NCBI GenBank assembly: GCA_963810095.1 | Contig: CAWEMM010000009.1 | Span: 96,001 to 160,000 of the forward strand | Length of the DNA stretch: 64,000 nt | Source: an uncultured Chloroflexia bacterium | Lineage (GTDB): Bacteria > Chloroflexota > Anaerolineae > CG2-30-64-16 | Direction of reading: 5' to 3' | In this document: piece by piece, positions 1 through 64,000 of the stretch | Position numbering within the stretch: the stretch's first letter is position 1 | Layout of the letters: the number at the start of each line of letters is the position of its first letter | Made by a program: the position numbers and the translations under genes | The notes under the pieces: model-generated | Told to the model about the DNA's origin: nothing | Seen by the model: the letters and a program-made list of their open reading frames with translations, nothing else | Database searches by the model: none

Positions 1-1780
1 GGTCGAGTTCCTTGGCGGCAGTCGCAGCGCCCACGCCACCCGCAGCTTCCACGCAGCCAACACCGGCGAGGTCAGGCACGCGCTGGAGCACGGCCTTCAG
101 GCCGTCGGCGGCCTTCGTCGAATCGGACTGGTCGTCAATGATCTGCACCAGCTCGATGTCGGGGTAGTTCGCCGCAAATTCGTCCTTGTAGCCCTGGATG
201 CGCTCTTCGAGGTTGCTCTGGCCCACCTTCGTGATCAGTGCAACCTTGCCCTTGCCGCCGATTTGCTCGGCCAGCAGCTTCGCACCCACATGGCCCGCAT
301 TCTTGTTGCCCGTGCCCAGGAAGGTCAGGCGGTTGGAGCCGTAAACCTCGGCGTCCAGCGTGACGATCGGAATACCGGCCTCCGCAGCCTTGTCGATCGA
401 AGGCTTAAGGGCCGGGTCGAAACCGACGACCAGGATGCCCGCGGGCTTCTCGGCGATGGTTTGCTCGAGCGTGTTGATCATCGCGGTCATATCGTACTCG
501 GCAGGACCGACGAACTTCGTCTTGACGCCCAGCTCCTTGCCCGCGAACTCCAGGCCCAGGCGATGGTCGATGAAGTACGGCAGGTTGGTCAGCGCGAGGA
601 CTTCGACGTAGGTCTCATCCGGCGAGGCCGTCGTCATGGGGACCTGGCTGAAGTCGTACGGGTTCTCGGTGTGATAGAACATCTTGGCGTTGTCTTTGTT
701 GATCACCACAACGCCGGTGTCCACCGCCTCAGGCATCGGCAGCACGTTGGCGGCCTTGTTGTCAGAGACGATCGGGACAGGGTTGTTCTGGAGCCCGTCC
801 ATCAGGAGCGTGCCGTAGAAGGTCATCAGCGCGCTCTTCTGCGCGACGGATGCGTCGATGACGCCGTCCTCGATGAACTTCAGCGTGCCGTCGTCGCGGT
901 CCATGGACACGATCTTCAGCTTGCCGTTCAGGCCAAGTTCCTTCGCGGCCGTGGCAGCGCCTACGCCGCCCGCGGCTTCCACGCAGCCCACACCCGCCAG
1001 GTCCGGCTCGCGCTGGAGCACGGCCTTCAGGGCATCCGCGGCCTTGGTGGAATCGCTCTGGTCGTCGATGACCTGGACCAGCTCCACGTCCGGGTAATTC
1101 TGGGCCAGCTCATCCTTGTAGCCCTGGATGCGCTCTTCGAGGTTGCTCTGCCCCACCTTGGTGATGACCGCAACCTTGCCCTTGCCACCGATCAGGTCGG
1201 CTAGCAGCTTGCCGCCCACCCGGCCCGCGTTGTAGTTGCCGGTGCCCAGGAACGTCATGCGCTTGGACCCGTACACCTCCGCATCCAGCGTGACGACCGG
1301 GAAGCCGGCGTCGACCAGCTTGTCGATCGAGGGCTTGAGCGCGGGGTCGAAGCCAATGACGTTGATGCCGGCGGGATTTTCGGCCGCGGCCTGCTCCATC
1401 GTGTTGATCATGGCCGTCATGTCGTACTCGACGGGGCCGACAAACTTGGTCTTGGCGTTCAGGGTCTTGCCTGCGAACTCCAGGCCGACGCGGTGGTCGA
1501 TGAAGTACGGCAGGTTGGTGAGGGCCAGCGCCTCGACGTAGGTCTTCTCGCCCGCAGCCGGAGCGGCCTCGGGGGCGGCCGCAGCCGGTTCCTTGGTGGG
1601 CTCGGCAGCAGCCGGAACCGCAGTGGCCTCAGCCACCGGCGCCTTGGTCGGCTCAGCAGCCGCTGCGGGCGCCTTGGTAGGTTCGGGGGCCGCCGGGGCG
1701 GGGGTGGCCTGTCCGGCGCACCCTACGAGCGTGACCAGGATGGTCACGAGGCACAGAAGTGCCAACAGTCGCCGTTGCAT
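1..1780 (-). CDS. Sugar ABC transporter substrate-binding lipoprotein (RbsB-like) with two tandem binding domains; 3' end runs off window
   Basis: Absent from ORF track; translated by hand from ATG 1780 (RBS AGGAGGAG): MQRRLLALLCLVTILVTLVGC lipobox, AEPTKAP linker repeats, then TYVEALALTNLPYFIDHR...GFDPALKPSIDK repeated with 930-nt offset. Confidence 0.9.
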   Translation of the reverse strand, partial: MQRRLLALLCLVTILVTLVGCAGQATPAPAAPEPTKAPAAAAEPTKAPVAEATAVPAAAEPTKEPAAAAPEAAPAAGEKTYVEALALTNLPYFIDHRVGLEFAGKTLNAKTKFVGPVEYDMTAMINTMEQAAAENPAGINVIGFDPALKPSIDKLVDAGFPVVTLDAEVYGSKRMTFLGTGNYNAGRVGGKLLADLIGGKGKVAVITKVGQSNLEERIQGYKDELAQNYPDVELVQVIDDQSDSTKAADALKAVLQREPDLAGVGCVEAAGGVGAATAAKELGLNGKLKIVSMDRDDGTLKFIEDGVIDASVAQKSALMTFYGTLLMDGLQNNPVPIVSDNKAANVLPMPEAVDTGVVVINKDNAKMFYHTENPYDFSQVPMTTASPDETYVEVLALTNLPYFIDHRLGLEFAGKELGVKTKFVGPAEYDMTAMINTLEQTIAEKPAGILVVGFDPALKPSIDKAAEAGIPIVTLDAEVYGSNRLTFLGTGNKNAGHVGAKLLAEQIGGKGKVALITKVGQSNLEERIQGYKDEFAANYPDIELVQIIDDQSDSTKAADGLKAVLQRVPDLAGVGCVEAAGGVGAATAAKELD

Positions 1781-1851
1781 GTGAGACTCCTCCTAGTGTG
1801 TGGTTGGTTGGCTGGATAAGGGCGGGCTGCCCCGTCCCTTCAGGAAAAGCG

Positions 1852-2850
1852 CTACTTGCTGCTGCCGCGGCGCCGGTTCAGGGCGTCGACGGCAACGGTC
1901 AGGATCAGGACGCCGCCGGTAACGATCGTCTGCCAGTACGGATTAATGCCCAGCAGGTTCAGACCGTTGAGGATGAGCGCCATCAGGATGACGCCGAGCA
2001 GCGAGCCGATGACCGAACCTTCCCCGCCCGACAGGCTGGCGCCGCCGATGACACAGGCGGCAATGACCTGCAATTCGACCGCGTTGCCGGCCGAGACCGA
2101 CGCGGTGCCCATGCGGGCCGTCAGGAGCAGGCCGGTCAGGGCCGCCAGCAGGCCCATCAGGATGTAGTTGAGGATCTTGACGCGGTCGACGTTGATGCCC
2201 GAGAGCCGCGCACTTCGCTCGTTGCCGCCGATGAAGTAACTTTGGCGGAAGAAGCGCCAGCGGCGCAGCAGAATCTCGCCGACGATCACGATCACGATCA
2301 TGATGTAGATGGGGTACTGCAGCGTGAACAGCTTCCCCTGTGCGATCTTGTTGAACGCGTCCGGCAGGTTCGGGATACCGAGGCCGCCGGTCAGCAGGAA
2401 GACGACGCCGCGCGCCACCTGCTGAATGCCGAGCGTCGCGATCAGCGGGTTGACACCCACCTTGGCGATGATCAAGCCATTGACGAGGCCCACGGTCGCG
2501 CCCGCCCCCAGCCCGAGGAGGATTGCCATCGGAGGGGACGCGCCCCACTTCATCATCGCCGTGCCTGCGACCGCGCCGGCCAGGGCCAGCGTCGCGCCGA
2601 TGGACAGGTCGAAGCCACCCGAGATCAGCAGGACAGTCATGCCGACCGCCGCAATCGCGTTGAACGACATGCCCAGGAAGAGGGCGGTCATGTTCGCTTG
2701 GTTGAGGAAGTTGGGCGACGCAATCTTCAGGCCTGCCATTACCACCAGCACGACCAGAAAAATGCTCAGCTCACGTTGCTCGAGCAGGCGCCGCCATATG
2801 CTGGTCCGAGGCGCGGTCGTCGCGCCTTCCTTCCTTGCTGTCATGCTCAT
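1852..2850 (-). CDS. Sugar ABC transporter permease (RbsC family)
   Basis: GGFDLSIG, GGNERSARLSGINV, ELQVIAACVIGGASLSGGEGS; start MSMTARKEG at 2850. Confidence 0.92.
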   Translation of the reverse strand: MSMTARKEGATTAPRTSIWRRLLEQRELSIFLVVLVVMAGLKIASPNFLNQANMTALFLGMSFNAIAAVGMTVLLISGGFDLSIGATLALAGAVAGTAMMKWGASPPMAILLGLGAGATVGLVNGLIIAKVGVNPLIATLGIQQVARGVVFLLTGGLGIPNLPDAFNKIAQGKLFTLQYPIYIMIVIVIVGEILLRRWRFFRQSYFIGGNERSARLSGINVDRVKILNYILMGLLAALTGLLLTARMGTASVSAGNAVELQVIAACVIGGASLSGGEGSVIGSLLGVILMALILNGLNLLGINPYWQTIVTGGVLILTVAVDALNRRRGSSK

Positions 2851-4418
2851 GCTGTCTTCTCCTCCAAGGGCGCGACCGGTTCTGCCTGGTTGACTTGCTT
2901 GGGACCGGTGACGCCGGCGGCCAGGGCCATGACCTGTTCTTCTGTCGCACCGGGACCGGGGATAATGCCTACCAGCCTGCCTTCGCGCATCACTGCGATG
3001 CGATCGCTCACGCGTAGTGCTTCGGGAAGGTCCGATGAGATCACCATGACGGCCTTGCCCTGTGCAGCCAGCTCGCGCAACAGGCGGTGGATCTCTTGCT
3101 TCGTGCCTACGTCGATGCCGCGCGTCGGTTCGTCGACGATCAAAATCCTCGGGTTGCGGGCGAGCCATTCGCCAAGAAATACCTTCTGCTGGTTGCCGCC
3201 CGATAGGTTTCGCAGCTTCTGCTTTACACTGGGTGTGCGCACGTCGAGCTGCGCGACATACTGGCTCGTGAGCTTCGTCAGCATCGGCCACCGAAGCCAG
3301 CCGCCGGGCGAGACCTGTTCCAGGTTGGGCGCGAGGAAGTTTTCCGTGATGCTCTTGTCGAGGAACAGCCCTTCGTTCTTGCGGTCTTCAGACAGGTATG
3401 CCATGCCCGCCTTCATCGCGGCGCTGGGCCGGCGGACGTGCATATCGACCATCTCACCCTTACCGGCCAGCTTGACACTGCCCGTTGCGCCGCTATCCAG
3501 GCCGACGAGGGCCCGCGCGACTTCGGTTCGTCCGGCGCCGACCAGGCCAAAGAAGGTCAAGACCTCGCCTTGATGCAGCGTGAAGCTGATATCTTCAAAG
3601 GCGCCGGGCCGCGAGAAGTTTTCGACCCGCATCGCCTCGGCCCCCGCTTCGACCACGGCCGCCCGATCCGCGTCCAGGTCCAGCTCGCGCCCCACCATCA
3701 TGCTCACGATCTGGTGCTCCGTCAGTTTCGCCGTCGGCTGAACGCCGACGAGCTTGCCGTCGCGCAGCACTGCCGTGCGGTCCGATATGGCGAGGACTTC
3801 TTCGAGGTGGTGGGAAACATATACGATGGCAAGGCCCTGCTCGCGAAGCTGCTTCAGTCGTTCAAAGAGGCGGGCGGCTTCCTGCAAGGTCAGCGAAGAA
3901 GTGGGCTCGTCCAGCACCAGTACCTTTGCGTTGCGGGCCAGCGCCTTCACGATTTCGACCATCTGCTGGTTGCCCATCGAGAGCTTGCCCACCTGCATGT
4001 TCGGGCGGAAGTCTACGCCGAACAGATCGAGCAGCTGCTGGGTCTGGGCGTACATTGAGCGTTGGTCGATGAGCCCCAACGGCCCGAGCGGCTGGCTGTT
4101 AGCGTATACGTTCTCTGCAACGGTGAGGTTCGGCACAAGGCTGAGTTCCTGGAAGACCACGCTGATGCCGGCTTGCTCGGCTTCCTGCGTGCTGCCGAAA
4201 CTGACCGGCTGGTCGCCCAAGTAGAGCTGCCCTTCATCCGATTGGTAAGCGCCTGCGAGGATGTGAATGAGTGTGGATTTGCCCGCGCCGTTTTCGCCGA
4301 CCAGGGCCAGGATCTCGCCGGCCCGGGCATCCAGCGTGACGTTGGACAGCGCCTGGACGCCGGGGAAGGCCTTGGAGATACCTTCGACGCGTAGGAGAGA
4401 TGAAGTTGATGAATCCAT
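2847..4418 (-). CDS. Sugar ABC transporter ATP-binding protein (RbsA family, two NBDs)
   Basis: GENGAGKST, LSMGNQQ, LSGGNQQK, DEPT twice; likely start MDSSTSS at 4418. Confidence 0.93.
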   Translation of the reverse strand: MDSSTSSLLRVEGISKAFPGVQALSNVTLDARAGEILALVGENGAGKSTLIHILAGAYQSDEGQLYLGDQPVSFGSTQEAEQAGISVVFQELSLVPNLTVAENVYANSQPLGPLGLIDQRSMYAQTQQLLDLFGVDFRPNMQVGKLSMGNQQMVEIVKALARNAKVLVLDEPTSSLTLQEAARLFERLKQLREQGLAIVYVSHHLEEVLAISDRTAVLRDGKLVGVQPTAKLTEHQIVSMMVGRELDLDADRAAVVEAGAEAMRVENFSRPGAFEDISFTLHQGEVLTFFGLVGAGRTEVARALVGLDSGATGSVKLAGKGEMVDMHVRRPSAAMKAGMAYLSEDRKNEGLFLDKSITENFLAPNLEQVSPGGWLRWPMLTKLTSQYVAQLDVRTPSVKQKLRNLSGGNQQKVFLGEWLARNPRILIVDEPTRGIDVGTKQEIHRLLRELAAQGKAVMVISSDLPEALRVSDRIAVMREGRLVGIIPGPGATEEQVMALAAGVTGPKQVNQAEPVAPLEEKTA

Positions 4419-4467
4419 GCCTTCCGCCTTTATAACCGTCATCGGCGCGGAATCGGCCAATCCGGCG

Positions 4468-4860
4468 TTATTCGCCTGCCGGGTCGAACCCCGCGTCTCT
4501 GAGGGCAGCGACAAAGTCGTCGTAGTGCAGATCGGGTTTTTGCAGGTAAGCCGCGCAATCAGGCGCGAGGGCCGCGGCATCCGACCGGGTCAGCCACGAG
4601 CATGAGATCACGGGTACGCCCGCCGCGCCGTTCTGCGCCTTGAGCACTTGCGCAGCCTGCCAGCCGCGGTGCTCGCCGGGCAACTCGACGTCCAGGATGA
4701 TCAGATCGGGATGGCATTCGGCGGCCAGGGCCTCCAGTTCTTCGCCCACCTGTGCCCGCACGGCGGAGAGGCCGCACCCTTCGCAAAACCGCGTGAGGAG
4801 CCGGGCCAGAAAGGTGTCAGACTCGCCGATGAGGCAGATGGGCGGCGTGGACGGTGCCAT
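4468..4860 (-). CDS. Single-domain response regulator receiver protein
   Basis: PDLIILDVELPG, YLQKP motifs. Confidence 0.75.
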   Translation of the reverse strand: MAPSTPPICLIGESDTFLARLLTRFCEGCGLSAVRAQVGEELEALAAECHPDLIILDVELPGEHRGWQAAQVLKAQNGAAGVPVISCSWLTRSDAAALAPDCAAYLQKPDLHYDDFVAALRDAGFDPAGE

Positions 4861-4881
4861 ACTCCCATTTCACCACGCCGG

Positions 4882-7800
4882 TCACCCGCTGTCTCGCACC
4901 ATTGGAACCGCTCTCTCGGAGAATTGGAACCTGCGCTTCCGGTACTCGCTCGGTGAGAGCCCGGTCTCCTTCTGAAAGACCCGGCCGAAGTAGCTGCTGT
5001 CTGAGAAGCCGCAGGCCAGTGCGATTTCGGTCACGCTGAGCTGACCGCGCTCGAGGAGGGCTGCAGCCTGCTGGACGCGGTAGCGGTTGAGGTAGGCGAC
5101 CGGCGAGAGCCCGGTCTCCTGGCCGAAGCAGCGGGTGAGGTAGCGCTCGCTGACCGCCAGGCGGCCGGCCAGTTCCTCCCGCGAGATCGACTCGGCGTAG
5201 TGCTCGTGGATGTAGGCCATGGCCATGCGCGCGATCCGCTGCGCCTCACTGCCCAGGCGCTTGCCCCGCGGCCCAGCGCATCTGCAATCTGGCCGAGCAC
5301 CTCGTCCTGGGTGAACACGCCCTTGTTGAGCACGGCCGCGACGCCCTTCTGCAGCCTTTCCATCTCCTGCCGGCCGAGCACCTGCGCGGTGAGGACGATG
5401 ACCGGCACGTCGCGGAGTCCGGGCATGCCCCGCATGGCCTCGAGCACGCCGAATCCGTCGAGTTCGGGCATCATCAGGTCGAGGAGCACGAGGTCGGGCA
5501 CGGCCTGCTCCATCGCGGCCAGCGCGGCCCGGCCGTCGGCCGCAGTGGTCACGTGCGCAGCCGGCAGCGCGGCCGTGGCCATGCGCGCATGCAGGTGGCG
5601 CACAGCCGGATCGTCGTCGACGACGAGGATTTCGTGGCGGGCGCCGTCCGCGCGCGTCATGCCCTGCCGCGCCAGCGCCGCGGCCAGCAGTTCGCCGCCC
5701 AAAGGCTTGGCGACATAATCGAGGTTCAGCACGGCCCCGCAGTCGCCCTCACACAGCGAATAGAATAGCACCGGGATGTCGCTGGTGGCCGGGTTCAGCT
5801 TGAGCACATGGACGAGGTCCCAGGCGTTCTCGGCCGCCGCCCCGTAGTCCAGTACAATCGCACCCGGCGGGCTCGCCGCGACCCCGGCCAGCCAATCTCC
5901 GCCCGGCTCGGCCGGCAGCGCCACCACTTTGAAGCCCTTGGCGGCGAGGAACGCGTGCAACTGCTGCGAGCCGCCCGTGTCCTCGGCCAGGAGCAGGACG
6001 GCATCGCTCCGGTCGGGCAGTTGGGCCGGCGACGCGGCTTCCTGGGCCAGCACCGGGAGCGTGAAATAGAAGGTCGAGCCCGCGCCATCCGTCCCGGTCG
6101 ACAGCACGCCGATGCGGCCGCCATGCAGCTCGACCAGCCGCTTGCTGATCGCCAGCCCCAGCCCCATGCCGCCGAAGCCGCGGCGAGACACCCGGTCCGA
6201 CTGGCGGAATTCGTCGAAAATCAGCTCCTGCTCGCCCGCGGCGATGCCCATGCCCGTGTCGCTGACCGCGACCATGACTTCCTGGCGGCCGGTCTCCACC
6301 CAAAGCGAGACGCAGCCCTTGCTCGTGAACTTCACGGCGTTGCCGAGGAGGTTCAGCACGACCTGCTGCAGCCGCGTCCGGTCGCCCCACACCAGGGGCA
6401 GCCGCTCGCCGAAGTCAACCCGCCACGCCAGCCCGCGCTCGCGTGCCATCTGCTCGCCCAGCACGGCCACGGACCCGAGCACCTGCCCCAGTCGCACCGG
6501 CTCGCAGACCAGGCGGAGTTCGCCGGCCTGGCTGCGGGCGAGGTCGAGCACGTCGCTGATCAGGTGAGACAGGTGGCGGGCGCTCATGTGGATCGATTCG
6601 AGGTCGTGCTGGAAGGACTCGGGCAGCCCGGTTAGCGGCTCGCGCTGTACCATCTCGATCGTTCCTGCAATCAGGCTCAGCGGCGTGCGCAGCTCGTGGC
6701 TGACGGTGGACAGGAACTTGCTTTTGAGCAAGTTGGCTTCCTCGGCCCGCCGCCATGCTTCCCGCACCTCCTCACGCAGGAAAAGCCCTTCCAACGCCGC
6801 GCTGACTTGCTCGCGGAGCGTTTCGCCCAGGGCCAGCGCGCGGGCATCGGCCTGCAGGAGCATGTAGCCCAGCTGCTTTTCGCCGAAGCAGAGCGGCAGG
6901 ACGACCAGGTCGGGGGGCCGGCGGCCCGCGAGGCGCGGCGGCAGCAGATCCCGGCTGGCGAAGAGCGGCTCGGACGCAAGGTCGATCCGGCCGGCCGCAT
7001 CGAATGCCAGCACCAGTTGGCCCGCGCCGGTGGGCTGCTCCGCATCGTGGTAGAGCACCAGGTAGCATGCATCGACGCCGAAGGGCGGCAGTTCTGCGGC
7101 GATGAGGTCGTAGAGCGCTTGCCGGTTGGCTGCGCCCTGGATGTGTTGGCTGAAATCGCCCAGGCGATGTGTGTCTTCGTCAGCGTGGAAACGCTGGTAA
7201 CTCCGCGCCTGCGCCGCGGTCTCGCCGATCAGGACGCGCGCCTGCTGCCACAGGTCTTCGGCTACGGAGCGCGCGGGCTCGACCAGGCGGGGCAGCATCT
7301 GGCGCCGCATCAACGAAAGCGCTTCGTGCCATTGCCGCACGTCCCGGCTCCCATACTGGCCCAGGGCGGCGGCCTGAAGCGTGCCGTTGAGCCCCGCCAG
7401 GAACCGCTCGGCATCCCGGCCTGCCAGGACGGCCCGGAACTCGTCGACCAGGGCGGCCATCGCCGCTTCGGGAAGACCGGTCACGCCTGCCATGGCCGCG
7501 GGGAGGTTGAGTGTGCGGGCCGCCGCGGGCGCGGTGCCTCGGGCGGCGGCTGAGGTCACCGCGGGCGACAGGCAGCCGCACGAGCGGCGAATGACCAGGT
7601 CGAGCGGGAGCGTCGCGACCTCGGCCGGGGGCCGGCCCGAAAACAGGTCGAGCAGCGCGGCGACCGCGGCCCGCCCCATCTCGACGACGGGCTGGCTGAC
7701 CGTCGTCAGGGCAGGCAGGATCGCTCGGCCCTCTTCGTCGTCGTTGAAGCCGGTCACCGCGACGTCGTCGGGGATGCGGACCCCGCGTGCGCGCAGCGCC

Positions 7801-8477
7801 TCGATCGCGCCACAAGCCATGTCGTCACCCACCGAGAGCAGCGCGTCGAAGTCGATGCCCGCAACCAGCCCGCGCTCGTCGAGCAGTTCGGCAATCTTTT
7901 GGGGCCCGTCCAGCCGCACCCAGTTGGTGCGGGACGAGACGAGGGCCGGCTCGAACGGGATCGCGTTATCGGCGAGGACGTCGCAGTACGCGCGGAAGCG
8001 GAGCTCTTCTTCTTCGGCGCCCTCCGGCCCCCGCAGAAATGCGATCTTGCGCCGGCCGTGTTCGCGGAGGAGATGCTCGGCTGCCAGGCGCATCCCCTGG
8101 TAGTTGTCGACAAGGATGCCGGGGATACCCGAGAAGGCACGGCCGACGGTCACCACGGGCACGGAGGTGAAACGGCGGCAGAATGCCTCCATTTGCCCAG
8201 GCCGCAACTCCCAGTCGAGCGCGCTGGCCCAAATGATCAGGCCGTCCACGTTGCGCGGCCCGGCCAGGTCGTACAGCACGTTCGCCGGGCTCTCCCGCGA
8301 ACTCGTGGGCGCGAGCACGCCCCCGTCGAAACAGACAAAGTCTGCCCCGGCCGCCAGCACCGCAGCCCGCACGCTTAAGAGCGACGCGCGATGAAAGCCC
8401 CGGCCGAGTTGGGACTCGAACAGGCCGATGACGGGGCGTGATTTCGACGGTTGAGAGGCGGACACGAGGATACGCAA
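4882..8477 (-). CDS. Hybrid sensor: LacI-type sugar-binding domain + histidine kinase + receiver(s) + AraC HTH (frameshift near 5270)
   Basis: N-term PDDVAVTGFND/PALTTVSQP; SHELRTPL H-box; NLLGNAVKFT; GMGLGLAIS; PDLVLLDLMMP; ORF 4882..5226 carries AraC motif EIALACGFSDSSYFGRVFQKETGLSPSEYR in another frame. Confidence 0.85.
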
Positions 8478-8639
8478 CTCCGCATGGATCCGATGGTGCA
8501 GCCCGATGATACCTTATGTCACTAAAAGAAGGAAGCTGCGAGACCGGTGGCACCCCGGAGACCCGCCAGGTTGCCCCACTTCACCAGGGGCGCAACCTGA
8601 CAGGTCTGTCCGCAAGATGCGAGCGCGCTTGCAGCGGTC

Positions 8640-9818
8640 TCACCCAGGCAGCCGGCTCCGCAGGTAGTCGTACGCCGCCCGACGCCCCGACCGCAGATCA
8701 CGATTGATCGCGTCGTACTTCCCGCCCTTCAGGAGCCCGACGACGGGCGAAAACTGCGAACAGATGACGATGCCGCGGCGGTCGAGCGAAGCGAGCATCT
8801 CGTCGAAGTACGCGGCGTACTCGACCGGCGTGAAGTCGCACACGAACAGCACGACTTTGTCCTGCAGCTTCTGCTGCAGCTCGCAGACTGAGGGGATGTT
8901 GTACAGGTTGTAGATGTTCAGCGCCTTGAGCCCCTTGGTCGCGAGGAAGTTGTCGGCGTGGCGGGTGGCGTTGCCACAGTAGTGGATGCAGCCGCCGCCA
9001 AACGCTTCCAGGATGCGCGAGTTGTACGGTACGACGAACTCGCGATACGTCCGGGTAGACATGAGCACCGCGTCATCGTCGGAGAACCAGACGCCCGCGT
9101 GCTTTCCGGTGTAGACCTGCTGGTCGCCGATGCATTCCGTCAGCGGCTCGCCGGTGACCTCCTTCTGCTTCTTCACCCACATGATGAGCGTCTCGGTGAC
9201 TTTATCCATCAGCTCGTGCATGACGTTCGGGTGGTCGTACATCAGGTAGATGAGCTTGTCATAACCCATCAGCTGATTGGCGGTGGTCAGCGGGCCCTGG
9301 AAATCTGTGATTCCGACCGGGAGGAAGCTGTTGGCCTTCATGTACCCCAGAGTCTTCAGCACGTCGGGCATGAGGCCTGCGGTTTCCGGGTCGGGCATCT
9401 CGAGCCGGTGCACGTCCTCGACGGTCTGGACGGGGTAGTAACGGGGATTGGCGGCCGGGTCCATCTTGGGCTGGAACTCGATCTGGCAGCCCAGCGCCGA
9501 GGCGGCCACGACCGTGCCGAACCAGGGCATCAGGTAGGGCACGAAGTCGTCGTCGATTTCCTTGACCTGGTCGTAATACGTGCGCTCCTGGTAGGCCGTC
9601 ATGACCGCGGGGTCGGTCACGTAGTCGTCGGGCAGGGTCTCCGGATCGAGGCCGAAGATCCAGTACAACGCGCTGTTTACCATGAAGGGGGGCGCCTTGA
9701 CGTCGCGGAACGCGAAGACGTCGTCGGTTTTCGCGGCGACCTTGGCCAGCCGGCTATCGAACCGGCGGCGAAAGTCGGCACGCTCGGCTTGGGACAAGGG
9801 TTCAGTCGTCCACGCCAT
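8640..9818 (-). CDS. Uroporphyrinogen decarboxylase/cobalamin methyltransferase-family protein (divergent subtype)
   Basis: TDFQGPLTTANQLMG, SDDDAVLMS, IHYCGN; start MAWTTE at 9818 with GGAGG RBS. Confidence 0.75.
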   Translation of the reverse strand: MAWTTEPLSQAERADFRRRFDSRLAKVAAKTDDVFAFRDVKAPPFMVNSALYWIFGLDPETLPDDYVTDPAVMTAYQERTYYDQVKEIDDDFVPYLMPWFGTVVAASALGCQIEFQPKMDPAANPRYYPVQTVEDVHRLEMPDPETAGLMPDVLKTLGYMKANSFLPVGITDFQGPLTTANQLMGYDKLIYLMYDHPNVMHELMDKVTETLIMWVKKQKEVTGEPLTECIGDQQVYTGKHAGVWFSDDDAVLMSTRTYREFVVPYNSRILEAFGGGCIHYCGNATRHADNFLATKGLKALNIYNLYNIPSVCELQQKLQDKVVLFVCDFTPVEYAAYFDEMLASLDRRGIVICSQFSPVVGLLKGGKYDAINRDLRSGRRAAYDYLRSRLPG

Positions 9819-9837
9819 GAGGGACCTCCGGTTTGGG

Positions 9838-10867
9838 TCAGTATTGCCCGTACTTGCGCGCCGATTCGACGAGCGCGTGGATGTTTTCGGCAGGTGTTTC
9901 GGAAGGCAGCGCACAGCCCGGCCCGAGAATGAAGCCGCTGCCCGGCGCCATGATCGCAAGCGCCTCCCGACACGCGTCCTCGACCTCCGCCGGCGTCTCC
10001 GACGACCAGGGTCGACGTGTTGATCGGTCCCAGGAAGCAGGTTTGGCCCCTGCCGGCAGCCTTTGCTTTCACCAGGTCGGTCTTGTGGTCGATCTCCAGG
10101 ACCTGCGCGCCGGTCGCAATGAAGTCATTCAGGATGGGAACCGTGTTGCCGCAGATGTGGTTGTGCAGGATGATCCCGTGCGCCTTGAGCTCGGCGGCCA
10201 TCCGCTGCTCTTGGGGCTGTGCGTAGCGGCGGTAGTGCCTGGGCGACATCACGTCGGGCCCGGCGACCGGCTCGCCGATGGAGGTTGACCGGGCGCCGCT
10301 TTCGATCAGCGCATACGCATAGCGGGTCGCCACCTCGCGCGCATAATCGAGCAGGCAGTCGACGAGCTGCGCCTTTTCCCCCAGGGCGATCTCCAGCATC
10401 AGCGGCTCCATGCCGAAGAGCTGGCTGGCAAGGTCCATGGGCCCCTGGTCCGCCCGTCCGCAGATCCACACCTCGTCGCCGATCTCCTTCGCCAGGATGC
10501 GGGTCGCCTTGATGATCTCGCACATGGGGAAGGCCGTGTACGGATCGGGCACGGTGAGCGTGTCGACGTCCTCCAAGCGGGTGAGCACGGGGATATGCGC
10601 CGCGGGCGCGGCGTCGTCGCGATAGATCACCTGGACGCCGCATGCCTGTGCGCTGCACGCGGTGCCGTTTTCCAGCAGGATCATGTCGTGGCCGAACTCG
10701 CGCCACGCCCTAAGCATCGCCTCGGCGAGCAACTCGCCGTCCTGGAACACCTCGGCCATGGAGATGCCCATTGCCGCGGCCGCGGGCTGGAAGTTGTGCA
10801 GGTCGACCGGGACCCGGTCCGGCGTTCGCAGGTCAATGGCTGCTTGCACGCGCTCGATTGAGTTCAT
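9838..10867 (-). CDS. MtaA/CmuA-like corrinoid methyltransferase (UroD family), frameshift near 10010
   Basis: PDRVPV, HNHICGN, and in the shifted frame GFILGPGCALPSETPAENI; H-x-C...C Zn motif. Confidence 0.8.
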
Positions 10868-10897
10868 AAACCGTCTCCTCGTCGAGCCGTCTGCTCG

Positions 10898-11554
10898 CTA
10901 GGCGGCGCCGACCAATCCCCTGGCCAGACGCACTGCAGAGGACGCGTCCGGGCTGTAGCCGTCGGCCCCAATCTGCCTGGCAAAGCTGTCGGTCACGGGG
11001 GCTCCGCCGATCATCACTTTGACCTGGTCCCGGAGCCCGGCTTCCTGCAATGCCTTGACCGTGGCGGTCATCGAGGGCATGGTGGTGGTGAGCAGGGCAG
11101 ACATGCCGATGACGAGTGGGCGGCCGCCCGCTTGGGGCTTGTGCTCCTGCACGGCTTTTACGAACTTCTCGGGGGTGACGTCCGTGCCCAGATCGACCAC
11201 TTCGAACCCGGCGCCCTCCAGCATCATCGCAACGAGATTCTTGCCGATGTCGTGCAGGTCGCCCTTCACGGTGCCTACCACGACCTTGCCCACCGACACC
11301 GAGCCCCCTTCCGCGAGCGCGGGCTTCAGCAGGGCGAGGCCGGCCTGCATCGCACGGGCGGAAACCAGCATTTCCGGAACAAAGTACTCGTTCTCCTCGA
11401 ACAGCCGCCCAACCTCACCCATTGCGGCGATCAGCCCATCTTTGAGAATGGTCTCCGCAGGGATGCCCGCGGCCATGGCGTCACGCACGCCCGCTTGCGT
11501 CCCCTTGGCGTCCCCTTCAAGCACGGCATGAAAAACGGCCTCAAGTGGTTCCAT
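10898..11554 (-). CDS. Corrinoid (B12-binding) protein, MttC/MtbC type
   Basis: GDLHDIGKNLV B12-binding motif, FVPEMLVSA, VMIGGAP. Confidence 0.93.
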   Translation of the reverse strand: MEPLEAVFHAVLEGDAKGTQAGVRDAMAAGIPAETILKDGLIAAMGEVGRLFEENEYFVPEMLVSARAMQAGLALLKPALAEGGSVSVGKVVVGTVKGDLHDIGKNLVAMMLEGAGFEVVDLGTDVTPEKFVKAVQEHKPQAGGRPLVIGMSALLTTTMPSMTATVKALQEAGLRDQVKVMIGGAPVTDSFARQIGADGYSPDASSAVRLARGLVGAA

Positions 11555-12634
11555 TGTCTTGCCTCCTATGAGATTTTGGCGTAGTCGATCGTCGCGCACC
11601 GGCGCCTGCTAGGAAGCCGGTTGCACGGTGGGGTGGGGCTGTGGAAGCCCGCACCACCAGGCTGGTGGGAATTTCAACATGGCGGATCGGCTCGGTCCGA
11701 TCGAGCAGGTCGATCAGCATGCGCGTCGCAGTGGCGGCGATGTCGTAGATGGGCTGGCACACGGTTGTCAGCGGGGGCCAGATTTGACCTGCGAGGGCAA
11801 CATCGTCGAACCCCGCCACCGATAGCTCGCCCGGGATGGTCAACCCGGCTTCATGTGCCCGGGCACACACGCCTGCCGCCATTTCGTCGTTGTTGCAGAA
11901 GACGGCGGTCGGCATGGGGTTCATCCGGAAGAACGAGCCGGCGGCTTCGCGGCCGCTTTCGAAGTGATCGTCGCCGTGGCGCACCAAGGTCAGGTCGAAG
12001 GCGACCCCCGCGGCGGCCAACGCGTCACGATAGCCTGCCAGCCGGTCATGCGCAGCCCGCTGCTCGAGTGGCCCGACAACGAAGCCAATGCGTCTGTGGC
12101 CGAGTCCAAGCAAGTGCTCCGTCATCTCACGCGCGCCACAGCCGGTCGGTTGCGGCAACGTACGGGGCAGTGCTCTCGCGCTCGCAAGGCGTCAGACGTA
12201 CAAAGGGGATGCCCATGCCGGCGAGTGCTTCGAACAGTGCCGTCGCGTTGTCGACCGGGGGCGTGCTGATGAAGCCGTCGACCTGGCGTTGGGAAGCGAG
12301 TTGGATGATTTCCAACGCGTCGGCGGCCCGAGCAGCATCGCACGGATGCAGCAGCGTGCTGTAGCCCGCAGCACGCGCAGCCTCCAGCACGCCTCGCTGT
12401 ACGTCTTGAGTATAGAGCCAGCTTGCATTGTGAAAGAGAAGGCCGATTGTGAAGGCGTGTCCCTTGGCGAGCCGTTTCGCATGGAAATTGGTAACGAACC
12501 CTAACTGCTCAATGGCAGCTAGCACTTTTGCGCGCGTCTCTTCGCGCACGTACGGCTCGTCGTTGAGGACAGCGCGAGACCGTCTTAATTGAGAGACCCG
12601 AGGCGAGAGCAACGTCGCGGATGGTGGCGGACAT
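11541..12634 (-). CDS. LacI-family transcriptional regulator (two apparent frameshifts near 12575 and 12140)
   Basis: MSATIRDVA...VLNDEPYVREETRAKV HTH; LSVAGFDD, PPLTTVCQP; pieces in ORFs 12127..12612 and 11541..12158; exact 3' end uncertain. Confidence 0.85.
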
Positions 12635-12748
12635 GGCCTCTTTCACTCTCACGGGGTTGCCGGCAGAGCACCGGACACCGGCGTCTGGCTCAGCGATCCC
12701 CGATGGGGAATCCCTTCTCCATCAGGCATAAGGCCGGCCGGGGCGGTC

Positions 12749-12796
12749 TGATACCGTTGTCATGCGCAGGTTATCACACTCTGACAGCGCTGTCAA
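12749..12796 (-). promoter_or_regulatory. Sigma70 promoter with two LacI-type operators
   Basis: Minus strand TTGACA (12791-12796)-17 nt-TAACCT (12768-12773) with TGn extension; perfect palindrome TGACAGCGCTGTCA 12782-12795 and variant TGATACCGTTGTCA 12749-12762. Confidence 0.8.
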
Positions 12797-12954
12797 TAGG
12801 GTTGACGCGTAATCCACGCGAGACTCAAAGTGGAAGCTGTGCAAGCGGCAGTGCGGTGTCCGTGTACTCCAGGCGGGGCAGTGACTCGGCCGCGGCGAAG
12901 TTGAGAGCCCGGCTTCGCCTGACCTGAAAAATTGGACGAATGTTCTAATACCCT

Positions 12955-12983
12955 TTGCCTCGTCGTAGGCTTCGTGTTATGAT
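12955..12983 (+). promoter_or_regulatory. Putative sigma70 promoter of SDR gene
   Basis: TTGCCT-17 nt-TATGAT with TGn extension. Confidence 0.6.
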
Positions 12984-13076
12984 GCGATGTGTGCGCGGGC
13001 GAAGCCCGGCTCCCCGCGATTCTGAACGCCGCTCCATGCCGGCGCGCTCGGGCAGGCAAAGAAGGAGGGTGACGAT

Positions 13077-13904
13077 GTGAAGAATAGGACGCCAACCATC
13101 ATCATCACCGGCGCATCGCAGGGTCTTGGCGCTGCCATGGCCTCGATTGCAGCCGCGCACGGTGCGCAGGTTGTCCTGGCCGCGCGTTCGGAGGCCGGCC
13201 TGGCCGCGCAGCAGCAGAGGATACAGGAGCGCGGGGGCAGCGCGCTTGCGGTGGTGGCCGATGTCACGAAAGCAGAGGATTGCCGGCGGATCGTCGACCA
13301 GTCGCTGCAGAGGTACGGGGAGATCGACGCGCTCGTCAACAACGCGGCAACGATCGAGCCGCTTGCCGCCGTGGCCGACGTGCGCCTGGAGGATTGGCTC
13401 CGTCAGATGGCGGTGAACGTGTTTGGACCGCTGACGCTAAGCCAGTTCGCCATACCTCACCTGAGGCAGACCCACGGCAGGATCGTCAACGTGACCAGCC
13501 ACGGCGCCGACAACGTGATCCCGGGCGCCTCCGCATACAGCGCCTCGAAGGCCGCACTGAACCGCTTATCAAAGACGCTGGCCGCGGAAGAGCCGGAGAT
13601 TCCCGTGCTCCTCTTCGTTCCCGGCGAGGTCGACACGCCGATGCAGGCCGTCATCCGCGACAAGGGCAAAGGCAAGACGCCCGACGACGTCTACCAGTTC
13701 TTCCTCGATCAGTATGAGCAGGGCCGCTTGCTGCCGGCCGACACGCCGGCGTTGGCCGGGGTCGCGCTGGCGCTGGCCGCGCCCCGGGACTGGAGCGGAG
13801 AGATCCTGCAGTGGGATGACGAGCGGGTGCAAGCCCTCGTACGATCGTTCCAGGCGTCCCTGCCAGGCGCGGCATCCGGCCCCGCGCCCCACGTCGAGGG
13901 CTAG
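13077..13904 (+). CDS. Short-chain dehydrogenase/reductase
   Basis: TGASQGLG, NNAA, YSASK motifs; AAGGAGG RBS. Confidence 0.9.
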   Translation: MKNRTPTIIITGASQGLGAAMASIAAAHGAQVVLAARSEAGLAAQQQRIQERGGSALAVVADVTKAEDCRRIVDQSLQRYGEIDALVNNAATIEPLAAVADVRLEDWLRQMAVNVFGPLTLSQFAIPHLRQTHGRIVNVTSHGADNVIPGASAYSASKAALNRLSKTLAAEEPEIPVLLFVPGEVDTPMQAVIRDKGKGKTPDDVYQFFLDQYEQGRLLPADTPALAGVALALAAPRDWSGEILQWDDERVQALVRSFQASLPGAASGPAPHVEG

Positions 13905-14025
13905 AAGCGGCCGGGCCGGACGAACTCCGAAGTGTAGACGGCGCGCCGGGTGCACGTTTGAGCGTGCAATAAGGCTACCGGTTTTCCCTTTTGAGCCTCG
14001 CATTCTGTTTGGAGAGGGACCATCC

Positions 14026-14928
14026 ATGAATAGTGCCAGCACGATGCCGCCGACTACAGGCGCCCCGCGTCGAGCGATCCTGGTTTCCGTGGCCGCGGCC
14101 ATCTTGACGATGCTCCTCAAGTTTGGCGCATACCTGCTGACGGGTTCGGTCAGCTTGCTCTCGGACGCCGCCGAGTCCTCGGTCAACCTGATTGCGGCGC
14201 TGGTGGCCTTTGTGGCGCTCTCGATCGCCGCCCGGCCCGCGGACGAGACGTATCGCTACGGGTATGAGAAAGCGGAGTACTTTTCGAGCGGGGTCGAGGG
14301 CGGGCTCATCCTCGTGGCAGCCATTACGATTATCTACACTGCGGTCAAGCGTTTCCTCAATCCGGTGCCGCTCGAGAGTCTCGGCATCGGCCTGGTCATC
14401 TCGCTCGCGGCCTCAGCCATCAACTTCGGCGTCGCACGATTCATGTTCCGCAAGGGTAAGGAGTACGACAGCATCACGCTGGAGGCCGACGGGCACCACC
14501 TGATGACGGACGTCTGGACGTCCGTGGGCGTGGTCGCGGCGCTCGTGGTCATGCTGATCGTCCCGGCCTGGACGTGGCTCGATCCTCTGATCGCGATGAT
14601 CCTCGGCATCAACATCATTCGCACCGGCGTGTCACTGCTCAGGCGGTCGGCAGCCGGACTGATGGACGTTACCCTGCCAGCCGACGAGATGGATCAGATT
14701 GAGGCAGTGCTGCGTGAGAAAGAGGGGCCGGACGTGGTCTATCACAAGCTGCGCACCCGTAAGTCGGCGTCCCGGCGCTACGTCGAGTTTCATCTGCTGG
14801 TGCCCCAGGACATTTCGGTGAGCGCCGCCCACGACCGGTGCAGCGCGATCGAGGCGGAGATTCGGCGGCGCCTGCCGAAGACCCGGGTGATCATCCACGT
14901 CGAGCCGAAGGAGACCGGCGGGATCTAG
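14026..14928 (+). CDS. Cation diffusion facilitator (FieF-like) transporter
   Basis: SLLSDAAES, YGYEKAEY, LEADGHHLMTD, IHVEP. Confidence 0.9.
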   Translation: MNSASTMPPTTGAPRRAILVSVAAAILTMLLKFGAYLLTGSVSLLSDAAESSVNLIAALVAFVALSIAARPADETYRYGYEKAEYFSSGVEGGLILVAAITIIYTAVKRFLNPVPLESLGIGLVISLAASAINFGVARFMFRKGKEYDSITLEADGHHLMTDVWTSVGVVAALVVMLIVPAWTWLDPLIAMILGINIIRTGVSLLRRSAAGLMDVTLPADEMDQIEAVLREKEGPDVVYHKLRTRKSASRRYVEFHLLVPQDISVSAAHDRCSAIEAEIRRRLPKTRVIIHVEPKETGGI

Positions 14929-15044
14929 CAGTCTATCCGAAAATGCTCTGGCCGGTCTCGTACGCCAGCTTGGCGTACGCGCCCGGCCAGACGGGGCACG
15001 GTCAGAGACCGGCCCCAGCTAATTCTCGGATAGATACCGACTGC
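14928..15044. repeat. Nested palindromic intergenic element (MITE/REP-like or structured RNA)
   Basis: TCTATCCGAAAAT/ATTCTCGGATAGA, GGCCGGTCTC/GAGACCGGCC, inner GTACGCCA/TGGCGTAC. Confidence 0.55.
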
Positions 15045-15214
15045 AACCACAGTGAACCTGCTGAAGCGTCCTGAGCGGAGGCGCCAGCGCAGCTGGCGTG
15101 CCGCAGTCGAAGGATGCGGCAGCCGACAGAATAGGTGCGCTTGAACCTTAACTAAACCACGGCCGGCAATTTCACCTCACCGTTGGTTCAGCCTTCTTCT
15201 GTCGGGGAGCCGGG

Positions 15215-15730
15215 TCAGCAGTCGAAAACGCCCCAGCACACCGCATTGCGCACCCTCTGGTCGTCAAGCACCAGTTCCCGGATTTCTGCGGGGAGCTGCG
15301 CTCGCTGCCACCGGCACTCGATTCGACCGGCCTCGTCGCGCTCGGCTTTGGGAGCCGCCGCACGGGCCGCCCTGATCGCATAGGCCGCCGCACCCAACCC
15401 GTGCGCGGCGACGTGAGCGACGGCAGCAGCCTGGGCCGCCGCGTAGGCAGCTTCCCTGGCCGGGCCCGAGAGGTCTCTGGCCGCAGCGTTCGCATGGCCG
15501 GCCGAATTGCGTGCTCGAGTCATCGTGACCTCACCTCGAACCCAAGCGCGAGCCAGGTCGATCGCTTGGCGCGGACGATCGTCATCGGGTCGCTCTTGCT
15601 CGAAGAAGGGCAGCACGTGCTCTGCGCAATCGGCCGCCCACAGCGCAAGCAGGTGATGATCGGCGTCCAGCAGTGTGCCGCCCCGACGGACGGTGATAAG
15701 CCTGGGATCGCGCTTCTCCGAGAAAATCAT
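15215..15730 (-). CDS. Putative immunity protein (Imm5-like)
   Basis: LWAADCAEHVL...DDRPRQAI...AAAVAHVAAHGLGAAAYA...ECRWQ, characteristic of this family as recalled. Confidence 0.7.
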   Translation of the reverse strand: MIFSEKRDPRLITVRRGGTLLDADHHLLALWAADCAEHVLPFFEQERPDDDRPRQAIDLARAWVRGEVTMTRARNSAGHANAAARDLSGPAREAAYAAAQAAAVAHVAAHGLGAAAYAIRAARAAAPKAERDEAGRIECRWQRAQLPAEIRELVLDDQRVRNAVCWGVFDC

Positions 15731-15751
15731 CGGCTCACCGAACGCGGCCGG

Positions 15752-16177
15752 TTACTCATCGAGCCACTTGGCGATCTCCCAGATAGTTCCGGCCGGGTCA
15801 ATGAAGCTGGCCGTCCGGATGCCCCAGGGCCGGTCCATCGGACCGTTGAGCAGTTCGACGCCCCGGGTTCGGAGTTCTGTGCACATCGCATCGACATCAT
15901 CCACGGTGAGCGTGAAGACAAACCGCGCGCCGGCGTCGCGCACCGCCACTCGCGCCGGCTCGATGAGCTCGTTCGCCTGTGTGATTCTCAGCAGGTTGAT
16001 CAACGTGTTCCCGAACTTGAACACGGCCGAATCACCCTCTTCGAAGTGGACGGGCAGTCCGAATACCTTCTGGTAGAATTGCTTCGTGGTTTCCAGGTCC
16101 TCCACGAACAGGGTTACAGCCGCAATGCCGGCCGGCCAGGTGCCGGCCCCCCCAGCGGGCAGGTTCGTCTGAGTCAT
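15752..16177 (-). CDS. VOC/glyoxalase family protein
   Basis: VTLFVEDL...FYQKVFGL; DRPWGIRTASFIDPAGTIWEI. Confidence 0.85.
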   Translation of the reverse strand: MTQTNLPAGGAGTWPAGIAAVTLFVEDLETTKQFYQKVFGLPVHFEEGDSAVFKFGNTLINLLRITQANELIEPARVAVRDAGARFVFTLTVDDVDAMCTELRTRGVELLNGPMDRPWGIRTASFIDPAGTIWEIAKWLDE

Positions 16178-16461
16178 GGTCACGTTCTCCTTGTCCATCC
16201 CTCGCCGGGAGTTCATGCGCGTATAAGCCGGGTTTTGCCCCGCTGCGAAGTCGGAAACGGGAGTGTCTGCAGCATTGCAAGCACGTCTGGCGAACCGCGT
16301 TGCCATGACCGCTGCGCCGCCACTCGCGACCTCGTCCACGATGCGGCCTGCTTGGGGCCGGGACGCATCGTGGACAAGGACGGTGATTCTTTCAGTAGAA
16401 AGGGCTTTCGAGAATAAGGGCAACGTGGCTGCCACGAAAATCCGAGCCCGCCGCGCAGCCC

Positions 16462-16797
16462 CTAATCGTCCGCTATCTGAACCCGGGCCGCCGCCTTTGG
16501 CGTCCGAGGTTTTGCCGCGGGCCGGCGGGTGGTGGGCCGCGCGGTCGGATCGAGTTCCGGCCGTTCCGCGGGCAACTGCATGTTGTTCCAGATGCGCGCC
16601 AAGATCACGATGTCGGCGGTGAGGTACTCGCCGTCGTCGTAGCGAATCGTCATCTTGGGCGGGGCAACTTGCATGACTTCGTAGTTCCCTTTCCGGTTCG
16701 CATAGCTCTCACCTACGTGGAAAGGATGCGTTCCAGGCGCTTCGTATGCCTGGCGCGAGCGTTCGGTCAGCGATTGGCTGTTCTGATGCGTATTCAT
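16462..16797 (-). CDS. Hypothetical small protein
   Basis: AGGAG RBS; non-random composition (PFHVGESYANRKGNYEV); directly downstream of cold-shock gene. Confidence 0.6.
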   Translation of the reverse strand: MNTHQNSQSLTERSRQAYEAPGTHPFHVGESYANRKGNYEVMQVAPPKMTIRYDDGEYLTADIVILARIWNNMQLPAERPELDPTARPTTRRPAAKPRTPKAAARVQIADD

Positions 16798-16839
16798 CCG
16801 CTGTGTCTCCTCTGCGCTTGTCGACCCACCCTGGGTGGC

Positions 16840-17055
16840 CTAGATCGGGGTGACGTTAGCGGCGCTCGGCCCCTTGGCTCCCTCCTCGATGTCAAACTCG
16901 ACGCGCTGGCCTTCTTCGAGGGTCCGGAACCCTGAGGTCTGAATGGCCGACTGGTGCACGAACACGTCAGCGCCGCCGTCGGCCCGAGCGATGAACCCGT
17001 ACCCCTTGTCGGCACTAAACCACTTGACCGTACCCATGTGACGTTCCGATTCCAT
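16840..17055 (-). CDS. cspA: Cold-shock protein
   Basis: [34 protein letters not shown]. Confidence 0.93.
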
Positions 17056-17263
17056 GTTGCGACTTCCTTTCATCCGTTAAGACAAAGCGCGGGCGCATGC
17101 GGCCCGCGTCCCCATCCCTCTGCCAACCGGCAACAAAACAGCCCAGGCTATGCTTGCCCGGGCTGTCGATGGTCTTTGTGTCAGGACGGCATCTTGCGAT
17201 AAGTTTACGCCGGGAAAGGCGTTAAGGTCGGTAGTCCAAGCGACAGAGCGGGTCCGCCATTCC

Positions 17264-18586
17264 CTAAAACAGCAGCAAATCGGGCGCTTCGAGGGCCTGG
17301 ACGAGCTCTGACAGGAACCTGGCGGCCACAATCCCGTCGATCACACGATGATCGGCAGAGAGCGTGAGCGACAGCATCGGGCGCACCTCGACACGGTCCT
17401 GCGCGTCCACCACAACCGGGCGGCGCACGATACTGCCCACGGCAAGGATCGCGCTTTCGGGCGGGTTGATCACCGCCCGAAACTGCGGGATGCCCAGCAT
17501 GCCCAGGTTCGAGATGGTGAAGGTGCCGCCCTGCACGTCGTCCAGTTTCAGCGCGTTGCGCCGTGCCCGGTCCGCCATCGCGCCGAGCCGCACGTTAATC
17601 TCGTTGATACCGAGCTGGTCCGCGTCTTTGAGCACCGGCACGACCAAACCCTGCGGTGCGGCTGCTGCAACGCCGATATTGATGTTCTTCCACAGTGAGA
17701 TCGAGTCGCCGGAGAATGACGAATTGAGATAGGGGTGGCGACGCAGCGCCCACCCGACGATCTTGATGATCACCGCCGTCATCGTAATCTTCGGCTGCTG
17801 CAGTTTCTCCGCATGCACGTTCAGACGCTTTCGGGCAGCTTCGGCTTCAGTCATATCTACTTCGACCGTCAGCGCGATGTGCGGCGACTCCTGGAAGCTC
17901 TGCTGCATCCGCTGCGCAATCGTCCGCCGAATGCCGCTGAGGGGGATGACCTCTGCTTCCCGGCCCTTCGTGGGAGGCGGGGCGACAGGCGCGGGCGCCC
18001 GTTCCGGTTCCACCGGCAGCTCCGGCACGGCCAGGGCCTGCGCTGCCGTCTCTACATCGGCGGCCACGACCCGCCCGCGCGGGCCCGACCCGGCCACGGC
18101 TTCCAGGTTGACGCCGCTTTCGCGCGCCACCCGGCGGGCTGATGGCGTTGCGGGAACCGTCACGCGCCCCTCCCCGCCATGCTCGGCGAGATACTTCTCG
18201 ACATCCTCGCGTGTGATCTTGTTGCCCGCTGCCGAGACCTTTGAAAGGTCGACGCCCTCTTCTTTCGCGATCCGGGCGGCGATAGGTGTGGCTGCCGGCA
18301 GGACTAGGGCGGTGACGGCGGATGGCTGCACGGGCGCGGGTGTCTCGCCCTCCTTCATGATCTGGGCGATCACGGTCGTCACCGGGACCACATCGCCGTC
18401 CTTGTAGCGGATGCCGGTGAGGATGCCGGTCGCAGGGGCGGGCACATCGATGGCGACCTTGTCAGTCTCGACGACCAACACGGTTTCCTCGAACTTGACG
18501 AAATCGCCTTCTTTTTTGGACCACGACACGATCGTCGCCTGTTCCTGGTCCATGTCGAACTTGGGCATGATGAACGGGACTGGCAT
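17264..18586 (-). CDS. Dihydrolipoamide acyltransferase (E2)
   Basis: ETDKV lipoyl site, two E3-binding-like repeats, GGTFTISNLG, ADHRVIDG. Confidence 0.93.
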   Translation of the reverse strand: MPVPFIMPKFDMDQEQATIVSWSKKEGDFVKFEETVLVVETDKVAIDVPAPATGILTGIRYKDGDVVPVTTVIAQIMKEGETPAPVQPSAVTALVLPAATPIAARIAKEEGVDLSKVSAAGNKITREDVEKYLAEHGGEGRVTVPATPSARRVARESGVNLEAVAGSGPRGRVVAADVETAAQALAVPELPVEPERAPAPVAPPPTKGREAEVIPLSGIRRTIAQRMQQSFQESPHIALTVEVDMTEAEAARKRLNVHAEKLQQPKITMTAVIIKIVGWALRRHPYLNSSFSGDSISLWKNINIGVAAAAPQGLVVPVLKDADQLGINEINVRLGAMADRARRNALKLDDVQGGTFTISNLGMLGIPQFRAVINPPESAILAVGSIVRRPVVVDAQDRVEVRPMLSLTLSADHRVIDGIVAARFLSELVQALEAPDLLLF

Positions 18587-18587
18587 G

Positions 18588-19574
18588 CTAGACCGTGCCT
18601 CCTACGAGGGCGCGGATCTCCCGTTCGATATCTTCTTCCTGCGGAATGGCGATGCGCTCGAGGCCGCGGTTGTAGGGGATGGGGATATCCTTGCCACCCA
18701 GGCGCCGCACCGGCGCATCGACATAATCAAAAACGGGGCTTCCGACGACGGAAGCAATGACTTCGCCGGCCCAGCCGCCGGTCTGGCAGGCCTCGTGGAC
18801 CACCAGCAAGCGGCCCGTGCGCCGCACCGAGTCGAGGATGGTCGTGGTGTCGAGCGGCAGCATGGTGCGGGGATCGACCACCTCCACCTCGATGCCTTCT
18901 TTGGCCAGCCGAGCGGCGACGTTGAGCGTCTTCATCACCATCACGTTGTTTGCCACCACGGTGATGTCGCGGCCCGGGCGCTTGATTTCGGCAACGCCGA
19001 TAGGGACGGTGTAATCCTCTTCGGGCACCTCGCCCTTGGTCTTGTAAAGCGCCTTGTGTTCCACGAAGCAGACCGGGTTCGGGTTACGGATGGCCGAGAG
19101 CAGCAGCCCCTTGGCGTCGTAGGGGGTCGATGGCGCGATGACGATCAGGCCCGGCACGTGCATCAGGATGCTCTCCAGCGATTGCGAGTGCTGGGAGGCG
19201 GCGCCGCTGCCCGAGCCGGACGGCATGCGGACAACCATAGGCACGGTGGCCCGGCCGCCGAACATGAAGTGCATCTTCGCGGCCTGGTTTGCGATTTGAT
19301 CCAATGCCAGGAAGACGAAGTCCATGAACATGATCTCGGCCACGGGCCGCATGCCGACGACTGCTGCGCCGACCGCCGTCGCGACGATCGTCGCCTCGGA
19401 GATCGGCGTCTCGCGGACGCGCTCGGGACCGAACTCGTCAAGCATGCCGTGCGTCACGCCGAACGCGCCGCCGTAGCGGCCGATGTCCTCGCCCAGCAGG
19501 AAGACGCGTTCGTCGCGCTTCATCTCCTGCCACAATGCCTGCCGGATGGCTTCGAGGTAGGTGATCTCAGGCAT
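18588..19574 (-). CDS. TPP-dependent dehydrogenase E1 beta (AcoB/PdhB-like)
   Basis: LGEDIG, ETPISE, SQHSQS, DAKGLL. Confidence 0.93.
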
Positions 19575-20632
19575 AAACATACTCCATCAGGGTGGCACGG
19601 GTCCGGTTCGGGCGACGCGTCCGCGAACTCCACCGCGTTCACGATGACCTGCTCGGCCTCCGCGTCGATCTTCTGCGCGCTGTCTTCGTCCAGGATTTCC
19701 GCCTGCAGCAGGTGCTTGGTGAAGCGCATGATGGGGTCGCGGTTCAGCTTCCAGTCCTCGATCTCATCCTTGGCGCGGTACAGGTTCCGGTCGCTTTTCG
19801 AGTGGCCGAAGTAGCGGTAGGTGATGGTTTCGACGAAATAGGGCCCGTTACCCGAGCGGACATGGTCGGCGGCTTTCTTCATCGCCCCGTATACCTCGAG
19901 CACGTCGTTGCCGTCCACGCATGCCCACGGGATGCCGTACGCATCGGCTCGCTGCGCGATGGGCAGCTTCGCGCTCGCCCGGGCCACATCCATGGACATG
20001 CCATACTTGTTGTTCTCACAAACGTAGAGCACCGGCAGGTTCCACAGCGCCACCATGTTCATCGCTTCGTGGAACACACCTTCATTCGAGGCGCCGTCGC
20101 CGAAGATGCAGATGCAAATCGCGTCCCGCTTCAGCATCTGGAGCGCCAGCCCGACGCCGACGGCCTGCGGGATGCCGCCGCCGACGATGCCGTTGGCGCC
20201 GAGGTTGTTGGATTGAAAATCGGCAATGTGCATGGAGCCGCCGCGGCCGTGGTTGTAGCCGGTCTCCTTGCCCAGGAACTCGGCCATCATCAGGTTGATG
20301 TCGGCGCCCTTGGCAATGAAATGGCCGTGCCCGCGGTGGTGGTTGATCAGGTAATCGTCGGGGCGCACGGCGAGCGCAATGCCCGCTGCCACCGCCTCTT
20401 GCCCGGCCGACAGGTGCATCGTTCCGTGTACCTTGCCCGCCGCATACAGCTTGTCGGCCATGTATTCAAAGTGGCGGATGGTGCACATCGTGCGGTAGAG
20501 CCCGACGAGGCGTTCGTCGGCCAACTCCAGTTCGGCCGCGCGCTCTTCGAAATGCTCGCGTGATCCCGATATCACGCCAGGGCCGGCTGCCTCCAGGTTC
20601 TGCAGCGCATCTACGATCATAGCTCGCCTCAC
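19567..20632 (-). CDS. TPP-dependent dehydrogenase E1 alpha (AcoA/PdhA-like); small C-terminal frameshift
   Basis: [26 protein letters not shown]...[11 protein letters not shown]; natural end ATLMEYVYA* at 19567 in another frame. Confidence 0.9.
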
Positions 20633-21610
20633 TCAGGTGGATTCTGCCAGTTGAAGAACTTTCTTGGCGGCGTTGCTGTCAATCACCAGCACGTTGACAT
20701 ACTTGCCGCGCAGAGCGCCCAGAATGGCGTCTGCCTTTCCTTCACCGCCTGCCACGCCCAGGCGCACCGGCACGGCCAACAGGTCCGCCCGGCGAATTGA
20801 AACCAACCGATCGGAAAAATCGGTGCAGGCCGGCTGGCCATAGATGTCGAAGTGCAAGCCGCACACGTCGCCGACCGATCCGGACTGTCGCATGTCGTCG
20901 AGCTCGAGTCGGGTAATATAGCCGGCCAGGTAAAAGCTGGAGAACTCGGAGAAGGTCGTGCCAATCCCCAGCAGGGCAATATCGCTTCGCTTGCCGACGC
21001 CAATCGTGTCACGGATTCCCACTGAATTGAGGAGCGACTCGGCAATTTCGGCGGTGTCGCACAGATAAGGTGCGTTGAGGTAGTAGGCCTCGCCCCCCAA
21101 TTTCTCGGTCATGCGCGAGACCAGGTCATGCCCATCGTATTCCATGATCCGGGCGCCCATTGCGCCCACCAACTGCACCACGCTCACCGGGATGGGCTCG
21201 ACCGGTTCGAACGCGTCCACGCTCGCGCTGATCGTCGTGCCCCATGCCAACCCCAAGACCTTGTTGGGCCCCAGGTGGCGCTCGAGCACCTTCGCCCCTG
21301 CGCTGCCCAATGCACGGATTAGCCCTTCACCGCGGCCGTGCCGGGTGGTAATGACGAGCGCGTCCGTGAGCCCGAAGCGCTCCTTGAGCGCGTTGGCAAG
21401 CTCCGGCTCCGACTGCAGCGGGCGGTGAATGCGGATTTCGACGATTCCGCTCTCGCGCGCTTCGGTAAGCATGCGGGAGATCATGGAGCGGGTGACGCCA
21501 ACCGTCTCGGCGATCTCGGATTGGATTCTGCCCTCGAGATAGTACATCTCCGCTACGTCTGCGAGGAGACTTGCGTAATGACGGGCCATCTTCTTGTCCG
21601 TTCTGGTCAT
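20633..21610 (-). CDS. SorC/DeoR (LsrR-like) sugar-binding transcriptional regulator
   Basis: MYYLEGRIQSEIAETVGVTRSMISRML, LAWGTT, GSVGD, ALRGKYVNVLVID. Confidence 0.9.
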   Translation of the reverse strand: MTRTDKKMARHYASLLADVAEMYYLEGRIQSEIAETVGVTRSMISRMLTEARESGIVEIRIHRPLQSEPELANALKERFGLTDALVITTRHGRGEGLIRALGSAGAKVLERHLGPNKVLGLAWGTTISASVDAFEPVEPIPVSVVQLVGAMGARIMEYDGHDLVSRMTEKLGGEAYYLNAPYLCDTAEIAESLLNSVGIRDTIGVGKRSDIALLGIGTTFSEFSSFYLAGYITRLELDDMRQSGSVGDVCGLHFDIYGQPACTDFSDRLVSIRRADLLAVPVRLGVAGGEGKADAILGALRGKYVNVLVIDSNAAKKVLQLAEST

Positions 21611-22758
21611 CGGGTATACGTTCCGAGTTCGTGTCCGCACTCGAAGAACGCCAGCATGTTTTCGAGTGGAATGTCGTTGCCGAAATTGTGGGCGGGGGCC
21701 AGAATGTAGCCGCCGTCCGCACCCATTTGGTCGATGCGCAGGCTCACTTCGCGGCGCACGTCCTCGACCGAGCCGTTGTTGAGCACGGTTTTCACGTCGA
21801 CGCCACCCTGAAAAGTGAGATCGCGGCCGAAGTCCCGCTTGAGCTCGACCGGGTTCATCCCCGGCAGGTGGCCCTCGATCGGGTTCAGGATTTCGAAGCC
21901 AGTATCGATCAGGTCGGGTATGAACTTGCGGATCGCGCCGTCGTTGTGCATTAGCACCTTGGCCTGGGGCGCCTTCCGCTTGATCAACTCGATGGTCTTC
22001 CGGTACCGCGGCTTGAAGAACCGGGTGTAAATCTTTGGGTTGAACATCGGGCCGACGTTGGTGCCGTAGTCGTCCGCGATCTCGACAACGTGCACGTAGG
22101 GGCCTACCACGCTGAGGAACGCATCGTAGAACCCGTCCAGCACTTCCGCCAGCTTGCCCAGGAGATAATCGAAGACGTGGGTGTCGGTAATCGTCAGGAG
22201 CAGCGCGTTCTCCATCCCAACCAGCGCACGCGTCATCTCCCACAGATTCCCGTACACGGGCCGGTGTGCGACAATGGCATAGTCGGTTTGATGATACAGA
22301 AACTCGATTTCTTCGCGGACCCCCGCCAGGCGGGCCGGGTCGTACGGATCCGGCCATTTATACTTCTCGATCCCTGAGGTCGTCAAATCCGCAGCCAGTG
22401 GCGCGCCGTGCAGGTCATAGTACCCTGACACAAGCCGGTGACAGATGCCCCATTCGTCCACGAATTCCCTGAACTCCCCGCTCAAAGCGTTGGCGACGTA
22501 GCTGTCGGGGGGGCGGATGTGGATGAACCGGAAGTCGGTGCCGAGCCTGTCGAGGATGGGGTTGTAGTCGGGCGTCGTGTAATAGCCGACCAGGGTCCGC
22601 CGCGGCACATCCTGCACGCTAAAATGATCGCGCAGCAACGCGTAGCGCTGCTCGGTCAGGTGGTTAGCCGACCCGCCCAGCGTGATCGGAACCCGGTCGG
22701 GTTCCTTGTGGTTCAGCGCGGTGATGACCCGTTCGCGCGGGGTCATGGTGACTGGCAT
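21607..22758 (-). CDS. Uroporphyrinogen decarboxylase-family protein
   Basis: MTPRERV...EPDRVP, DEWG, ADDYG, HNDGAI, GGYILAPAHN. Confidence 0.85.
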   Translation of the reverse strand: MPVTMTPRERVITALNHKEPDRVPITLGGSANHLTEQRYALLRDHFSVQDVPRRTLVGYYTTPDYNPILDRLGTDFRFIHIRPPDSYVANALSGEFREFVDEWGICHRLVSGYYDLHGAPLAADLTTSGIEKYKWPDPYDPARLAGVREEIEFLYHQTDYAIVAHRPVYGNLWEMTRALVGMENALLLTITDTHVFDYLLGKLAEVLDGFYDAFLSVVGPYVHVVEIADDYGTNVGPMFNPKIYTRFFKPRYRKTIELIKRKAPQAKVLMHNDGAIRKFIPDLIDTGFEILNPIEGHLPGMNPVELKRDFGRDLTFQGGVDVKTVLNNGSVEDVRREVSLRIDQMGADGGYILAPAHNFGNDIPLENMLAFFECGHELGTYTR

Positions 22759-22774
22759 CGTGGTGCTCCTAAGG

Positions 22775-22872
22775 TACGGCTGCAACGAATTGAACGAATA
22801 TCCACGAACTCATTCGAAGACGGATCCCAATTCGTCCAATTTGTCGAATTCGTGAAATTCGTGGCAGCCGTA
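22775..22872. repeat. Palindromic intergenic repeat with ACGAAT/ATTCGT 9-nt subrepeats
   Basis: TACGGCTGCAACGAATT...AATTCGTGGCAGCCGTA arms; AT-rich relative to flanks. Confidence 0.75.
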
Positions 22873-22878
22873 GATCGT

Positions 22879-24421
22879 TTATCCTGCCTGGATAGCCGCC
22901 AAGCGATCATAAGCGCCGCTCGCGGCCAGCCCTTCGTAGGCGCAGACGAACGCGCGATACATCTCTTCGTAGACCGCGTGGTGCTTCATGTTGGGCTCCA
23001 CGCGTGCCTTCACCTTCACCATTTGATCGACCGCCTCGGGCACGCTCTTGAATAGCCCCGCGCCGACGCCCGCCAGAATGGCAGCACCCAGGACAGCGGT
23101 CTCGCTCGTCACCAGCGTCTCGACGGGCCGGCCATAGACGTCCGCCTGAATCTGGTTCCAGAGCGTCGACTTCGTCGCTCCGCCGCCAAGACGCAGCGCG
23201 CTGATCTCCACGCCGGCCTTGAACCAACCCTCCAGCATGTCGCGCACCTCGAGCGCTACGCCTTCCATGATCGCCCGGGTCATCTCGGCGCGGCCGTGGG
23301 TGAACGCCATGCCGATGAAGGCCGCCCGGGCATTGGGGTTCCAACGGGGGGTGGCCGCGCTGCCCAGGTAAGGCATGAACAGCAGCCCCTTGCTCCCGGG
23401 CTCTGCGGCCGAGGCGAGTTCGTTGAGCGCGTCGTACGCGCTGCGCCCGCCCGCGCCTTCCCCGTTTTTCTCGGCCGTCCCGACGACGTCCCGGAACCAG
23501 CGGTACGCGCCCGCGGCCGCGTTCGACAGGGCTTCCATCTCCCACATGCCGGGTGCCGCATGGTTCGTCACCATCATGCCGCCGAAGCCGGGGATACGCC
23601 GGTCGAGCGACACCATGACCAGGCCGCCGGTGCCCAGCGACGCGGTTGCGATGCCGCTCCGGGCCGCGCCCATCCCCACCGCGGCGCAGTTCTGGTCGCC
23701 CGCACCTACGCAGATGGCGGTGCCCCACCGCGAAGCCGGTCTTCTCGGCCACGCTCTTGCTGATTTCGCCCACCTGCGTCCCGCAGGCGACCGGCGTCCC
23801 GAACAGCTCAGGGGCGACGTCGAACAGGTTGCAGAGCTCCGTGCTCCACGCCAGATTGCCCACGTCCCAGACGCCATAGAACGCCATGTCGCCCATATCG
23901 GTGTAGAAACCGTCGGCGCCAAAGGCATGGAGCGTGGCGTCCTGCAGCTGGACAAACTTGTGCGTCTTCTTGTAAAGTTCCGGCTCGTTCTTGCGCATCC
24001 AGAGCATCTTCGTGATGTTCCAGGTCGTGCCCAATGGCATGCCGGAGATCTGGTAATACGCCTCGGGGTCGATCAACCGGGCCATGTCGGCCACTTCGGC
24101 GCCGGTCCGTGAGTCCTGCCAGGAGAGGGCGAGTCGAACCTTGCGGCCGTCTTCGTAGACCGGCACGGTGACCGAGCGCTGCGTGGAAAAGCCGACCGCC
24201 ACAACCTGCTCGGGCCGGAGGCCTGACCTGGCGATCGTCGCGCGGCACACGTCCATCGCGACCGCAATCATCTCGTCCGCGTCTTGCTCGACCCAGCCGG
24301 GCTTGAGATAGATCGCGCCATATTCGCAGTATTCACTGGCGACGATGGCGCCGTTCAGATCCAGCAATGCACAGCGTGCGCCCGTGGTCCCGACGTCAAC
24401 GCTCGCAATGTATTGGCTCAT
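22879..24421 (-). CDS. FGGY-family carbohydrate kinase (frameshift near 23725)
   Basis: DVGTTG, GWVEQD, WQDSR in ORF 22907..24421; GAGDQNCA, GGGATKS..WNQIQADV in ORF 22879..23955. Confidence 0.88.
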
Positions 24422-24451
24422 GCTCAGTCTCCTTGGCGAGTGAAAGCAGCT

Positions 24452-25471
24452 TCATCCGGCCCGCGGTGCGACGCTCGACGCACGCGAGAAACGGGCCACT
24501 TTCCAGCGGGTGCGCATGTAGGGAACGGCGAACGTAATCAGGACTGCGACGAGCAGGACAATCCCCGTCGCCACCTGCTGGTAGAACGCGTTGACGCCCA
24601 TCATGTTCATGCCGTTCGTCAGCAGGGCCAGGATGATCGTGCCGAGCAACATCCCCGTGATCGTGCCATCGCCCCCTTTGATGCTTACCCCACCCAGGAT
24701 ACAGCCCGCGATCACGGCAAACTCCATGCCGGTGCCGATGTTCGGATCGCCCGAGCCGATACGAGACACCTGCCAGACGCCCGAGAACGCGGCCATCGCG
24801 CCGGTGAGGAAGTAGAAGATCAGGCGCATGCGTGGGACGCTGATACCTGAAAGCCGGGCCGCATTTTCGTTGCCGCCCAGCGAGATCGCATACTTGCCGA
24901 GCACGGTCCGCTTTTCAAGGAACAGGAACGCGCCGACGACTGCGATCATGATAAACAGCGCCAGCGGGACGGTCTTGTTGAAGAACATGGTACTGTTGAT
25001 CTCGAAGATCGGCTTCATGCCGGGTGCGCGGACGGGGATCGAACTACACAAGATGAACGCGAGCCCGCTGCAGATGATCCAGGTCGCCATGGTCGCCATG
25101 ATGGCGGGCAGCTTCAGCGCCGCGACGATAAAGGTGTTGATGGCGCCGAGGACCAGGCCCAGGACGATGACCATGAGCAGCGCGATCCAGACGTTTACGC
25201 CGCCGCGCACGAAAATCGCGAAGGACACCGCGCTGAGTGCCATCATGCCGCCGACCGACAGATCGATGGCGCCGCTGTTAATCACGAACGTCATCGCGCA
25301 CCCCATCAACACCACCGGCAAGATCTGCCGGGCCACGTTGACGAAGTTGCGGACGGCGAAGAAGCGCGGGTTCATCCAGGAGAAAAAGACGACCAACAGG
25401 ATCAGTATTGTCAGCAGGATCAGGTTGTTGATCGTCCTGCGGTTGAGGCGGATTGAACCGGATGCTTTCAT
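24452..25471 (-). CDS. Sugar ABC transporter permease
   Basis: GAIDLSVG, GGNENAARLSGI, EFAVIAGCILGG. Confidence 0.9.
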   Translation of the reverse strand: MKASGSIRLNRRTINNLILLTILILLVVFFSWMNPRFFAVRNFVNVARQILPVVLMGCAMTFVINSGAIDLSVGGMMALSAVSFAIFVRGGVNVWIALLMVIVLGLVLGAINTFIVAALKLPAIMATMATWIICSGLAFILCSSIPVRAPGMKPIFEINSTMFFNKTVPLALFIMIAVVGAFLFLEKRTVLGKYAISLGGNENAARLSGISVPRMRLIFYFLTGAMAAFSGVWQVSRIGSGDPNIGTGMEFAVIAGCILGGVSIKGGDGTITGMLLGTIILALLTNGMNMMGVNAFYQQVATGIVLLVAVLITFAVPYMRTRWKVARFSRASSVAPRAG

Positions 25472-25501
25472 GTCGCTGCCTCGTGAAAGTTGAATCGCCG
25501 T

Positions 25502-26494
25502 TCAGGCGGCCTTGAAGGCCCGGCGGATCGCACTGTTGAAGACGATGGCCAGGATCAGCACCACGCCCTTGATCACGTACTGGTAATACAGCACCAGTCC
25601 CATCATGTTGAGCACGTTGGACAGCACGCCAACGATGAGCGCGCCGATCAACGTCCCGAAGACTGTGCCTCGCCCGCCGTTAATGTCGGTGCCGCCCAGG
25701 ACGGCCGCGATGACACAGTCCACCTCGAAGCCCGGCAGGATCTTGCAGTCGGCTTGGCCGAAGCGGGCCGTCATCACGACGCCGGCAAACGCGGCCACGA
25801 CGCCTGTCAGCGTGAAGATGCTGGTCACGACTTTGAAGATGCTGATGCCCGAGAGCTCGGCGGCCTTGATGTTCGCGCCGATCGTGTATGCCTTACGCGC
25901 CATCACCGTCCGGTTCTGAAACACGAGGAAGAAAGCGAAGATGATCAGCGCATAGACCAGCGGCAGCGGCAGCGGACCGAGGAAACCCTGCCCCATGTTG
26001 CCGAAGTTACCCGGCAGGCCCGCCGTGATCACCGCACCTTCGGCCAGGATGAACGCGATGCCACGGGCGATGTACATGGTCGCCATGGTGATGATAAAGG
26101 ACGGCAGGCGAAGTGCCGAGACGATCGCGCCGTTGGTAACCCCGATGAACGCGCCTGCCAGGATCGCGACGATGCCCGCGGGCACCAGACCCATGCCGTC
26201 GCGCACGAGCCAGGCGTACATCACGCCGGCCATGGCGCCCACGCCACCGACCGAAAGATCGAGATTCCCGGAGATGAGCACCATCGTCACGGCCGAGCCC
26301 ACCATGATCACGCTCGACACCTGCATTAGCACGTTAGAGAAGTTCTGTAGGCTGAGGAACTTGGGCTCGACGAGCGCGACGATCACGCACATGAGCAGAA
26401 AGATCGCCAGGACCGCGAGGTTTTGAAATGCGTCCGCGCTCAGCTTGAAAATCGCGTTCCGCCCGCGAGCGGTGCTGTCAGTCAACGTGCTCAT
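25502..26494 (-). CDS. Sugar ABC transporter permease
   Basis: GNLDLSVG, GANIKAAELSGI, VIAAVLGGT. Confidence 0.9.
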   Translation of the reverse strand: MSTLTDSTARGRNAIFKLSADAFQNLAVLAIFLLMCVIVALVEPKFLSLQNFSNVLMQVSSVIMVGSAVTMVLISGNLDLSVGGVGAMAGVMYAWLVRDGMGLVPAGIVAILAGAFIGVTNGAIVSALRLPSFIITMATMYIARGIAFILAEGAVITAGLPGNFGNMGQGFLGPLPLPLVYALIIFAFFLVFQNRTVMARKAYTIGANIKAAELSGISIFKVVTSIFTLTGVVAAFAGVVMTARFGQADCKILPGFEVDCVIAAVLGGTDINGGRGTVFGTLIGALIVGVLSNVLNMMGLVLYYQYVIKGVVLILAIVFNSAIRRAFKAA

Positions 26495-27984
26495 AGATTC
26501 CGCCTCCGGTGACGATGTGAAGCACGTCCTGCGAGTTCACATGGCCGTCGTTCTCGATCATGGCTTTCAGAGCCCCGTCATACAGCAGGCCGATCCTGTC
26601 GCACAGGCCAAGGACCTCCGGCAGCTCGCTGGAGAACACGATCACCGAGTTCCCCTGCCGTGCGAGCTGGCGAATGATGGCAAAGATCTCCTGTTTGGCC
26701 CCGACGTCGACGCCGCGTGTCGGCTCGTCGAGGAGGAGGACCCCCGCCTCCGAGTTCAGACATTTAGCCAGCACCACCTTCTGCTGGTTGCCGCCGCTCA
26801 GAAACGCCGTGACCTGGTTCTCGCCCAGGCAGGCGATCGATAGCTTCTTAATGAAGTCCCGCGTCAGCGCGCCCTGCCTGGCGGCGCTCACGAAACCCCG
26901 GGCCGAGATGGGCCGGTAGTTCATCATCGGCACATTGGCCGAAATTGGCAGGGTCGTGCACAGGCCCTGCGTCCGCCGTTCTTCCGGCACCAGCGCGACG
27001 CCGTTGCGAATCGCCATGCCGGGGCTATTGATCATCTTGGGGTTTTGAAAGACGCGGATGGTGCCTTCGGCACGGTCCGCACCGAAGAGCGCCCGGGCGA
27101 TCTCAGTCTTGCCCGCGCCAATGAGGCCGTAGAGGCCGAGGATTTCGCCCTTGTACAGCGTGAATGAAACGTCCCGGAGCTTATTGTTGGTGAGGCCGAC
27201 AACCTCTACCACCGGCTGACTGCGATCGACGTCGCCGGGCACGTAATCTTCCATGATGACCTTGCCGATCATCATCTTGATCAGCTCTTTGCGCGATGCG
27301 ATTTCGCTGCGGGGCTTGGTGCCCGACCATCTTGCCGTCGCGCAGCACAGTGACATAATCTCCAATCTCGAAGATTTCGTCGAGACGATGGGAGATATAA
27401 ATGACGGTGACCCCTTGCTGCTTCAGGTCGGCAATGATCTCGAACAGGCGGCGCACTTCCTCAGACGACAGGGCCGCAGTCGGCTCATCCATGATAATGA
27501 CGTCCGAGTCCATGGCGAGCGCCTTGGCGATCTCGACCACCTGGCGCTTGGCGACGCTCAGGTCCTCGATGTAGCTTTTCGGGTCGATGGTGCTGTCGAT
27601 CCGGCTGAGGATCTGAAAAACTTTCGAGTCGCGCCGGATTGGCTTGAGTACGCCCAAACGGGTCTCCTCAATGCCGAGGCAAATGTTTTCTTCAACCCGC
27701 AGTTGCTCGACGACGTTCAGTTCCTGGAACAGGCAGCCGATGCCCGCCCGCATCGCGTCGCGGGTGGAAGCCGGGCTGAAGTCCTTGCCGTTGTAGATCA
27801 CCGAACCCGACGACTTCTGGTGCGCGCCCGTCAGGATCTTGATCAGTGTCGATTTTCCGGCGCCGTTTTCGCCAATCAGGCAGTGACAGGTGCCTCTCTT
27901 GATCTCGAAGCTCACATCGTCCAGCGCCTTGACGCCGGCGAAGTGCTTGGAGATATTGCGGATTTCGAAGACGTTCTCGTCCAA
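26478..27984 (-). CDS. Sugar ABC transporter ATP-binding protein (frameshift near 27320)
   Basis: GENGAGKST and DEPT in ORF 27181..28116; LSGGNQQK and DEPTRGVDVG in ORF 26478..27365. Confidence 0.88.
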
Positions 27985-28028
27985 AGTAAGTACCCTCGCT
28001 CTATAGGGTGAGCCAAACGTCGCAATCC

Positions 28029-28075
28029 GGTGTGGAAAGCCGCAGCGCGAGAGGAAAGCTGCGGCTTTCCACACC
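28029..28075. repeat. Perfect 18-bp inverted repeat downstream of SBP gene (mRNA stabiliser/REP-like)
   Basis: GGTGTGGAAAGCCGCAGC / GCTGCGGCTTTCCACACC. Confidence 0.75.
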
Positions 28076-28115
28076 CTGGCCTGAGGGCGATCGCCCCCAG
28101 GCCTTCGGCCAGGCA

Positions 28116-29303
28116 CTAGCCTTGCTTCTTCTTGGCCAGTTCCTTGGCGAGGTCGATGCTGCCGAAGTACTGGGTGTTGAACCAGTCCTGCATCTGCTGC
28201 ATCGTGTCCTTGTAATAGTTGAAATACACGTCCTGCGAGATGACTTCGCTGTACTTGTCCGGGTCGATCTTGCCGTTGATGACGTCCATCATGGTGTCGA
28301 TCTGGGCGTAGGCGAAGGTCTGCGGCTGCATGCCCATGGTGTACTTGAGCGACGAAGTGGGGTCGACCAGCTTGATCAGCTCGGGCGCATCGCCGTCGGT
28401 GCCGGCGAAGATTTCGGTCAACGGCACGCCGTCCTTAGCCTTACCGCGGCCGGCCGCTTCGTAGGCGGACAGGGCGCCGAGGGCGTTGGGGGTGTTGGTG
28501 CCGTAGATGATGTTCACTTCGGGGTACTTCTGCAGCACGTCCTGGCCGATGGCCTGGGCCTTGGACAGGTCGCCCTCGGCGCCGAGCCAGAAGGTGGCGC
28601 CTTCAAGGGTTTCGCCCCGCTGTTCTTGATGTTGGTGACGAGGCCGGTCACGCTGGGATCAACTTCCTTGACGCCCTTGAGGAACGGGCCGGAGCGCTGA
28701 TCGAAGCAGTATGCGACCGAGAGGAAGTCGATGAACCCGACCTTGATCGGCTTGTCGGGGTACAGTTCCTTCCACTGCTTGGCCATATCGGTGCCCATCT
28801 GCTTGGCGATCCCTTCTTCCTTGACTTTGACCATCGGGATCTTCTCTTCGGTGGGCGCCATGAAGTAGGCCAGCACAGGGATGCCCGCCGCGCGAGCTTC
28901 CTTGACGACTTCGTTCACGCCAGATTCCTGCACGGGGTGCAAGATGATGCCGTCGACGCCCTTGGCGATGAAGTCCTCGACTGCCTTGATTTCCTTCTGG
29001 AGATCGCCGGCGGGATCGATGACTTCGTACTTCGCGCCGTACTTTTCCTTGGCGTACTTCTCGGCCCACTTCGCGTCATTGCCGTGCACGGCATGGCTCA
29101 GCGTGATCGGCACCTTGCCGATGTAGATCTGCTTTGCGGCGGCCGCGGGGCGGCGGTGGCAGCGGCTGCAGCCGGAGCCTTGGTGGGTCGGGCGCGGCAG
29201 CCGGGGCGGGCGCCTGCGTTGGGCTGCAGGCGACGAACAGTGTCGCAATGACGACGAGCGTCATCACGAGCACTACGACCTTGCTGGAGCTCTTCATGTT
29301 CAT
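28116..29303 (-). CDS. Sugar ABC transporter substrate-binding lipoprotein (split by at least 2 frameshifts)
   Basis: Lipobox LFVAC in ORF 29076..29360; VEDFIAKGVDGIIL in 28514..29248; LQKYPEVNIIYG in 28116..28538. Confidence 0.82.
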
Positions 29304-29436
29304 ACTCCTTGACTGGTTGAGATGAGCTTTGCCGTTGGAGCGATCGGAGAGCGTTCTCACTTACTCCTCCTAGCAAGTTGGTCCGCACCATGATCGTGGG
29401 CTGAGCTGACAGTCTCGCTTGGTGCCTCATGTCCGG

Positions 29437-30812
29437 TCATCGCTCCGCCAATCCCTGGCGGGCGGAACCAGACACCATCGCACCTTCTCGTGCTTGCCTA
29501 CTTACCTCCTTCCGATGCAAGGGGAGGGCAGCGCGGTCCAGACGGTCGAGCAGCCCCACTTTCTCTTTCGATAGGTAGAAGCCGGTCTGGTCGCCCACCT
29601 GAAGGTATTCGCTGCCGGCATCCCGCTCGAGCAGGCGCACTTCCGAGGTCTTGCCGTCGACATAGGTTGTCTTGAGCTTAAGCGTCTCGGTCCCGGTTTC
29701 GGTGCCGGGTCGAAGCCATCGGCGGCAAGGCCGATGTACTTGACAAAGAAGGACACGAAGTCCTCGTACCCCACAGGTCTTCCGTTGGCCGTAATCGCCG
29801 GCGGATTGGCCGTGTGGTCGAGTTCGAACGTCACGGACCGCTCGGCCCCCGTCAACTCGATGGCAGCCACCTTGTCGATCGTCGTTTGCAAGGGCTGGTA
29901 AAACACCAGGTCTGCGGGAGCGATGTGCGAGAAGTCGACATCGACGGCGAAGATCCCCGCTACGTCCTCCAGGCTGCCCGTTCGGACGAACTTAAGGCCA
30001 TCCGATTCCGCTCCGATTTCGATCCGCTGCCTCTGTCCTTTCGCGTCGACGACTTCCAGCGCCTGGTGCGGACTTTCCAGTCCCAGGCCCTTGTAGTCCA
30101 CTTGCGCAGCGGGAGGGTACATGATGGCCGACCACTTTCGCAGCCCAATCAGAAACTCGTTGATTTCGATTTCCCTGGCGGGCGACTGGTAAGGGTAGGT
30201 AAGCTGCCAGTCTTGCCCGGCGGGGCGCTGAGCCGTGACTTGTTTCTGGCCGTCCACGAAGTAGCTGAATTCCACGATGTTGTTTTTGTCCACCGCGAAA
30301 ATGTTCTTGTCCCGGTAGGCATCCAGGCTCCCGTCAAACTGGGTGACCGAGCCGAGATCGCTGACGAACACTTTGCCGCTATCCCTGTCCTGCAGGTAAA
30401 CCTGGGCCTTGCTGGCCGTCAGGTTGCCGATGCGCAGGGCCTTGTTGATGCCGCTGGTGGTCGTTATTTCGATGGTCGCTTGCGGATCGGCAAACCCGTA
30501 CTCAGGCGCAGCTTCCTGCAGTTGACGCTTAACGGGCAGCGCCAGCAGGAAATCCTCCATGATGCGAGCCTTTTGCTGGCTCGCCCGGTAGTGGCCCGGG
30601 TTGACGATAGTCCAGTTGCCGCCTTCGTTCCTTCCGAACGTCACGCTTCCAGCCTGGTTCGTGATCGCGATTTCCTGCAACCGGTCGCCGCTCGGGAAAG
30701 TGTAGAGGTAGCCCGTCGCCGCCGGATCGGTGTCCCGTGACAGGTAGAAGTACACTCCGCCCAGCACCGCGGCGACGAGCGCCAGTAAGGCCAGCTTGAT
30801 GCCGGTCCTCAC
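29437..30812 (-). CDS. DUF4340-like membrane-anchored protein (frameshift near 29690)
   Basis: GTG start VRTGIKL + TM helix; two repeats of W-x-L/I-x-x-P...YGF/LGL..P typical of DUF4340; 3' end approximate. Confidence 0.7.
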
Positions 30813-32261
30813 TGATTCCTCCGCAGCCACCAGATCAGCCCCGCGCCTGCGAACGCAATCAGCGGCAGCACGACCAGGCTCACCACCGCGAGCTTGATGA
30901 AGTCCGCGCCGCGGACGATTAGCTTTTCGGCGCCGATCACGCGCGGGAGATAGTCTCCTCGCCGCGTCCCCCAGCAGCCAGCGCACTGCGCTGAGGAAGA
31001 AGTCGCGGTTCGCGTCGTTGTCGAGGTTTTCGTTGTATATGAAGGTCGAGTTGCCGATCGCCACGACCCGACCGTCGCCTGACGCGGCCTCTTTCGCCTG
31101 TCGGGAGATGGCGTATGCGAGCGGAATTGGCCCGGCAACATCCTGGCCCGTCTGCGTTTGCGACTTGATCGTCAAATCGGTGCGCATCCAGGCGTTGGGC
31201 GAAGAGGCCAGGAGCGGCTCCTTGGTAATCGTTGCTGGATCGACGTCTTTTTCGAGGAGCCCCATGGCGATGGGGAGCACCACGTACTTCTTCGCTTCGG
31301 CCAGCGCCCGGGTGATCGTGTGATAGGCGTAGCCCGGGATCAGGTAGAGCTTATTGTTCGTGACGTGTGAATACTGATCTTCCTCGACGACGAGGTTGTT
31401 GGCGATGTCGAGTCCGTACTGGTTCAGCAGCTTGTTAAAGTTGCCCAACACCATCTCGTTGGTGTTCATTGGGCTGACCAGGAACATCGCCTTGCCGCCG
31501 TTTGCCAGGTACTCATCCAGGGCCTGGTATTCGGCTTCGGAGAGGTCGCTGCGGGGCGACGCGATGATCACCATGGACGCGTCCTGCGGCACGCTGCCCG
31601 CCTTCACGAGGGACAGCGGCTGCGCGTCGTAGACGGCCAACTCCAGGGCGTCCTGGACCTTGGATAGGTCCGCGGTCAGCGACGCCTCGCCATGGCCTTC
31701 GAGGAAATAGACCCGGGGCAAGGCCGCGGCCGTCACATAGCGAATCGCGCCGGTGATCTGGCGTTCGCCCCAGAAGACCTTGCCCTCTTGTGTGTCCTGG
31801 AACATGTCGGCCTGGTAGACGAACTTTGTCTCGCCGCCCGGCACCGTGCCGCCCGAGCGCACGATGATGGTGCCGTTGTTCAACGCGGCGACGCCGATGT
31901 TCTCGGCCGCCAGGCGGCCCGGCTCGCGTTCCGCATCGATGTACTTGACCTGGACGTTCGGCGAGCCCTTGGCATATTCGTTCAGCAGCGATTCCACCAT
32001 GGGATCCACGCCGTCGCGCGGGTAGATGGCGATGATCTCGAGCGGCTCGGCGAGGCCGGCGAGGGTCTGCCGTGACTGCTCAGAGAGCGTAAAGACTTTC
32101 CCGGCCGTCATGTCAAACGCCCAGGGCACGCGGAACGCGATCAGTGTGGCGAGGGCTGCGATCGCGACGACCAGCACCACGACAATGAGCGAGGTCAGCA
32201 CGAAGCGTCGCTTCTGGGCCGGCACTGCGCCGGGGTTAACTGTCTTCACGTCTTTGGTCAT
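30809..32261 (-). CDS. GldG-like ABC auxiliary protein (frameshift near 30955)
   Basis: FDMTAGKVFTLSEQS, VYFLEGHGE, YLANGGK, NRDFFLSAVRWL; C-terminal TM in ORF 30809..31141. Confidence 0.8.
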
Positions 32262-32962
32262 GCCAAGCGCCTGCGGTCGAGACTGACGACGGCCAGGCAG
32301 AGAAATACTGCCGCAAAGCCGATGAAATACACCACCGGGCCAGGCCGGAAGATGCCGCGGATGAACTCGTCGTACTGGCGGGTCAGCGCCAGCGCAGACA
32401 GGACCTGCGAAACGACCGGGATCTGGAGGCTGCGGCCCACCGAACCCGCCAGCACCAACCCCACGAGGGCCCCGAACGAGAAGATGGCTGCGGTCACGTA
32501 ATTGTCGGCCAGCGAAGACGTAAAGGTGCAGACGGCAATGAAAGCCGCGCCGAGCAGGAAGAAGCCGATGTACGAGCCGGCGATGGCGCTCATGTACGGG
32601 AAACCGTAGATCTTGAGCATCACCACGTAGACACCAGTCACAGCCAGCGCCGCCAGGAAGACAAAGCACGCGGCCAGGTACTTACCGAGCACGATTTGGG
32701 TGCTCGACACACGGGAATTCAGCAGGAACGGCTCGATGCCAAAACGGCGCTCGTCCGCGAACATCTTGATCGTCAATACGGGAAAGATCATGAAGGAGAT
32801 ATTCGAGAACAGCCCGAACATGCCGTTGAGGTCACCACCACCGCCGATCAGGTTATACGTGGTGAAGATGACGCCCGAGAGCAGCAGGAAAATCCCCATG
32901 AAGATGAACCCGAACGGCGTCGAGAAATAGCCTGCGATTTCTTTCTTCAGTATGAGAATCAT
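32258..32962 (-). CDS. ABC-2 type permease (GldF-like)
   Basis: KKEIAGYFSTP, FADERR, IVLGKYLA; 6 TM. Confidence 0.85.
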   Translation of the reverse strand: MILILKKEIAGYFSTPFGFIFMGIFLLLSGVIFTTYNLIGGGGDLNGMFGLFSNISFMIFPVLTIKMFADERRFGIEPFLLNSRVSSTQIVLGKYLAACFVFLAALAVTGVYVVMLKIYGFPYMSAIAGSYIGFFLLGAAFIAVCTFTSSLADNYVTAAIFSFGALVGLVLAGSVGRSLQIPVVSQVLSALALTRQYDEFIRGIFRPGPVVYFIGFAAVFLCLAVVSLDRRRLA

Positions 32963-33005
32963 CGTCTCGCATGTCTCCGGGTGCGGCGGCGCGCTGCACC
33001 GCGCA

Positions 33006-33947
33006 CTACGCTGTGACTTCCAGGAAAATCTCTTCGAGGGCGTTGCCCATCGAGCGGAGCTCTACGATCGGCATATCGCGGGCTGCCAGCCGTCGGAATA
33101 TCGCCTCTCGCACCGCGTTGTCGACCGTGCCGCTCACCATGAAGCGGCTGTAGCCGTCCGGTTCGCCGGAAGGTCCTTCGATGGCTCGAACCTCACTCAC
33201 ACCGGGCGTACTGCTCAGCACCTGGGCCACCTCGGCGGCGGGCCCCTTGACCCGGATCGTGAAGGATTTGCCGCCGCGCTCCAGGTTTTCGATGCTGTCG
33301 TCGAGAATCAGGCGCCCGCCGCTGATAATCAGGACCCGCCGGCAGATCGACATCACCTCGGGCAGGATGTGTGAGCTCAGGATGACGGTGTGATCGTGCG
33401 ACAGGCCCTTGATCAGGTCACGCACCTCGGTGATCTGCTTGGGGTCCAGCCCCACCGTGGGCTCGTCGAGGATCAGTACGGGCGGAAAGCCGATCAGGGC
33501 CTGCGCCAGGCCAACCCGCTGCCGATACCCCTTCGAGAGGTTCTTGATCAACCGGCCCTTGACATGGTCGATCGCGGTCATTTCCATGATCTTGCGGATG
33601 TGGGCGGGGCGCTCCTTCGAGTGAACGCCCCGGACCCCGGCAAAGAAGGCCAGGTAGCTGCTCACGTCCATGTCCGGATAGAGCGGCGGTATCTCGGGCA
33701 GGAACCCCACTTGGCGGGCGGCGTCCCTGGGCCGGGCAACCGCGTCGACGCCTTCGATGCTGATCGAGCCGGCGCTGGGCAGCATCTGGCTGGCAAGCAT
33801 CTTGAGGATCGTGGTCTTGCCGGCGCCGTTCGGACCCAGCAGGCCCACGGCGCCGGACCCCGGTCCGCCGCTTTCGATGCAGAAGCTGACGTTCATCACG
33901 CCCGGCTTGTCGCCGTAGTACTTGGTCAGCCCCTTGACTTCAATCAT
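33006..33947 (-). CDS. ABC exporter ATP-binding protein (GldA-like)
   Basis: GPNGAGKTT, LSKGYRQRVGLAQA, DEPTVGLDP. Confidence 0.9.
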   Translation of the reverse strand: MIEVKGLTKYYGDKPGVMNVSFCIESGGPGSGAVGLLGPNGAGKTTILKMLASQMLPSAGSISIEGVDAVARPRDAARQVGFLPEIPPLYPDMDVSSYLAFFAGVRGVHSKERPAHIRKIMEMTAIDHVKGRLIKNLSKGYRQRVGLAQALIGFPPVLILDEPTVGLDPKQITEVRDLIKGLSHDHTVILSSHILPEVMSICRRVLIISGGRLILDDSIENLERGGKSFTIRVKGPAAEVAQVLSSTPGVSEVRAIEGPSGEPDGYSRFMVSGTVDNAVREAIFRRLAARDMPIVELRSMGNALEEIFLEVTA

Positions 33948-33981
33948 GAAGATGCTCCGGTGACTGGGTTGCCACGACCGC

Positions 33982-35529
33982 TTATGCCTGGAACCACTTC
34001 TGGACGAGCCCGGCCTGCGCGTCGTATGCGGGCTTGAGCGTCGGGTAGAGCGAGCGGTAGGTCTGGTAGAACTCCTCGTACTGCGCCACGTTCCTACCGA
34101 TCGGGTTCGTGCAGCTGACGATCTTGACGATGCTGTCGCACGCCTCGCCCACCGACCGGTAGGCGCCTGCGCCCACTGCGGCCATAATCGCTGCCCCCGC
34201 CGACGGGCCTTCCTCGAGGTTGGTCGTTACGACCGAGGCATTGAATATGTCGGCCTGCATCTGGCGCCACAGTTCGCTCTTGGCCCCGCCACCCGACGCA
34301 CGGACCTCGTCAACTTGGACGTCGAACTCGCGGAGGATTTCGATGGTGTCGCGCAGTGAATACGTAACACCCTCCATCACCGAGCGGCAGATTTCGCCCA
34401 GTCCGTGCCGGTAGGAGAGGCCGAAGAAGACGCCACGGGCGTTTTCGTCGGGGTAGGGCGTGCGCTCGCCGTTCAGGTAGGGGAGGAACAGCAGGCCCTC
34501 GGCGGTCGGCTGGGACTGCGCCGCCAATGCGGTCATCACGTCGTAGACGTCTTTGCCCTCGGCTGCCAGCGCGGCCTTGGAGTCCGCGAAGACGGTATCG
34601 CGCAGCCACTTGAAGGAGCCGCCCGCGGCGAGCGTGCAGCCGAAGAAGCTCCAGGTGTTGGGCGCCGAGTGGCAGAAGGCCAGCGCCGCCCGGCGCTGCC
34701 GGTCCGCAATCACCTTGTCGGTGACCGCGTACACGACGCCCGACGTCCCGATCGTCGCGGAGACGACGCCGGCACGGTAGACGCCGTTGCCGATGCCCCC
34801 CGCGGGCTGGTCGCCCGCGCCGCCCACAACCGGGATGCCGGGTCGCAGTCCCAGATGATCGGCAAGCCCGGGCCGCAAATGGCCCACGACGTCGCAGGAC
34901 TCGTAGATGTGCTGCGGAACAATATCTTTCGGCAGGTCGCACGCCTCGAACATCTCGTCCGACCAGGTGCGCTTCCCCACGTCCATCAGGAACGAACCCG
35001 ACGCGTCGGTCACTTCGACGCTCGGCTCTCCGGTGAGAACCAGCTTGACGTAATCCTTGGGGAAGAGCACCATGCGGGTCTTTTCGAAGATGTCCGGCCG
35101 GTGCTTCTTGACCCACATGAGCTTCGGCGCCCAGTAGCCGGTCAGGCAGTAGTTCGCCGTAATATCGAGCATCGGATCGATGCCCAAGCGCGCTTCGATG
35201 ACATCACGCTCTTCCGTCGCGCGTTGGTCGAGCCAGATCATGCAGTTGCCGATGGGTTCGAGGTCCTTGTCGAGCATGGTATTGCCCAACATCTGCCCGG
35301 TGAGGCCGATGGCCGCAACTTCCGCCCCGCGGCCGCTCTTCGCCACGGCTTCGCAGATAGCATAGTCGCACGCGGTCCACCACTCGTTTGGGTCCTGCTC
35401 GACCCAGCCGGGCCTGGGGGTGATCAGGTTCACTTCCTTGTAGCCCAGGCCGAGCGTTTTGCCGGCTTCGTCGATGACGATGGCCTTCACGCCGCTGGTG
35501 CCCGCATCGATACCCAGGAAACAAGCCAT
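33982..35529 (-). CDS. xylB: Xylulokinase-like FGGY kinase
   Basis: GIDAGTSG, TGQM, PKDY, GAGDQ, PYLNGERTP, GGGAKSELWRQ. Confidence 0.8.
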   Translation of the reverse strand: MACFLGIDAGTSGVKAIVIDEAGKTLGLGYKEVNLITPRPGWVEQDPNEWWTACDYAICEAVAKSGRGAEVAAIGLTGQMLGNTMLDKDLEPIGNCMIWLDQRATEERDVIEARLGIDPMLDITANYCLTGYWAPKLMWVKKHRPDIFEKTRMVLFPKDYVKLVLTGEPSVEVTDASGSFLMDVGKRTWSDEMFEACDLPKDIVPQHIYESCDVVGHLRPGLADHLGLRPGIPVVGGAGDQPAGGIGNGVYRAGVVSATIGTSGVVYAVTDKVIADRQRRAALAFCHSAPNTWSFFGCTLAAGGSFKWLRDTVFADSKAALAAEGKDVYDVMTALAAQSQPTAEGLLFLPYLNGERTPYPDENARGVFFGLSYRHGLGEICRSVMEGVTYSLRDTIEILREFDVQVDEVRASGGGAKSELWRQMQADIFNASVVTTNLEEGPSAGAAIMAAVGAGAYRSVGEACDSIVKIVSCTNPIGRNVAQYEEFYQTYRSLYPTLKPAYDAQAGLVQKWFQA

Positions 35530-35550
35530 GTGTGCGTCCCTCTCTGCCAT

Positions 35551-35606
35551 GCAGGGGCGAAGCGTTCGCAAAGTCGCGTTCGGCGGTTCGAACGCCTCGC
35601 CCCCAC
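35551..35606. repeat. REP-like palindrome (GTAG-family-like)
   Basis: GCAGGGGCGAAGCGTTCG...CGAACGCCTCGCCCCCAC. Confidence 0.65.
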
Positions 35607-35610
35607 AATG

Positions 35611-36780
35611 CTAGGCGGCCAGCTCGAACATCTTCTCGACCTTGTTCAGGTCGTACACATCGCCCAGGCCCCACTTCTGCGCGGTGATCACGGCGTCGGG
35701 CGCCATCTTCTCGACGCCGTCTTCCGGAATCCCAGCCTCGGCCAGCGTCACAGGGGTGCCGATCTTCACGAACCACGCCTCGAGCGCGGCAATGCCGGCT
35801 TCGGCCGCGGCCCGGTCGTCGATCTCGCTGACCTTGAAGACCTCGCGCGCAAACTCGGCGAACTTCTTGGTCTTGGTGTCGAGGAAGTACCGCATGGTGG
35901 CGAGGATCGTGACGGACATCGATGCGCCATGCGGCGTATCGTAGAAGTTGCTCAACGAGTGGCCGAGGACATGGATCGTCATGTCGAAGGGGCCGAGCCC
36001 GTTCGGATAGAATCCGTTCCACGCCCACGAGGCGGTCCACATCATCTGCGCACGCGCTTCTTTGTCCGCAGGATCGACCAGCAGGCGATCCATGCACTCC
36101 ATGATCGTGCGGATACTTGCCTGGGAGTAGTGATCCTGGAACGGCGCCCAGTCGACGCTGTGCCCGAAGTACGCTTCGAGCAGGTGCGAGATGATGTCGG
36201 CCGCGGAGTAGGCGGTCTGGCGCAGGGGGATCGTGTAGGTTAGCTCGGGGTCGAGGATTGCGACCTTGGGGCGCATCAGGGGGCTGCCGAAGCCGTCCTT
36301 CCGCTGGAGCTCCATATTGGACATGACGGAAACGTTGTTGAGCTCCGAGCTGGTCGCCGGAATCGTGACCACTGCGATGACAGGCAGTGATCCGGTAATG
36401 GGCGCAGCGCCGACCGCCAGGTCCCACGGGTCGCCGTCGTACATGTACCCGACGCCGACGAACTTGGCTTCGTCGATAACGCTGCCGCCGCCCAGCGCGA
36501 TAATCACGTCGGGCCGGTTTTCTCGGGCGACCGCGAGAACATTGCGCGCATGTTCCACCGTCGGGTTGCTCTTGACGCCGAAGCACGCGATCAACTCGAC
36601 GCCGGCCGCCCCGCAACTATCCGCAACCTTCTGGTAGAGGCCCAGTTGCTTCACCAGGCCCTCGTCGTATGAGAGCAGGAGCGCCTTCTTGCCGAAGCCG
36701 GCCGCAACCTCTCCCACCCTGGCTACCACACCCTCGCCAAAAATCGCGTTGGTTGGCATCGAGAACTCAAAAGGGTACAT
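35611..36780 (-). CDS. Iron-containing alcohol dehydrogenase (Bdh/YqhD-like)
   Basis: GGGSVID, TIPATSSE, ADIISHLLE, HVLGHSLS...PHG. Confidence 0.92.
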   Translation of the reverse strand: MYPFEFSMPTNAIFGEGVVARVGEVAAGFGKKALLLSYDEGLVKQLGLYQKVADSCGAAGVELIACFGVKSNPTVEHARNVLAVARENRPDVIIALGGGSVIDEAKFVGVGYMYDGDPWDLAVGAAPITGSLPVIAVVTIPATSSELNNVSVMSNMELQRKDGFGSPLMRPKVAILDPELTYTIPLRQTAYSAADIISHLLEAYFGHSVDWAPFQDHYSQASIRTIMECMDRLLVDPADKEARAQMMWTASWAWNGFYPNGLGPFDMTIHVLGHSLSNFYDTPHGASMSVTILATMRYFLDTKTKKFAEFAREVFKVSEIDDRAAAEAGIAALEAWFVKIGTPVTLAEAGIPEDGVEKMAPDAVITAQKWGLGDVYDLNKVEKMFELAA

Positions 36781-36834
36781 GCTGCTTTTCTCCTTCGTCG
36801 GGTCTAGCGTTATTCACTTGTTCGGACCGCGCTG

Positions 36835-37743
36835 CTAAGCGCGTGCCGCGCTTTGGTCTTTGTAGATGCGTTCGGGAAGGCCCGGCACGTCGGCCCGGCC
36901 CACAAATATGCCGCCCGCGCCGCGTTCGAAGTCGGCGTCGCCTTCCGGCAGCCAGAACTTGGAGGTTGCCACGTAGAGGTCGCGCATGTCTTCGCCGCCG
37001 AAGCCGGGGCAGCAGACATGCTTGACCGGGAGATCGAGGTTCTTGACGCGGGTATAGTCCTGCAGGCTCCACACCGAGATGATCCGCTTGTCGCTCCAGT
37101 GGGCCACATAGAGGTGATCGTTCACATCCAGCGCGGCCCCATCCGGCATGTCCTCGAACTGGATGACCACCTGGGGCTCGCCGCTGGGGCCGTGCTCCAC
37201 CGAGTAATCCCACCGCAGGAGGACCTTGTTCCAGGTGTCCACGACGTACATGCCCGCGTCCTTGCTGTCGAACAGGATCGTGTTGTACTGCACGACCTTG
37301 TCCACCAGCGTCACGACGGCGCCGTCCACGTCGACCATGTAGAACTTGCCTGCCATTTTGTCAGGGTCGAAGTGGGGTTCGGGGTAGAACTTCGAGACAG
37401 TGCTGGTGTAGATGCGGCCCGCGGCGTCGCAGCGAGTGTCGTTATAGCGGAACTCGCCGGTGTTCGGCTGGGGCGCCGCCACCAACTCCAACCTGCCGGT
37501 AGCGAAGTCGAGCAGCATCAGCCCGTCGTCGACGGCGACCAGCAGCCGGCCAGGAGTCTCGCAGGGGATGGCGGAGCCAATGACGCCGGCGGTAGGGGTG
37601 CATTCGTCCTTCCCCGTCTGGGGGTCGTAGCGGTGCACCGTGCCTTCGAACAAGTCGGTCCAGTAGAGCTGCTTGAGGCGGGGGTCCCAGATGGGGGTCT
37701 CCGCCAGCACGACGCGGGAGTCGATCGCCAGTTCAAACGCCAT
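36835..37743 (-). CDS. SMP-30/gluconolactonase family protein
   Basis: LAETPIWD, RYNDTRCD, MPDGAALD, FGGEDMRDLYV. Confidence 0.9.
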   Translation of the reverse strand: MAFELAIDSRVVLAETPIWDPRLKQLYWTDLFEGTVHRYDPQTGKDECTPTAGVIGSAIPCETPGRLLVAVDDGLMLLDFATGRLELVAAPQPNTGEFRYNDTRCDAAGRIYTSTVSKFYPEPHFDPDKMAGKFYMVDVDGAVVTLVDKVVQYNTILFDSKDAGMYVVDTWNKVLLRWDYSVEHGPSGEPQVVIQFEDMPDGAALDVNDHLYVAHWSDKRIISVWSLQDYTRVKNLDLPVKHVCCPGFGGEDMRDLYVATSKFWLPEGDADFERGAGGIFVGRADVPGLPERIYKDQSAARA

Positions 37744-37831
37744 GACAGCCTCCTCGCTGCACTTGATCGGGAGTTCATGGATAACGATCTGGAAATATGG
37801 GAACCGGGTTGAAGTATGCCGGAGGTGCAAT

Positions 37832-37890
37832 TCACATTTGTAATCTGGAATTACATATGTGAGAATAGCACGAGGAAAGCTGGCTGTCAA
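37832..37890 (-). promoter_or_regulatory. Sigma70 promoter with downstream 31-bp palindromic operator
   Basis: TTGACA (37885-37890)-17 nt-TATTCT (37862-37867), TGn extension; TCACATTTGTAAT-CTGGA-ATTACATATGTGA 37832-37862. Confidence 0.8.
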
Positions 37891-37966
37891 GTCCCAGTTT
37901 TGGGGCCTCTCGCCAGGCAACAACCTGCCGGTAGGCTGCCTAGAGGGGCGTTAGGAAAGCAGGACG

Positions 37967-39079
37967 TTACGGGGCGGGTTGCGGTGCCCGACTCAACCCC
38001 TGGACCTCGGGCTTCCCGTTCTGCCAATCCAGCCGCGCCAGGTCCATGAAGCGATACCCCGCGGCAGACCAGCTGTGGAAGAGCAACCACGTGCCTCCCT
38101 CGCGGTCGAGCACCACGTCCTGTCCGCCTGGTCCCACGATGCCTGCGCCGACGGTCGTCTCGAGCAAGGGCTCGCTCGCTTTGACATAAGGCCCCAGGGG
38201 CGCATCCGCAACCGCGTACCCGGTCGCATAGCGGGGCGTGTTGAAGCTGTTGGCCGAGTAGAAGAGATAGTACCTGCCGTCCCGTTTCCATAAGGTCGGC
38301 GCCTCAACCAGCACGCCTTCCCACGCCTTGTCGGCCGTGAGCAGCCGGGCAGGCTCGGCCGTCAGCGACATGCCGTCGGGGGCCAGGGGCTGGATGTAGA
38401 TCCAAGTCTGCCTGCCGCCTGAATTGCCGTCGTTTTTCCACAGCAGGTATGCCTGGCCGTCGTCGTCCACGAACGTCGCCGGGTCGATCGAGCCGCCCTC
38501 ACTCTCCTGGCAGATCAACGGCCGGTCGCCCGCGGGCTGGAAGGGGCCTTCCGGCTTGGGGCTGGTTGCCACCCCAATACACTGCACGCCTCCGGCCGCG
38601 CCGGCTGGCAAACGAGCGGTAAAGTACATGACGTAGGGCCCGTCTTTATGGGGGCGCCACACTTCCGGCGCCCACGCCCAGCCAAAAGTCTGCGCTGCCC
38701 AGCGCGGCAGCTTCGGCAGGGCATCGTTGAGCGTGTCCCAGTGGACCAGGTCGGCGGAGCGTGCGACCTGGATATTGTGGCCGTTGCCGTTGGTTGCGTA
38801 CGCATAGTACTGCCCGTCGACCTGCAAGGTGTCCGGATCTGGGAAATCGCGGTTGAGGACAGGATTCCGGTAAGTGCCCGGTGCGAGGGTGGGCGGGGCA
38901 GACGGCGGCTGCGAGGCCGGCGCGGCGGGGCGCTCGACCGCGCTGGCGGCGACAGGCGCGGGCGTCAGGGCCGCCGCGGCCGGGCCGGCGCACCCTGCCA
39001 ATGCAAGGGCGAACGCGAACACCAGATACAAAGGCGCCACGATCCGTGGCGGCAGACCTCTCACCTGGCCCCCGCGCAT
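37967..39079 (-). CDS. Glycoside hydrolase family 43 lipoprotein
   Basis: LAGC lipobox; DFPDP, WAPE, SIDP, VEAP, GPG motifs. Confidence 0.88.
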   Translation of the reverse strand: MRGGQVRGLPPRIVAPLYLVFAFALALAGCAGPAAAALTPAPVAASAVERPAAPASQPPSAPPTLAPGTYRNPVLNRDFPDPDTLQVDGQYYAYATNGNGHNIQVARSADLVHWDTLNDALPKLPRWAAQTFGWAWAPEVWRPHKDGPYVMYFTARLPAGAAGGVQCIGVATSPKPEGPFQPAGDRPLICQESEGGSIDPATFVDDDGQAYLLWKNDGNSGGRQTWIYIQPLAPDGMSLTAEPARLLTADKAWEGVLVEAPTLWKRDGRYYLFYSANSFNTPRYATGYAVADAPLGPYVKASEPLLETTVGAGIVGPGGQDVVLDREGGTWLLFHSWSAAGYRFMDLARLDWQNGKPEVQGLSRAPQPAP

Positions 39080-39121
39080 GGGAAGATGGAGCGATCGGAA
39101 GCGGCGTCTCCCGGCCGGCGC

Positions 39122-40069
39122 TCAGGAAAAGAGAGGCTGCTCACCGGGGTCCTTTGGGCGGGCGCTGCCCAGGTAGTCCGCGATCTTTTCCAGCACGGCA
39201 GCCTCCACGGCAGCCTCTGCCGACGCCAGAAGCTCGGGGGGCAGCGCGGCCAGTGCCGCGTTGCTCGTGCGCTCGGGCAGCCCCAGGGCCTGCAGCATAG
39301 CAAGCTCGAGGTCGGTGGCGATGTTCACCTTGCTCACCCCGCCCCCCGGCAGCCGCACCGCCGCACGGATCATCCCGGCTGGCACGCCGGAGCCGCCGTG
39401 CAGCACCAGATGCACGGGTCGTGAGCGGGCGGCCCGGGTGAGGCGGCGGATCTCGGCCAAGCGGGCGAGGTCGATGTGCGGCCGGCGGACCTTATACACC
39501 CCGTGGGCGGTGCCCACGGAGATGGCGAGCGCATCGACGTCCGTTTCGGCCACAAACTCCGCGGCTTCGTCCGGCGCCGTATACAGCTCGTCGTCCGCTT
39601 CGGTCTCCACCTGGTCCGACGAGAAGATGCGGCCCAGCTCTCCCTCCACCGAGACGCCGCGGGCGTGTGCGAAGGCGACGACCTCGCGCGTCCGCCGGCT
39701 GTTTTCGGCAAGAACGCAGTCCGACCGGTCGATCATGACCGACGTGAACCCCGCCGCGATGGCTTCTTCAATCATCGCAGGGTCGCGGGTGTGGTCGAGG
39801 TGCAGCACGACGGGGACGGTAATCCTCTCGTCGCTGAGCGCCGCGTAAAATTCGCCCGCGAAGTCGGTGGGGCTAGAGTCGAACCAGCGGAGCTCGTTGG
39901 CCGAAATCTGGACGATCAGCGGCGTGGCGGCCCGTTCGCCGGCACGTAGAACCGGTCGGATCATGGCGAGGTAGCGCGGCGAGAAGGAACCCACCGCATA
40001 TTCCCCGGCTTCTGCGAGGGGCAGGACTTCTCGCAGAGTTACCACGTTCCCTTGCTCGTTTCGTTTCAC
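39122..40069 (-). CDS. Class II fructose/tagatose-bisphosphate aldolase
   Basis: LHLDH, GFTSVMID, VEGELG, GTAHG, LVLHGGSG, KVNIAT. Confidence 0.92.
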   Translation of the reverse strand: MKRNEQGNVVTLREVLPLAEAGEYAVGSFSPRYLAMIRPVLRAGERAATPLIVQISANELRWFDSSPTDFAGEFYAALSDERITVPVVLHLDHTRDPAMIEEAIAAGFTSVMIDRSDCVLAENSRRTREVVAFAHARGVSVEGELGRIFSSDQVETEADDELYTAPDEAAEFVAETDVDALAISVGTAHGVYKVRRPHIDLARLAEIRRLTRAARSRPVHLVLHGGSGVPAGMIRAAVRLPGGGVSKVNIATDLELAMLQALGLPERTSNAALAALPPELLASAEAAVEAAVLEKIADYLGSARPKDPGEQPLFS

Positions 40070-40274
40070 ACTAAGCTGCCTCTCGTCGAAGATTTCGCCG
40101 GCGCGCGGTCACAGCCTTTGATATCGCGGCCGGCGCCAAGCATCCCTATGATAACTGCAGGTTCCGGTATGGCGGCGTCTTGCAGATTACTTTTGCCCGA
40201 CGCCATCCTGTTGTCATTCGTGATTGTGTCGAGCGCGAGTGGTGGGCGGCTGGAATGGGGTCCCGGGGGCAGGT

Positions 40275-40322
40275 GGGGGGCAGGCACGCCAGAATTAAGG
40301 TCTTGCTCTGGCGTGCCTCCCC
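40275..40322 (-). terminator. Stem-loop downstream of small ORF
   Basis: AGGCACGCCAGA / TCTGGCGTGCCT arms; no clear U-tract. Confidence 0.45.
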
Positions 40323-40338
40323 GAGGCTTCGACGGCTG

Positions 40339-40572
40339 TCAGGCCAGCGGCAGGCCGGTCTGAGCGCCCGGGGTGGACGGGTGGCTGGGCAGCACCGGCC
40401 CAAGCGGGCGGCCCGACTCCTCGCCGCTCAGCGTACTGAGGGCCTTTTCGGAAGTCCAGGCCGGCGCCGCGGGAACGACGGCGGGCCGAGGCAGCGATTC
40501 GGCGCCCATGCTCAGCGCAAGGGCGAGCAGCGCGGCGATCAATGCGGTGCGAGAGCGAGCGATCCGTTTCAT
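40339..40572 (-). CDS. Small putative secreted peptide (77 aa)
   Basis: GGAGG RBS, basic N-term + hydrophobic helix; consensus promoter upstream. Confidence 0.55.
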   Translation of the reverse strand: MKRIARSRTALIAALLALALSMGAESLPRPAVVPAAPAWTSEKALSTLSGEESGRPLGPVLPSHPSTPGAQTGLPLA

Positions 40573-40641
40573 GGTTCCACCTCCACTACTGACTCGATAC
40601 TATGTTAGACAGCTATACATTCGAACATTTATATGGTCGAG

Positions 40642-40670
40642 AGTGTAGCGGATCGCGGCGTGTTTGTCAA
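40642..40670 (-). promoter_or_regulatory. Sigma70 promoter
   Basis: TTGACA-17 nt-TACACT. Confidence 0.75.
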
Positions 40671-40753
40671 GAGGCAATTTGAAGCAGTTGCGGTGCGGCG
40701 GGCAGACCGCGCAGACGGGGGCAGATCAGCTGCGCTGGATAACGAGGGATGGA

Positions 40754-40920
40754 ATCGCACACTGATTGAAGGGATCGGACTGATTATCACGATCTCTTTT
40801 CGGAGGGACAGTCCAGATCATTTCAATCAGTTGGATCAGATGCTTGATGACGGATTGGCGGGGGCGCTCTTGTCCCCGCCGCCCCCGACCAGGGGCTGCG
40901 CCCCTTGGAACCCCAAAGGC
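40754..40920. repeat. Cluster of degenerate palindromic repeats
   Basis: ACTGATTGAA (40761) / TTCAATCAGT (40822); AGGGGCTGCGCCCCT-TGGAACCCC near 40891. Confidence 0.5.
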
Positions 40921-41150
40921 AACGCCGCGGATACGCGTTCGCCCGGATAGGTCATTGTACGGGGGATGATGCGGGGGCGGCAGGAACCATGCGTGTATTT
41001 GGTCGCCCTGGTGTGAGAGGCGAGCATGGTCAGGGCGGCACTGCGAGGGTCCCAACAGTCAAAAGGCGGCCGGCCGGACCTCGACAGGAAGCATGCCTCG
41101 CTTGCAGGGCCGGCCGACGATTTCGCTATGCTTGCACTGAACTAAGGAGG

Positions 41151-41780
41151 TTAGGGTCGCGTCATGCCGAGCGAAGCCGGAAAGCGCGTGTGCTCACCGG
41201 CAATCACGAACAGCATGTGCCGGTCCTCCACGGGGTGCAGGGTGCCAGAGGGAGGCGCGGGGGTCAGGTTGACGTCCCACCAGCGGCGGACGAACCACTT
41301 GAGGCTGAACACGCGGTCTTCGCCGCAGAAATCCGGATACGGATCGCGCAGGGTGATGCGGTCCTGCTCCACGTCGACGTGGGTGACGACGCTGTAGTGA
41401 CCGTAGTCGCCTACGGCAAAGTCCTCATCTTCCTCGCGCTCCTCGAAGAACCCCTGCCATTCCACGCCTGCAGGGCAGTGATGGTCGCGCACGACAGTCA
41501 CGAGGTCGTCGACGCTGGCTTGGTTCTTCCGCCACAGGCACACGCCCTCGCGCAGCCGCTCGACCGCCCGCGCCAGCTGATCCACACGCGCACCATGCAC
41601 GCTGATCGTTGCTTGCACCTGGGCCAACTCGGTGAGCCGCTCCTGGTTCGCCGAGACACCGTGATACGCGAGCAACATCTGCAAGACGGCAGGCCCGCAG
41701 TGGTATTCGGAGATCTGGCACACCCGGGGCAGCCGGGCCGGGCTAGCCGGGCTGGGAAGGGCCGTAGATGCGGCGGGCAT
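41151..41780 (-). CDS. Peptidase C39-like cysteine peptidase
   Basis: QISEYHCGPA (Cys), GHYSVV (His), LRDPY (Asp). Confidence 0.8.
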   Translation of the reverse strand: MPAASTALPSPASPARLPRVCQISEYHCGPAVLQMLLAYHGVSANQERLTELAQVQATISVHGARVDQLARAVERLREGVCLWRKNQASVDDLVTVVRDHHCPAGVEWQGFFEEREEDEDFAVGDYGHYSVVTHVDVEQDRITLRDPYPDFCGEDRVFSLKWFVRRWWDVNLTPAPPSGTLHPVEDRHMLFVIAGEHTRFPASLGMTRP

Positions 41781-42846
41781 GTTTCGTCATCAGGCTGGCG
41801 AGCACTTGCGGGAACCTGATCCCGTGGAGCTGCAGGACCTCGGTCATGGGGAGGCCCTCGGCGGGTCCGAACGCGGTGTTGGGGTTCGCGTCGATGAAGT
41901 ATGGGATTTCCGTCAGCGGGTCGATTCGTATGTCGAACTTGGCATAGTCCTGGCAGTGCAGCACGTCGAAGGCAATCCGCGCATAGGCGGACACGTCTTG
42001 CTCGACCGCCGGGGTCACCGGGCCGTAGTGGTAGCAATCCGGGTCGCTGTAGCTTTCGAAGCTCGTGAAGAGGTACTTGCGGTCCTCGCTGGCCTTGAAA
42101 ATCTTTTCGCCGCAGAACACATGCACCTGCTCGCCGTCATCGAAGACAATGGCGGTGATCTCGGGCCCGTCGATGAAGCGCTCGACGATCACCGGCATCT
42201 TGTAAGTTTCGATGAGCAGATTGGCCTGTTCCTGGGCGGCCGCGTAGCTCTCCTTCGGGGCCTCGTTGTCGATGCCGACACTCCCGCCGCTCTCGTTGAG
42301 CTTCACGATTAGCGGCAGCTGAAGGTCTTCGCGCAGGGCTGCATCGCGCCGGCTGACCAGCTGGTAGGGCGGGGTGGGCACGTCGTTCGCATTCAGCAGT
42401 TCCTTGGCCAGGTGCCGGTCGTTCCCCAGCACCAGGCCCCGCATACCTGCGCCGGTGTACGACACGCCCGCCAACTCGAGCGCTCCGGGGATAGAGGTCT
42501 GGAGGGCGTCACTGCCGCGCAGAGTGTCCACCAGGTTGAGGATCAGGTCGGGTTGGTCGACCAGAAGCTTAGCCATGAAGTAGCGGTCGGCCCGGTAGGC
42601 TTTCGCTTTCAACCCCAGCTTCTTCAGCGCGGCCACGACGTCCTTGGCGCGCTGTTCCACCTCTACCTCGGCCTCGTAGGCTTCCTTGGTCGCGAACCAG
42701 GCGGTCTTCACGTGCGAATACGCGACCGCCACCAGGCGCAGCCGCTTGAGCGCGTCCTTGTCCACTACCAGGGTCTGGCGGCGGCCGCCCTTACGGGCTT
42801 TGCGCTTGCGGGTCTCGGGGACCGGTGATGCGTCGGTCACGTCCAA
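41743..42846 (-). CDS. D-Ala-D-Ala-ligase-like ATP-grasp enzyme
   Basis: VSYTG, PLIVKLNESGGSVGI, ERFIDGPEI, DYAKFDIR, IDANPN. Confidence 0.82.
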   Translation of the reverse strand: MDVTDASPVPETRKRKARKGGRRQTLVVDKDALKRLRLVAVAYSHVKTAWFATKEAYEAEVEVEQRAKDVVAALKKLGLKAKAYRADRYFMAKLLVDQPDLILNLVDTLRGSDALQTSIPGALELAGVSYTGAGMRGLVLGNDRHLAKELLNANDVPTPPYQLVSRRDAALREDLQLPLIVKLNESGGSVGIDNEAPKESYAAAQEQANLLIETYKMPVIVERFIDGPEITAIVFDDGEQVHVFCGEKIFKASEDRKYLFTSFESYSDPDCYHYGPVTPAVEQDVSAYARIAFDVLHCQDYAKFDIRIDPLTEIPYFIDANPNTAFGPAEGLPMTEVLQLHGIRFPQVLASLMTKHARRIYGPSQPG

Positions 42847-42849
42847 GTT

Positions 42850-43449
42850 CTAGCCGGCCTCTCGGCAGTCGTCCGCCTGCGACTCTTCCGGCGGCGCCAC
42901 GTCGACGCGCGCCGGGACAGCGGCCGCTGCGACAACTGCGAGAATGGCCGCGTGCGCCTCGGCCACCGAGATGTGATCGACCACGGCAGCCTCCGCGCTC
43001 AAGCGGCGGCACGCGTTGTCGAGCCACTTGCGCTCGGGATTCGTGAGCGGGCTGGTCCGCCGAACGGCCAGCAGGTCTCGGATTGCACAGGGCAGCGCTT
43101 CCGCCTCGCGCGCCTGCTCGCTCAAACGCAGCCCGGCCAACCTCTGGCGGCCGTCTTCGGGCAAGCCCGCGCTTTCGGATGCCAGGGTTTCGGCGATCAC
43201 GGCCACGCTGTTGCTCAACCGCCGCAGGCCGACCATCTGCGCCCGGCGCATGGGCACGAATAAGGTGCCTTCCCCCGTGATGTCGATTTCGTAATAGATT
43301 TCAGTCGCGCCGCCCGGGTTGGGCTCGGCCAGGTGACCCATGCCTTCGTTCCGGATGCCCCGTACGACGCCAAAACCGTACTTTGGATGATAAACCGGTT
43401 CCCCTGCATGCAGCTGTTCGTCCAACCGAAACTCGGTCGAGTTCATCAC
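42850..43449 (-). CDS. CarD-like/TRCF RID-domain protein
   Basis: GEPVYHPKYGFGVV, TLFVP...VGLR, ERKWLDNA..LSAE. Confidence 0.78.
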   Translation of the reverse strand: MMNSTEFRLDEQLHAGEPVYHPKYGFGVVRGIRNEGMGHLAEPNPGGATEIYYEIDITGEGTLFVPMRRAQMVGLRRLSNSVAVIAETLASESAGLPEDGRQRLAGLRLSEQAREAEALPCAIRDLLAVRRTSPLTNPERKWLDNACRRLSAEAAVVDHISVAEAHAAILAVVAAAAVPARVDVAPPEESQADDCREAG

Positions 43450-43673
43450 TACCCCTTCCCAACTGCCCGGCGCGACCCTCCGAGCCCGGGGGCCAGCCTC
43501 AACGGCAGCAACGGGAGTAGTATACTACAACCTTCGTCAGCAGTCGGTACGGAGGGATACTGAAGAGTTGGCGCCAAGTGGTATGTTGATTGTTTTCCAC
43601 CCGTACGGCACCCCTGGCGGGGCCGTGGAAGCGCCTAAAGATGGCGGCACTTGCCCCAGGAGCACGCTCGTAC

Positions 43674-45046
43674 GAGAGTGTTGGATAACGTGGCAGAGGA
43701 AGGGCAAAGGCACCCTGTCGCGGCGAAGGTAGCGGTTTCAGGAGTGCTGAAGGTCGTTACGGGTGCAAAAGAGGGCGCTGGGAGGTGCGTGTGAGGCTGG
43801 CCGGGCGGTCAGTGGGCGCGCCAAAGCCAAGGGGTTAGCCGGCGCGCACGGGGGCCAGACGCTGCGTGGGGCGCAAGCGCACGCCGGTCAGCAGCGTGAC
43901 GATGCGCTTCAGGTTCAGCACCAGGGCCGTCAGCTGGGCTTGGACCCCGTAGCGCAGCAGGCCGAGGTAGCGGCAGCGGCCAAAGCCGTGCCAGCGTTTG
44001 GCCTCGCCAAACTTGCGCTCAATCTTGTAGCGTTCGGCGCGCCCGGCTTGGTATTCCGGCGAGTCCTTGAGCTGCTGCCAAGCGTCCCGGTGTTCGTTAC
44101 TCGCCGCCGTGCGGTAGTCATTCAGGGTCAGGGCCGAATGCTTGCCTTGGGCCGCAAGCCGGTAATGCAGATCGGTGTCATCGTAGGCCTTGTCGCCCGC
44201 ATAGATCTCGGCGGTGACGCCAACCTCGGCATCGTGGGCCAGCAGCTGCGGCAACTGCTTGTTGTCCGCCGCACTGCCGCCCGTCGGCTCGAGGGTCGTG
44301 ATCAAGCCGGTTTCGGCGTTGACACTGACATGGCTCTTGTAGCCCAAGTACTGCATGTCCTGCATCTGCAGCTTGCCATCCGGCCCGGTCTTGCGGCGCT
44401 TGCCTTTCTTGACCAGCTGCGCCTGCTTATCCCGCGGCGGTCGGCCCTGCGCTTGGCGCTGCCGGTCGGCATCGTTGTCCACGTCGGCCACCGTGTGCAC
44501 GCTGTCGACCACCTGGATCTTGCCCAGCTGAATCCCGGCGGCTTGGGCTTGGCGCAGCACGCTATCGCCGATGGCCTGCAACTGCTGCCAGCCGTTGGCT
44601 TCCCGCAGCCGCTTGTTGAACTCGCTCGAGCGTACTGTGATCCGGCGCCAGTTCGTCCACCGCCAGCCCGACGAACTCCTTGATCGCCAGGTTGAGGTTG
44701 GTCGCCTCCTCCACCTGCCGCTCCGAGAAGCGGTACAGATAGGCGATCACCAGCATCTTGAGGATCGTCACCGGCGGATACGGCGGCCGCCCGTCTTCCG
44801 CCAAGCCCTTGTACGCCGGCAGGAGGATCTCCGTAAAGCTGTCCCAGTCGATGACGCGGTTCAACTGCACGAGGAAGTGGTCCCGGGGCACCACCCGCTC
44901 GTAAATCGGCGCGCCAAAGAACGAGCCTAAACCTAACTGCTTGAAGTGCTTCTCGGCCATCGTTACCCTCCTGATCGGCTGCGATGACCTCATTGTAAGC
45001 ACTTCCCAAAATCACGCGAGTTTTCGGGGAGTTATCCAACACTCTC
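43674..45046 (-). mobile_element. Insertion sequence, IS5/IS1182-like, 1373 bp
   Basis: Perfect 16-bp TIRs GAGAGTGTTGGATAAC (43674-43689) / GTTATCCAACACTCTC (45031-45046); 9-bp TSD CGCTCGTAC (43665-43673, 45047-45055). Confidence 0.95.
43835..44960 (-). CDS. DDE transposase (frameshift near 44630)
   Basis: GRPPYPP...SERQVEE...PDHSTL N-term; VDS, GYKSH, GDKAYD, RYKIERKFGEAKRWHG. Confidence 0.88.
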
Positions 45047-45060
45047 CGCTCGTACGGGAC

Positions 45061-45089
45061 TTGCACTTTCCTGTAATGCGTGATATGAT
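45061..45089 (+). promoter_or_regulatory. Sigma70 promoter of zinc-ribbon gene
   Basis: TTGCAC-17 nt-TATGAT with TGn extension. Confidence 0.75.
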
Positions 45090-45224
45090 GTTTTCAATTC
45101 AAAGAAATCCGTGGTTCGGTTCCCGTCAGGCGATGTGTTTGCGTCTTGGACACATGCCTCGCTTGCTCCCGTGCTGATGGATAACTCGTTGAATGCATCA
45201 TCAACAGGAGTTAGCGAAACTAAC

Positions 45225-45578
45225 ATGGCAGATCAAACCCTCACTTGTTCGGACTGCGGGACGCAGTTCCAGTTCACCGAGAGCGAACAGGAATTCTACC
45301 AATCCAAGGGCTTCAGCGCCCCGAGCCGGTGCCCGTCTTGTCGGGCCGCCCGCAAGGCTGCCCGCGAAGGCGGCAGTGGTTATGGCAGCGCTTCCCGCTA
45401 CGGCGAGCGCCAGATGTACCCCGCGGTGTGCGCCCAGTGCGGTAAGGACACGCAGGTGCCCTTCCAGCCGCGTGGCGACAAGCCCGTGTACTGCTCGGAC
45501 TGCTACCGCGCCCAGCAGGGTGGCAGCAGCAGCAGCTACGGCAGCCGCAACCGCTCGGGTGGCAGCAGCCGGTACTAA
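45225..45578 (+). CDS. Zinc-ribbon + CxxC-x17-CxxC domain protein
   Basis: LTCSDCG..F.FTESEQEFY...RCPSCR; CAQCG...VPFQP...VYCSDC; Gly/Ser/Arg tail. Confidence 0.9.
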   Translation: MADQTLTCSDCGTQFQFTESEQEFYQSKGFSAPSRCPSCRAARKAAREGGSGYGSASRYGERQMYPAVCAQCGKDTQVPFQPRGDKPVYCSDCYRAQQGGSSSSYGSRNRSGGSSRY

Positions 45579-45685
45579 GCCGGTCGCACCGCGCGAGAGC
45601 GGATCGGGCCGCCAAGGCCCGGTTCGCACGCAGGCCCCGCATTCGGGTTAAGCCCGAACTGCGCGGGCAGCTCATATAAACGAAG

Positions 45686-45722
45686 AAAGACCGGGTCCCG
45701 AACTTGGACCTGGTCTTTTTTT
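45686..45722 (+). terminator. Intrinsic terminator
   Basis: AAAGACCGGGTCC/GGACCTGGTCTTT stem followed by T-run. Confidence 0.8.
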
Positions 45723-45760
45723 GATTCCGGTCTCAAGCTCGCAGCACATCACTCCAGCTC

Positions 45761-45816
45761 TGCACCACTAATACATCCTTTTGGGTCTCCCTCGCCAACC
45801 GACATTGCGGTATCCT
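45761..45816 (+). promoter_or_regulatory. Shared motif copy 1 (upstream of argF)
   Basis: TGCACCA-CTAA-TACATCC-TTTTGGGTCT-22 nt-TATCCT. Confidence 0.7.
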
Positions 45817-46001
45817 CTGAGAAGCAGGCCCAGCGCCCTCTGGCTGGGGGCTGTTCCGCAGGCGGCGCGATTTGCTTTTTCGCGCCTTGCGACTGAGGAT
45901 TAAGCGTCGAGGATCGGGCCGTGAGCACGGTCTCTCGGGACTCCGAACTTGGTGCGCGCGACCCTCAATCATACTTGCTACGCAGAAGGAGAAGCTCACT
46001 C

Positions 46002-47003
46002 ATGGCATTTAACCTGCGGAACCGCAACTATCTGAAAGAGCTGGACTTCACCCCGGAAGAACTCAGGTTCCTGCTCAAGCTGTCTGCCGATCTCAAGGCC
46101 GCGAAATACGGCGGCTACGAACAGCCTCGCCTCAAGGGGAAGAACATTGCGCTCATCTTCGAGAAGTCGTCGACCCGCACCCGCTGTGCGTTCGAGGTAG
46201 CGGCCTACGACCAGGGCGCGCACGTGACGTATCTTGGGCCAGAGGGCTCGCAGATCGGGCACAAGGAGTCGATGAAGGATACGGCGCGGGTCTTGGGCCA
46301 CATGTACGACGGGATCGAGTACCGGGGCTTTGGGCAGGAGACGGTGGAAATCCTCGGCCGGTATGCAGGCGTGCCCGTGTGGAACGGTCTGACGAACGAG
46401 TTTCATCCGACGCAGTCCCTGTGCGACGTGCTGACGATGGTCGAGCACAGCAACAAGCCGCCGAGCAAGATCGCCTATTGTTACCTGGGCGACGCGCGCT
46501 TCAATATGGGCAACTCGTTGATGGTGATGGGCTGCAAGATGGGCATGGACGTTCGCCTCTGCGCGCCCCGCCCACTATGGCCGGCCGACGAGCTGGTGGC
46601 GGCGGCCAGGCAGGTGGCCGCGCAGACCGGCGCCCGCCTCACGCTGACCGAGAACGTCGAAGAAGGCATCCAAGGTGTGGACTACATCCATACCGACGTG
46701 TGGGTGTCGATGGGCGAACCGAAGGAAGTCTGGGACGAGCGCATCAAGCTGCTCAAGCCGTACCAGGTGAACGCGGACGTGATCAGCAGGACCGGGAACC
46801 CGCAGGTGAAGTTCATGCACTGTCTCCCCGCATTCCATAACCGGGAGACGAAAGTTGGCGAAGACATCTACCAGAAGACGGGGCTTGATGCGCTTGAAGT
46901 GACCGACGAGGTTTTCGAGTCGGAACGGTCGATCGTGTTCGAACAGGCCGAGAACCGCATGCATACGATCAAAGCGATCATGGTCGCGACGCTCGGAAAC
47001 TGA
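46002..47003 (+). CDS. argF: Ornithine carbamoyltransferase
   Basis: [26 protein letters not shown]. Confidence 0.95.
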
Positions 47004-47133
47004 GGGCAGGGCAAACGCAGCCCTACTGACCCCCCGTATGCCGCCGGCTGTGCGAACCGCGGCCGGCGGTATGACCGCTTACCCGATTGCATCGTTCCGC
47101 CGCCGATCATTTATCTCACTGAGGAGGACAGGC

Positions 47134-47994
47134 ATGAGCCAAAGGAACTGGCTGTCGACGATGATGCTGGCAGTGCTCTTGCTGGCGCTTGTGGGCTGCA
47201 CGCCCCCACCTGCGGCGCCGGCGCCGGCTCCCACTTCCGCACCGGCGAGCAATGCAGAGCCCGCCGCGGGATCGCCGCCGGGCCAGGGCCTGCCGGGCTC
47301 GGAGTGGCAGCTTGACGCGATGTTTGGGGGGCCGGCTGCGGTGCCGGTGGTGCCCGGTAGCGTTCCAACGCTGGCCTTCGCAGAGAACCGCTATCTTGGC
47401 TTCGGCGGGTGTAACTGGTATCAGGGGCTCTTTGTCCTGCGCGGGACCAATGGTCTCCAGTTCAACGGGCCCGCGACGACGCGCTTCGGCTGCACCGCGA
47501 ATACGCCGACTTCCGTGCAGGAAGCCACCCTCATCCCCATGCTGACCAGCATCGCCAAGTACGACATCAAGGACGGCAAGCTGCGGATGTTCATGGGCGA
47601 CGACACGCTGCTGTTGACCTTTACACAGCTCCAGCCCGTACCGCTGGAGGGCACCCCCTGGTTGCTCAATTTCTACTTCTCCCAGCCGACTGCCATGTGG
47701 ACGCCGCCGCTCGTCGGCACGATGCCCACCTTGCGCTTTGAGGGCGGGCAGGTGAGCGGCAACACCGGCTGCAACGATTTCACCGGCAAGTACGATCTGC
47801 AGGGTGACCAACTGAAGATCAGCAACCTGGCGACGACGAAAAAGACTTGCGACCAGCCCAACGGCATCATGACCCAGGAGCAGGCCTACCTGTCCACGCT
47901 TCAGAGCGCGACGACGCTCCAGAAGTTCCCGCGCACGGTCCAGCTGCTGGGGAGCGACGGCCAGCCGCTGCTGATCTACAACACCGGCAAGTAA
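47134..47994 (+). CDS. Lipoprotein with two META (HslJ-like) domains
   Basis: LVGC lipobox; GFGGCNWY and GNTGCNDF; TTxxxC...QE. Confidence 0.85.
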   Translation: MSQRNWLSTMMLAVLLLALVGCTPPPAAPAPAPTSAPASNAEPAAGSPPGQGLPGSEWQLDAMFGGPAAVPVVPGSVPTLAFAENRYLGFGGCNWYQGLFVLRGTNGLQFNGPATTRFGCTANTPTSVQEATLIPMLTSIAKYDIKDGKLRMFMGDDTLLLTFTQLQPVPLEGTPWLLNFYFSQPTAMWTPPLVGTMPTLRFEGGQVSGNTGCNDFTGKYDLQGDQLKISNLATTKKTCDQPNGIMTQEQAYLSTLQSATTLQKFPRTVQLLGSDGQPLLIYNTGK

Positions 47995-48036
47995 ACCCTG
48001 GGGGGCCCGCGCTTTGCGGCGGGTAAGGAGGCGAGT

Positions 48037-48963
48037 GTGGCTAAGGACAAGAAGGACAAGAAGGACAAGAGGGACAAACACAAGGGCAAGCTCGACACCA
48101 AGCCCGAGGCCGCGCAGGTCGCGGAGCCGGGCGGCGGCGCGCCGGCCATCGTTTCCGCAGCGCCGCAGGAGGCCGGCTGGGACGACAAGCCCAAAATGAA
48201 GAAGAAGGAGTACGAGGCGGAACTGGAGCGGCTCCAGGTCGAACTCGTCAAGATGCAGGAGTGGGTGAAGGCCACGAACGCCAAGGTCTGCGTTCTCTTC
48301 GAGGGCCGCGACGCGGCCGGCAAGGGCGGCATCATTAAGGCCATCTCCGAGCGCACCAGCCCCCGGGTGGTCAGGGTCGTGGCCCTGGCTTCGCCCACCG
48401 AGCGCGAGAAGTCGCAGATGTACTTCCAGCGTTACATGCCCCACCTGCCGGCCGGAGGCGAAATGGTGCTTTTCGACCGCAGTTGGTACAACCGGGCGGG
48501 GGTCGAGCGCGTCATGGGCTTCGCGACCGAAGAGCAGGTGGCGAGCTTCCTGAAGTTTGCGCCGGCGGTGGAACGGGCCATCGTCGCGTCCGGGGTCATC
48601 CTCGTCAAGTACTGGCTTGAAGAGACCATGGAGGACCAGACCGAACGGTTCGAGGAGCGCATCCACGACTACAAGAAGATCTGGAAGCTGAGCCCGATGG
48701 ACCTGGAAAGCCACCGCCGCTGGTATGACTATTCGCGGGCGCGCGATGCGATGTTTGCGGCCACCGACTGCCCGGAAACGCCCTGGTACGTGGTGGACTC
48801 GCACGACCAGAAACGCGGCCGGCTAAATTGCATCAGTCATCTCCTCAGCCTTGTGCCCTATCACGAGGTGCCACACGAAGAAGTGGTCTTGCCGAAGCGC
48901 CAGGACAAGGGCGATTACGAGAACCCGAACCATCCATTCCGGTGGGTGCCGGCCAAATACTAA
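48037..48963 (+). CDS. ppk2: Polyphosphate kinase 2
   Basis: FEGRDAAGKGG, DRSWYNR, WKLSPMD. Confidence 0.95.
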   Translation: MAKDKKDKKDKRDKHKGKLDTKPEAAQVAEPGGGAPAIVSAAPQEAGWDDKPKMKKKEYEAELERLQVELVKMQEWVKATNAKVCVLFEGRDAAGKGGIIKAISERTSPRVVRVVALASPTEREKSQMYFQRYMPHLPAGGEMVLFDRSWYNRAGVERVMGFATEEQVASFLKFAPAVERAIVASGVILVKYWLEETMEDQTERFEERIHDYKKIWKLSPMDLESHRRWYDYSRARDAMFAATDCPETPWYVVDSHDQKRGRLNCISHLLSLVPYHEVPHEEVVLPKRQDKGDYENPNHPFRWVPAKY

Positions 48964-48999
48964 GCCTCCGGTCATTACGGGAGAGGAGTTGATCCGATC

Positions 49000-51762
49000 A
49001 TGGCAGATGGCTCTCAACAATCAAAGTGGTACACCTTGGGGCCGGACGCAGTGGCCCGCGAACTCAAGGTCGACCCGGCAAAAGGGTTGAGTTCGGCCGA
49101 GGCGCAGCAGCGCCTGCAGCAGTACGGGCCCAACCAGCTTGCCGCCAAGAAAAAGGAGCCCGGCTGGCTGTCGTTCGTGCGCCAGTACAAGGACTTCATG
49201 CAGATCATCCTGATCGGCGCGGCGGTGATCAATCTGATCTTCACCCAGGACCTCCGCACGTCCGTGATGCTGGTCGTCCTCACCATCTTCAACGCTGTGA
49301 TGAGCCTGCGCCAGGAGTCCAAGGCCGAGGCTAGCCTGGCCGCGCTCGAGAAGATGATGAAGAACATCGCCCGGGTGCGGCGTGACGGCCAGGCGATCGA
49401 GATCGAGGCCGAAGCGATTGTGCCCGGCGATATCGTGCTGATGGAGGCCGGCAACCGGGTGCCTGCCGACGGCCGTCTCTTCGTCACGGCGACCCTCGAG
49501 ATCGAGGAGGCCGCGCTGACGGGCGAGAGTGTCGCCTCGCCGAAGGACACGGAGACGATTGAGAAGGCGGACGCTGCGCTTGGCGACCGCCACTGCATGG
49601 CCTACATGAACACCGCGGTCACCCGGGGCCGGGGCGAGATGATCGTCACGACGACGGGCATGGGCACCGAGATGGGCCACATCGCCGACCTGCTGAACAA
49701 GACTGAAGCGGACAAGACGCCGCTGCAGAAGCAGCTCGACCGCCTGACCATCATCATCGCCGGCATCGCCGGCCTCGCGTTTATCGTCATGTTGATCCTT
49801 GGCCTGGCGCGCGGCCAATCCTTCGACTCCGTCTTCGTCGCCGGCATCGCGCTGGCTATTTCGGCCATCCCGACCGGCCTCCCGGCGGTGGTGACGACGC
49901 TTTACTCCATGGGCACGCAGGTGCTGGCAAGTCAGAACGCGATCGTCAAGCGGCTGCCTTCCGTCGAGACGCTCGGGTCGGTCTCGGCAATCTGCTCGGA
50001 CAAGACGGGCACCCTCACGCTCAACAAGATGACGGCCCGCGAGTTCACGGTGCCGGGCCAGAACCACTACAAGGTAACCGGCGAGGGTTACAGCACGCAG
50101 GGCCAGCTGCTGCATGACGGCGGCGCAAAGATCGACCTCGACGAAATTCTGCTGCCCATGGCGCTCTGCGCAGATGCTCGCCTCGACGGGACGGACCTCA
50201 TCGGGGATCCGACCGAGGGTGCACTGATCGTGTTGGCCGAAAAGGGCGGCATCAGCGTCGAAGGGGCCCGCCAGAAGTACCCTCGTATCGCCGAAGTCCC
50301 GTTCGACTCGGACTACAAGTTCATGGCGACCTTCCATAACATGACGAATGCGGAAGGCAAGCCCGTCGTGCGCTGCTTCGTGAAGGGCGCGCCCGACGTG
50401 CTCATCGCCCGCAGTAATTCGCTGTGGGTGCCCGGCGGCCAGGTTCTCGTCGGCGACGAGGAGAAGGGCCGGCTGGCGCTGGCAGAGAACGAGCGCATGG
50501 CGAAGGCCGGCGAGCGCGTCATGGTGGTGTCGCGCCGCGACTTCGATCCCGCCACCTTCGACCCGAAGGGCCCGGCCGGCGACGGCAAGCTGCTGCCCCT
50601 CGTGCAAGACCTGACGTTCCTCGCCATGGTCGGCATCGTCGATCCGCCGCGTGCGGAGGCGAAGGCCGCCATCGCCAAGTGCCACAGCGCGGGCATCCAG
50701 GTCCGCATGATTACGGGCGACCATGCGGTGACGGCCGCGGCCATCGGCCACGAGCTGGGCATCGAGGGCAAGGCGCTGACGGGCGCGCAGTTCGCCGCCA
50801 TGAGCGACGACGACCTGAAGAAGGACCTCGACAACATCGGCGTGATTGCCCGGGTGGCGCCCGAGGACAAAATCCGGCTGGTGCGCCTGCTCCAGGAGCA
50901 GCAAAACATCGTCGCCATGACCGGCGACGGCGTAAACGATGCGCCGGCGCTGAAGAAGGCCGACATTGGCGTCGCGATGGGCATCACGGGTACGGAGGTC
51001 TCCAAGGGCGCGGCGGTCATGATCCTGACCGACGACAACTTCGCAACCATCGTGAAGGCGGTGGAGTTCGGCCGGGCCATCTACGACAACCTGGCGAAGT
51101 ACATCCGCTTCCAGATGACCGCGCTCGTCGCATTCATCGCCTCCTACCTGGGTGCGGCGTTGTTCCTCATCGCGGGCGGCGTGCCGTTCTCGCCCCAGGT
51201 CGTCTTGTGGATCAACTTCCTCGTCCAGGTGCCGATCGCGATTGCGCTCGGCTTCGACAAACCGTCACCCGGCCTCATGGATCGCAAACCGCGGCCGCTC
51301 AGCCAGCCGGTAATGAACCGGGCGCAGTGGAGCCGTGCCATCTTCATCGGCTTGCTGATGACGGTCGGCACCCTCGTGTTCGAAGCAATTGGTTCCCAGT
51401 ACGCGACGCCGCTCATGTTCACCATGGGCTTTGCGGTGTTCTCGCTGTTCAACATTGTGATGGGGTTGGCCGTGCGCAGCGAAACTGACACGGTGTTCAC
51501 CCGGGACATCTTTTCCGACCGGCGCCAGCTGGGGCTGTACGGCCTTGCCCTGCTGTTGACCTTGCTGCCCACCGAGTTGGCGTTCCTCCGCGACCGGTTC
51601 GGCCTGACCGGCCTCACCATGCAGCAATGGCTGATCTGCGCCGCGGCTGCGTTTGCCTTGTTGCTCGTCACCGAGATCATGAAGGTCTTTCTCCGGCGGG
51701 GCCGCAAGCAAGCGGCTGCGCAGGCTGAAGCCGTCCCGGTTTCGGGGCCGCAGCCCGCATAA
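49000..51762 (+). CDS. P-type (P2-like) cation-transporting ATPase
   Basis: TGES, DKTGTLT, KGAP, TGD, GDGVND. Confidence 0.93.
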   Translation: MADGSQQSKWYTLGPDAVARELKVDPAKGLSSAEAQQRLQQYGPNQLAAKKKEPGWLSFVRQYKDFMQIILIGAAVINLIFTQDLRTSVMLVVLTIFNAVMSLRQESKAEASLAALEKMMKNIARVRRDGQAIEIEAEAIVPGDIVLMEAGNRVPADGRLFVTATLEIEEAALTGESVASPKDTETIEKADAALGDRHCMAYMNTAVTRGRGEMIVTTTGMGTEMGHIADLLNKTEADKTPLQKQLDRLTIIIAGIAGLAFIVMLILGLARGQSFDSVFVAGIALAISAIPTGLPAVVTTLYSMGTQVLASQNAIVKRLPSVETLGSVSAICSDKTGTLTLNKMTAREFTVPGQNHYKVTGEGYSTQGQLLHDGGAKIDLDEILLPMALCADARLDGTDLIGDPTEGALIVLAEKGGISVEGARQKYPRIAEVPFDSDYKFMATFHNMTNAEGKPVVRCFVKGAPDVLIARSNSLWVPGGQVLVGDEEKGRLALAENERMAKAGERVMVVSRRDFDPATFDPKGPAGDGKLLPLVQDLTFLAMVGIVDPPRAEAKAAIAKCHSAGIQVRMITGDHAVTAAAIGHELGIEGKALTGAQFAAMSDDDLKKDLDNIGVIARVAPEDKIRLVRLLQEQQNIVAMTGDGVNDAPALKKADIGVAMGITGTEVSKGAAVMILTDDNFATIVKAVEFGRAIYDNLAKYIRFQMTALVAFIASYLGAALFLIAGGVPFSPQVVLWINFLVQVPIAIALGFDKPSPGLMDRKPRPLSQPVMNRAQWSRAIFIGLLMTVGTLVFEAIGSQYATPLMFTMGFAVFSLFNIVMGLAVRSETDTVFTRDIFSDRRQLGLYGLALLLTLLPTELAFLRDRFGLTGLTMQQWLICAAAAFALLLVTEIMKVFLRRGRKQAAAQAEAVPVSGPQPA

Positions 51763-51892
51763 CAGACCTGCGCCCGCCGGGGTCGCGACAGCTCCATGCC
51801 GCGGTCCCGGGGGCGCCCATCCCTGTTTCGATCAACCTGCCCAGGTTGTGAGATAGTTCGTTTGAAGCACATCTATCAAAGGAGTTGCAGTC

Positions 51893-52807
51893 ATGACCGA
51901 GCCCCAGGAACAAGAACAGGTCCAACCGGCTGCGGAGGAGCAGCCGCAAGCGTCTGAAGTGGCCCCCGTCGCCGCGGAACCGCAGGCCGTGCCCGGTGTG
52001 GGCTTCCTCGTAATGGCCTTCAACGACGAAAAGGCCGCGGATCAGGCGCTCGACGCGATGAAACAGGCCAAGAAGCAGAAGCAGTTCTACTTCGAGGAAG
52101 CTGCTGTCATCCGGCAGGATGTCAACGGTAAGGTGCACTATCACGAGACCGGCGACATGGGCAAAGGCAAGGGCGCAGGCATCGGCGCGCTCGTCGGCGG
52201 CGTCCTGAGCCTCCTTGGCGGCCCCATTGGCCTCGCAGTGGGCGCGGGCATTGGCGCGCTGGCGGGCGCGGCAGCGGCGACCAAGGACAGCGGTTTCCGC
52301 AACGAGAGCCTGAACATGGTAGGCGTCGCACTGAAGCCGGGGACCTCGGCCGTCGTGACCATCACGAGCAGCGCGTTCCTCAAGGCTGTTCAGAAGCAGG
52401 TGCCCATCGACGAGATCCGGGGGACGGTGACCAACCTCTCCGCCGAGATCTCCGCGGCCCTGGCCGAGAAAAAGGATCTTGCCATCGGCGTGCTGCTGAC
52501 CGAAACCGGCCTCGCCGTGCGGAAGATCGCCATCAATGAAGAGAGTGCCGAGGTTGTCGCCGCGGTGTTCACCGACGAAGCGGTTGTGGCGGGCGCGGCG
52601 TACGTGGACGCACAAGGCGTCGCGTACGAGGTGGTCGCAGCGACGGCCGACGGTGCGGCGATGGAAGCCGGGGTCATTACGGACGAAGGCGCGGTCATCG
52701 TCGGCGCGGTGGCCCTGCCGGCGGCGGCCGAAGCAACCGCTGCGGCGCCCGACGGCCGACGAGAACAAGGTTTCGGCCGAGAAGCCGGCCGAAACACCTG
52801 CGTCTGA
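51893..52807 (+). CDS. DUF1269-family membrane protein with repetitive C-terminal extension
   Basis: GAGIGALVGG..LLGGPIG glycine zipper, LKPGTSA. Confidence 0.75.
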   Translation: MTEPQEQEQVQPAAEEQPQASEVAPVAAEPQAVPGVGFLVMAFNDEKAADQALDAMKQAKKQKQFYFEEAAVIRQDVNGKVHYHETGDMGKGKGAGIGALVGGVLSLLGGPIGLAVGAGIGALAGAAAATKDSGFRNESLNMVGVALKPGTSAVVTITSSAFLKAVQKQVPIDEIRGTVTNLSAEISAALAEKKDLAIGVLLTETGLAVRKIAINEESAEVVAAVFTDEAVVAGAAYVDAQGVAYEVVAATADGAAMEAGVITDEGAVIVGAVALPAAAEATAAAPDGRREQGFGREAGRNTCV

Positions 52808-52980
52808 AGCACCGGCGGCCTGAGCGTCCCGGACGTCCACCGCTCCTCACAGCATTCTGTCCAGAGCAGTCCTCCGCCGGCAGTTAACCCTGCCGGCGGA
52901 GCCACCTCCACGGGCGTGTTCGCCGCCCCGTGCACCCTGCGCCGGCCCCAGCCGGGCTCGCACGGTGCCGGGCGAGGAAT

Positions 52981-53036
52981 TGCACCTTCAATACACCTTT
53001 TTGGGCCTACCGCAGTATCACCTGCGGTGGTAACCT
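52981..53036 (+). promoter_or_regulatory. Shared motif copy 2
   Basis: TGCACCT-TCAA-TACACCT-TTTTGGGCCT-22 nt-TAACCT. Confidence 0.75.
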
Positions 53037-53081
53037 AACCTCTGCCTAACGCGCATTTGCGCAGTTTTTGGGAGTTCCAGC

Positions 53082-53387
53082 TTGAAGCGCGGCAGTCAAC
53101 GTTTCCTTTTTGATGCACCTGGCGCCTATCGCATTCGCGTTCAGGGTCATCTTGCCGCGCACTGGACAGACATGCTGGGGGGAATGGTCATCTCGTCAAG
53201 AGGCGCCCAGGGGAAGACCGCGGTGACGACGCTCAAGGGGACGTTGATCGACCAGGCCTGCCTGATGGGCGTGCTGACCGCGTTGTACGAGATGGGGTAC
53301 ACCCTTCTGGATGTCAAGCGCCTTCCGGACCCGGTAATTCCCTTTGCGGAGACCGGCGAGGCCACAGGGCAGCGTCCGGCCGCCTGA
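53082..53387 (+). CDS. Conserved small hypothetical protein (ACT-like)
   Basis: YRIRVQGHL...W...TTLKG...DQACLMGVL..L..MGYTLL. Confidence 0.7.
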   Translation: MKRGSQRFLFDAPGAYRIRVQGHLAAHWTDMLGGMVISSRGAQGKTAVTTLKGTLIDQACLMGVLTALYEMGYTLLDVKRLPDPVIPFAETGEATGQRPAA

Positions 53388-53420
53388 GCAAAGGCTGATC
53401 ATGGAGAAAGGAGCTTCACA

Positions 53421-53858
53421 ATGACTTTTGGCCCAATCGATTTCATCGCACTTGAGTTTCCCGGTAACAACTTCAAGGGTGAAATCCTCCCCGACATCTT
53501 TGAGCTCGTCGATCGGGGCGTGATCCGCGTGCTCGACCTGGTGATCATTCAGAAAGACCCGGACGGCGCGCTGCGTGTGCGCGAGCTTCAAGAACTCGAG
53601 CCGGGCATGATGACGGTGCTCAACCCGCTGAAGGCCGAAGTCAGCCAGATGATCACGGTCGCCGACATCGACAACATCGCGGCCAAGCTCGAGCCCAACA
53701 GCACCGCAGGCCTGATGCTCATCGAGAATGTGTGGGCCAAGAAGACCCAGCAGGCGATGATCGAAGCGAACGGCCGGCTGGTGATGTTCGAGCGTATCCC
53801 GCACGACGTCGTCGAAGAAGCACTGGCCGAGATGGCCGCGCTGGCCGAGCGAGCGTAG
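53421..53858 (+). CDS. DUF6325/DUF1269-like protein
   Basis: GPIDFIALEFPG, IRVLDL, ENVWA, ERIP; AAGGAG RBS. Confidence 0.8.
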   Translation: MTFGPIDFIALEFPGNNFKGEILPDIFELVDRGVIRVLDLVIIQKDPDGALRVRELQELEPGMMTVLNPLKAEVSQMITVADIDNIAAKLEPNSTAGLMLIENVWAKKTQQAMIEANGRLVMFERIPHDVVEEALAEMAALAERA

Positions 53859-53951
53859 CACGGGGAAAATCTGTCTCGGTCCGAAGCGAGGCCGGCGTTT
53901 GGCGCGGACCACCCGGACCGGGAATGTTTTTGATATCAAAGGAGGTCCATT

Positions 53952-54335
53952 ATGATGCGAAGACGAGGGATGCCGTTGGTGCGCGCGGCCGCGACGACCG
54001 CGGTCGTGGCGGGGACCGCAGGAGCGGTCAGTCACCATCAGCAGCAGAAGTACCAGCAGCAGGCTTACGAGCAGCAGGCTATGTACTCCCAACAACAGGC
54101 AAGCCAGCAGCAGCAGATCGACGCTGCCCAGCAGCAGGCTTACCAACAGGGCTTGGTCGACGCACAGGCCCAGCAACAGCAGTATGCTGCGCCGCCACCG
54201 CCGCCAGCACCGGCGCCCGCGGCTCCCGGCAATGACCTGACGGCCCAGCTGCAGCAGCTTGCGCAGCTGCACAACGCCGGCGTGCTGAACGACGAGGAAT
54301 TCGCCGCAGCGAAGCAGAAGCTGCTGGCCGGCTGA
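53952..54335 (+). CDS. SHOCT-domain protein, Gln/Pro-rich
   Basis: AATTAVVAGTA N-term; QLQQLAQLHNAGVLNDEEFAAAKQKLL. Confidence 0.85.
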   Translation: MMRRRGMPLVRAAATTAVVAGTAGAVSHHQQQKYQQQAYEQQAMYSQQQASQQQQIDAAQQQAYQQGLVDAQAQQQQYAAPPPPPAPAPAAPGNDLTAQLQQLAQLHNAGVLNDEEFAAAKQKLLAG

Positions 54336-54480
54336 AGCAGAGGGCTTAACCCTGTCACCCGTAGTTGTGCTTACAATCGGATGTTCTGTATAATGTCTTT
54401 CGGGTCTCTGGTCGCACGGCCAATCGCGTGTCGTGGGTAGTTCATCTCTCCGTTTCATAACGTTTCTAGGAGGAAAAATC

Positions 54481-55047
54481 ATGACCGCATCAGTAGCACC
54501 GTCAGCTACGTCAGTCCCCGCACGGCAGCGTCCCTGGTGGCTGACGCTGATCATCGGCATCTCTGCAGTCGTCATTGGCGCCATCTTGCTCTTCGGCACC
54601 GTGGACAGGCGCATTGATACGTACATGTTCCTGGTCAAGGCGCTCGGCCTGTACTGGGTCGTTTGGGGCATCCTGGAACTCGTGTGGATGTTCATCGACC
54701 ACAGCGGCTGGGGCTGGAAGTTGTTCATGGGCATAGTAAGCATCATCGCAGGCGGGTCGATCCTGATGTACCCGGTTGCGGCTGCGATGACTCTGCCCCA
54801 GGTCTTCGTGCTGGTGCTCGGCATCTGGGCCCTCATGGAAGGCATTATGTTGCTCTTCCTCGCCTTCAAGGGCGGTGGCTGGGCGGCCGGCATCCTCGCG
54901 GTGATCTCCATCGTGCTGGGCCTCATCCTGCTCGGCTCCTACGGCAACCTGGGCACGGGACTTGCGATGCTGTGGGCCGGTGCGATCTGGGCCTTCATCG
55001 GTGGCTTTGTCCTGATCTTCCAGGCGTTCCGCTCCCGGAAGGCCTGA
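54481..55047 (+). CDS. HdeD/DUF308 family membrane protein
   Basis: WWLTLIIG, repeated G-x-x-x-I/L-x-G TM hairpins; AGGAGG RBS; TATAAT at 54389. Confidence 0.8.
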   Translation: MTASVAPSATSVPARQRPWWLTLIIGISAVVIGAILLFGTVDRRIDTYMFLVKALGLYWVVWGILELVWMFIDHSGWGWKLFMGIVSIIAGGSILMYPVAAAMTLPQVFVLVLGIWALMEGIMLLFLAFKGGGWAAGILAVISIVLGLILLGSYGNLGTGLAMLWAGAIWAFIGGFVLIFQAFRSRKA

Positions 55048-55282
55048 GAGCAAAGGACTGTTCTGGAGCCTACGCTGCCTGACGACAGCGGGAGTTTCTC
55101 ATAGGGAGACACGTGGGCGGAGTGAGACCCGACGCCCGCAGTGTGAAGCCGTGTGAGCGCCCGCCAGTCAGAGCGTAAAGCCCAGAGCATGAGGCGCAGT
55201 CAGAGAGCGCCATCCTATCGTGTCTGTCAGGAGCGGCCTGCCCAAGGCCGCTCTTGCTTTATGTTCGCCGGCCCTCTCCAAA

Positions 55283-55338
55283 TACACCCAAACTACACCC
55301 AAATGGGCCTATTGTCAGGCTTACAAATGGCGTATGCT
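55283..55338 (+). promoter_or_regulatory. Shared motif copy 3
   Basis: TACACCC-AAAC-TACACCC-AAATGGGCCT-22 nt-TATGCT. Confidence 0.75.
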
Positions 55339-55411
55339 ATTTGTGGGTGCCCTTATCGGATCGCTGCCGGGGGCATCCCATCCACACCCTATTCAGTCAG
55401 GAGGCCGAACC

Positions 55412-55729
55412 GTGTTACTCATTGGATGTCTCTTCGCATTCGCCCTCGCCGTCGCCCCGCGCGTTGTCCTGGTGCTCGCCTGGATCTTCAGCGACCGCTG
55501 GCAGATCGTCTGGGGCGGCCAGTGGCTCTTGCCCTTGTTGGGGATCATCTTCCTGCCCTTCACGACCGTCATGTACATGCTGACGTGGAAGCCGACCGGC
55601 ATCCAGGGTTGGGACTGGCTGTGGATCGGGCTGGGCGTGTTCATGGACCTGATGAAGTGGGCCCAGATCGCGGCCAACCGGAAGGGCATCCCGGGCTACC
55701 CCGACGGGAACCCCGCCCCCGTTGTCTGA
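55412..55729 (+). CDS. Small membrane protein
   Basis: AGGAGG + GTG; CL...PR...PLLGIIFLPFTT.MY...GI.GWDWLWIGL. Confidence 0.75.
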   Translation: MLLIGCLFAFALAVAPRVVLVLAWIFSDRWQIVWGGQWLLPLLGIIFLPFTTVMYMLTWKPTGIQGWDWLWIGLGVFMDLMKWAQIAANRKGIPGYPDGNPAPVV

Positions 55730-55849
55730 TCCGCAAACCGTCCGTCATGGGATGGCAGTGTCCGCCAGCGGTTGAGCTAACGTGGGCCGCCAGATAGCTT
55801 GCTATACTGCGGCCCACGCATGGACCCCGCCTTCAAGAAGGAGTGGCAC

Positions 55850-56425
55850 ATGGCAGGGAACTTGTTGGTCCTGGCGTTTGACGGGGAGCACACGGCCAAG
55901 ACCGTGTGGGGCGACCTTATGAAGCTCGAGGAAGCCGGCGTGGTCGACATCGAGGACGCGGTCATCGCCTGGCGACCGCCGCTCGAGGGCCCCGATCTCG
56001 CCAGCTCGATGGCGGCCACTAGCGTTTCCACCGCGTCCAGTGTCTCCACCCGCACGAACGTCTTCGATTCCTCCAAGCTGCAGATCGAACAGACGAAGCA
56101 TCCCCTGAAGAAGAAGTATGCCGGCCGCGGCGCCGCCATCGGATTCGTGGCCGGGGTCTTGCTGGGCGGCCCCATCGGCGGGCTGGTCGTGGGAGCGGGC
56201 ATCGGTGCGGTCAGCGGGTCGATGAAGGACGCGGGCATCAAGGAGGACTTCATCAAGCAGACTGCAGCCGCTTTGAAGCCGGGCACCTCCGCCATCTTCG
56301 CCCTGGGCCATGCCAACGACCCCGAGCGCCTGATGCAGGAGCTGCGGGCGTTCGAGCCCCGGGTGCTTTCGACCACCCTCGATCCGGAGAAGGAGCGCGA
56401 GCTCCGTAACGCGCTGGGCGGCTAA
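55850..56425 (+). CDS. DUF1269-family membrane protein
   Basis: LLVLAF, IEDAV, GGPIGG zipper, GIKEDFIK...LKPGTSAIF, VLSTTL. Confidence 0.82.
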   Translation: MAGNLLVLAFDGEHTAKTVWGDLMKLEEAGVVDIEDAVIAWRPPLEGPDLASSMAATSVSTASSVSTRTNVFDSSKLQIEQTKHPLKKKYAGRGAAIGFVAGVLLGGPIGGLVVGAGIGAVSGSMKDAGIKEDFIKQTAAALKPGTSAIFALGHANDPERLMQELRAFEPRVLSTTLDPEKERELRNALGG

Positions 56426-56450
56426 GCTAGTCGCGGCAGAAAAGGCCATA

Positions 56451-56492
56451 AAAATCCGCATGGCGCCGTGGTGGGCCATGCGGATTTCTTTG
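56451..56492 (+). terminator. Intrinsic (possibly bidirectional) terminator
   Basis: AAATCCGCATGGC/GCCATGCGGATTT + CTTT. Confidence 0.7.
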
Positions 56493-56499
56493 TTCTGCG

Positions 56500-56750
56500 G
56501 CCGGCGAGCTTCGCCATCGACGCAAACGTGAAGAATGCGACGAGCGCCAGTACGCCCACCACCGCCAGGATCGTGAGCACGAGCGACAGCCCCGGCTTGA
56601 CGCCCTTCTTCCTGAGCCAGCCTGGCAACGGCAGGATTGCGATGGTTTACCATAACCCGGCCCAGCGGGGCAAGAATAAAGGCCAGCGACCGCAGGCCCC
56701 AGAAGGGAATGACGGCGGCCGCCACTTAGGAGGGCGTCCTCTTATCCATA
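56500..56750 (-). pseudogene. Truncated remnant of AI-2E family transporter N-terminus
   Basis: AAAVIPFWGLRSLAFILAPL then, in another frame, IAILPLPGWLRKKGVKPGLSLVLTIL; in-frame stop and abrupt end. Confidence 0.55.
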
Positions 56751-56806
56751 ATTGCTTCTCCTGCGGAGGTTCGACTTTGCCTGGCCACGCCGGAGCGAGC
56801 AGAAAC

Positions 56807-56853
56807 AAAAAATGGACGGGATCTCTGCAGCTCGGCTGCATCAGCCCCGTCCA
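56807..56853 (-). terminator. Intrinsic terminator
   Basis: Minus strand ATGGACGGG...CCCGTCCAT-TTTTT. Confidence 0.7.
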
Positions 56854-56900
56854 TACTTCTTAGTTACCCGCCGTCACCGGCGTTGTGTTCTTGGGCGAGC

Positions 56901-57200
56901 CTAGCGGCCGTAGCCCAGCCGGTTGCGGTTGCCGTAGCCACCCCCACCGTACGAGCCGATGTCAGCGAACAGGGCCAGGCCCAGCCAGAGCCAGTCAAGG
57001 CCGACAATGCCGCCGGGCGCCACGATGACGTACATCAGCGTCAGCCAGGGCACGAACACCAGGCCCAACACGGGCCAGATCCAGCTCTGGAAGGCAGAGA
57101 TGCCGGTTGCGCCGACCCAGCGCGTCGGCTGGGCGATCCACCAAATCAAGCCCGCGACGCGGGGACCGAGGAAGATCAGAACGGTGAACAAACAACACAT
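56901..57200 (-). CDS. Small membrane protein, paralog of 55412..55729
   Basis: MCCLF...PR...PVLGLVFVPWLTLMY...GIVGLDWLWLGL. Confidence 0.78.
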   Translation of the reverse strand: MCCLFTVLIFLGPRVAGLIWWIAQPTRWVGATGISAFQSWIWPVLGLVFVPWLTLMYVIVAPGGIVGLDWLWLGLALFADIGSYGGGGYGNRNRLGYGR

Positions 57201-57293
57201 AGAGATGCTCCTGTTGGCGCGGGCCTGTTCGACAGAGCGCTCCGCTGGCAGTGGAACCCCTCGCATCGAACAGGCTGCGCGACTAGATGCGGG

Positions 57294-57947
57294 CTACGCC
57301 GCAGATTCCCAACGGTCGTACGAGTCGAGGTTGAAGCTCTGATTCTGCTTGATCTGGGCCACGATGCCGAGCACCGCCACCACGAGGAACAGGATCGCGG
57401 CGAGCGGCGAAGCGTCCAGGATCGCGCGTACCGGGTTTTCCAGCACCTGCGCGGCCGGCTTGAACATCAGCACGATCGACCCGATGATGGCCTCCGCACC
57501 CAGCACCGCTGTGCCGATGATGATCACGTACTTCTGGATATTGAACCGGATCGTCACGATCGCGAGCAGGACGCCCGCAATGATGCCGATCAGCCAAACC
57601 AGGAAGCCCATGTTCAGGCCAATGGCCAGCAGAATGCCGACGACCGCCGAATAGCCCAGCGCACCGGCAATAATGCCCACGGCCGCTATATAGAATAGGT
57701 AGGACAGCACCGCGAAGATGCCGCCGACGATGAAGCCGACGACCCAGCTGGTGATCGAAAGCAGGAAGGGGAAGTTTCCGCCGCCGATCGCCTGCAGGGT
57801 CTGTGCACCGAGGGTCAGCCCGAAGAAGAAGCCGAAGATCGGGAGCAAGACCAAGAAGAAGCGGTAGCCGGCGAAACAGAGGGCGAGGCCGAACATGATG
57901 CCGATCAGGCCCGCACACGCCAAGGTGAAGAATGACTCGTTAACCAT
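57294..57947 (-). CDS. DUF4203/TMEM198-like membrane protein
   Basis: GLALCFAGYRFF...GFFFG, TAVLGA; GGAGG RBS. Confidence 0.78.
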   Translation of the reverse strand: MVNESFFTLACAGLIGIMFGLALCFAGYRFFLVLLPIFGFFFGLTLGAQTLQAIGGGNFPFLLSITSWVVGFIVGGIFAVLSYLFYIAAVGIIAGALGYSAVVGILLAIGLNMGFLVWLIGIIAGVLLAIVTIRFNIQKYVIIIGTAVLGAEAIIGSIVLMFKPAAQVLENPVRAILDASPLAAILFLVVAVLGIVAQIKQNQSFNLDSYDRWESAA

Positions 57948-58255
57948 GATGGTTCCTCCATTGTGACGGGTGGTAAGAGAGATGATGGATGATGAGTTTA
58001 CAAGTTATGGGGTAACTTCGATACTCAGCCTCCCTGCGGGGAGCACGCTCCCCTCATATTTTCCCGGTAGGTCTTCATCCGGGCGCTGCTTGCGGGGTCT
58101 TTATCAGGGCCAGGATCGTACAGGCTTAACCGATCCGGGGCGAAGAAGTCGCGGTTGGCATGTTGGATCGGCAGTGCGGAATGCCAGTTGTGGCCTCTTC
58201 TGCGCACTGCGAGCAGCATACCAGTGGCTTGCTGCTCGCAGTGCCTACCGGCGCG

Positions 58256-59083
58256 TTATTCCGCCCGGTCCATGAGGGCGCCGGCCGTCGCGTCCAGCGC
58301 TTCCGCCTGGCCAACCATCTCGGCACCGGCCGCGATGTCTGCTACGCCTTCCAGCGCAAGGGCCTGACCGGCCTGCACCAGTTCCTGGCCTGCCTCGAGC
58401 GCCACGGCGCCTTGCACGACTTTCTGAGCGCCCGCGGCTGCCAGCGCGTCACTCACATCGGCCGCACGCTCGGCCACGCCAACGCGCACGACGCCTTCCT
58501 CCAGCTCATCGATGCCCATCTCGCCGACGCGAGCCGCGGTCGAGGCCATCGAGGCGGCGACTGCACGGCCTGCGCCGAACTTGATGACCGTTTCGACGGC
58601 CAGTTGGTGCAGCGCATTGCTCTTCACGTCGAGGAAGTCGGCCAGCACGGGCATGTTTCGCATGGAAACGATGTCGGCCACCACGGCCAGCTGGCCGGCG
58701 ATCGCCGCAATGCCCATCGAGTTTTCGAGGTCAGATTCGCTCAGGAACCCGACCAACTCGCTCTGGACTTCCACGTCTTCCGAATGCTCGAGCAATTCGG
58801 CGCCTTGCGCAACATCGACGATGCCCGCCGCGGCGACGACGCTGCTGATCTTCGACAGGCCTTCGGCAACGGCGATTTCGTCCGCGCCACGCGTCAGCGC
58901 GGCCGCGCCCACTGCCACCGCGCCGCGGCCCAGGCTGCCCACCTCGCGGGCCGCCTCGAGCTTGTTGAGCCCTGCCTTCGCCTGGTCCAGGCCGAGAACG
59001 CCCTCCTGGATTGCGATGTCCTCGACGGCGTTGGCCGTCTCCTGCAACTCACGCTTGCCGACTGCTACTTTTTTCGCTGCCAT
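58256..59083 (-). CDS. Hypothetical Ala/Gly-rich 28-residue-repeat helical protein
   Basis: AAGGAG RBS, start MAAKKV; G-x6-G at 28-aa spacing. Confidence 0.75.
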   Translation of the reverse strand: MAAKKVAVGKRELQETANAVEDIAIQEGVLGLDQAKAGLNKLEAAREVGSLGRGAVAVGAAALTRGADEIAVAEGLSKISSVVAAAGIVDVAQGAELLEHSEDVEVQSELVGFLSESDLENSMGIAAIAGQLAVVADIVSMRNMPVLADFLDVKSNALHQLAVETVIKFGAGRAVAASMASTAARVGEMGIDELEEGVVRVGVAERAADVSDALAAAGAQKVVQGAVALEAGQELVQAGQALALEGVADIAAGAEMVGQAEALDATAGALMDRAE

Positions 59084-59178
59084 TGAAAGCTCCTTAGGTT
59101 GGTGGACTTTGTTTAGGCATCGCGTACGCCCGCCAGGACCTACGCGATGCGATAACACGGATTCGAGCGGTTCCCCGC

Positions 59179-61490
59179 CTACTGGGCCGCGTATTGGAGC
59201 AACTTCTGCCCCGACGCGGCGAAGATGGTCAACTGCGAGCCCGAAACCTGGTAGGTTGCAGACTGCTGCAGCGCCGCCAGGTAAGCCTGCCCCTGGCTGG
59301 CGACGTCCTCGGGACAAGCCATGCCTGTCGTCACCGGCAACCCGACCGTCAACGTGCTCGCGGTGGCCGAGTAAGGTGCGTTGAAGGTGTTGCAGCTATC
59401 GTTGCCCGTAACCTTGCCATCGCCGCCAAACAGGGCCGTCATCGTCGTGCCCGCGATGGGCGACACCATGGCCTCCTTGCCGTTGTTATACGAGAGGAGC
59501 ACCCAGTTCTTGCCGATGATCGCGGGCGGCTGGGCGGTCGCGGTCGGTGGCGCTACTGTCGGTGGCGCCACGGTCGGTGGTGCAACCGTCGGCGGAACTG
59601 CTGTCGGCGGAACTGCTGTCGGCGGCGCGGCTACGTTCACGTACGCCTGGGCATTGCTCTGGCCGCCTGGGCCCGTGGCTGCCAGTGTGTAACTCACCGT
59701 CCCGCTTCCGGGAGGACAGTCTTGCACCTGCCCACGGATTGGCGCACCATCCCAGATCGGCGTGCCCGCGCGCGATCGTGATCAGCTGCACCTGGCCCTG
59801 CACATCCCACTGGACGTTCACGCATTGACCGGGTTGGATCTGTGCCGGCGTCACCGTGAACAGGGCGATGACGGGTGCGCTGCCGGGCAGCACGGTGATC
59901 ATGATGGCCTGCGTCTGAGTCGTGCCGTTGGTGAAGACCACTTGCAGGAAGTAGGTCGTCGTCTGCGGCGGGCATTCGGTCTGGCTGCCCTGGCCGGCGA
60001 CGCCGTGCTGCAGCGGGTCCTGTCCCTGCGCGTAGAAGTAGACGGCCGACACGTTCTGCACATTCCATGTGAATACTACGCACTGACCGGCCGTGATAGT
60101 GGTCTGACTCGCCGTGAAGCTGATCGAGGGCGACGGCGGCGACGTCGGGGCAGCGGTCGGCGTGGGCGCGACTACCTGGATGCCAACATAGACCTTGGTC
60201 CCGAAGGCCACGCCCTTGCCGTTCTTCATCTGCCAGAAGCCCTGGTACACCCCGGGTTGCGTCGGCGCTGTGAGATTCACCGAGATATCGTAGGTTGCAC
60301 CTGGCGCCACAGTGCCTTTGATATTGGTCGGCTGGCCCCCCATCTGTGCGGCGGCAGTGTTGCCCGACGCGTAGGCCAGGTAGTAGGTGCTATCCCACGT
60401 GCAGGTGCCGCTGTTGCGGATGCGCCAGCTCTTCACAAACTGCTGGCCGGGTTTCATCACCGGCGGCGCAGTCATATTCTGGTCGTCGTAGTTAAGGTCG
60501 GCCACGTACGACATGTTGTCGATGCATCCGGCCGGGGTCGGGCGAGGGCTGAACCGGGACCGTGGTCGCCGGCGGAACAACCGTCGGGACCGGCGTCGGC
60601 ACGGGTAGGATGCCGTCCGGCTTGAGCCCCAGGAATTTCTCGGCAAGCGCAGCGTACTCACCGCTTGCAACGACGTTCGCAATGGCCGTGTTGAAGACGC
60701 GGCGGAGCGACTCGGCGCCCTTTGGCAATGCGATGGCGTAGGCCTGCGGCTTGACGCCCTCGCCCACTACCTTCACGCCGCCGGCCTGCACGTACGTCTT
60801 CGCCGGCTGAGAATCGAGCACGACCAAATCCAGCCGGCCCTTCTTCAGGTCCTGTACGGCTTGCCCGATGTCCGGATAAGATCGGAGGTTCGCTGCCGGC
60901 ATCAGGTTCGTCGACACGAGCGTCTTTTCGAGATAAGTCTCGTAGACCGAGCCGCTCTGCACGCCGACGATCTTGTCGGCCATCTGCTCGACCTTAGTGA
61001 TGACGCCGATGGAGGAATCCGCGGCGCTCATCGCGACGCCGGTGCCGGTGTAGTAGATGTTGGTGAAGTCGACGTAGGGCTCGCGGTCCGGGGTGACCGA
61101 GATAGCCGCGATCGCGGTGTCGATGGCGCCGAGTTGAAGCGCGTTGTAGAGACCATCGAACGCATAGTCCTTGATCTCAACCTTGACGCCCAGTTGCTTC
61201 CCGATCTCGCGGATCAGCCCGATGTCGAAGCCGTCGAGCTGGAACCGGCTGTTGTAATACTCGAACGGTTCGTAGTCCGCCGACGTGCCTACCCGCAGGA
61301 CGCCTGCCTTCTGGATCTGAGCCCAAAGGTCCTGAGGGGGAACCGGGGTTGTTATGGGCGGTTGCGTTGCCACCGTCGCGCGCGTCGGCTCGGGGGCGGG
61401 CGCCGGGGTGGAACTGCCGCCGCATCCTGCCAGAATCGTCGCGACGACGAGGATTGCGGTGACCGCCGTCAGTAGAGAGCTGCGTTTCAT
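59179..61490 (-). CDS. Multidomain lipoprotein: amino-acid SBP (family 3) + Nbr1-like Ig-fold + beta repeats + META (frameshifts near 60545 and 59765)
   Basis: LAGC lipobox; VGTSADYEPF, GFDI; PGQQFVKSWRIRNSGTCTW; GQCV..W.V twice; GNDSCN; ORFs 60492..61580, 59486..60682, 59179..59727. Confidence 0.78.
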
Positions 61491-61667
61491 GGAGGGGCTT
61501 GCTCCTTGTGTGCGGCTGCAGCCGTCCAACTCGCCGGCCGCGTCAAGTGCTCGCAGGCAGCCCTGCGAGCACACGAACAACCTTGGCAGCGCGTGCAGCC
61601 TTGATCCGCCGTGACCCGCCCGCCGCCCAGCTGTGAGCGACAGATGCGGGCACGATCGGCTTGCTGG

Positions 61668-62234
61668 TTACCGGCTCGGGTGGGCCATCTCGTCGACGCA
61701 CACCGCAATCGCCAGAATCAGCGCGTCGTCCTGTCCGGGGTCAATCTCGACGCCGTAGGTGTCGCGCAGGCGGAACCATTTCTTGGAGATCTCGGCGATC
61801 TTGTCGCGGCCTTCGCCAATGGTATATTCGTGGTCCAGGATGTTGCCCTGAACCTCGAGATCTGGCCCGCCGCGCACGTTGACGGTCCAGCGTTCGCGGA
61901 TCGGCGTGATGAGCGCTTTCTTCACCATGGCAACCCGCTGGCCGCGTGCGTCCTCGACCTCCATAGAGTCCTTGACGCGCAACATGCGCTCCTGGATCTT
62001 ATAGAGTTCCTGGCCGCGGGCGTCCTCGAGGATCAAGGTTTGGCGAACACGCAGCGCCTTGCCGTCTACCTTGTAGACCTTCTCCCCGCGATCGTTCTCG
62101 ATCCAGAAATCGTCGCCGATCGATATCATCTTCTGCCGCATCTGGTAGTGGTTTTTGCCGCCACCGCCGCCCAGTGGGCCCCCGCGGTCGTCTTGCCGCT
62201 CATCGCGGCGCTCTTCACGTGCTCCCCGACGCAT
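61668..62234 (-). CDS. LURP-one/Tubby-C (YxjI-like) protein
   Basis: YQMRQKMISIGDDFWIE, GNILDHEY, SKKWFRLRDTYGVEI. Confidence 0.85.
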   Translation of the reverse strand: MRRGAREERRDERQDDRGGPLGGGGGKNHYQMRQKMISIGDDFWIENDRGEKVYKVDGKALRVRQTLILEDARGQELYKIQERMLRVKDSMEVEDARGQRVAMVKKALITPIRERWTVNVRGGPDLEVQGNILDHEYTIGEGRDKIAEISKKWFRLRDTYGVEIDPGQDDALILAIAVCVDEMAHPSR

Positions 62235-62392
62235 AATGCTCTCCTTATTCTAGGGTGTGGACCGGTGTCCGGGTTTAGGGACAAGCCCTCAGCAGAAGGA
62301 CGCTTTCAGGTGTATCCGCTCTGACAGAGGACTCAAACGGTCTTGTTCCGTGCGTGTCCCGCCAGCGCAGGAGCGCTGGAAACTACAGTCGC

Positions 62393-62448
62393 ATGATACA
62401 GCTTTGTCCCCGCTCTGGACAGACCCAAAAGGGTGTACTTGCGGGTGA
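62393..62448 (-). promoter_or_regulatory. Shared motif copy 4
   Basis: Minus strand TCACCCG-CAAG-TACACCC-TTTTGGGTCT-22 nt-TATCAT. Confidence 0.75.
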
Positions 62449-62462
62449 TTATGAGCCGGCCG

Positions 62463-63090
62463 CTACTTTTTGGGCGCGGGGACCGCGGGCAGTTGCTCGA
62501 TGGCTTTCTTGTCGAGCTTTAGGTAGACGACGTCGCCTTCGACATGGTCCACCTGCTCCAGCGGGATCGTGACATCTCGCTTGCCCCAGAAATGCCCCTT
62601 GCGCAGGACCAGGTGCGACACGACGCCGGTCGCCGGCTCGATGATCAATTCCTCCACCTTGCCGACGTCGCCGTCCGCTGCTTCGACGCGCGCGTCTTGA
62701 TGGATCGCCAGCTCGTTCAGCCCCACCTGTTCCTGCTCCATCGTGGCGTTCGACAAGGCTTCCACCATGTAGGCTGCGTCGGGCGAGGTGTAGGGGCCCA
62801 TCACGTTTGCGCCCGCCATCGAGTCGGCCAGCCTGGCCAACTGCTCCTCATCGGCCGGCACTTCTATGACGAAGGGCTCCGCGCCGGCCAGCTGGGCGCA
62901 GGTCCAGCTCAAGTCGATGCGCACAGCCGAGCTGCTTGCGATGGCCTCGACCGGGACCCGCAGCTCGAGTTCCTCGACTGCAACCACGAAGTGGGTTACT
63001 TTTCTGGTTGGCCGGTCTACAACGATCGCGGTGCTGCGACCGCCCGGGTCCGTCGGAACAAAAAACCTGCACGTTCAATGGGATATCCAT
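62463..63090 (-). CDS. PRC-barrel domain protein (frameshift near 63045)
   Basis: MDIPLNVQVFCSDG N-term; VEAADGDVGKVEELIIEP...HLVLRKGHFWG. Confidence 0.8.
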
Positions 63091-63165
63091 GCGTCACAGC
63101 TCCTTCTTGAGTCGGTGGGGCGCGCTCTGCGCGCGCGTCGCACTGGATCGTCGTCCACCGCTGCC

Positions 63166-63221
63166 AGTATCGCGCAGACGGCGGCCGTCCGACAGACCTA
63201 AAAGGGTGTAGTCGGGGCGTA
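63166..63221 (-). promoter_or_regulatory. Shared motif copy 5
   Basis: Minus strand TACGCCC-CGAC-TACACCC-TTTTAGGTCT-22 nt-GATACT. Confidence 0.7.
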
Positions 63222-63256
63222 TTCGGGAAGAAACGGGGATGCGCCGGTCGAGCGGG

Positions 63257-64000
63257 TCAGGAAGACGAGGCGGGCGAAGACGGCCGGATGAGCTCGAGTT
63301 CAACGGCCTGTGCCACCGCCTCACGGCGGCCGCCGACCGACAGCTTCTGGTAAATGTTGACGGTGTGACGCTTAACCGTCATGGGGGAGATGGACAACTC
63401 CTTGGCGATTTCCTTGTTGCTGAGCCGTTCGTTAAGCAACGCCAGCACTTCGAGCTCGCGTTCGGAGAGCGGCTCGATGAGCCCCGCCTGGCCGTTCTGG
63501 CCGACCTTGTGCCCCGCCGGCGCCGTGTTGAAGTCGCCGGCCTTGTTGTCTCGGAGGGCCGCAGGAGCCACGGGCGCGTTGCGCAGGGCCGGTTGGGGTT
63601 GCGGCGTCTCGCCGAAGGCCGCCAGGAGGGAGTCGACGTACTCGGCCGTCTCATCCCGGGCAGCAAGCTGGCGGAGGAGCGCTGCCATGTTGGGACCCAA
63701 GTCGACGAAGACACGGACGAGGCCGCCGCGTCCAGCCAGGCGCACGGCCTGTGCGAGGGTCTCCAGCGCCGTTGCCCGATTCCGGCGGGCGTCGTGCAGC
63801 AGGGCCTCGAGCGCAAGCGCTTCGATTCAGAAAGCGCGTGTTGTGAGTGCTCTGGAGCGCCGCGCGCAGCTCGGTTAGCATGCGCCCGGCTTCGTCCAGG
63901 CCGGCCTGCGTTCCCTTGCCCAGCAGCACCTCGACCAGCGCGAGCGGCGAGGCGTAGAAAACGGGCAGCGCAGTAGCCCGGACCGTGTGATCTGCGCGCT
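63257..64000 (-). CDS. MalT-like LuxR-family regulator, C-terminal part (5' end outside window; frameshift near 63825)
   Basis: RVFVDLG..MAALL; EPLSERELEVLALL...SNKEIAKELSISPMTVKRHTVNIYQKL. Confidence 0.88.

Follow-up and report, generated by a model that had tools for sequence, protein, structure and literature searches.

Why should a corrinoid methyl-transfer module be encoded in line with sugar-import and sugar-sensing genes? The presence of a B12 module in a sugar-uptake gene run points to an undescribed, oxygen-free demethylation of imported sugars. Our literature search found no paper on a corrinoid methyl-transfer module in a sugar-uptake operon, and no corrinoid enzyme for an aliphatic methyl ether, the presumed substrate class, was found in print. 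We somewhat favor the view that the locus is an accessory catabolic module in which corrinoid-dependent methyl transfer is coupled to a system that imports and senses a sugar-like compound; our best guess for the substrate is a methylated monosaccharide or cyclitol.

Gene content of the locus

The window (the whole stretch of 64,000 nucleotides that was analyzed) carries on the minus strand of 1..12634 the following genes, annotated with Pfam, where CP stands for the corrinoid protein and UroD2 for a divergent URO-D protein:

11541..12634, minus strand: LacI-family regulator (LacI HTH and Peripla_BP_3), in three frames in the window
10898..11554, minus strand: corrinoid (B12) carrier protein, CP, 218 aa (B12-binding_2 and B12-binding)
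9838..10867, minus strand: putative MtaA-like URO-D-fold methyltransferase (URO-D, 147 bits; His-x-Cys...Cys)
8640..9818, minus strand: UroD2, proposed substrate:corrinoid methyltransferase (URO-D, 76 bits)
4882..8477, minus strand: hybrid sensor (LacI-type binding domain, HisKA, HATPase, REC, REC, AraC HTH)
4468..4860, minus strand: single-domain response regulator (Response_reg; REC only)
2847..4442, minus strand: CUT2-type sugar ABC ATPase with two ABC_tran domains
1852..2850, minus strand: CUT2-type permease (BPD_transp_2)
2..1780, minus strand: lipoprotein binding protein with two tandem Peripla_BP_4 domains (full gene G000:C9:95738-97780)
G000:C9:94499-95650, outside the window, after the binding-protein gene: UroD3, the third URO-D gene

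The run thus extends beyond window position 1, with the remainder of the tandem binding protein and then UroD3. Co-directionality and short intergenic gaps are what is seen across it, and three terminator-like sites were observed, versus about eight expected by chance. All the genes named in a preliminary description of this DNA were recovered on the minus strand by Pfam, and the motifs quoted there are present (HICGN, along with GPGC, in the MtaA-like protein; DFQGP, SDDD, and HYCGN in UroD2). It had seen no RamA-type activase or THF methyltransferase in the window, in agreement with the Pfam profile search, which found neither a RACo activase nor a Pterin_bind methyltransferase there.

Corrinoid protein and URO-D proteins

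The CP combines a B12-binding_2 cap with a B12-binding Rossmann domain containing DxHxxG, SxL, and GG, which is the composition of a small corrinoid protein; all 12 orthologues compared retain GDLHDIGK, SALLTTT, and GGAP unchanged. Among NCBIfam models it scores highest on MtgC (219.6 bits, under the cut-off of 370) and pyl_corrinoid, TIGR02370 (192.2 bits, under the cut-off of 215.3). The MtaA-like protein matches Methanosarcina mazei MtaA (PDB ID: 4ay7) with an E-value of 3.8e-20, and its matches in a PDB sequence search are MtaA and HemE. Among the three URO-D proteins, it alone has the His-x-Cys...Cys zinc-site motif of the MtaA/CmuA family, with H237 and C239 invariant and C318 nearly invariant in orthologues.

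Assignment to a curated family was rejected for all three. The cut-off of TIGR01463 (mtaA_cmuA), 235.4 bits, is missed by the MtaA-like protein (120.1 bits, over its first 290 aa only), UroD3 (48.5 bits), and UroD2 (37.9 bits). Against HemE (TIGR01464, cut-off 303) the scores are 43.8 bits for the MtaA-like protein and 26.2 bits for UroD3, while UroD2 has no match at E<=1e-5. In each case the MtaA/CmuA models outscore hemE, and a true hemE is encoded separately in the host genome (351 bits to PF01208).

At E<=1e-5, UroD2 retrieves 542 homologues, of which the 120 listed share at least 71% identity. Its orthologues all keep H279 and C281, while at position C353, a possible third metal ligand, 11 of 13 orthologues have Cys, the other 2 Asp, and a fused relative Ala. 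In a PDB sequence search UroD2 retrieved HemE alone; the top Foldseek match of its AF2 model (pLDDT 79, pTM 0.84) is MtaA (4ay8_A), ahead of HemE, at only about 16% identity in the structural alignment. The tie of UroD2 to the CP takes three forms: the genes adjoin in the window, they occur in a common locus in 15 of 48 cases in other genomes, and relatives of the two are fused. One of these, P0134 (635 aa), shares 44% identity with UroD2 across 330 aa, and its C-terminal part aligns with the window CP along all 218 aa at 51% identity; PF01208, PF02607, and PF02310 occur together in 119 of its 120 listed homologues. The linkage across loci and the fusion of relatives to a CP module argue that UroD2 is very probably a corrinoid-dependent methyltransferase. 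Of the earlier proposal that UroD2 is the substrate-specific MT1, the substrate:corrinoid methyltransferase role is thus very likely in light of the fused relatives, but any division of the MT1 and MT2 roles among the three URO-D proteins is tentative.

The conserved positions of UroD3 are H271, C/D273 (HSCG in its own copy), and H358 within FNTVHN, its relatives showing His-Cys-His or His-Asp-His. By analogy with MtaA-type enzymes, the His-x-Cys/Asp motif of UroD2 and UroD3 is likely a metal site.

Sugar importer and conservation of the linkage

A double-ABC ATPase, a BPD_transp_2 permease, and a Peripla_BP_4 binding protein (Pfam) make up a complete CUT2 importer, for which no substrate-specific NCBIfam equivalog cut-off is reached. 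The best models are AraG (524 bits), RbsA, and XylG for the ATPase and AraH and RbsC for the permease. At 681 aa, the binding protein consists of two tandem halves that share 80% identity over 293 aa; its best named models, the rhizopine, rhamnose, and allose binding proteins, all lie far under their cut-offs.

Conservation was counted over 48 UroD2 loci in other genomes. The MtaA-like gene is present in 17 of them, UroD3 likewise in 17, a CUT2 permease in 20, the CP together with a transporter in 13, and the lone REC in 5. Orthologues of the binding protein at 60% identity or above (62-86% identical) occur in 16/48, the tandem ones being 647-755 aa long. Gene order is shuffled among the loci. 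Of 15 long metagenome loci with the fused UroD2-CP form, 8 have a CUT2 ATPase beside it and 9 have UroD3-type genes; its neighbors include sugar enzymes (GH36, SDR, FAA hydrolase, KDPG aldolase, and lyxose isomerase). A CobW/COG0523 metallochaperone gene follows UroD2 in eight loci. UroD2 is patchy among kin, being found in 2 of 40 relatives, and in six UroD2 loci of Acidobacteriota-type MAGs (L031, L035, L036, L037, L038, and L052) Pfam detected neither CP nor importer nearby. Absence of conserved linkage had been named beforehand as counter-evidence; the linkage of the corrinoid/URO-D genes with a sugar importer and sensors is in fact conserved in other genomes despite the changes in gene order.

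The alternative that survives best, though still unlikely, is that the corrinoid system is served by import of something other than a methyl-sugar (some different small methylated compound moved by a CUT2 system, e.g., a methylated polyol or a methoxylated-aromatic glycoside), or that importer and methyl transfer belong to separate pathways sharing only their regulation. In the locus of the window itself Pfam identified no enzyme that would break down a demethylated sugar, the neighbors of UroD2 vary by lineage (GH3, GH78, GH36, MocA-type oxidoreductases, and enolase-family proteins), and the models, all below cut-off, assign no ligand to the binding protein. Against this, the binding protein travels with UroD2 despite reordering, unrelated CUT2 systems flank distant UroD2 relatives (L050, L054, L055, and L060, in MAGs labeled Spirochaetota, Clostridia, and Actinomycetota), and two sugar-type sensors lie within the gene run.

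Host genome context

The host genome contains 44 URO-D matches, mostly within sugar loci. By tblastn, 6 of 29 URO-D regions lie within 8 kb of a CP, and a further two close to a CP (C12:442k and C9:529k) emerge from family searches. A CP, URO-D paralogues, and sugar genes occur together at no fewer than four further loci (C16, C6:1214-1230k, C12:436-450k, and C9:520-540k). MtaA-type (His-Cys-Cys) paralogues are also found in sugar loci without a CP; with so few URO-D regions near one, corrinoid dependence may not extend to every paralogue, and the MT1/MT2 split is therefore uncertain. The suggestion to search the genome for ramA/acsE proved fruitful: three RACo genes are present, one of them within the CP/URO-D sugar locus C9:520-540k, and one of three pterin-binding places is a gene near acetyl-CoA synthase. 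Co(I) chemistry is oxygen-sensitive, and the host encodes three haem-copper oxidases.

The 23 of 29 regions without a CP within 8 kb favor another explanation, to which we give slightly less weight than to the preceding one: UroD3 and most genomic URO-D paralogues could be sugar-modifying enzymes of a decarboxylase- or isomerase-like kind, either cofactor-free or metal-dependent, so that only UroD2 and the MtaA-like protein use the CP. The conserved His of UroD3 also sits in a motif that we take to resemble HemE's own. Yet UroD3 is matched better by the MtaA/CmuA models than by hemE, retains MtaA's His-x-Cys/Asp position, and recurs with both UroD2 and the fused form, while an orphan CP amid housekeeping genes could serve the loci lacking one. 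Moreover, RACo is encoded in all 11 genomes with at least five URO-D matches versus 25 of 90 others, among 101 sampled genomes of the phylum that include related, non-independent genomes and G078, flagged unpublished. Both this count and a second comparison could have refuted the corrinoid reading; in the latter, all five genomes with UroD2 but without a local CP were found to encode RACo and small CP-type proteins.

Less probable again is a corrinoid system for an S-methylated (or Se-methylated) substrate, e.g., 5-methylthioribose entering via a ribose-type importer, with the MtaA-like His-Cys-Cys enzyme as the demethylase. His-Cys-Cys zinc sites mark the S/Se-methyltransferases of the UroD superfamily in the part of PMC10418091 drawn on here. 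H237, C239, and C318 are kept in the MtaA-like protein, and the importer ATPase and permease are nearest to pentose (arabinose/ribose/xylose) transporter models. However, neither UroD2, the most conserved, CP-fused member, nor UroD3 has His-Cys-Cys, no methionine-salvage or sulfur genes were found in the loci examined by Pfam, and the locus neighbors are sugar dehydrogenases, kinases, isomerases, and glycoside hydrolases.

Integrity of the genes

Four frame breaks occur in the window: at about 9997-10005 in the MtaA-like gene, at about 12138 and about 12571 in LacI, and at 5262-5265 in the kinase/AraC gene. Three of them (10005, 12138, and 12571) correspond to exactly one base fewer in related short-read contigs; the extra base at 10005 is absent in contigs of runs X1 and X3. 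LacI is intact in relatives (338-341 aa), and the hybrid kinase is a single ORF of 1205-1225 aa in L014, L018, and L021. The genes look intact in nature because these three breaks are single extra bases absent from the related short-read contigs. The breaks fit base-calling errors, given those contigs, a housekeeping hemE that is also split in this assembly, and a genome completeness of 88.5%. That the locus is a decaying remnant, with four breaks within about 12 kb marking pseudogenes, is hardly credible: three genes (LacI, MtaA-like, and kinase/AraC) do lose their reading frame in this assembly, but every broken gene is intact in relatives.

Proposed pathway

Under the favored reading of a methyl-transfer module coupled to sugar uptake, the methylated monosaccharide or cyclitol would be brought in by the CUT2 importer with its unusual tandem binding protein, and the genes would be induced through the LacI repressor and the cytoplasmic hybrid kinase/AraC sensor. 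UroD2, and probably UroD3, would hold the substrate at the conserved His-x-Cys (His-x-Asp in some UroD3 relatives) and donate its methyl group to the CP's Co(I). The MtaA-like His-Cys-Cys enzyme might then transfer the methyl group from methyl-Co(III) to a thiol acceptor, or could itself be a further substrate-specific methyltransferase. Oxidized Co(II) would be reactivated by one of the three RACo activases, whose genes lie outside the window, and the methyl group may finish in the folate/acetyl-CoA-synthase branch, which is present in the genome. In this scheme we infer the substrate class, the direction of transfer, the MT1/MT2 assignment, the methyl acceptor, and metal binding.

Comparison with known systems

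The MtaA-like protein is clearly similar in sequence to the methylcobamide:CoM methyltransferases MtaA/MtbA/MtsA (PDB ID: 4ay7) and to CmuA and has their fold and HxCG...C zinc motif, and the build of UroD2's fused relatives recalls CmuA, in which methyltransferase and corrinoid domains are fused; unlike in those families, every score here lies under the curated cut-offs. To our knowledge, coenzyme M, the usual acceptor of MtaA/MtbA/MtsA, is not expected in this bacterial phylum.

The preliminary description had contrasted a UroD-fold MT1 with "MtvB types", which was wrong: MtvB itself belongs to the UroD superfamily, as do OdmB, VdmB, MtoB, and CdmB in the cited sections of PMC13222342 and PMC10418091, and therefore a UroD-fold MT1 is the rule for O-demethylases and no oddity. 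As in the corrinoid-dependent O-demethylases and dehalogenases that use such MT1s (OdmB/VdmB of Acetobacterium dehalogenans, Moorella MtvABC, Methermicoccus MtoABCD, and CdmBCA), a UroD-superfamily methyltransferase adjoins a small MtaC/MtbC/MtgC-type CP. Also common to these systems, as far as the cited sections describe them, are an ATP-dependent RACo-type activase, a role that a gene elsewhere in the genome would fill here, and the substrate-CH3 to Co(I) to acceptor logic proposed here (PMC8630106, PMC13222342). Unlike these systems, which were compared through published descriptions of OdmB, VdmB, MtvB, and MtoB and which lie beside transporters for aromatic compounds, the present operon encodes a sugar importer and sensors, has three URO-D paralogues instead of a pterin-binding (MtrH/MeTr-type) MT2, presumably acts on an aliphatic methyl ether, and belongs to a host that respires oxygen.

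Type 1 mlp gene clusters, in the portion of Kountz and Balskus (PMC10418091) used here, likewise combine several MtaA-like paralogues with a CP and have no folate methyltransferase in the cluster. They contain a Ram/RACE activase within the cluster (here presumably supplied in trans), show His-Cys-Cys in nearly all Mlps, and are associated with sulfur/selenium genes in obligate anaerobes, whereas the neighbors here are sugar genes. Membership in this type was rejected for the present locus, which lacks an activase and in which two of three paralogues are without His-Cys-Cys. The same task as proposed here, removal of the methyl group from a sugar before its catabolism, is performed by the cytochrome P450 sugar O-demethylases of marine bacteria; unlike the system proposed here, these are described in the consulted part of PMC6292453 as oxygen-dependent enzymes, and they belong to an unrelated family.

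Gene organization of the locus

The locus in the host genome (G000; assembly of 6.13 Mb in 16 contigs, G+C ~65%, completeness 88.5%) is concluded to be a putative corrinoid methyl-transfer module within a sugar-type uptake and sensing operon. The window spans G000:C9:96001-160000. All listed genes of the run lie on the minus strand within 1..12634.

Genes of the run (window positions, strand, Pfam assignment)
11541..12634, minus: LacI regulator
10898..11554, minus: corrinoid protein (CP), B12-binding_2 + B12-binding
9838..10867, minus: MtaA-like URO-D protein
8640..9818, minus: UroD2, divergent URO-D protein
4882..8477, minus: hybrid sensor with LacI-type binding domain, HisKA, HATPase, two REC and AraC HTH
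4468..4860, minus: lone REC
2847..4442, minus: double-ABC ATPase
1852..2850, minus: BPD_transp_2 permease
2..1780, minus: Peripla_BP_4 binding protein

The run extends beyond the window edge, where a third URO-D gene, UroD3, directly follows the binding protein (contig 9, C9:94499-95650). The motifs quoted for the MtaA-like protein and UroD2 in the preliminary description were every one recovered in the translated proteins. The full binding-protein gene (G000:C9:95738-97780) encodes a lipoprotein of 681 aa, whose two halves are 80% identical; relatives keep this tandem Peripla_BP_4 fusion, with orthologues of 647-755 aa. The host genome has one more tandem binding protein (706 aa; L068:12737-14857), located in a different sugar locus with URO-D genes. 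PDB 2x7x, a "sensor protein", is among the matches of the binding protein. A match to a rhizopine-binding protein falls so far below the cut-off (145 versus 420 bits) that no ligand is named from it. The hybrid sensor (4882-8477) looks cytoplasmic, since it has no obvious membrane segment and carries a LacI-type sugar-binding domain; its domain order (sensor, HisKA, HATPase, REC, AraC HTH) is presumably that of Bacteroides hybrid two-component systems. Rfam gave no match at gathering level over the whole window, and therefore no B12 riboswitch; a tRNA search found none, and inverted repeats were absent from the three intergenic stretches examined.

Integrity of the reading frames

Several genes of the window are broken, the LacI gene into three reading frames and the MtaA-like and kinase/AraC genes into two each. 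Short-read contigs of closely related sequence from four public runs have exactly one base fewer at 10005 (the MtaA-like break, seen in two of the runs) and at 12138 and 12571 (both LacI breaks); the kinase/AraC break at 5262-5265 is the one that they leave unsettled. Intact genes occur in relatives, with 342-348 aa for most MtaA-like proteins and 338-341 aa for most LacI proteins, and the sensor is a single ORF of 1205-1225 aa in three related loci (L014, L018, and L021). The housekeeping hemE of the assembly (G000:C11:71450-72468) is likewise split in two frames, and single-base indel errors seem to be numerous in this assembly. The frame breaks are read as base-calling errors or strain-level noise; decay of the locus into pseudogenes was rejected on the short-read contigs, which are without the extra base at the three positions named.

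Probable corrinoid dependence and putative metal sites

CP is closest to the corrinoid proteins of methyltransferases, such as MtgC and MtbC, with scores under their cut-offs, and its DxHxxG, SxL, and GG motifs are kept in 12 of 12 aligned orthologues. The MtaA-like protein matches Methanosarcina mazei MtaA (4ay7) at E 3.8e-20 and retains His237-x-Cys239 and Cys318. UroD2 is a tight family: of 542 homologues at E ≤ 1e-5, the best 120 are all at least 71% identical and come mostly from MAGs of Anaerolineae, Caldilineales, and other Chloroflexota. At E ≤ 1e-30, 86 clusters were found among 1.84 billion representative proteins searched, and the protein-cluster atlas search contributed only clusters named URO-D. 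The AF2 model of UroD2 (pLDDT 79, pTM 0.84) is a UroD-type barrel with MtaA as its best structural match and HemE just behind.

According to Kountz and Balskus (PMC10418091), a His-Cys-Cys site marks S/Se-methyltransferases of the UroD superfamily, while its O-methyltransferases have Cys swapped for carboxylates or other residues. His279 and Cys281 of UroD2 are invariant among aligned orthologues, whereas position 353, the candidate third metal ligand, varies (Cys in 11 and Asp in 2 of 13 orthologues, and Ala in a relative that is fused to a corrinoid module). In UroD3, an invariant His is followed two residues later by Cys or Asp, and a second invariant His stands at the Cys position of MtaA.

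The strongest evidence that UroD2 is a corrinoid enzyme comes from a natural fusion. P0134 (635 aa) aligns with UroD2 over 330 aa in its N-terminal part (44% identity) and with CP across all 218 residues in its C-terminal part (51% identity). UroD2 and CP, neighboring genes in the window, form a single polypeptide elsewhere, with a CmuA-like build. Among the matches listed, 119 of 120 P0134 homologues contain URO-D, B12-binding_2, and B12-binding domains, and most full-length ones have ~630-650 aa; a second fusion cluster has a 634-aa member present on six contigs. A search of 301 phylum members with P0134 at E ≤ 1e-120 gave no match. There is good support for UroD2 being corrinoid-dependent.

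Conservation of the link with sugar uptake

The preliminary description had tied the corrinoid and URO-D genes to a sugar importer, and this link is kept in other genomes: CP occurs together with a transporter in 13 of 48 UroD2 loci. These loci came from a scan of species-representative genomes, and their contents were established by gene calls and tblastn.

Partners of UroD2 (loci of 48)
MtaA-like orthologue: 17
CP: 15, and one more, frameshifted, in L014
Binding protein orthologue, 62-86% identical: 16
UroD3: 17
CUT2 permease (ribose/arabinose/xylose-type importer class): 20
CP together with transporter: 13

Gene order varies among the UroD2 loci, and the association is therefore not the mere inheritance of a single block. 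Remoter relatives of UroD2, from MAGs that carry the labels Spirochaetota, Clostridia, and Actinomycetota, adjoin other CUT2 systems (L050, L054, L055, and L060), and in a Pirellulales locus UroD2 adjoins an MFS sugar transporter. The loci from Acidobacteriota-type MAGs, as checked by Pfam, contain neither CP nor an importer; genes near UroD2 there include those for GH3, GH78, a MocA-type oxidoreductase accompanied by a 3-keto-disaccharide hydrolase, a member of the enolase family, and an FGGY kinase. CobW/COG0523 proteins are metallochaperones, and a gene for such a GTPase lies just downstream of UroD2 in eight loci (L015, L017, L019, L028, L029, L030, L033, and L040), which fits a metal-dependent enzyme; the CobW of L030 had no match in the host genome (tblastn, E ≤ 1e-5).

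Of 20 metagenome loci that are 7.5 kb or longer, 15 carry the fused family, which adjoins a CUT2 ATPase in 8 of the 15 and is accompanied by UroD3-type genes in 9. Its neighbors include genes for Peripla_BP_4 proteins, SDRs, a lactonase-like protein, an FAA hydrolase, and a 2-hydroxyacid dehydrogenase, and further GH36 alpha-galactosidase-type proteins, a KDPG aldolase with a PfkB kinase, and a lyxose isomerase. Many loci have a protein of ~320 aa after UroD2-family genes (e.g., L083:9898-10875, L090:7973-8938, L094:9083-10156, and L061:12723-13670), found also in a cluster on host contig C16; it has no match in Pfam, NCBIfam or PDB and is distant kin of the DUF4432 proteins that adjoin UroD2 in L046-L048 and L059. 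Beside the module, genes at 15752-20632 encode a glyoxalase-family protein and the E1-alpha, E1-beta, and E2 components of a 2-oxoacid dehydrogenase; the same set adjoins fused UroD2-CP genes in the metagenome loci L079, L083, and L084.

Paralogs, carriers, and activases in the host genome

The host genome has 44 URO-D matches. By profiles, these paralogs fall into an MtaA-type, a UroD2-type, and a large UroD3-type group, and a quick tree, incomplete and with one wrong-frame row, was read only for these three groups. The first His is kept in 35 of 37 aligned paralog ORFs, with the triads His-Cys-His (12), His-Asp-His (6), His-Cys-Cys (4), and other His-Cys-x or His-Asp-x combinations (13). CP, URO-D, and sugar genes occur together at four host loci besides the focus locus.

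Host loci with CP, URO-D, and sugar genes
C16: sensor, binding protein, ABC genes, UroD2-like gene at 45% identity
C6:1214-1230k: DeoR-type regulators with binding domain, three URO-D, FGGY kinase, isomerase-like barrel, CUT2 system
C12:436-450k: five xylose-isomerase-like barrels, MocA-type oxidoreductase, zinc dehydrogenase; an inositol-catabolism-like setting
C9:520-540k: reductive activase (RACo), GH127-like gene, MFS transporter, DUF1638, class II aldolase

By tblastn, a CP lies no more than 8 kb from only 6 of 29 host URO-D regions; family searches placed two further regions near one (C12:442k and C9:529k). MtaA-type paralogs also occur in sugar loci without CP, one of them adjoining a rhamnose isomerase and the second tandem binding protein. 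An orphan CP (L070:7987-8730; G000:C11:184990-185739), closely resembling that of the window (339 bits to the CP profile), lies among FtsH, SRP54, and a chaperonin-like gene, and could be a shared methyl carrier acting in trans for URO-D loci without their own CP.

Three RACo activases and three haem-copper oxidases are encoded in the host genome. One locus (L064, G000:C6:56001-72000) holds a split MetH-like set, in which homocysteine S-methyltransferase, a corrinoid protein, a pterin-binding protein, and a RACo bearing a 2Fe-2S domain have separate genes; another (G000:C6:918651-933192) holds acetyl-CoA synthase (CdhC), RACo, and a pterin-binding gene inside 15 kb.

The window itself contains a second sugar locus (21607-29248, minus strand), in which a corrinoid protein is absent. 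It encodes a Peripla_BP_4 binding protein and an ABC ATPase, each split by frame breaks, together with two permeases, an FGGY kinase, and a URO-D protein of the UroD3 type whose triad is His-Asp-His. A sugar-catabolic run at 33982-40069 (minus strand) comprises an FGGY kinase, an iron alcohol dehydrogenase, an SMP-30/gluconolactonase-like protein, a GH43, and a class II aldolase, and a DDE transposase lies at 43835-45002 as two overlapping ORFs (DUF772 and DDE_Tnp_1).

Among UroD2 genomes without a local CP, 5 of 5 have RACo and 5 of 5 have small B12-binding_2 proteins, the two genes often side by side; control genomes gave a RACo match in only 1 of 14. In a sample of 101 genomes of the phylum, in which relatives are not independent and one member (G078) is unpublished, RACo occurs in 11 of 11 genomes with at least five URO-D matches versus 25 of the 90 others. 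UroD2 itself is patchy (2 of 40 relatives), which fits an accessory, transferable module.

Proposed function

UroD2, and probably UroD3 too, would act as substrate:Co(I) methyltransferases (MT1), and the MtaA-like enzyme might be the MT2 that unloads methyl-Co(III) toward a thiol, or a further MT1. We infer the substrate class, the direction of transfer, and the acceptor from context. The most economical choice of substrate would be a methylated monosaccharide or cyclitol; less probable candidates are methylthio-sugars and other small methylated solutes.

A wider reading is offered tentatively, with the balance leaning slightly against it. UroD2, UroD3, and the dozens of host URO-D paralogs might belong to a large uncharacterised radiation of corrinoid-dependent aliphatic methyl-ether O-demethylases acting on O-methyl sugars and O-methyl inositols from the glycans of plants, algae, and microbes. 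Every one would have an importer and a sensor to itself, with a few corrinoid carriers and activases in common. Such enzymes might be an oxygen-independent counterpart of P450 sugar demethylases and might occur widely among the sugar degraders of Chloroflexota, Acidobacteriota, Planctomycetota, and Spirochaetota; the methyl groups could enter folate or acetyl-CoA metabolism.

Methylated sugars block ordinary sugar catabolism. The sugar demethylation route found in the literature is reportedly an oxygen-dependent P450 (PMC6292453); no report of corrinoid-dependent sugar demethylation was found in the literature searched. If true, a B12 route would add aliphatic sugar ethers to the substrates of corrinoid methyltransferases, which so far are methanol, methylamines, aryl ethers, and halomethanes, and would assign a role to very many genes annotated "uroporphyrinogen decarboxylase" in sugar loci. 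It would also connect C1 metabolism and the demand for B12 with the turnover of glycans in soils, sediments, and sludge. With a single carrier, a single binding protein, two sensors, and three candidate methyltransferases, the locus is a compact set for testing.

Comparison with known systems

The UroD superfamily includes the MT1s of O-demethylase and dehalogenase systems, which follow the same logic as the proposed module (PMC13222342 and PMC8630106). The module also differs from type 1 mlp clusters (PMC10418091). Compared with the O-demethylase and dehalogenase systems, the window locus is without a pterin-type MT2 and an activase, and it is distinguished by its sugar context, its three paralogs, and its non-His-Cys-Cys sites.

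Follow-up and report, generated by a model that had tools for sequence, protein, structure and literature searches.

What recognises the repeated motif before the promoters in this stretch of DNA, and how far does its influence reach? The window, 64,000 nucleotides of contig C9 of the analysed genome (G000; C4, C5, C7, C8 and C12 are others of its contigs, and further G and L numbers are relatives' genomes and loci), had been predicted to carry five copies of a heptamer box, each directed at a downstream gene and followed after exactly 22 nt by a -10-like hexamer. All five were found where predicted, and the 22 nt separating GGGYCT from the hexamer were seen in every one. The predicted heptamer-N4 layout held in P1, P2, P3 and P5; in P4 the upstream heptamer is shifted by one base (N5).

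P1, 45761..45816, plus strand: TGCACCA (45761-45767), TACATCC (45772-45778), TTTT, GGGTCT (45783-45788), N22, TATCCT (45811-45816); PWM 49.3
P2, 52981..53036, plus strand: TGCACCT (52981-52987), TACACCT (52992-52998), TTTT, GGGCCT (53003-53008), N22, TAACCT (53031-53036); PWM 42.8
P3, 55283..55338, plus strand: TACACCC (55283-55289), TACACCC (55294-55300), AAAT, GGGCCT (55305-55310), N22, TATGCT (55333-55338); PWM 46.6
P4, 62393..62449, minus strand: ATCACCC (62449-62443), N5, TACACCC (62437-62431), TTTT, GGGTCT (62426-62421), N22, TATCAT (62398-62393); PWM 49.2
P5, 63166..63221, minus strand, starting 35 nt past the stop codon of the LAL gene listed below: TACGCCC (63221-63215), TACACCC (63210-63204), TTTT, AGGTCT (63199-63194), N22, GATACT (63171-63166); PWM 45.5

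The core pattern TACAYCYWWWTRGGYCT, allowing at most one mismatch, matched the window six times (exactly at P1 to P5) versus zero times in every one of 100 dinucleotide-preserving shuffles. The sixth match, at 2150-2166 on the minus strand with one mismatch, falls in coding sequence when read by eye, has neither an upstream heptamer nor a -10 at 22 nt, and is absent from the PWM matches above 12; for these reasons we took it as chance, and the earlier remark that the left 45 kb lacks the motif holds in substance. As proposed, each of the five promoters faces a downstream gene; it is read in the same direction and lies 50-150 nt away. None of the promoters passed a scan of 45000-64000 for the full sigma-70 consensus (-35 plus -10), a result that fits the absence of a consensus -35 claimed for them. 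No RNA run was found to contain this DNA.

The genes and other features around the boxes are as follows.

45921..47003, plus strand: ornithine/aspartate carbamoyltransferase (OTCace_N + OTCace)
47038..47994, plus strand: META-domain protein
48037..48963, plus strand: polyphosphate kinase 2 (PPK2)
49000..51762, plus strand: P-type cation ATPase
51893..52807, plus strand: DUF1269 protein, 304 aa
53082..53387, plus strand: conserved 101-aa ORF, no Pfam match
53421..53858, plus strand: DUF6325 protein
53952..54335, plus strand: SHOCT-domain protein
54433..55047, plus strand: DUF308 (HdeD-like) membrane protein
55228..55256, plus strand: terminator-like hairpin of 12 pairs, separating the second and third units
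55379..55729 (start approximate), plus strand: small conserved ORF, the 3' part of ORF 55220-55729, no Pfam match
55799..56425, plus strand: DUF1269 protein, 208 aa
57294..57947, minus strand: TM7S3/TM198-like membrane protein, Pfam match under cut-off
58256..61580, minus strand: SBP_bac_3 / Ig-like (N_BRCA1_IG) fusion, several ORFs here
61668..62234, minus strand: LURP-one-related (LOR) protein
62463..62987, minus strand: PRC-barrel protein
63257..64000, minus strand: 3' part of the MalT-like (LAL) regulator gene, GerE helix-turn-helix in ORF 63257-63745

Although the ORF caller put P3 within ORF 55220-55729, similarity to relatives begins only at residue 54, so the real start of this gene lies after P3. 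The 101-aa ORF is the first gene after the box in the relatives where its cassette was found (G001, G004, G043, G049 and L046), and the G001 counterpart of the SBP fusion is one ORF of 766 aa whose C-terminal part is a META domain.

Genome-wide, the box is combined with a -10 at 22 nt in ten strong sites; in about 6-10 variant ones the distal heptamer TACAYCC is retained and the proximal palindrome altered. The PWM was built from the ten strong sites, whose scores (34.6-50.9) are therefore high by construction; the next match scored 21.5 and the reversed-genome maximum was 22.7. A regular expression for the architecture alone gave ten matches versus one in the null. The regulon is not limited to the 18-kb block originally proposed, since five strong sites lie elsewhere (C9:40450, C9:167917, C9:392968, C7:597050 and C7:604529) and variant boxes adjoin other LAL paralogues in the same genome. 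The site at C9:167917 is just outside the window, directly upstream of an operon for a GAF kinase and a NarL-type regulator.

A motif arising from a DNA repeat or mobile element, or from chance or base composition, would accommodate the occurrence of the core in coding sequence, seen not only at 2150-2166 but in 13 of 13 matches in other families and 18 of 24 in the whole species collection. The strong sites, however, are random neither in place nor in orientation, all ten being intergenic and facing the next gene, and they resemble one another only in the box and the -10, their spacers being unrelated. The same box also precedes orthologous genes in other genera. Upstream of LURP-one it is the only conserved block in five genomes (G000, G001, G004, G043 and G022): the box (T64-T80) and the -10 (T103, T108) make up nearly all promoter-proximal invariant columns, a few others are scattered elsewhere, and mean column identity is 50%. 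This alignment, the shuffles and the intergenic placement contradict a repeat or chance origin, which we regard as extremely improbable. Among 18 sites in relatives, T[AG]CnnC occurs at -11 in 13 and [TG]AnnnT occurs 22 nt past the box in 16; the upstream heptamer was absent from both patterns that found most of these sites, but the counts are not independent for L046, L053 and L054, found with TANNNT in the pattern, or for L039 and L010, found with a matrix scoring heptamer and -10. We conclude from these comparisons that the motif shared by the five promoters is real and a putative activator-binding box.

The LAL gene extends past the window to G000:C9:162198 and occupies three frames as assembled. 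Its N-terminal ORF aligns over 410 residues to the E. coli MalT structure 8bob_C (E 1.8e-53), and its GerE domain scores 63 bits. Four of its single bases are missing from the metagenome contigs, and the frame breaks are probably assembly indels. Without those four bases the gene still falls into two ORFs, of 645 and 350 aa, whose overlap lies where contig cover is lacking, so an intact gene in the organism is only likely. An intact orthologue of 911 aa in G004 (AAA_16 under cut-off, TPR_MalT and GerE) is 55% identical in its N-terminal part, has the identical helix TVKRHTVNIYQKL and again directly precedes a box.

The order of LAL stop codon, box and target operon recurs before different targets in four genomes: G000 (C9, 159210; C4, 4368; C12, 7998), G004 (L011:4591), G043 (L032:9627) and G049 (L039:1833). 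In two further cases, L046 (10001) and G000 C5 (533), the box is divergent from the LAL gene. Because the targets differ (PRC, LURP-one, the DUF6325 cassette and pLGIC), this adjacency is not a single inherited arrangement. A PWM match above 12 lay within 600 bp of 4 of the 12 LAL genes examined in G000; the whole reversed genome holds seven such matches. Among 37 family genomes, LAL matches of at least 49% identity to the C9 protein occurred only in G000, G001, G004, G043 and G049, the genomes in which core matches are most numerous (8, 6, 3, 2 and 2), a grouping compared post hoc with motif counts already seen. G005 gave no LAL match at E<=1e-60, and its two core matches lack the layout. LALs whose recognition helix carries NIYQKL or NLYQKL adjoin boxes ending (G/A)GGNCT in six of six cases (G000 C9a, G000 C5a, G004, G043, G049 and L046), and those with G or R at that place adjoin boxes ending GCG(C/T)G(T/A) in three of three (G000 C5b, C12 and C4a); these counts, like the phyletic ones, are small and come from kindred genomes, several 70-77% complete, with C4a and C5b being paralogous copies. 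A fourth G-type LAL (G000 C8) has only a weak box-like match (PWM 7.2) whose ending, GGACCC, belongs to neither class. The recognition-helix residue thus appears to co-vary with the right half-site of the box.

Taken from sequence comparison, the probable reading is that the boxes are operators of MalT-type (LAL/STAND) activators at -35-less promoters, the likeliest binder being the LAL ending at 63257, possibly with a few paralogues. Each box would comprise three half-sites one helical turn apart: direct TACACCC copies at about -62 to -56 and -51 to -45, and an inverted GGGYCT at about -40 to -35. The proximal pair would form the palindrome ACCC-TTTT-GGGT; with transcription starting about 7 nt past the -10, its centre would fall near -42.5. 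A signal would turn the STAND ATPase into an ATP-bound multimer, several GerE domains would fill the half-sites, and the proximal dimer would substitute for the -35 contact with RNA polymerase in a class II-type activation. The units switched on would be OTCase-META-PPK2-P-ATPase-DUF1269, 101aa-DUF6325-SHOCT-DUF308, small ORF-DUF1269, LURP-one-SBP fusion-TM protein and PRC barrel. Outside the window there would be at least five more, including the GAF-kinase/NarL-regulator operon, which would make a regulatory cascade.

The original prediction overlooked a rival binder in that operon, the NarL-type regulator itself (REC + GerE, G000:C9:165516-166166, minus strand). NarL-family GerE domains bind heptamer repeats. 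Phosphorylated by the adjacent GAF-HisKA_3 kinase, the regulator could act like DosR/DevR or NarL, autoregulating and driving the other boxes with the LAL a mere neighbour or target; the full box directly upstream of the kinase gene is the pattern expected of autoregulation. This 28-nt box is identical in G001 (L009:5323), which keeps the kinase-regulator-REC genes in synteny with the cluster and has no LAL in that position. The G004 regulator gene of 62% identity (L011:7465-8103), with a box-like site upstream (8188), precedes the LAL. Full-layout boxes, however, occur in G043, G049 and G022 (98% complete), where we found no full-length kinase match and only one regulator at E<=1e-55 (G049, 52% identity). 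The regulator's helix, STVRFHVSAILAKL, is nearly the same as in 70%-identical regulators of G004 and G007, yet those operons are preceded by another conserved palindrome (TATAGT..ACCTATA) and no box. In six further contexts that lack such a regulator, LAL genes again have boxes beside them. On testing, this candidate proved less likely than the LAL, and we consider it decidedly unlikely.

Somewhat less doubtful, though still unlikely, is that the boxes are LAL operators whose main activator is not the adjacent LAL. Another paralogue (such as the C5 or C7 copy) could serve, or several redundantly, or the operator could be composite, the distal TACACCC being bound by one protein and the proximal palindrome by a second, as the variant sites with only the distal part kept would allow. 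About ten LAL paralogues in G000 share a nearly identical recognition helix, TVKRH..N(I/L)Y.KL, so a paralogue other than the C9 LAL may act at any given promoter. The box-adjoining LALs of G043, G049 and L046 have the C5 paralogue, rather than the C9 LAL, as their nearest relative in G000 (48-62% identity). In the syntenic cluster of G001 the boxes are kept with a GNAT gene at the LAL's place; the closest LALs there are on other contigs, with no box in the 14 kb examined around each. Against this, 7 of the 10 strong sites are no more than 18 kb from the C9 LAL, and its G004 orthologue repeats both helix and position. The C9 LAL is therefore the binder best supported by comparison, as originally proposed, although its regulon would be wider than the block.

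E. coli MalT has the same domain order (NOD ATPase, TPR-like sensor, GerE helix-turn-helix), and its promoters, like these, have no -35 element but multiple boxes, of which the proximal covers the -35 region. More broadly, GerE-family proteins of the NarL/DosR and LuxR/TraR types bind heptamer or palindromic sites. Lux-type boxes are centred near -42.5, as the palindrome here would be in class II fashion, and the right half, WWTRGGY, resembles the half-site of Bacillus GerE. In the likeliest binder here, however, a STAND ATPase takes the place of a receiver or autoinducer domain, and the receiver-domain candidate failed the co-occurrence test. No maltose genes follow the boxes, unlike in E. 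coli, and the E. coli box, GGGGA(T/G)GAGG as quoted in PMC7567727 and PMC9628970, differs from the TACACCC type.

The closest likeness, judged by gene content and promoter layout, is to the MalT-activated "maltose-regulated large genomic region" of Actinoplanes SE50/110 (Droste et al. 2020; PMC7567727). There, deletion, overexpression and start-site data show that 40 of 51 region genes are activated by a MalT-like LAL. It acts through a palindrome that overlaps the -35 region; measured at 17 mapped start sites, the palindrome's 3' end is 34.4 +/- 1 nt away. About 34-36 nt is predicted here, since 22+6 nt separate the end of the box from that of the -10. In both systems a block of mostly membrane-protein genes with poor annotation contains one or two MalT-like LAL genes, and a single conserved motif lies over the -35 of many promoters at a fixed distance. 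They share SHOCT, DUF1269 (three copies), an AI-2E transporter, ornithine carbamoyltransferase, DUF308 and MFS transporters, as well as diacylglycerol kinase (here in G001) and ppk2 (there in relatives' regions). In both, relatives shuffle gene order and keep the boxes. The Actinoplanes case is actinomycetotal and experimental, whereas ours is chloroflexotal and sequence-based. Its operator, TCATCC-N5-GGATGA, has no exact match in G000, and one-mismatch matches are mostly coding; here there is a third half-site one helical turn upstream, with about ten LAL paralogues, box subclasses and a two-component operon among the targets. The system is thus not uncharacterised as a kind, contrary to the original prediction. 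Judged by its genes, the likeliest physiological role would be a programme for membrane and ion-homeostasis stress or for stationary phase, like the equally putative one of the Actinoplanes counterpart. The Chloroflexota cluster is most likely a new example of the regulon shown by experiment in Actinoplanes, with the neighbouring LAL as its binder.

All five promoters that the original prediction had placed in the right part of the window are present, at 45761(+), 52981(+), 55283(+), 62393-62449(-) and 63166-63221(-) (P1 to P5), and each box is followed after 22 nt by the expected -10-like hexamer (TATCCT, TAACCT, TATGCT, TATCAT and GATACT, respectively). Their common layout reads heptamer-N4-TACA(C/T)C(C/T)-WWWT-(G/A)GG(T/C)CT-22 nt-(-10); the fixed N4 spacing of the distal heptamer holds for P1, P2, P3 and P5, whereas P4 has N5. 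The lack of a consensus -35 element, originally noted for four of them, fits a sigma-70 scan of 45000-64000, in which none of the five sites showed a complete pair of -35 and -10. The 17-nt core of the box occurs six times in the window with at most one mismatch and not once in 100 dinucleotide-preserving shuffles. The sixth match, at 2150-2166(-), lies in coding-like sequence and lacks both the upstream heptamer and a -10, and was taken as chance. Pfam searches recovered the gene content named earlier (OTCase, META, PPK2, P-type ATPase, DUF1269 (two in the window), SHOCT, LURP-one, SBP_bac_3 and PRC) and added DUF6325, DUF308 and an Ig-like domain. Two further features were seen:

45111-45578, + strand: gene just 5' of P1 whose product carries a zf_Tbcl and a zf_Tbcl_2 domain, both treble-clef zinc fingers
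55228-55256: strong terminator-like hairpin, dividing the second unit from the third

The LURP-one gene is followed by a fusion gene whose product joins a solute-binding domain of family 3 to an Ig-like domain (N_BRCA1_IG) and META (window 58256-61580; 766 aa in the relative G001, L009:13399-15699), an unusual architecture.

The organism is known from a metagenome-assembled genome alone (G000; 6.13 Mb in 16 contigs, 65% G+C, 88.5% complete), in which the window is C9:96001-160000. Across this genome the core is matched exactly at 5 places; allowing one mismatch raises the count to 8, and allowing two raises it to 21. Five strong sites were added to those of the window, three on the same contig (C9:40450, C9:167917 and C9:392968) and two on contig C7 (C7:597050 and C7:604529), and these too show a heptamer 5' of the core and, 22 nt beyond the box, a -10; neither feature was part of the search pattern. 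A position weight matrix (PWM) built from the ten strong sites scores them, by construction, at 34.6-50.9; the next-best match in the genome reaches 21.5 and the maximum in the reversed genome is 22.7. All ten lie between genes and point the same way as the gene that follows; the one exception, at P3, is an artefact of the ORF caller. Genes behind the extra sites encode DUF1269, DUF6325, SHOCT, an MscS-type channel, an MFS transporter and a kinase/regulator operon, the same families as in the window cluster. The predicted regulon is therefore larger than the 18-kb block to which it had been assigned, with strong sites elsewhere on C9 and on C7. One of the C7 boxes, C7:604529, precedes a long co-directional run:

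C7:597172-604416 (L002), - strand: 86-aa ORF, protein with four MS_channel_1st_1 repeats, MFS, glycine-transporter-like protein, DUF1254/DUF1214 and SHOCT, in this order

The second C7 box, C7:597050, comes after this run and is followed by a DUF1269 gene.

Weaker sites of the same layout with another proximal palindrome were found at C15:35556, C15:37524, C4:2279, C4:4368, C5:12570, C7:595849, C9:3385 and C12:7998. Those on C4, C5, C12 and C15 keep TACAYCC, a T-rich spacer and the 22-nt distance to the -10, and carry altered palindromes such as TGGCTCT-TAGA-GAGCCT and TAGCACT-TTTG-GTGCCT; the one at C7:595849 precedes a sulfatase and a PIG-L deacetylase gene. Because their spacers are nearly identical, C9:40450 and C15:37524 look like duplicated promoters whose palindromes have since diverged. 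A pattern specifying the architecture only returned 10 matches in the genome against 1 in the reversed genome in its strict form, and 15 against 6 in its loose form.

Conservation was assessed in a family sample of 37 genomes. Core matches exceeded the control in G000 (8 vs 1) and in the relatives G001 (6 vs 1), G004 (3 vs 0), G043 (2 vs 0) and G049 (2 vs 0). The full layout is present in 12 of the 28 core matches listed, all in G001, G004 and G022. All 13 matches in genomes of other families (G026, G028, G032, G036, G038 and G040), two in G005 and one in G001 lack the heptamer and the -10; they are probably coding and were dropped as chance. In G001 the cluster is syntenic, and boxes precede its counterparts (orthologues) of the PRC, LURP-one and DUF1269 genes, the 101aa-DUF6325-SHOCT cassette and the kinase. 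When the regions upstream of LURP-one from five genomes of three genera were aligned, the promoter-proximal invariant columns fell nearly all within the box or at the -10, a few others being scattered outside them, at a mean column identity of 50%.

In a wider collection of one genome for each of about 185,000 species, a strict pattern returned 24 loci. Six have Chloroflexota titles; the 18 from other phyla were set aside on taxon alone and treated as chance, and several of these (e.g., L045, L048, L051 and L065) still score 25-28 with the PWM, L045 with a shifted upstream heptamer. Three of the six Chloroflexota loci (L049, L055 and L056) repeat earlier sites. The three new ones all have a box and a -10 (PWM scores 36.0 for L046, 37.8 for L053 and 29.1 for L054), and a clear upstream heptamer is seen in L046 only. 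The consensus of 28 sites reads T(a)CnCC(c)-N4-TACAcCc-TTTT-GGGnCT-N22-TAtncT.

The candidate activator is the MalT-like STAND ATPase-TPR-LuxR regulator (LAL) whose gene ends at 63257(-) and extends beyond the window to C9:162198. Its N-terminal ORF (L001:2195-4198(-)) matches E. coli MalT (PDB 8bob_C, E 1.8e-53, residues 49-459), and the last ORF (63257-63745(-)) contains a C-terminal GerE domain (63.1 bits, cut-off 23.5); AAA_16 reaches 28 bits, below its cut-off of 32.6. TPR_MalT gives only a fragment match (E 0.004, 16.9 bits, cut-off 45) because this region is split over frames. The intact G004 orthologue (911 aa) carries AAA_16, TPR_MalT and GerE, the second at 122.5 bits, and the paralogue on C7 reaches 123.6 bits for the same domain within its C-terminal 470 residues.

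As assembled, the LAL gene occupies three frames. Near-identical short metagenome contigs lack single bases at L001 positions 1828, 2027, 2137, 2551 and 4142, five one-base differences within a partly covered 3.1-kb stretch (L001:1150-4300, C9:159150-162300), and two of them, 1828 and 2551, mark places where the frame changes. From these differences, the breaks are probably assembly indels. With the bases at 1828, 2027, 2137 and 2551 taken out, two ORFs of 645 and 350 aa result, with their overlap at 2269-2309 (40 nt, uncovered by the contigs), and no combination of deletions of the missing bases yielded a single LAL ORF. The solute-binding fusion gene is likewise split in G000 and forms one ORF in G001. 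Single-base insertions seem to be frequent in this assembly, and other broken genes may be artefacts too.

This LAL is probably the protein that binds the boxes; the original prediction named the right family and probably the right gene, although it drew the regulon too small and a competing binder had to be ruled out. The box stands between the stop codon of a LAL and a target operon on C9, C4 and C12 of G000 and in G004, G043 and G049, and L046 and C5 of G000 each have a LAL and a box arranged divergently; the targets vary among these loci. The LAL recognition helix also co-varies with the neighboring box: where N-(I/L)-Y is followed by Q, the adjacent box has (G/A)GGNCT in 6 of 6, and where G or R follows it has GCG(C/T)G(T/A) in all three clear cases. 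For a fourth, G-type LAL (C8) there is a weak match only, ending in GGACCC, which fits neither half-site class. Among the 37 family genomes, LAL matches of at least 49% identity are confined to the five richest in boxes. On the other side, G001 keeps its boxes with a GNAT gene in the place of the LAL, about ten LAL paralogues in G000 have almost the same helix, and every count used here is small and drawn from related genomes. Binding by another of these paralogues, or a composite operator, is an unlikely but not negligible reading.

The boxes could instead be bound by the NarL-type response regulator (REC and GerE) encoded 6 kb beyond the window beside a GAF-HisKA_3 kinase, since a box lies 5' of their operon and is identical in G001. 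We consider this improbable, as G043, G049 and G022 carry boxes and, at completeness of 77%, 70% and 98%, respectively, have no match to the regulator at E<=1e-55, save one of 52% identity in G049, and no full-length match to the kinase. Moreover, the recognition helix of this regulator almost coincides with that of regulators 70% identical to it in G004 and G007, whose kinase/regulator operons have a different conserved upstream palindrome, TATAGT(T/A)..ACCTATA (L011:13440-13480, L012:955-995). Because of this palindrome, probably the operator of a paralogous two-component system, the G004 and G007 pairs were not taken as orthologues. Four observations (the LAL-box order, boxes in genomes with no close match to the regulator, the like helix found with a different palindrome, and the co-variation) favor the LAL over the response regulator. 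In G004, a response-regulator gene (within L011:7459-8415; product 62% identical to that of G000, with no kinase beside it) lies directly before the LAL gene (L011:4610-7345) and has a box-like site on its own 5' side, so the two types of regulator may be functionally linked.

Assuming a transcription start some 7 nt past the -10, the half-sites would lie at about -62 to -56, -51 to -45 and -40 to -35, and the ACCC-TTTT-GGGT palindrome, counted from this predicted start, would be centered near -42.5. Activators that take over the role of the -35 contact have this geometry. A look-up of RNA data sets for window positions 53301-63300 returned none. The STAND domain suggests that the LAL would multimerize in a signal- and ATP-dependent manner and bring several GerE domains onto the three half-sites; such multimerization, placing several GerE domains on boxes, is known for MalT. 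With the kinase/regulator operon among its predicted targets, the LAL might also head a cascade. Neither the LAL gene nor the AI-2E/Band7 genes that lie beyond the window have a box 5' of them, and the intergenic region between them (L001:4330-4360) reads as an ordinary TTGTAA-17-TATCAT promoter.

To our knowledge, the MalT regulon of Actinoplanes is the only experimentally studied counterpart. There, a "maltose-regulated large genomic region" holds 51 genes, of which a MalT-like LAL activates 40 through an operator, TCATCC-N5-GGATGA, that overlaps the -35 region at 17 mapped start sites, with 34.4 +/- 1 nt between its 3' end and the start (PMC7567727). Encoded in this region are SHOCT, three DUF1269, an AI-2E transporter, two LALs, OTCase, MFS, diacylglycerol kinase and DUF308, and ppk2 occurs in the corresponding regions of relatives. 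The two systems are alike in having a LAL inside or beside a co-regulated block (here by prediction) and one motif over the -35 region. Here, the five boxes of the window all lie at most 18 kb from the LAL and 22 nt ahead of a -10, and from the predicted start sites the box-to-start distance would be 34-36 nt. DUF1269, SHOCT, AI-2E, OTCase, DUF308, MFS, diacylglycerol kinase (here in G001) and ppk2 are common to both, likened by annotation. The AI-2E gene beside the LAL has no box, although an AI-2E gene is a member of the Actinoplanes regulon. The operators differ: the Actinoplanes motif has no exact match in G000. With one mismatch per half it has 60 matches, of which 43 fall within ORFs; the other 17, in intergenic DNA, have no common layout, and the search gave nothing usable. 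Another LAL is reported to bind short palindromes that have no clear consensus (PMC9628970). Full-text literature searches with TACACCC returned primers and unrelated sequences alone, and DUF1269, SHOCT and LuxR together gave no papers. The system had been called apparently uncharacterised; its kind has in fact been described in Actinoplanes (PMC7567727), so it is a new example of that kind and not a new kind.

A stress or envelope role was originally proposed; the best guess from gene content is a membrane and ion-homeostasis stress programme. The appearance of the same families behind LAL-dependent promoters without a -35 (here predicted) in two phyla suggests that both have a physiological programme in common. 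We entertain, tentatively, a wider reading in which about ten paralogous STAND sensors would use one promoter grammar (distal TACAYCC, proximal palindrome and -10 at 22 nt) and be set apart by a recognition-helix residue, Q selecting GGGYCT and G or R a GCGYGT right half-site. Many signals would then feed into overlapping sets of the membrane and ion-homeostasis module, which would have been conserved or exchanged between Chloroflexota and Actinomycetota. In an uncultured lineage of Chloroflexota, the boxes give a set of widespread proteins (DUF1269, DUF6325, SHOCT, DUF308, LURP-one-like and PRC-barrel) a concrete predicted operator, a named candidate for their activator and a link to the MalT regulon of Actinoplanes. 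The co-variation of half-site and helix offers an easy route to how paralogous STAND regulators avoid cross-talk.
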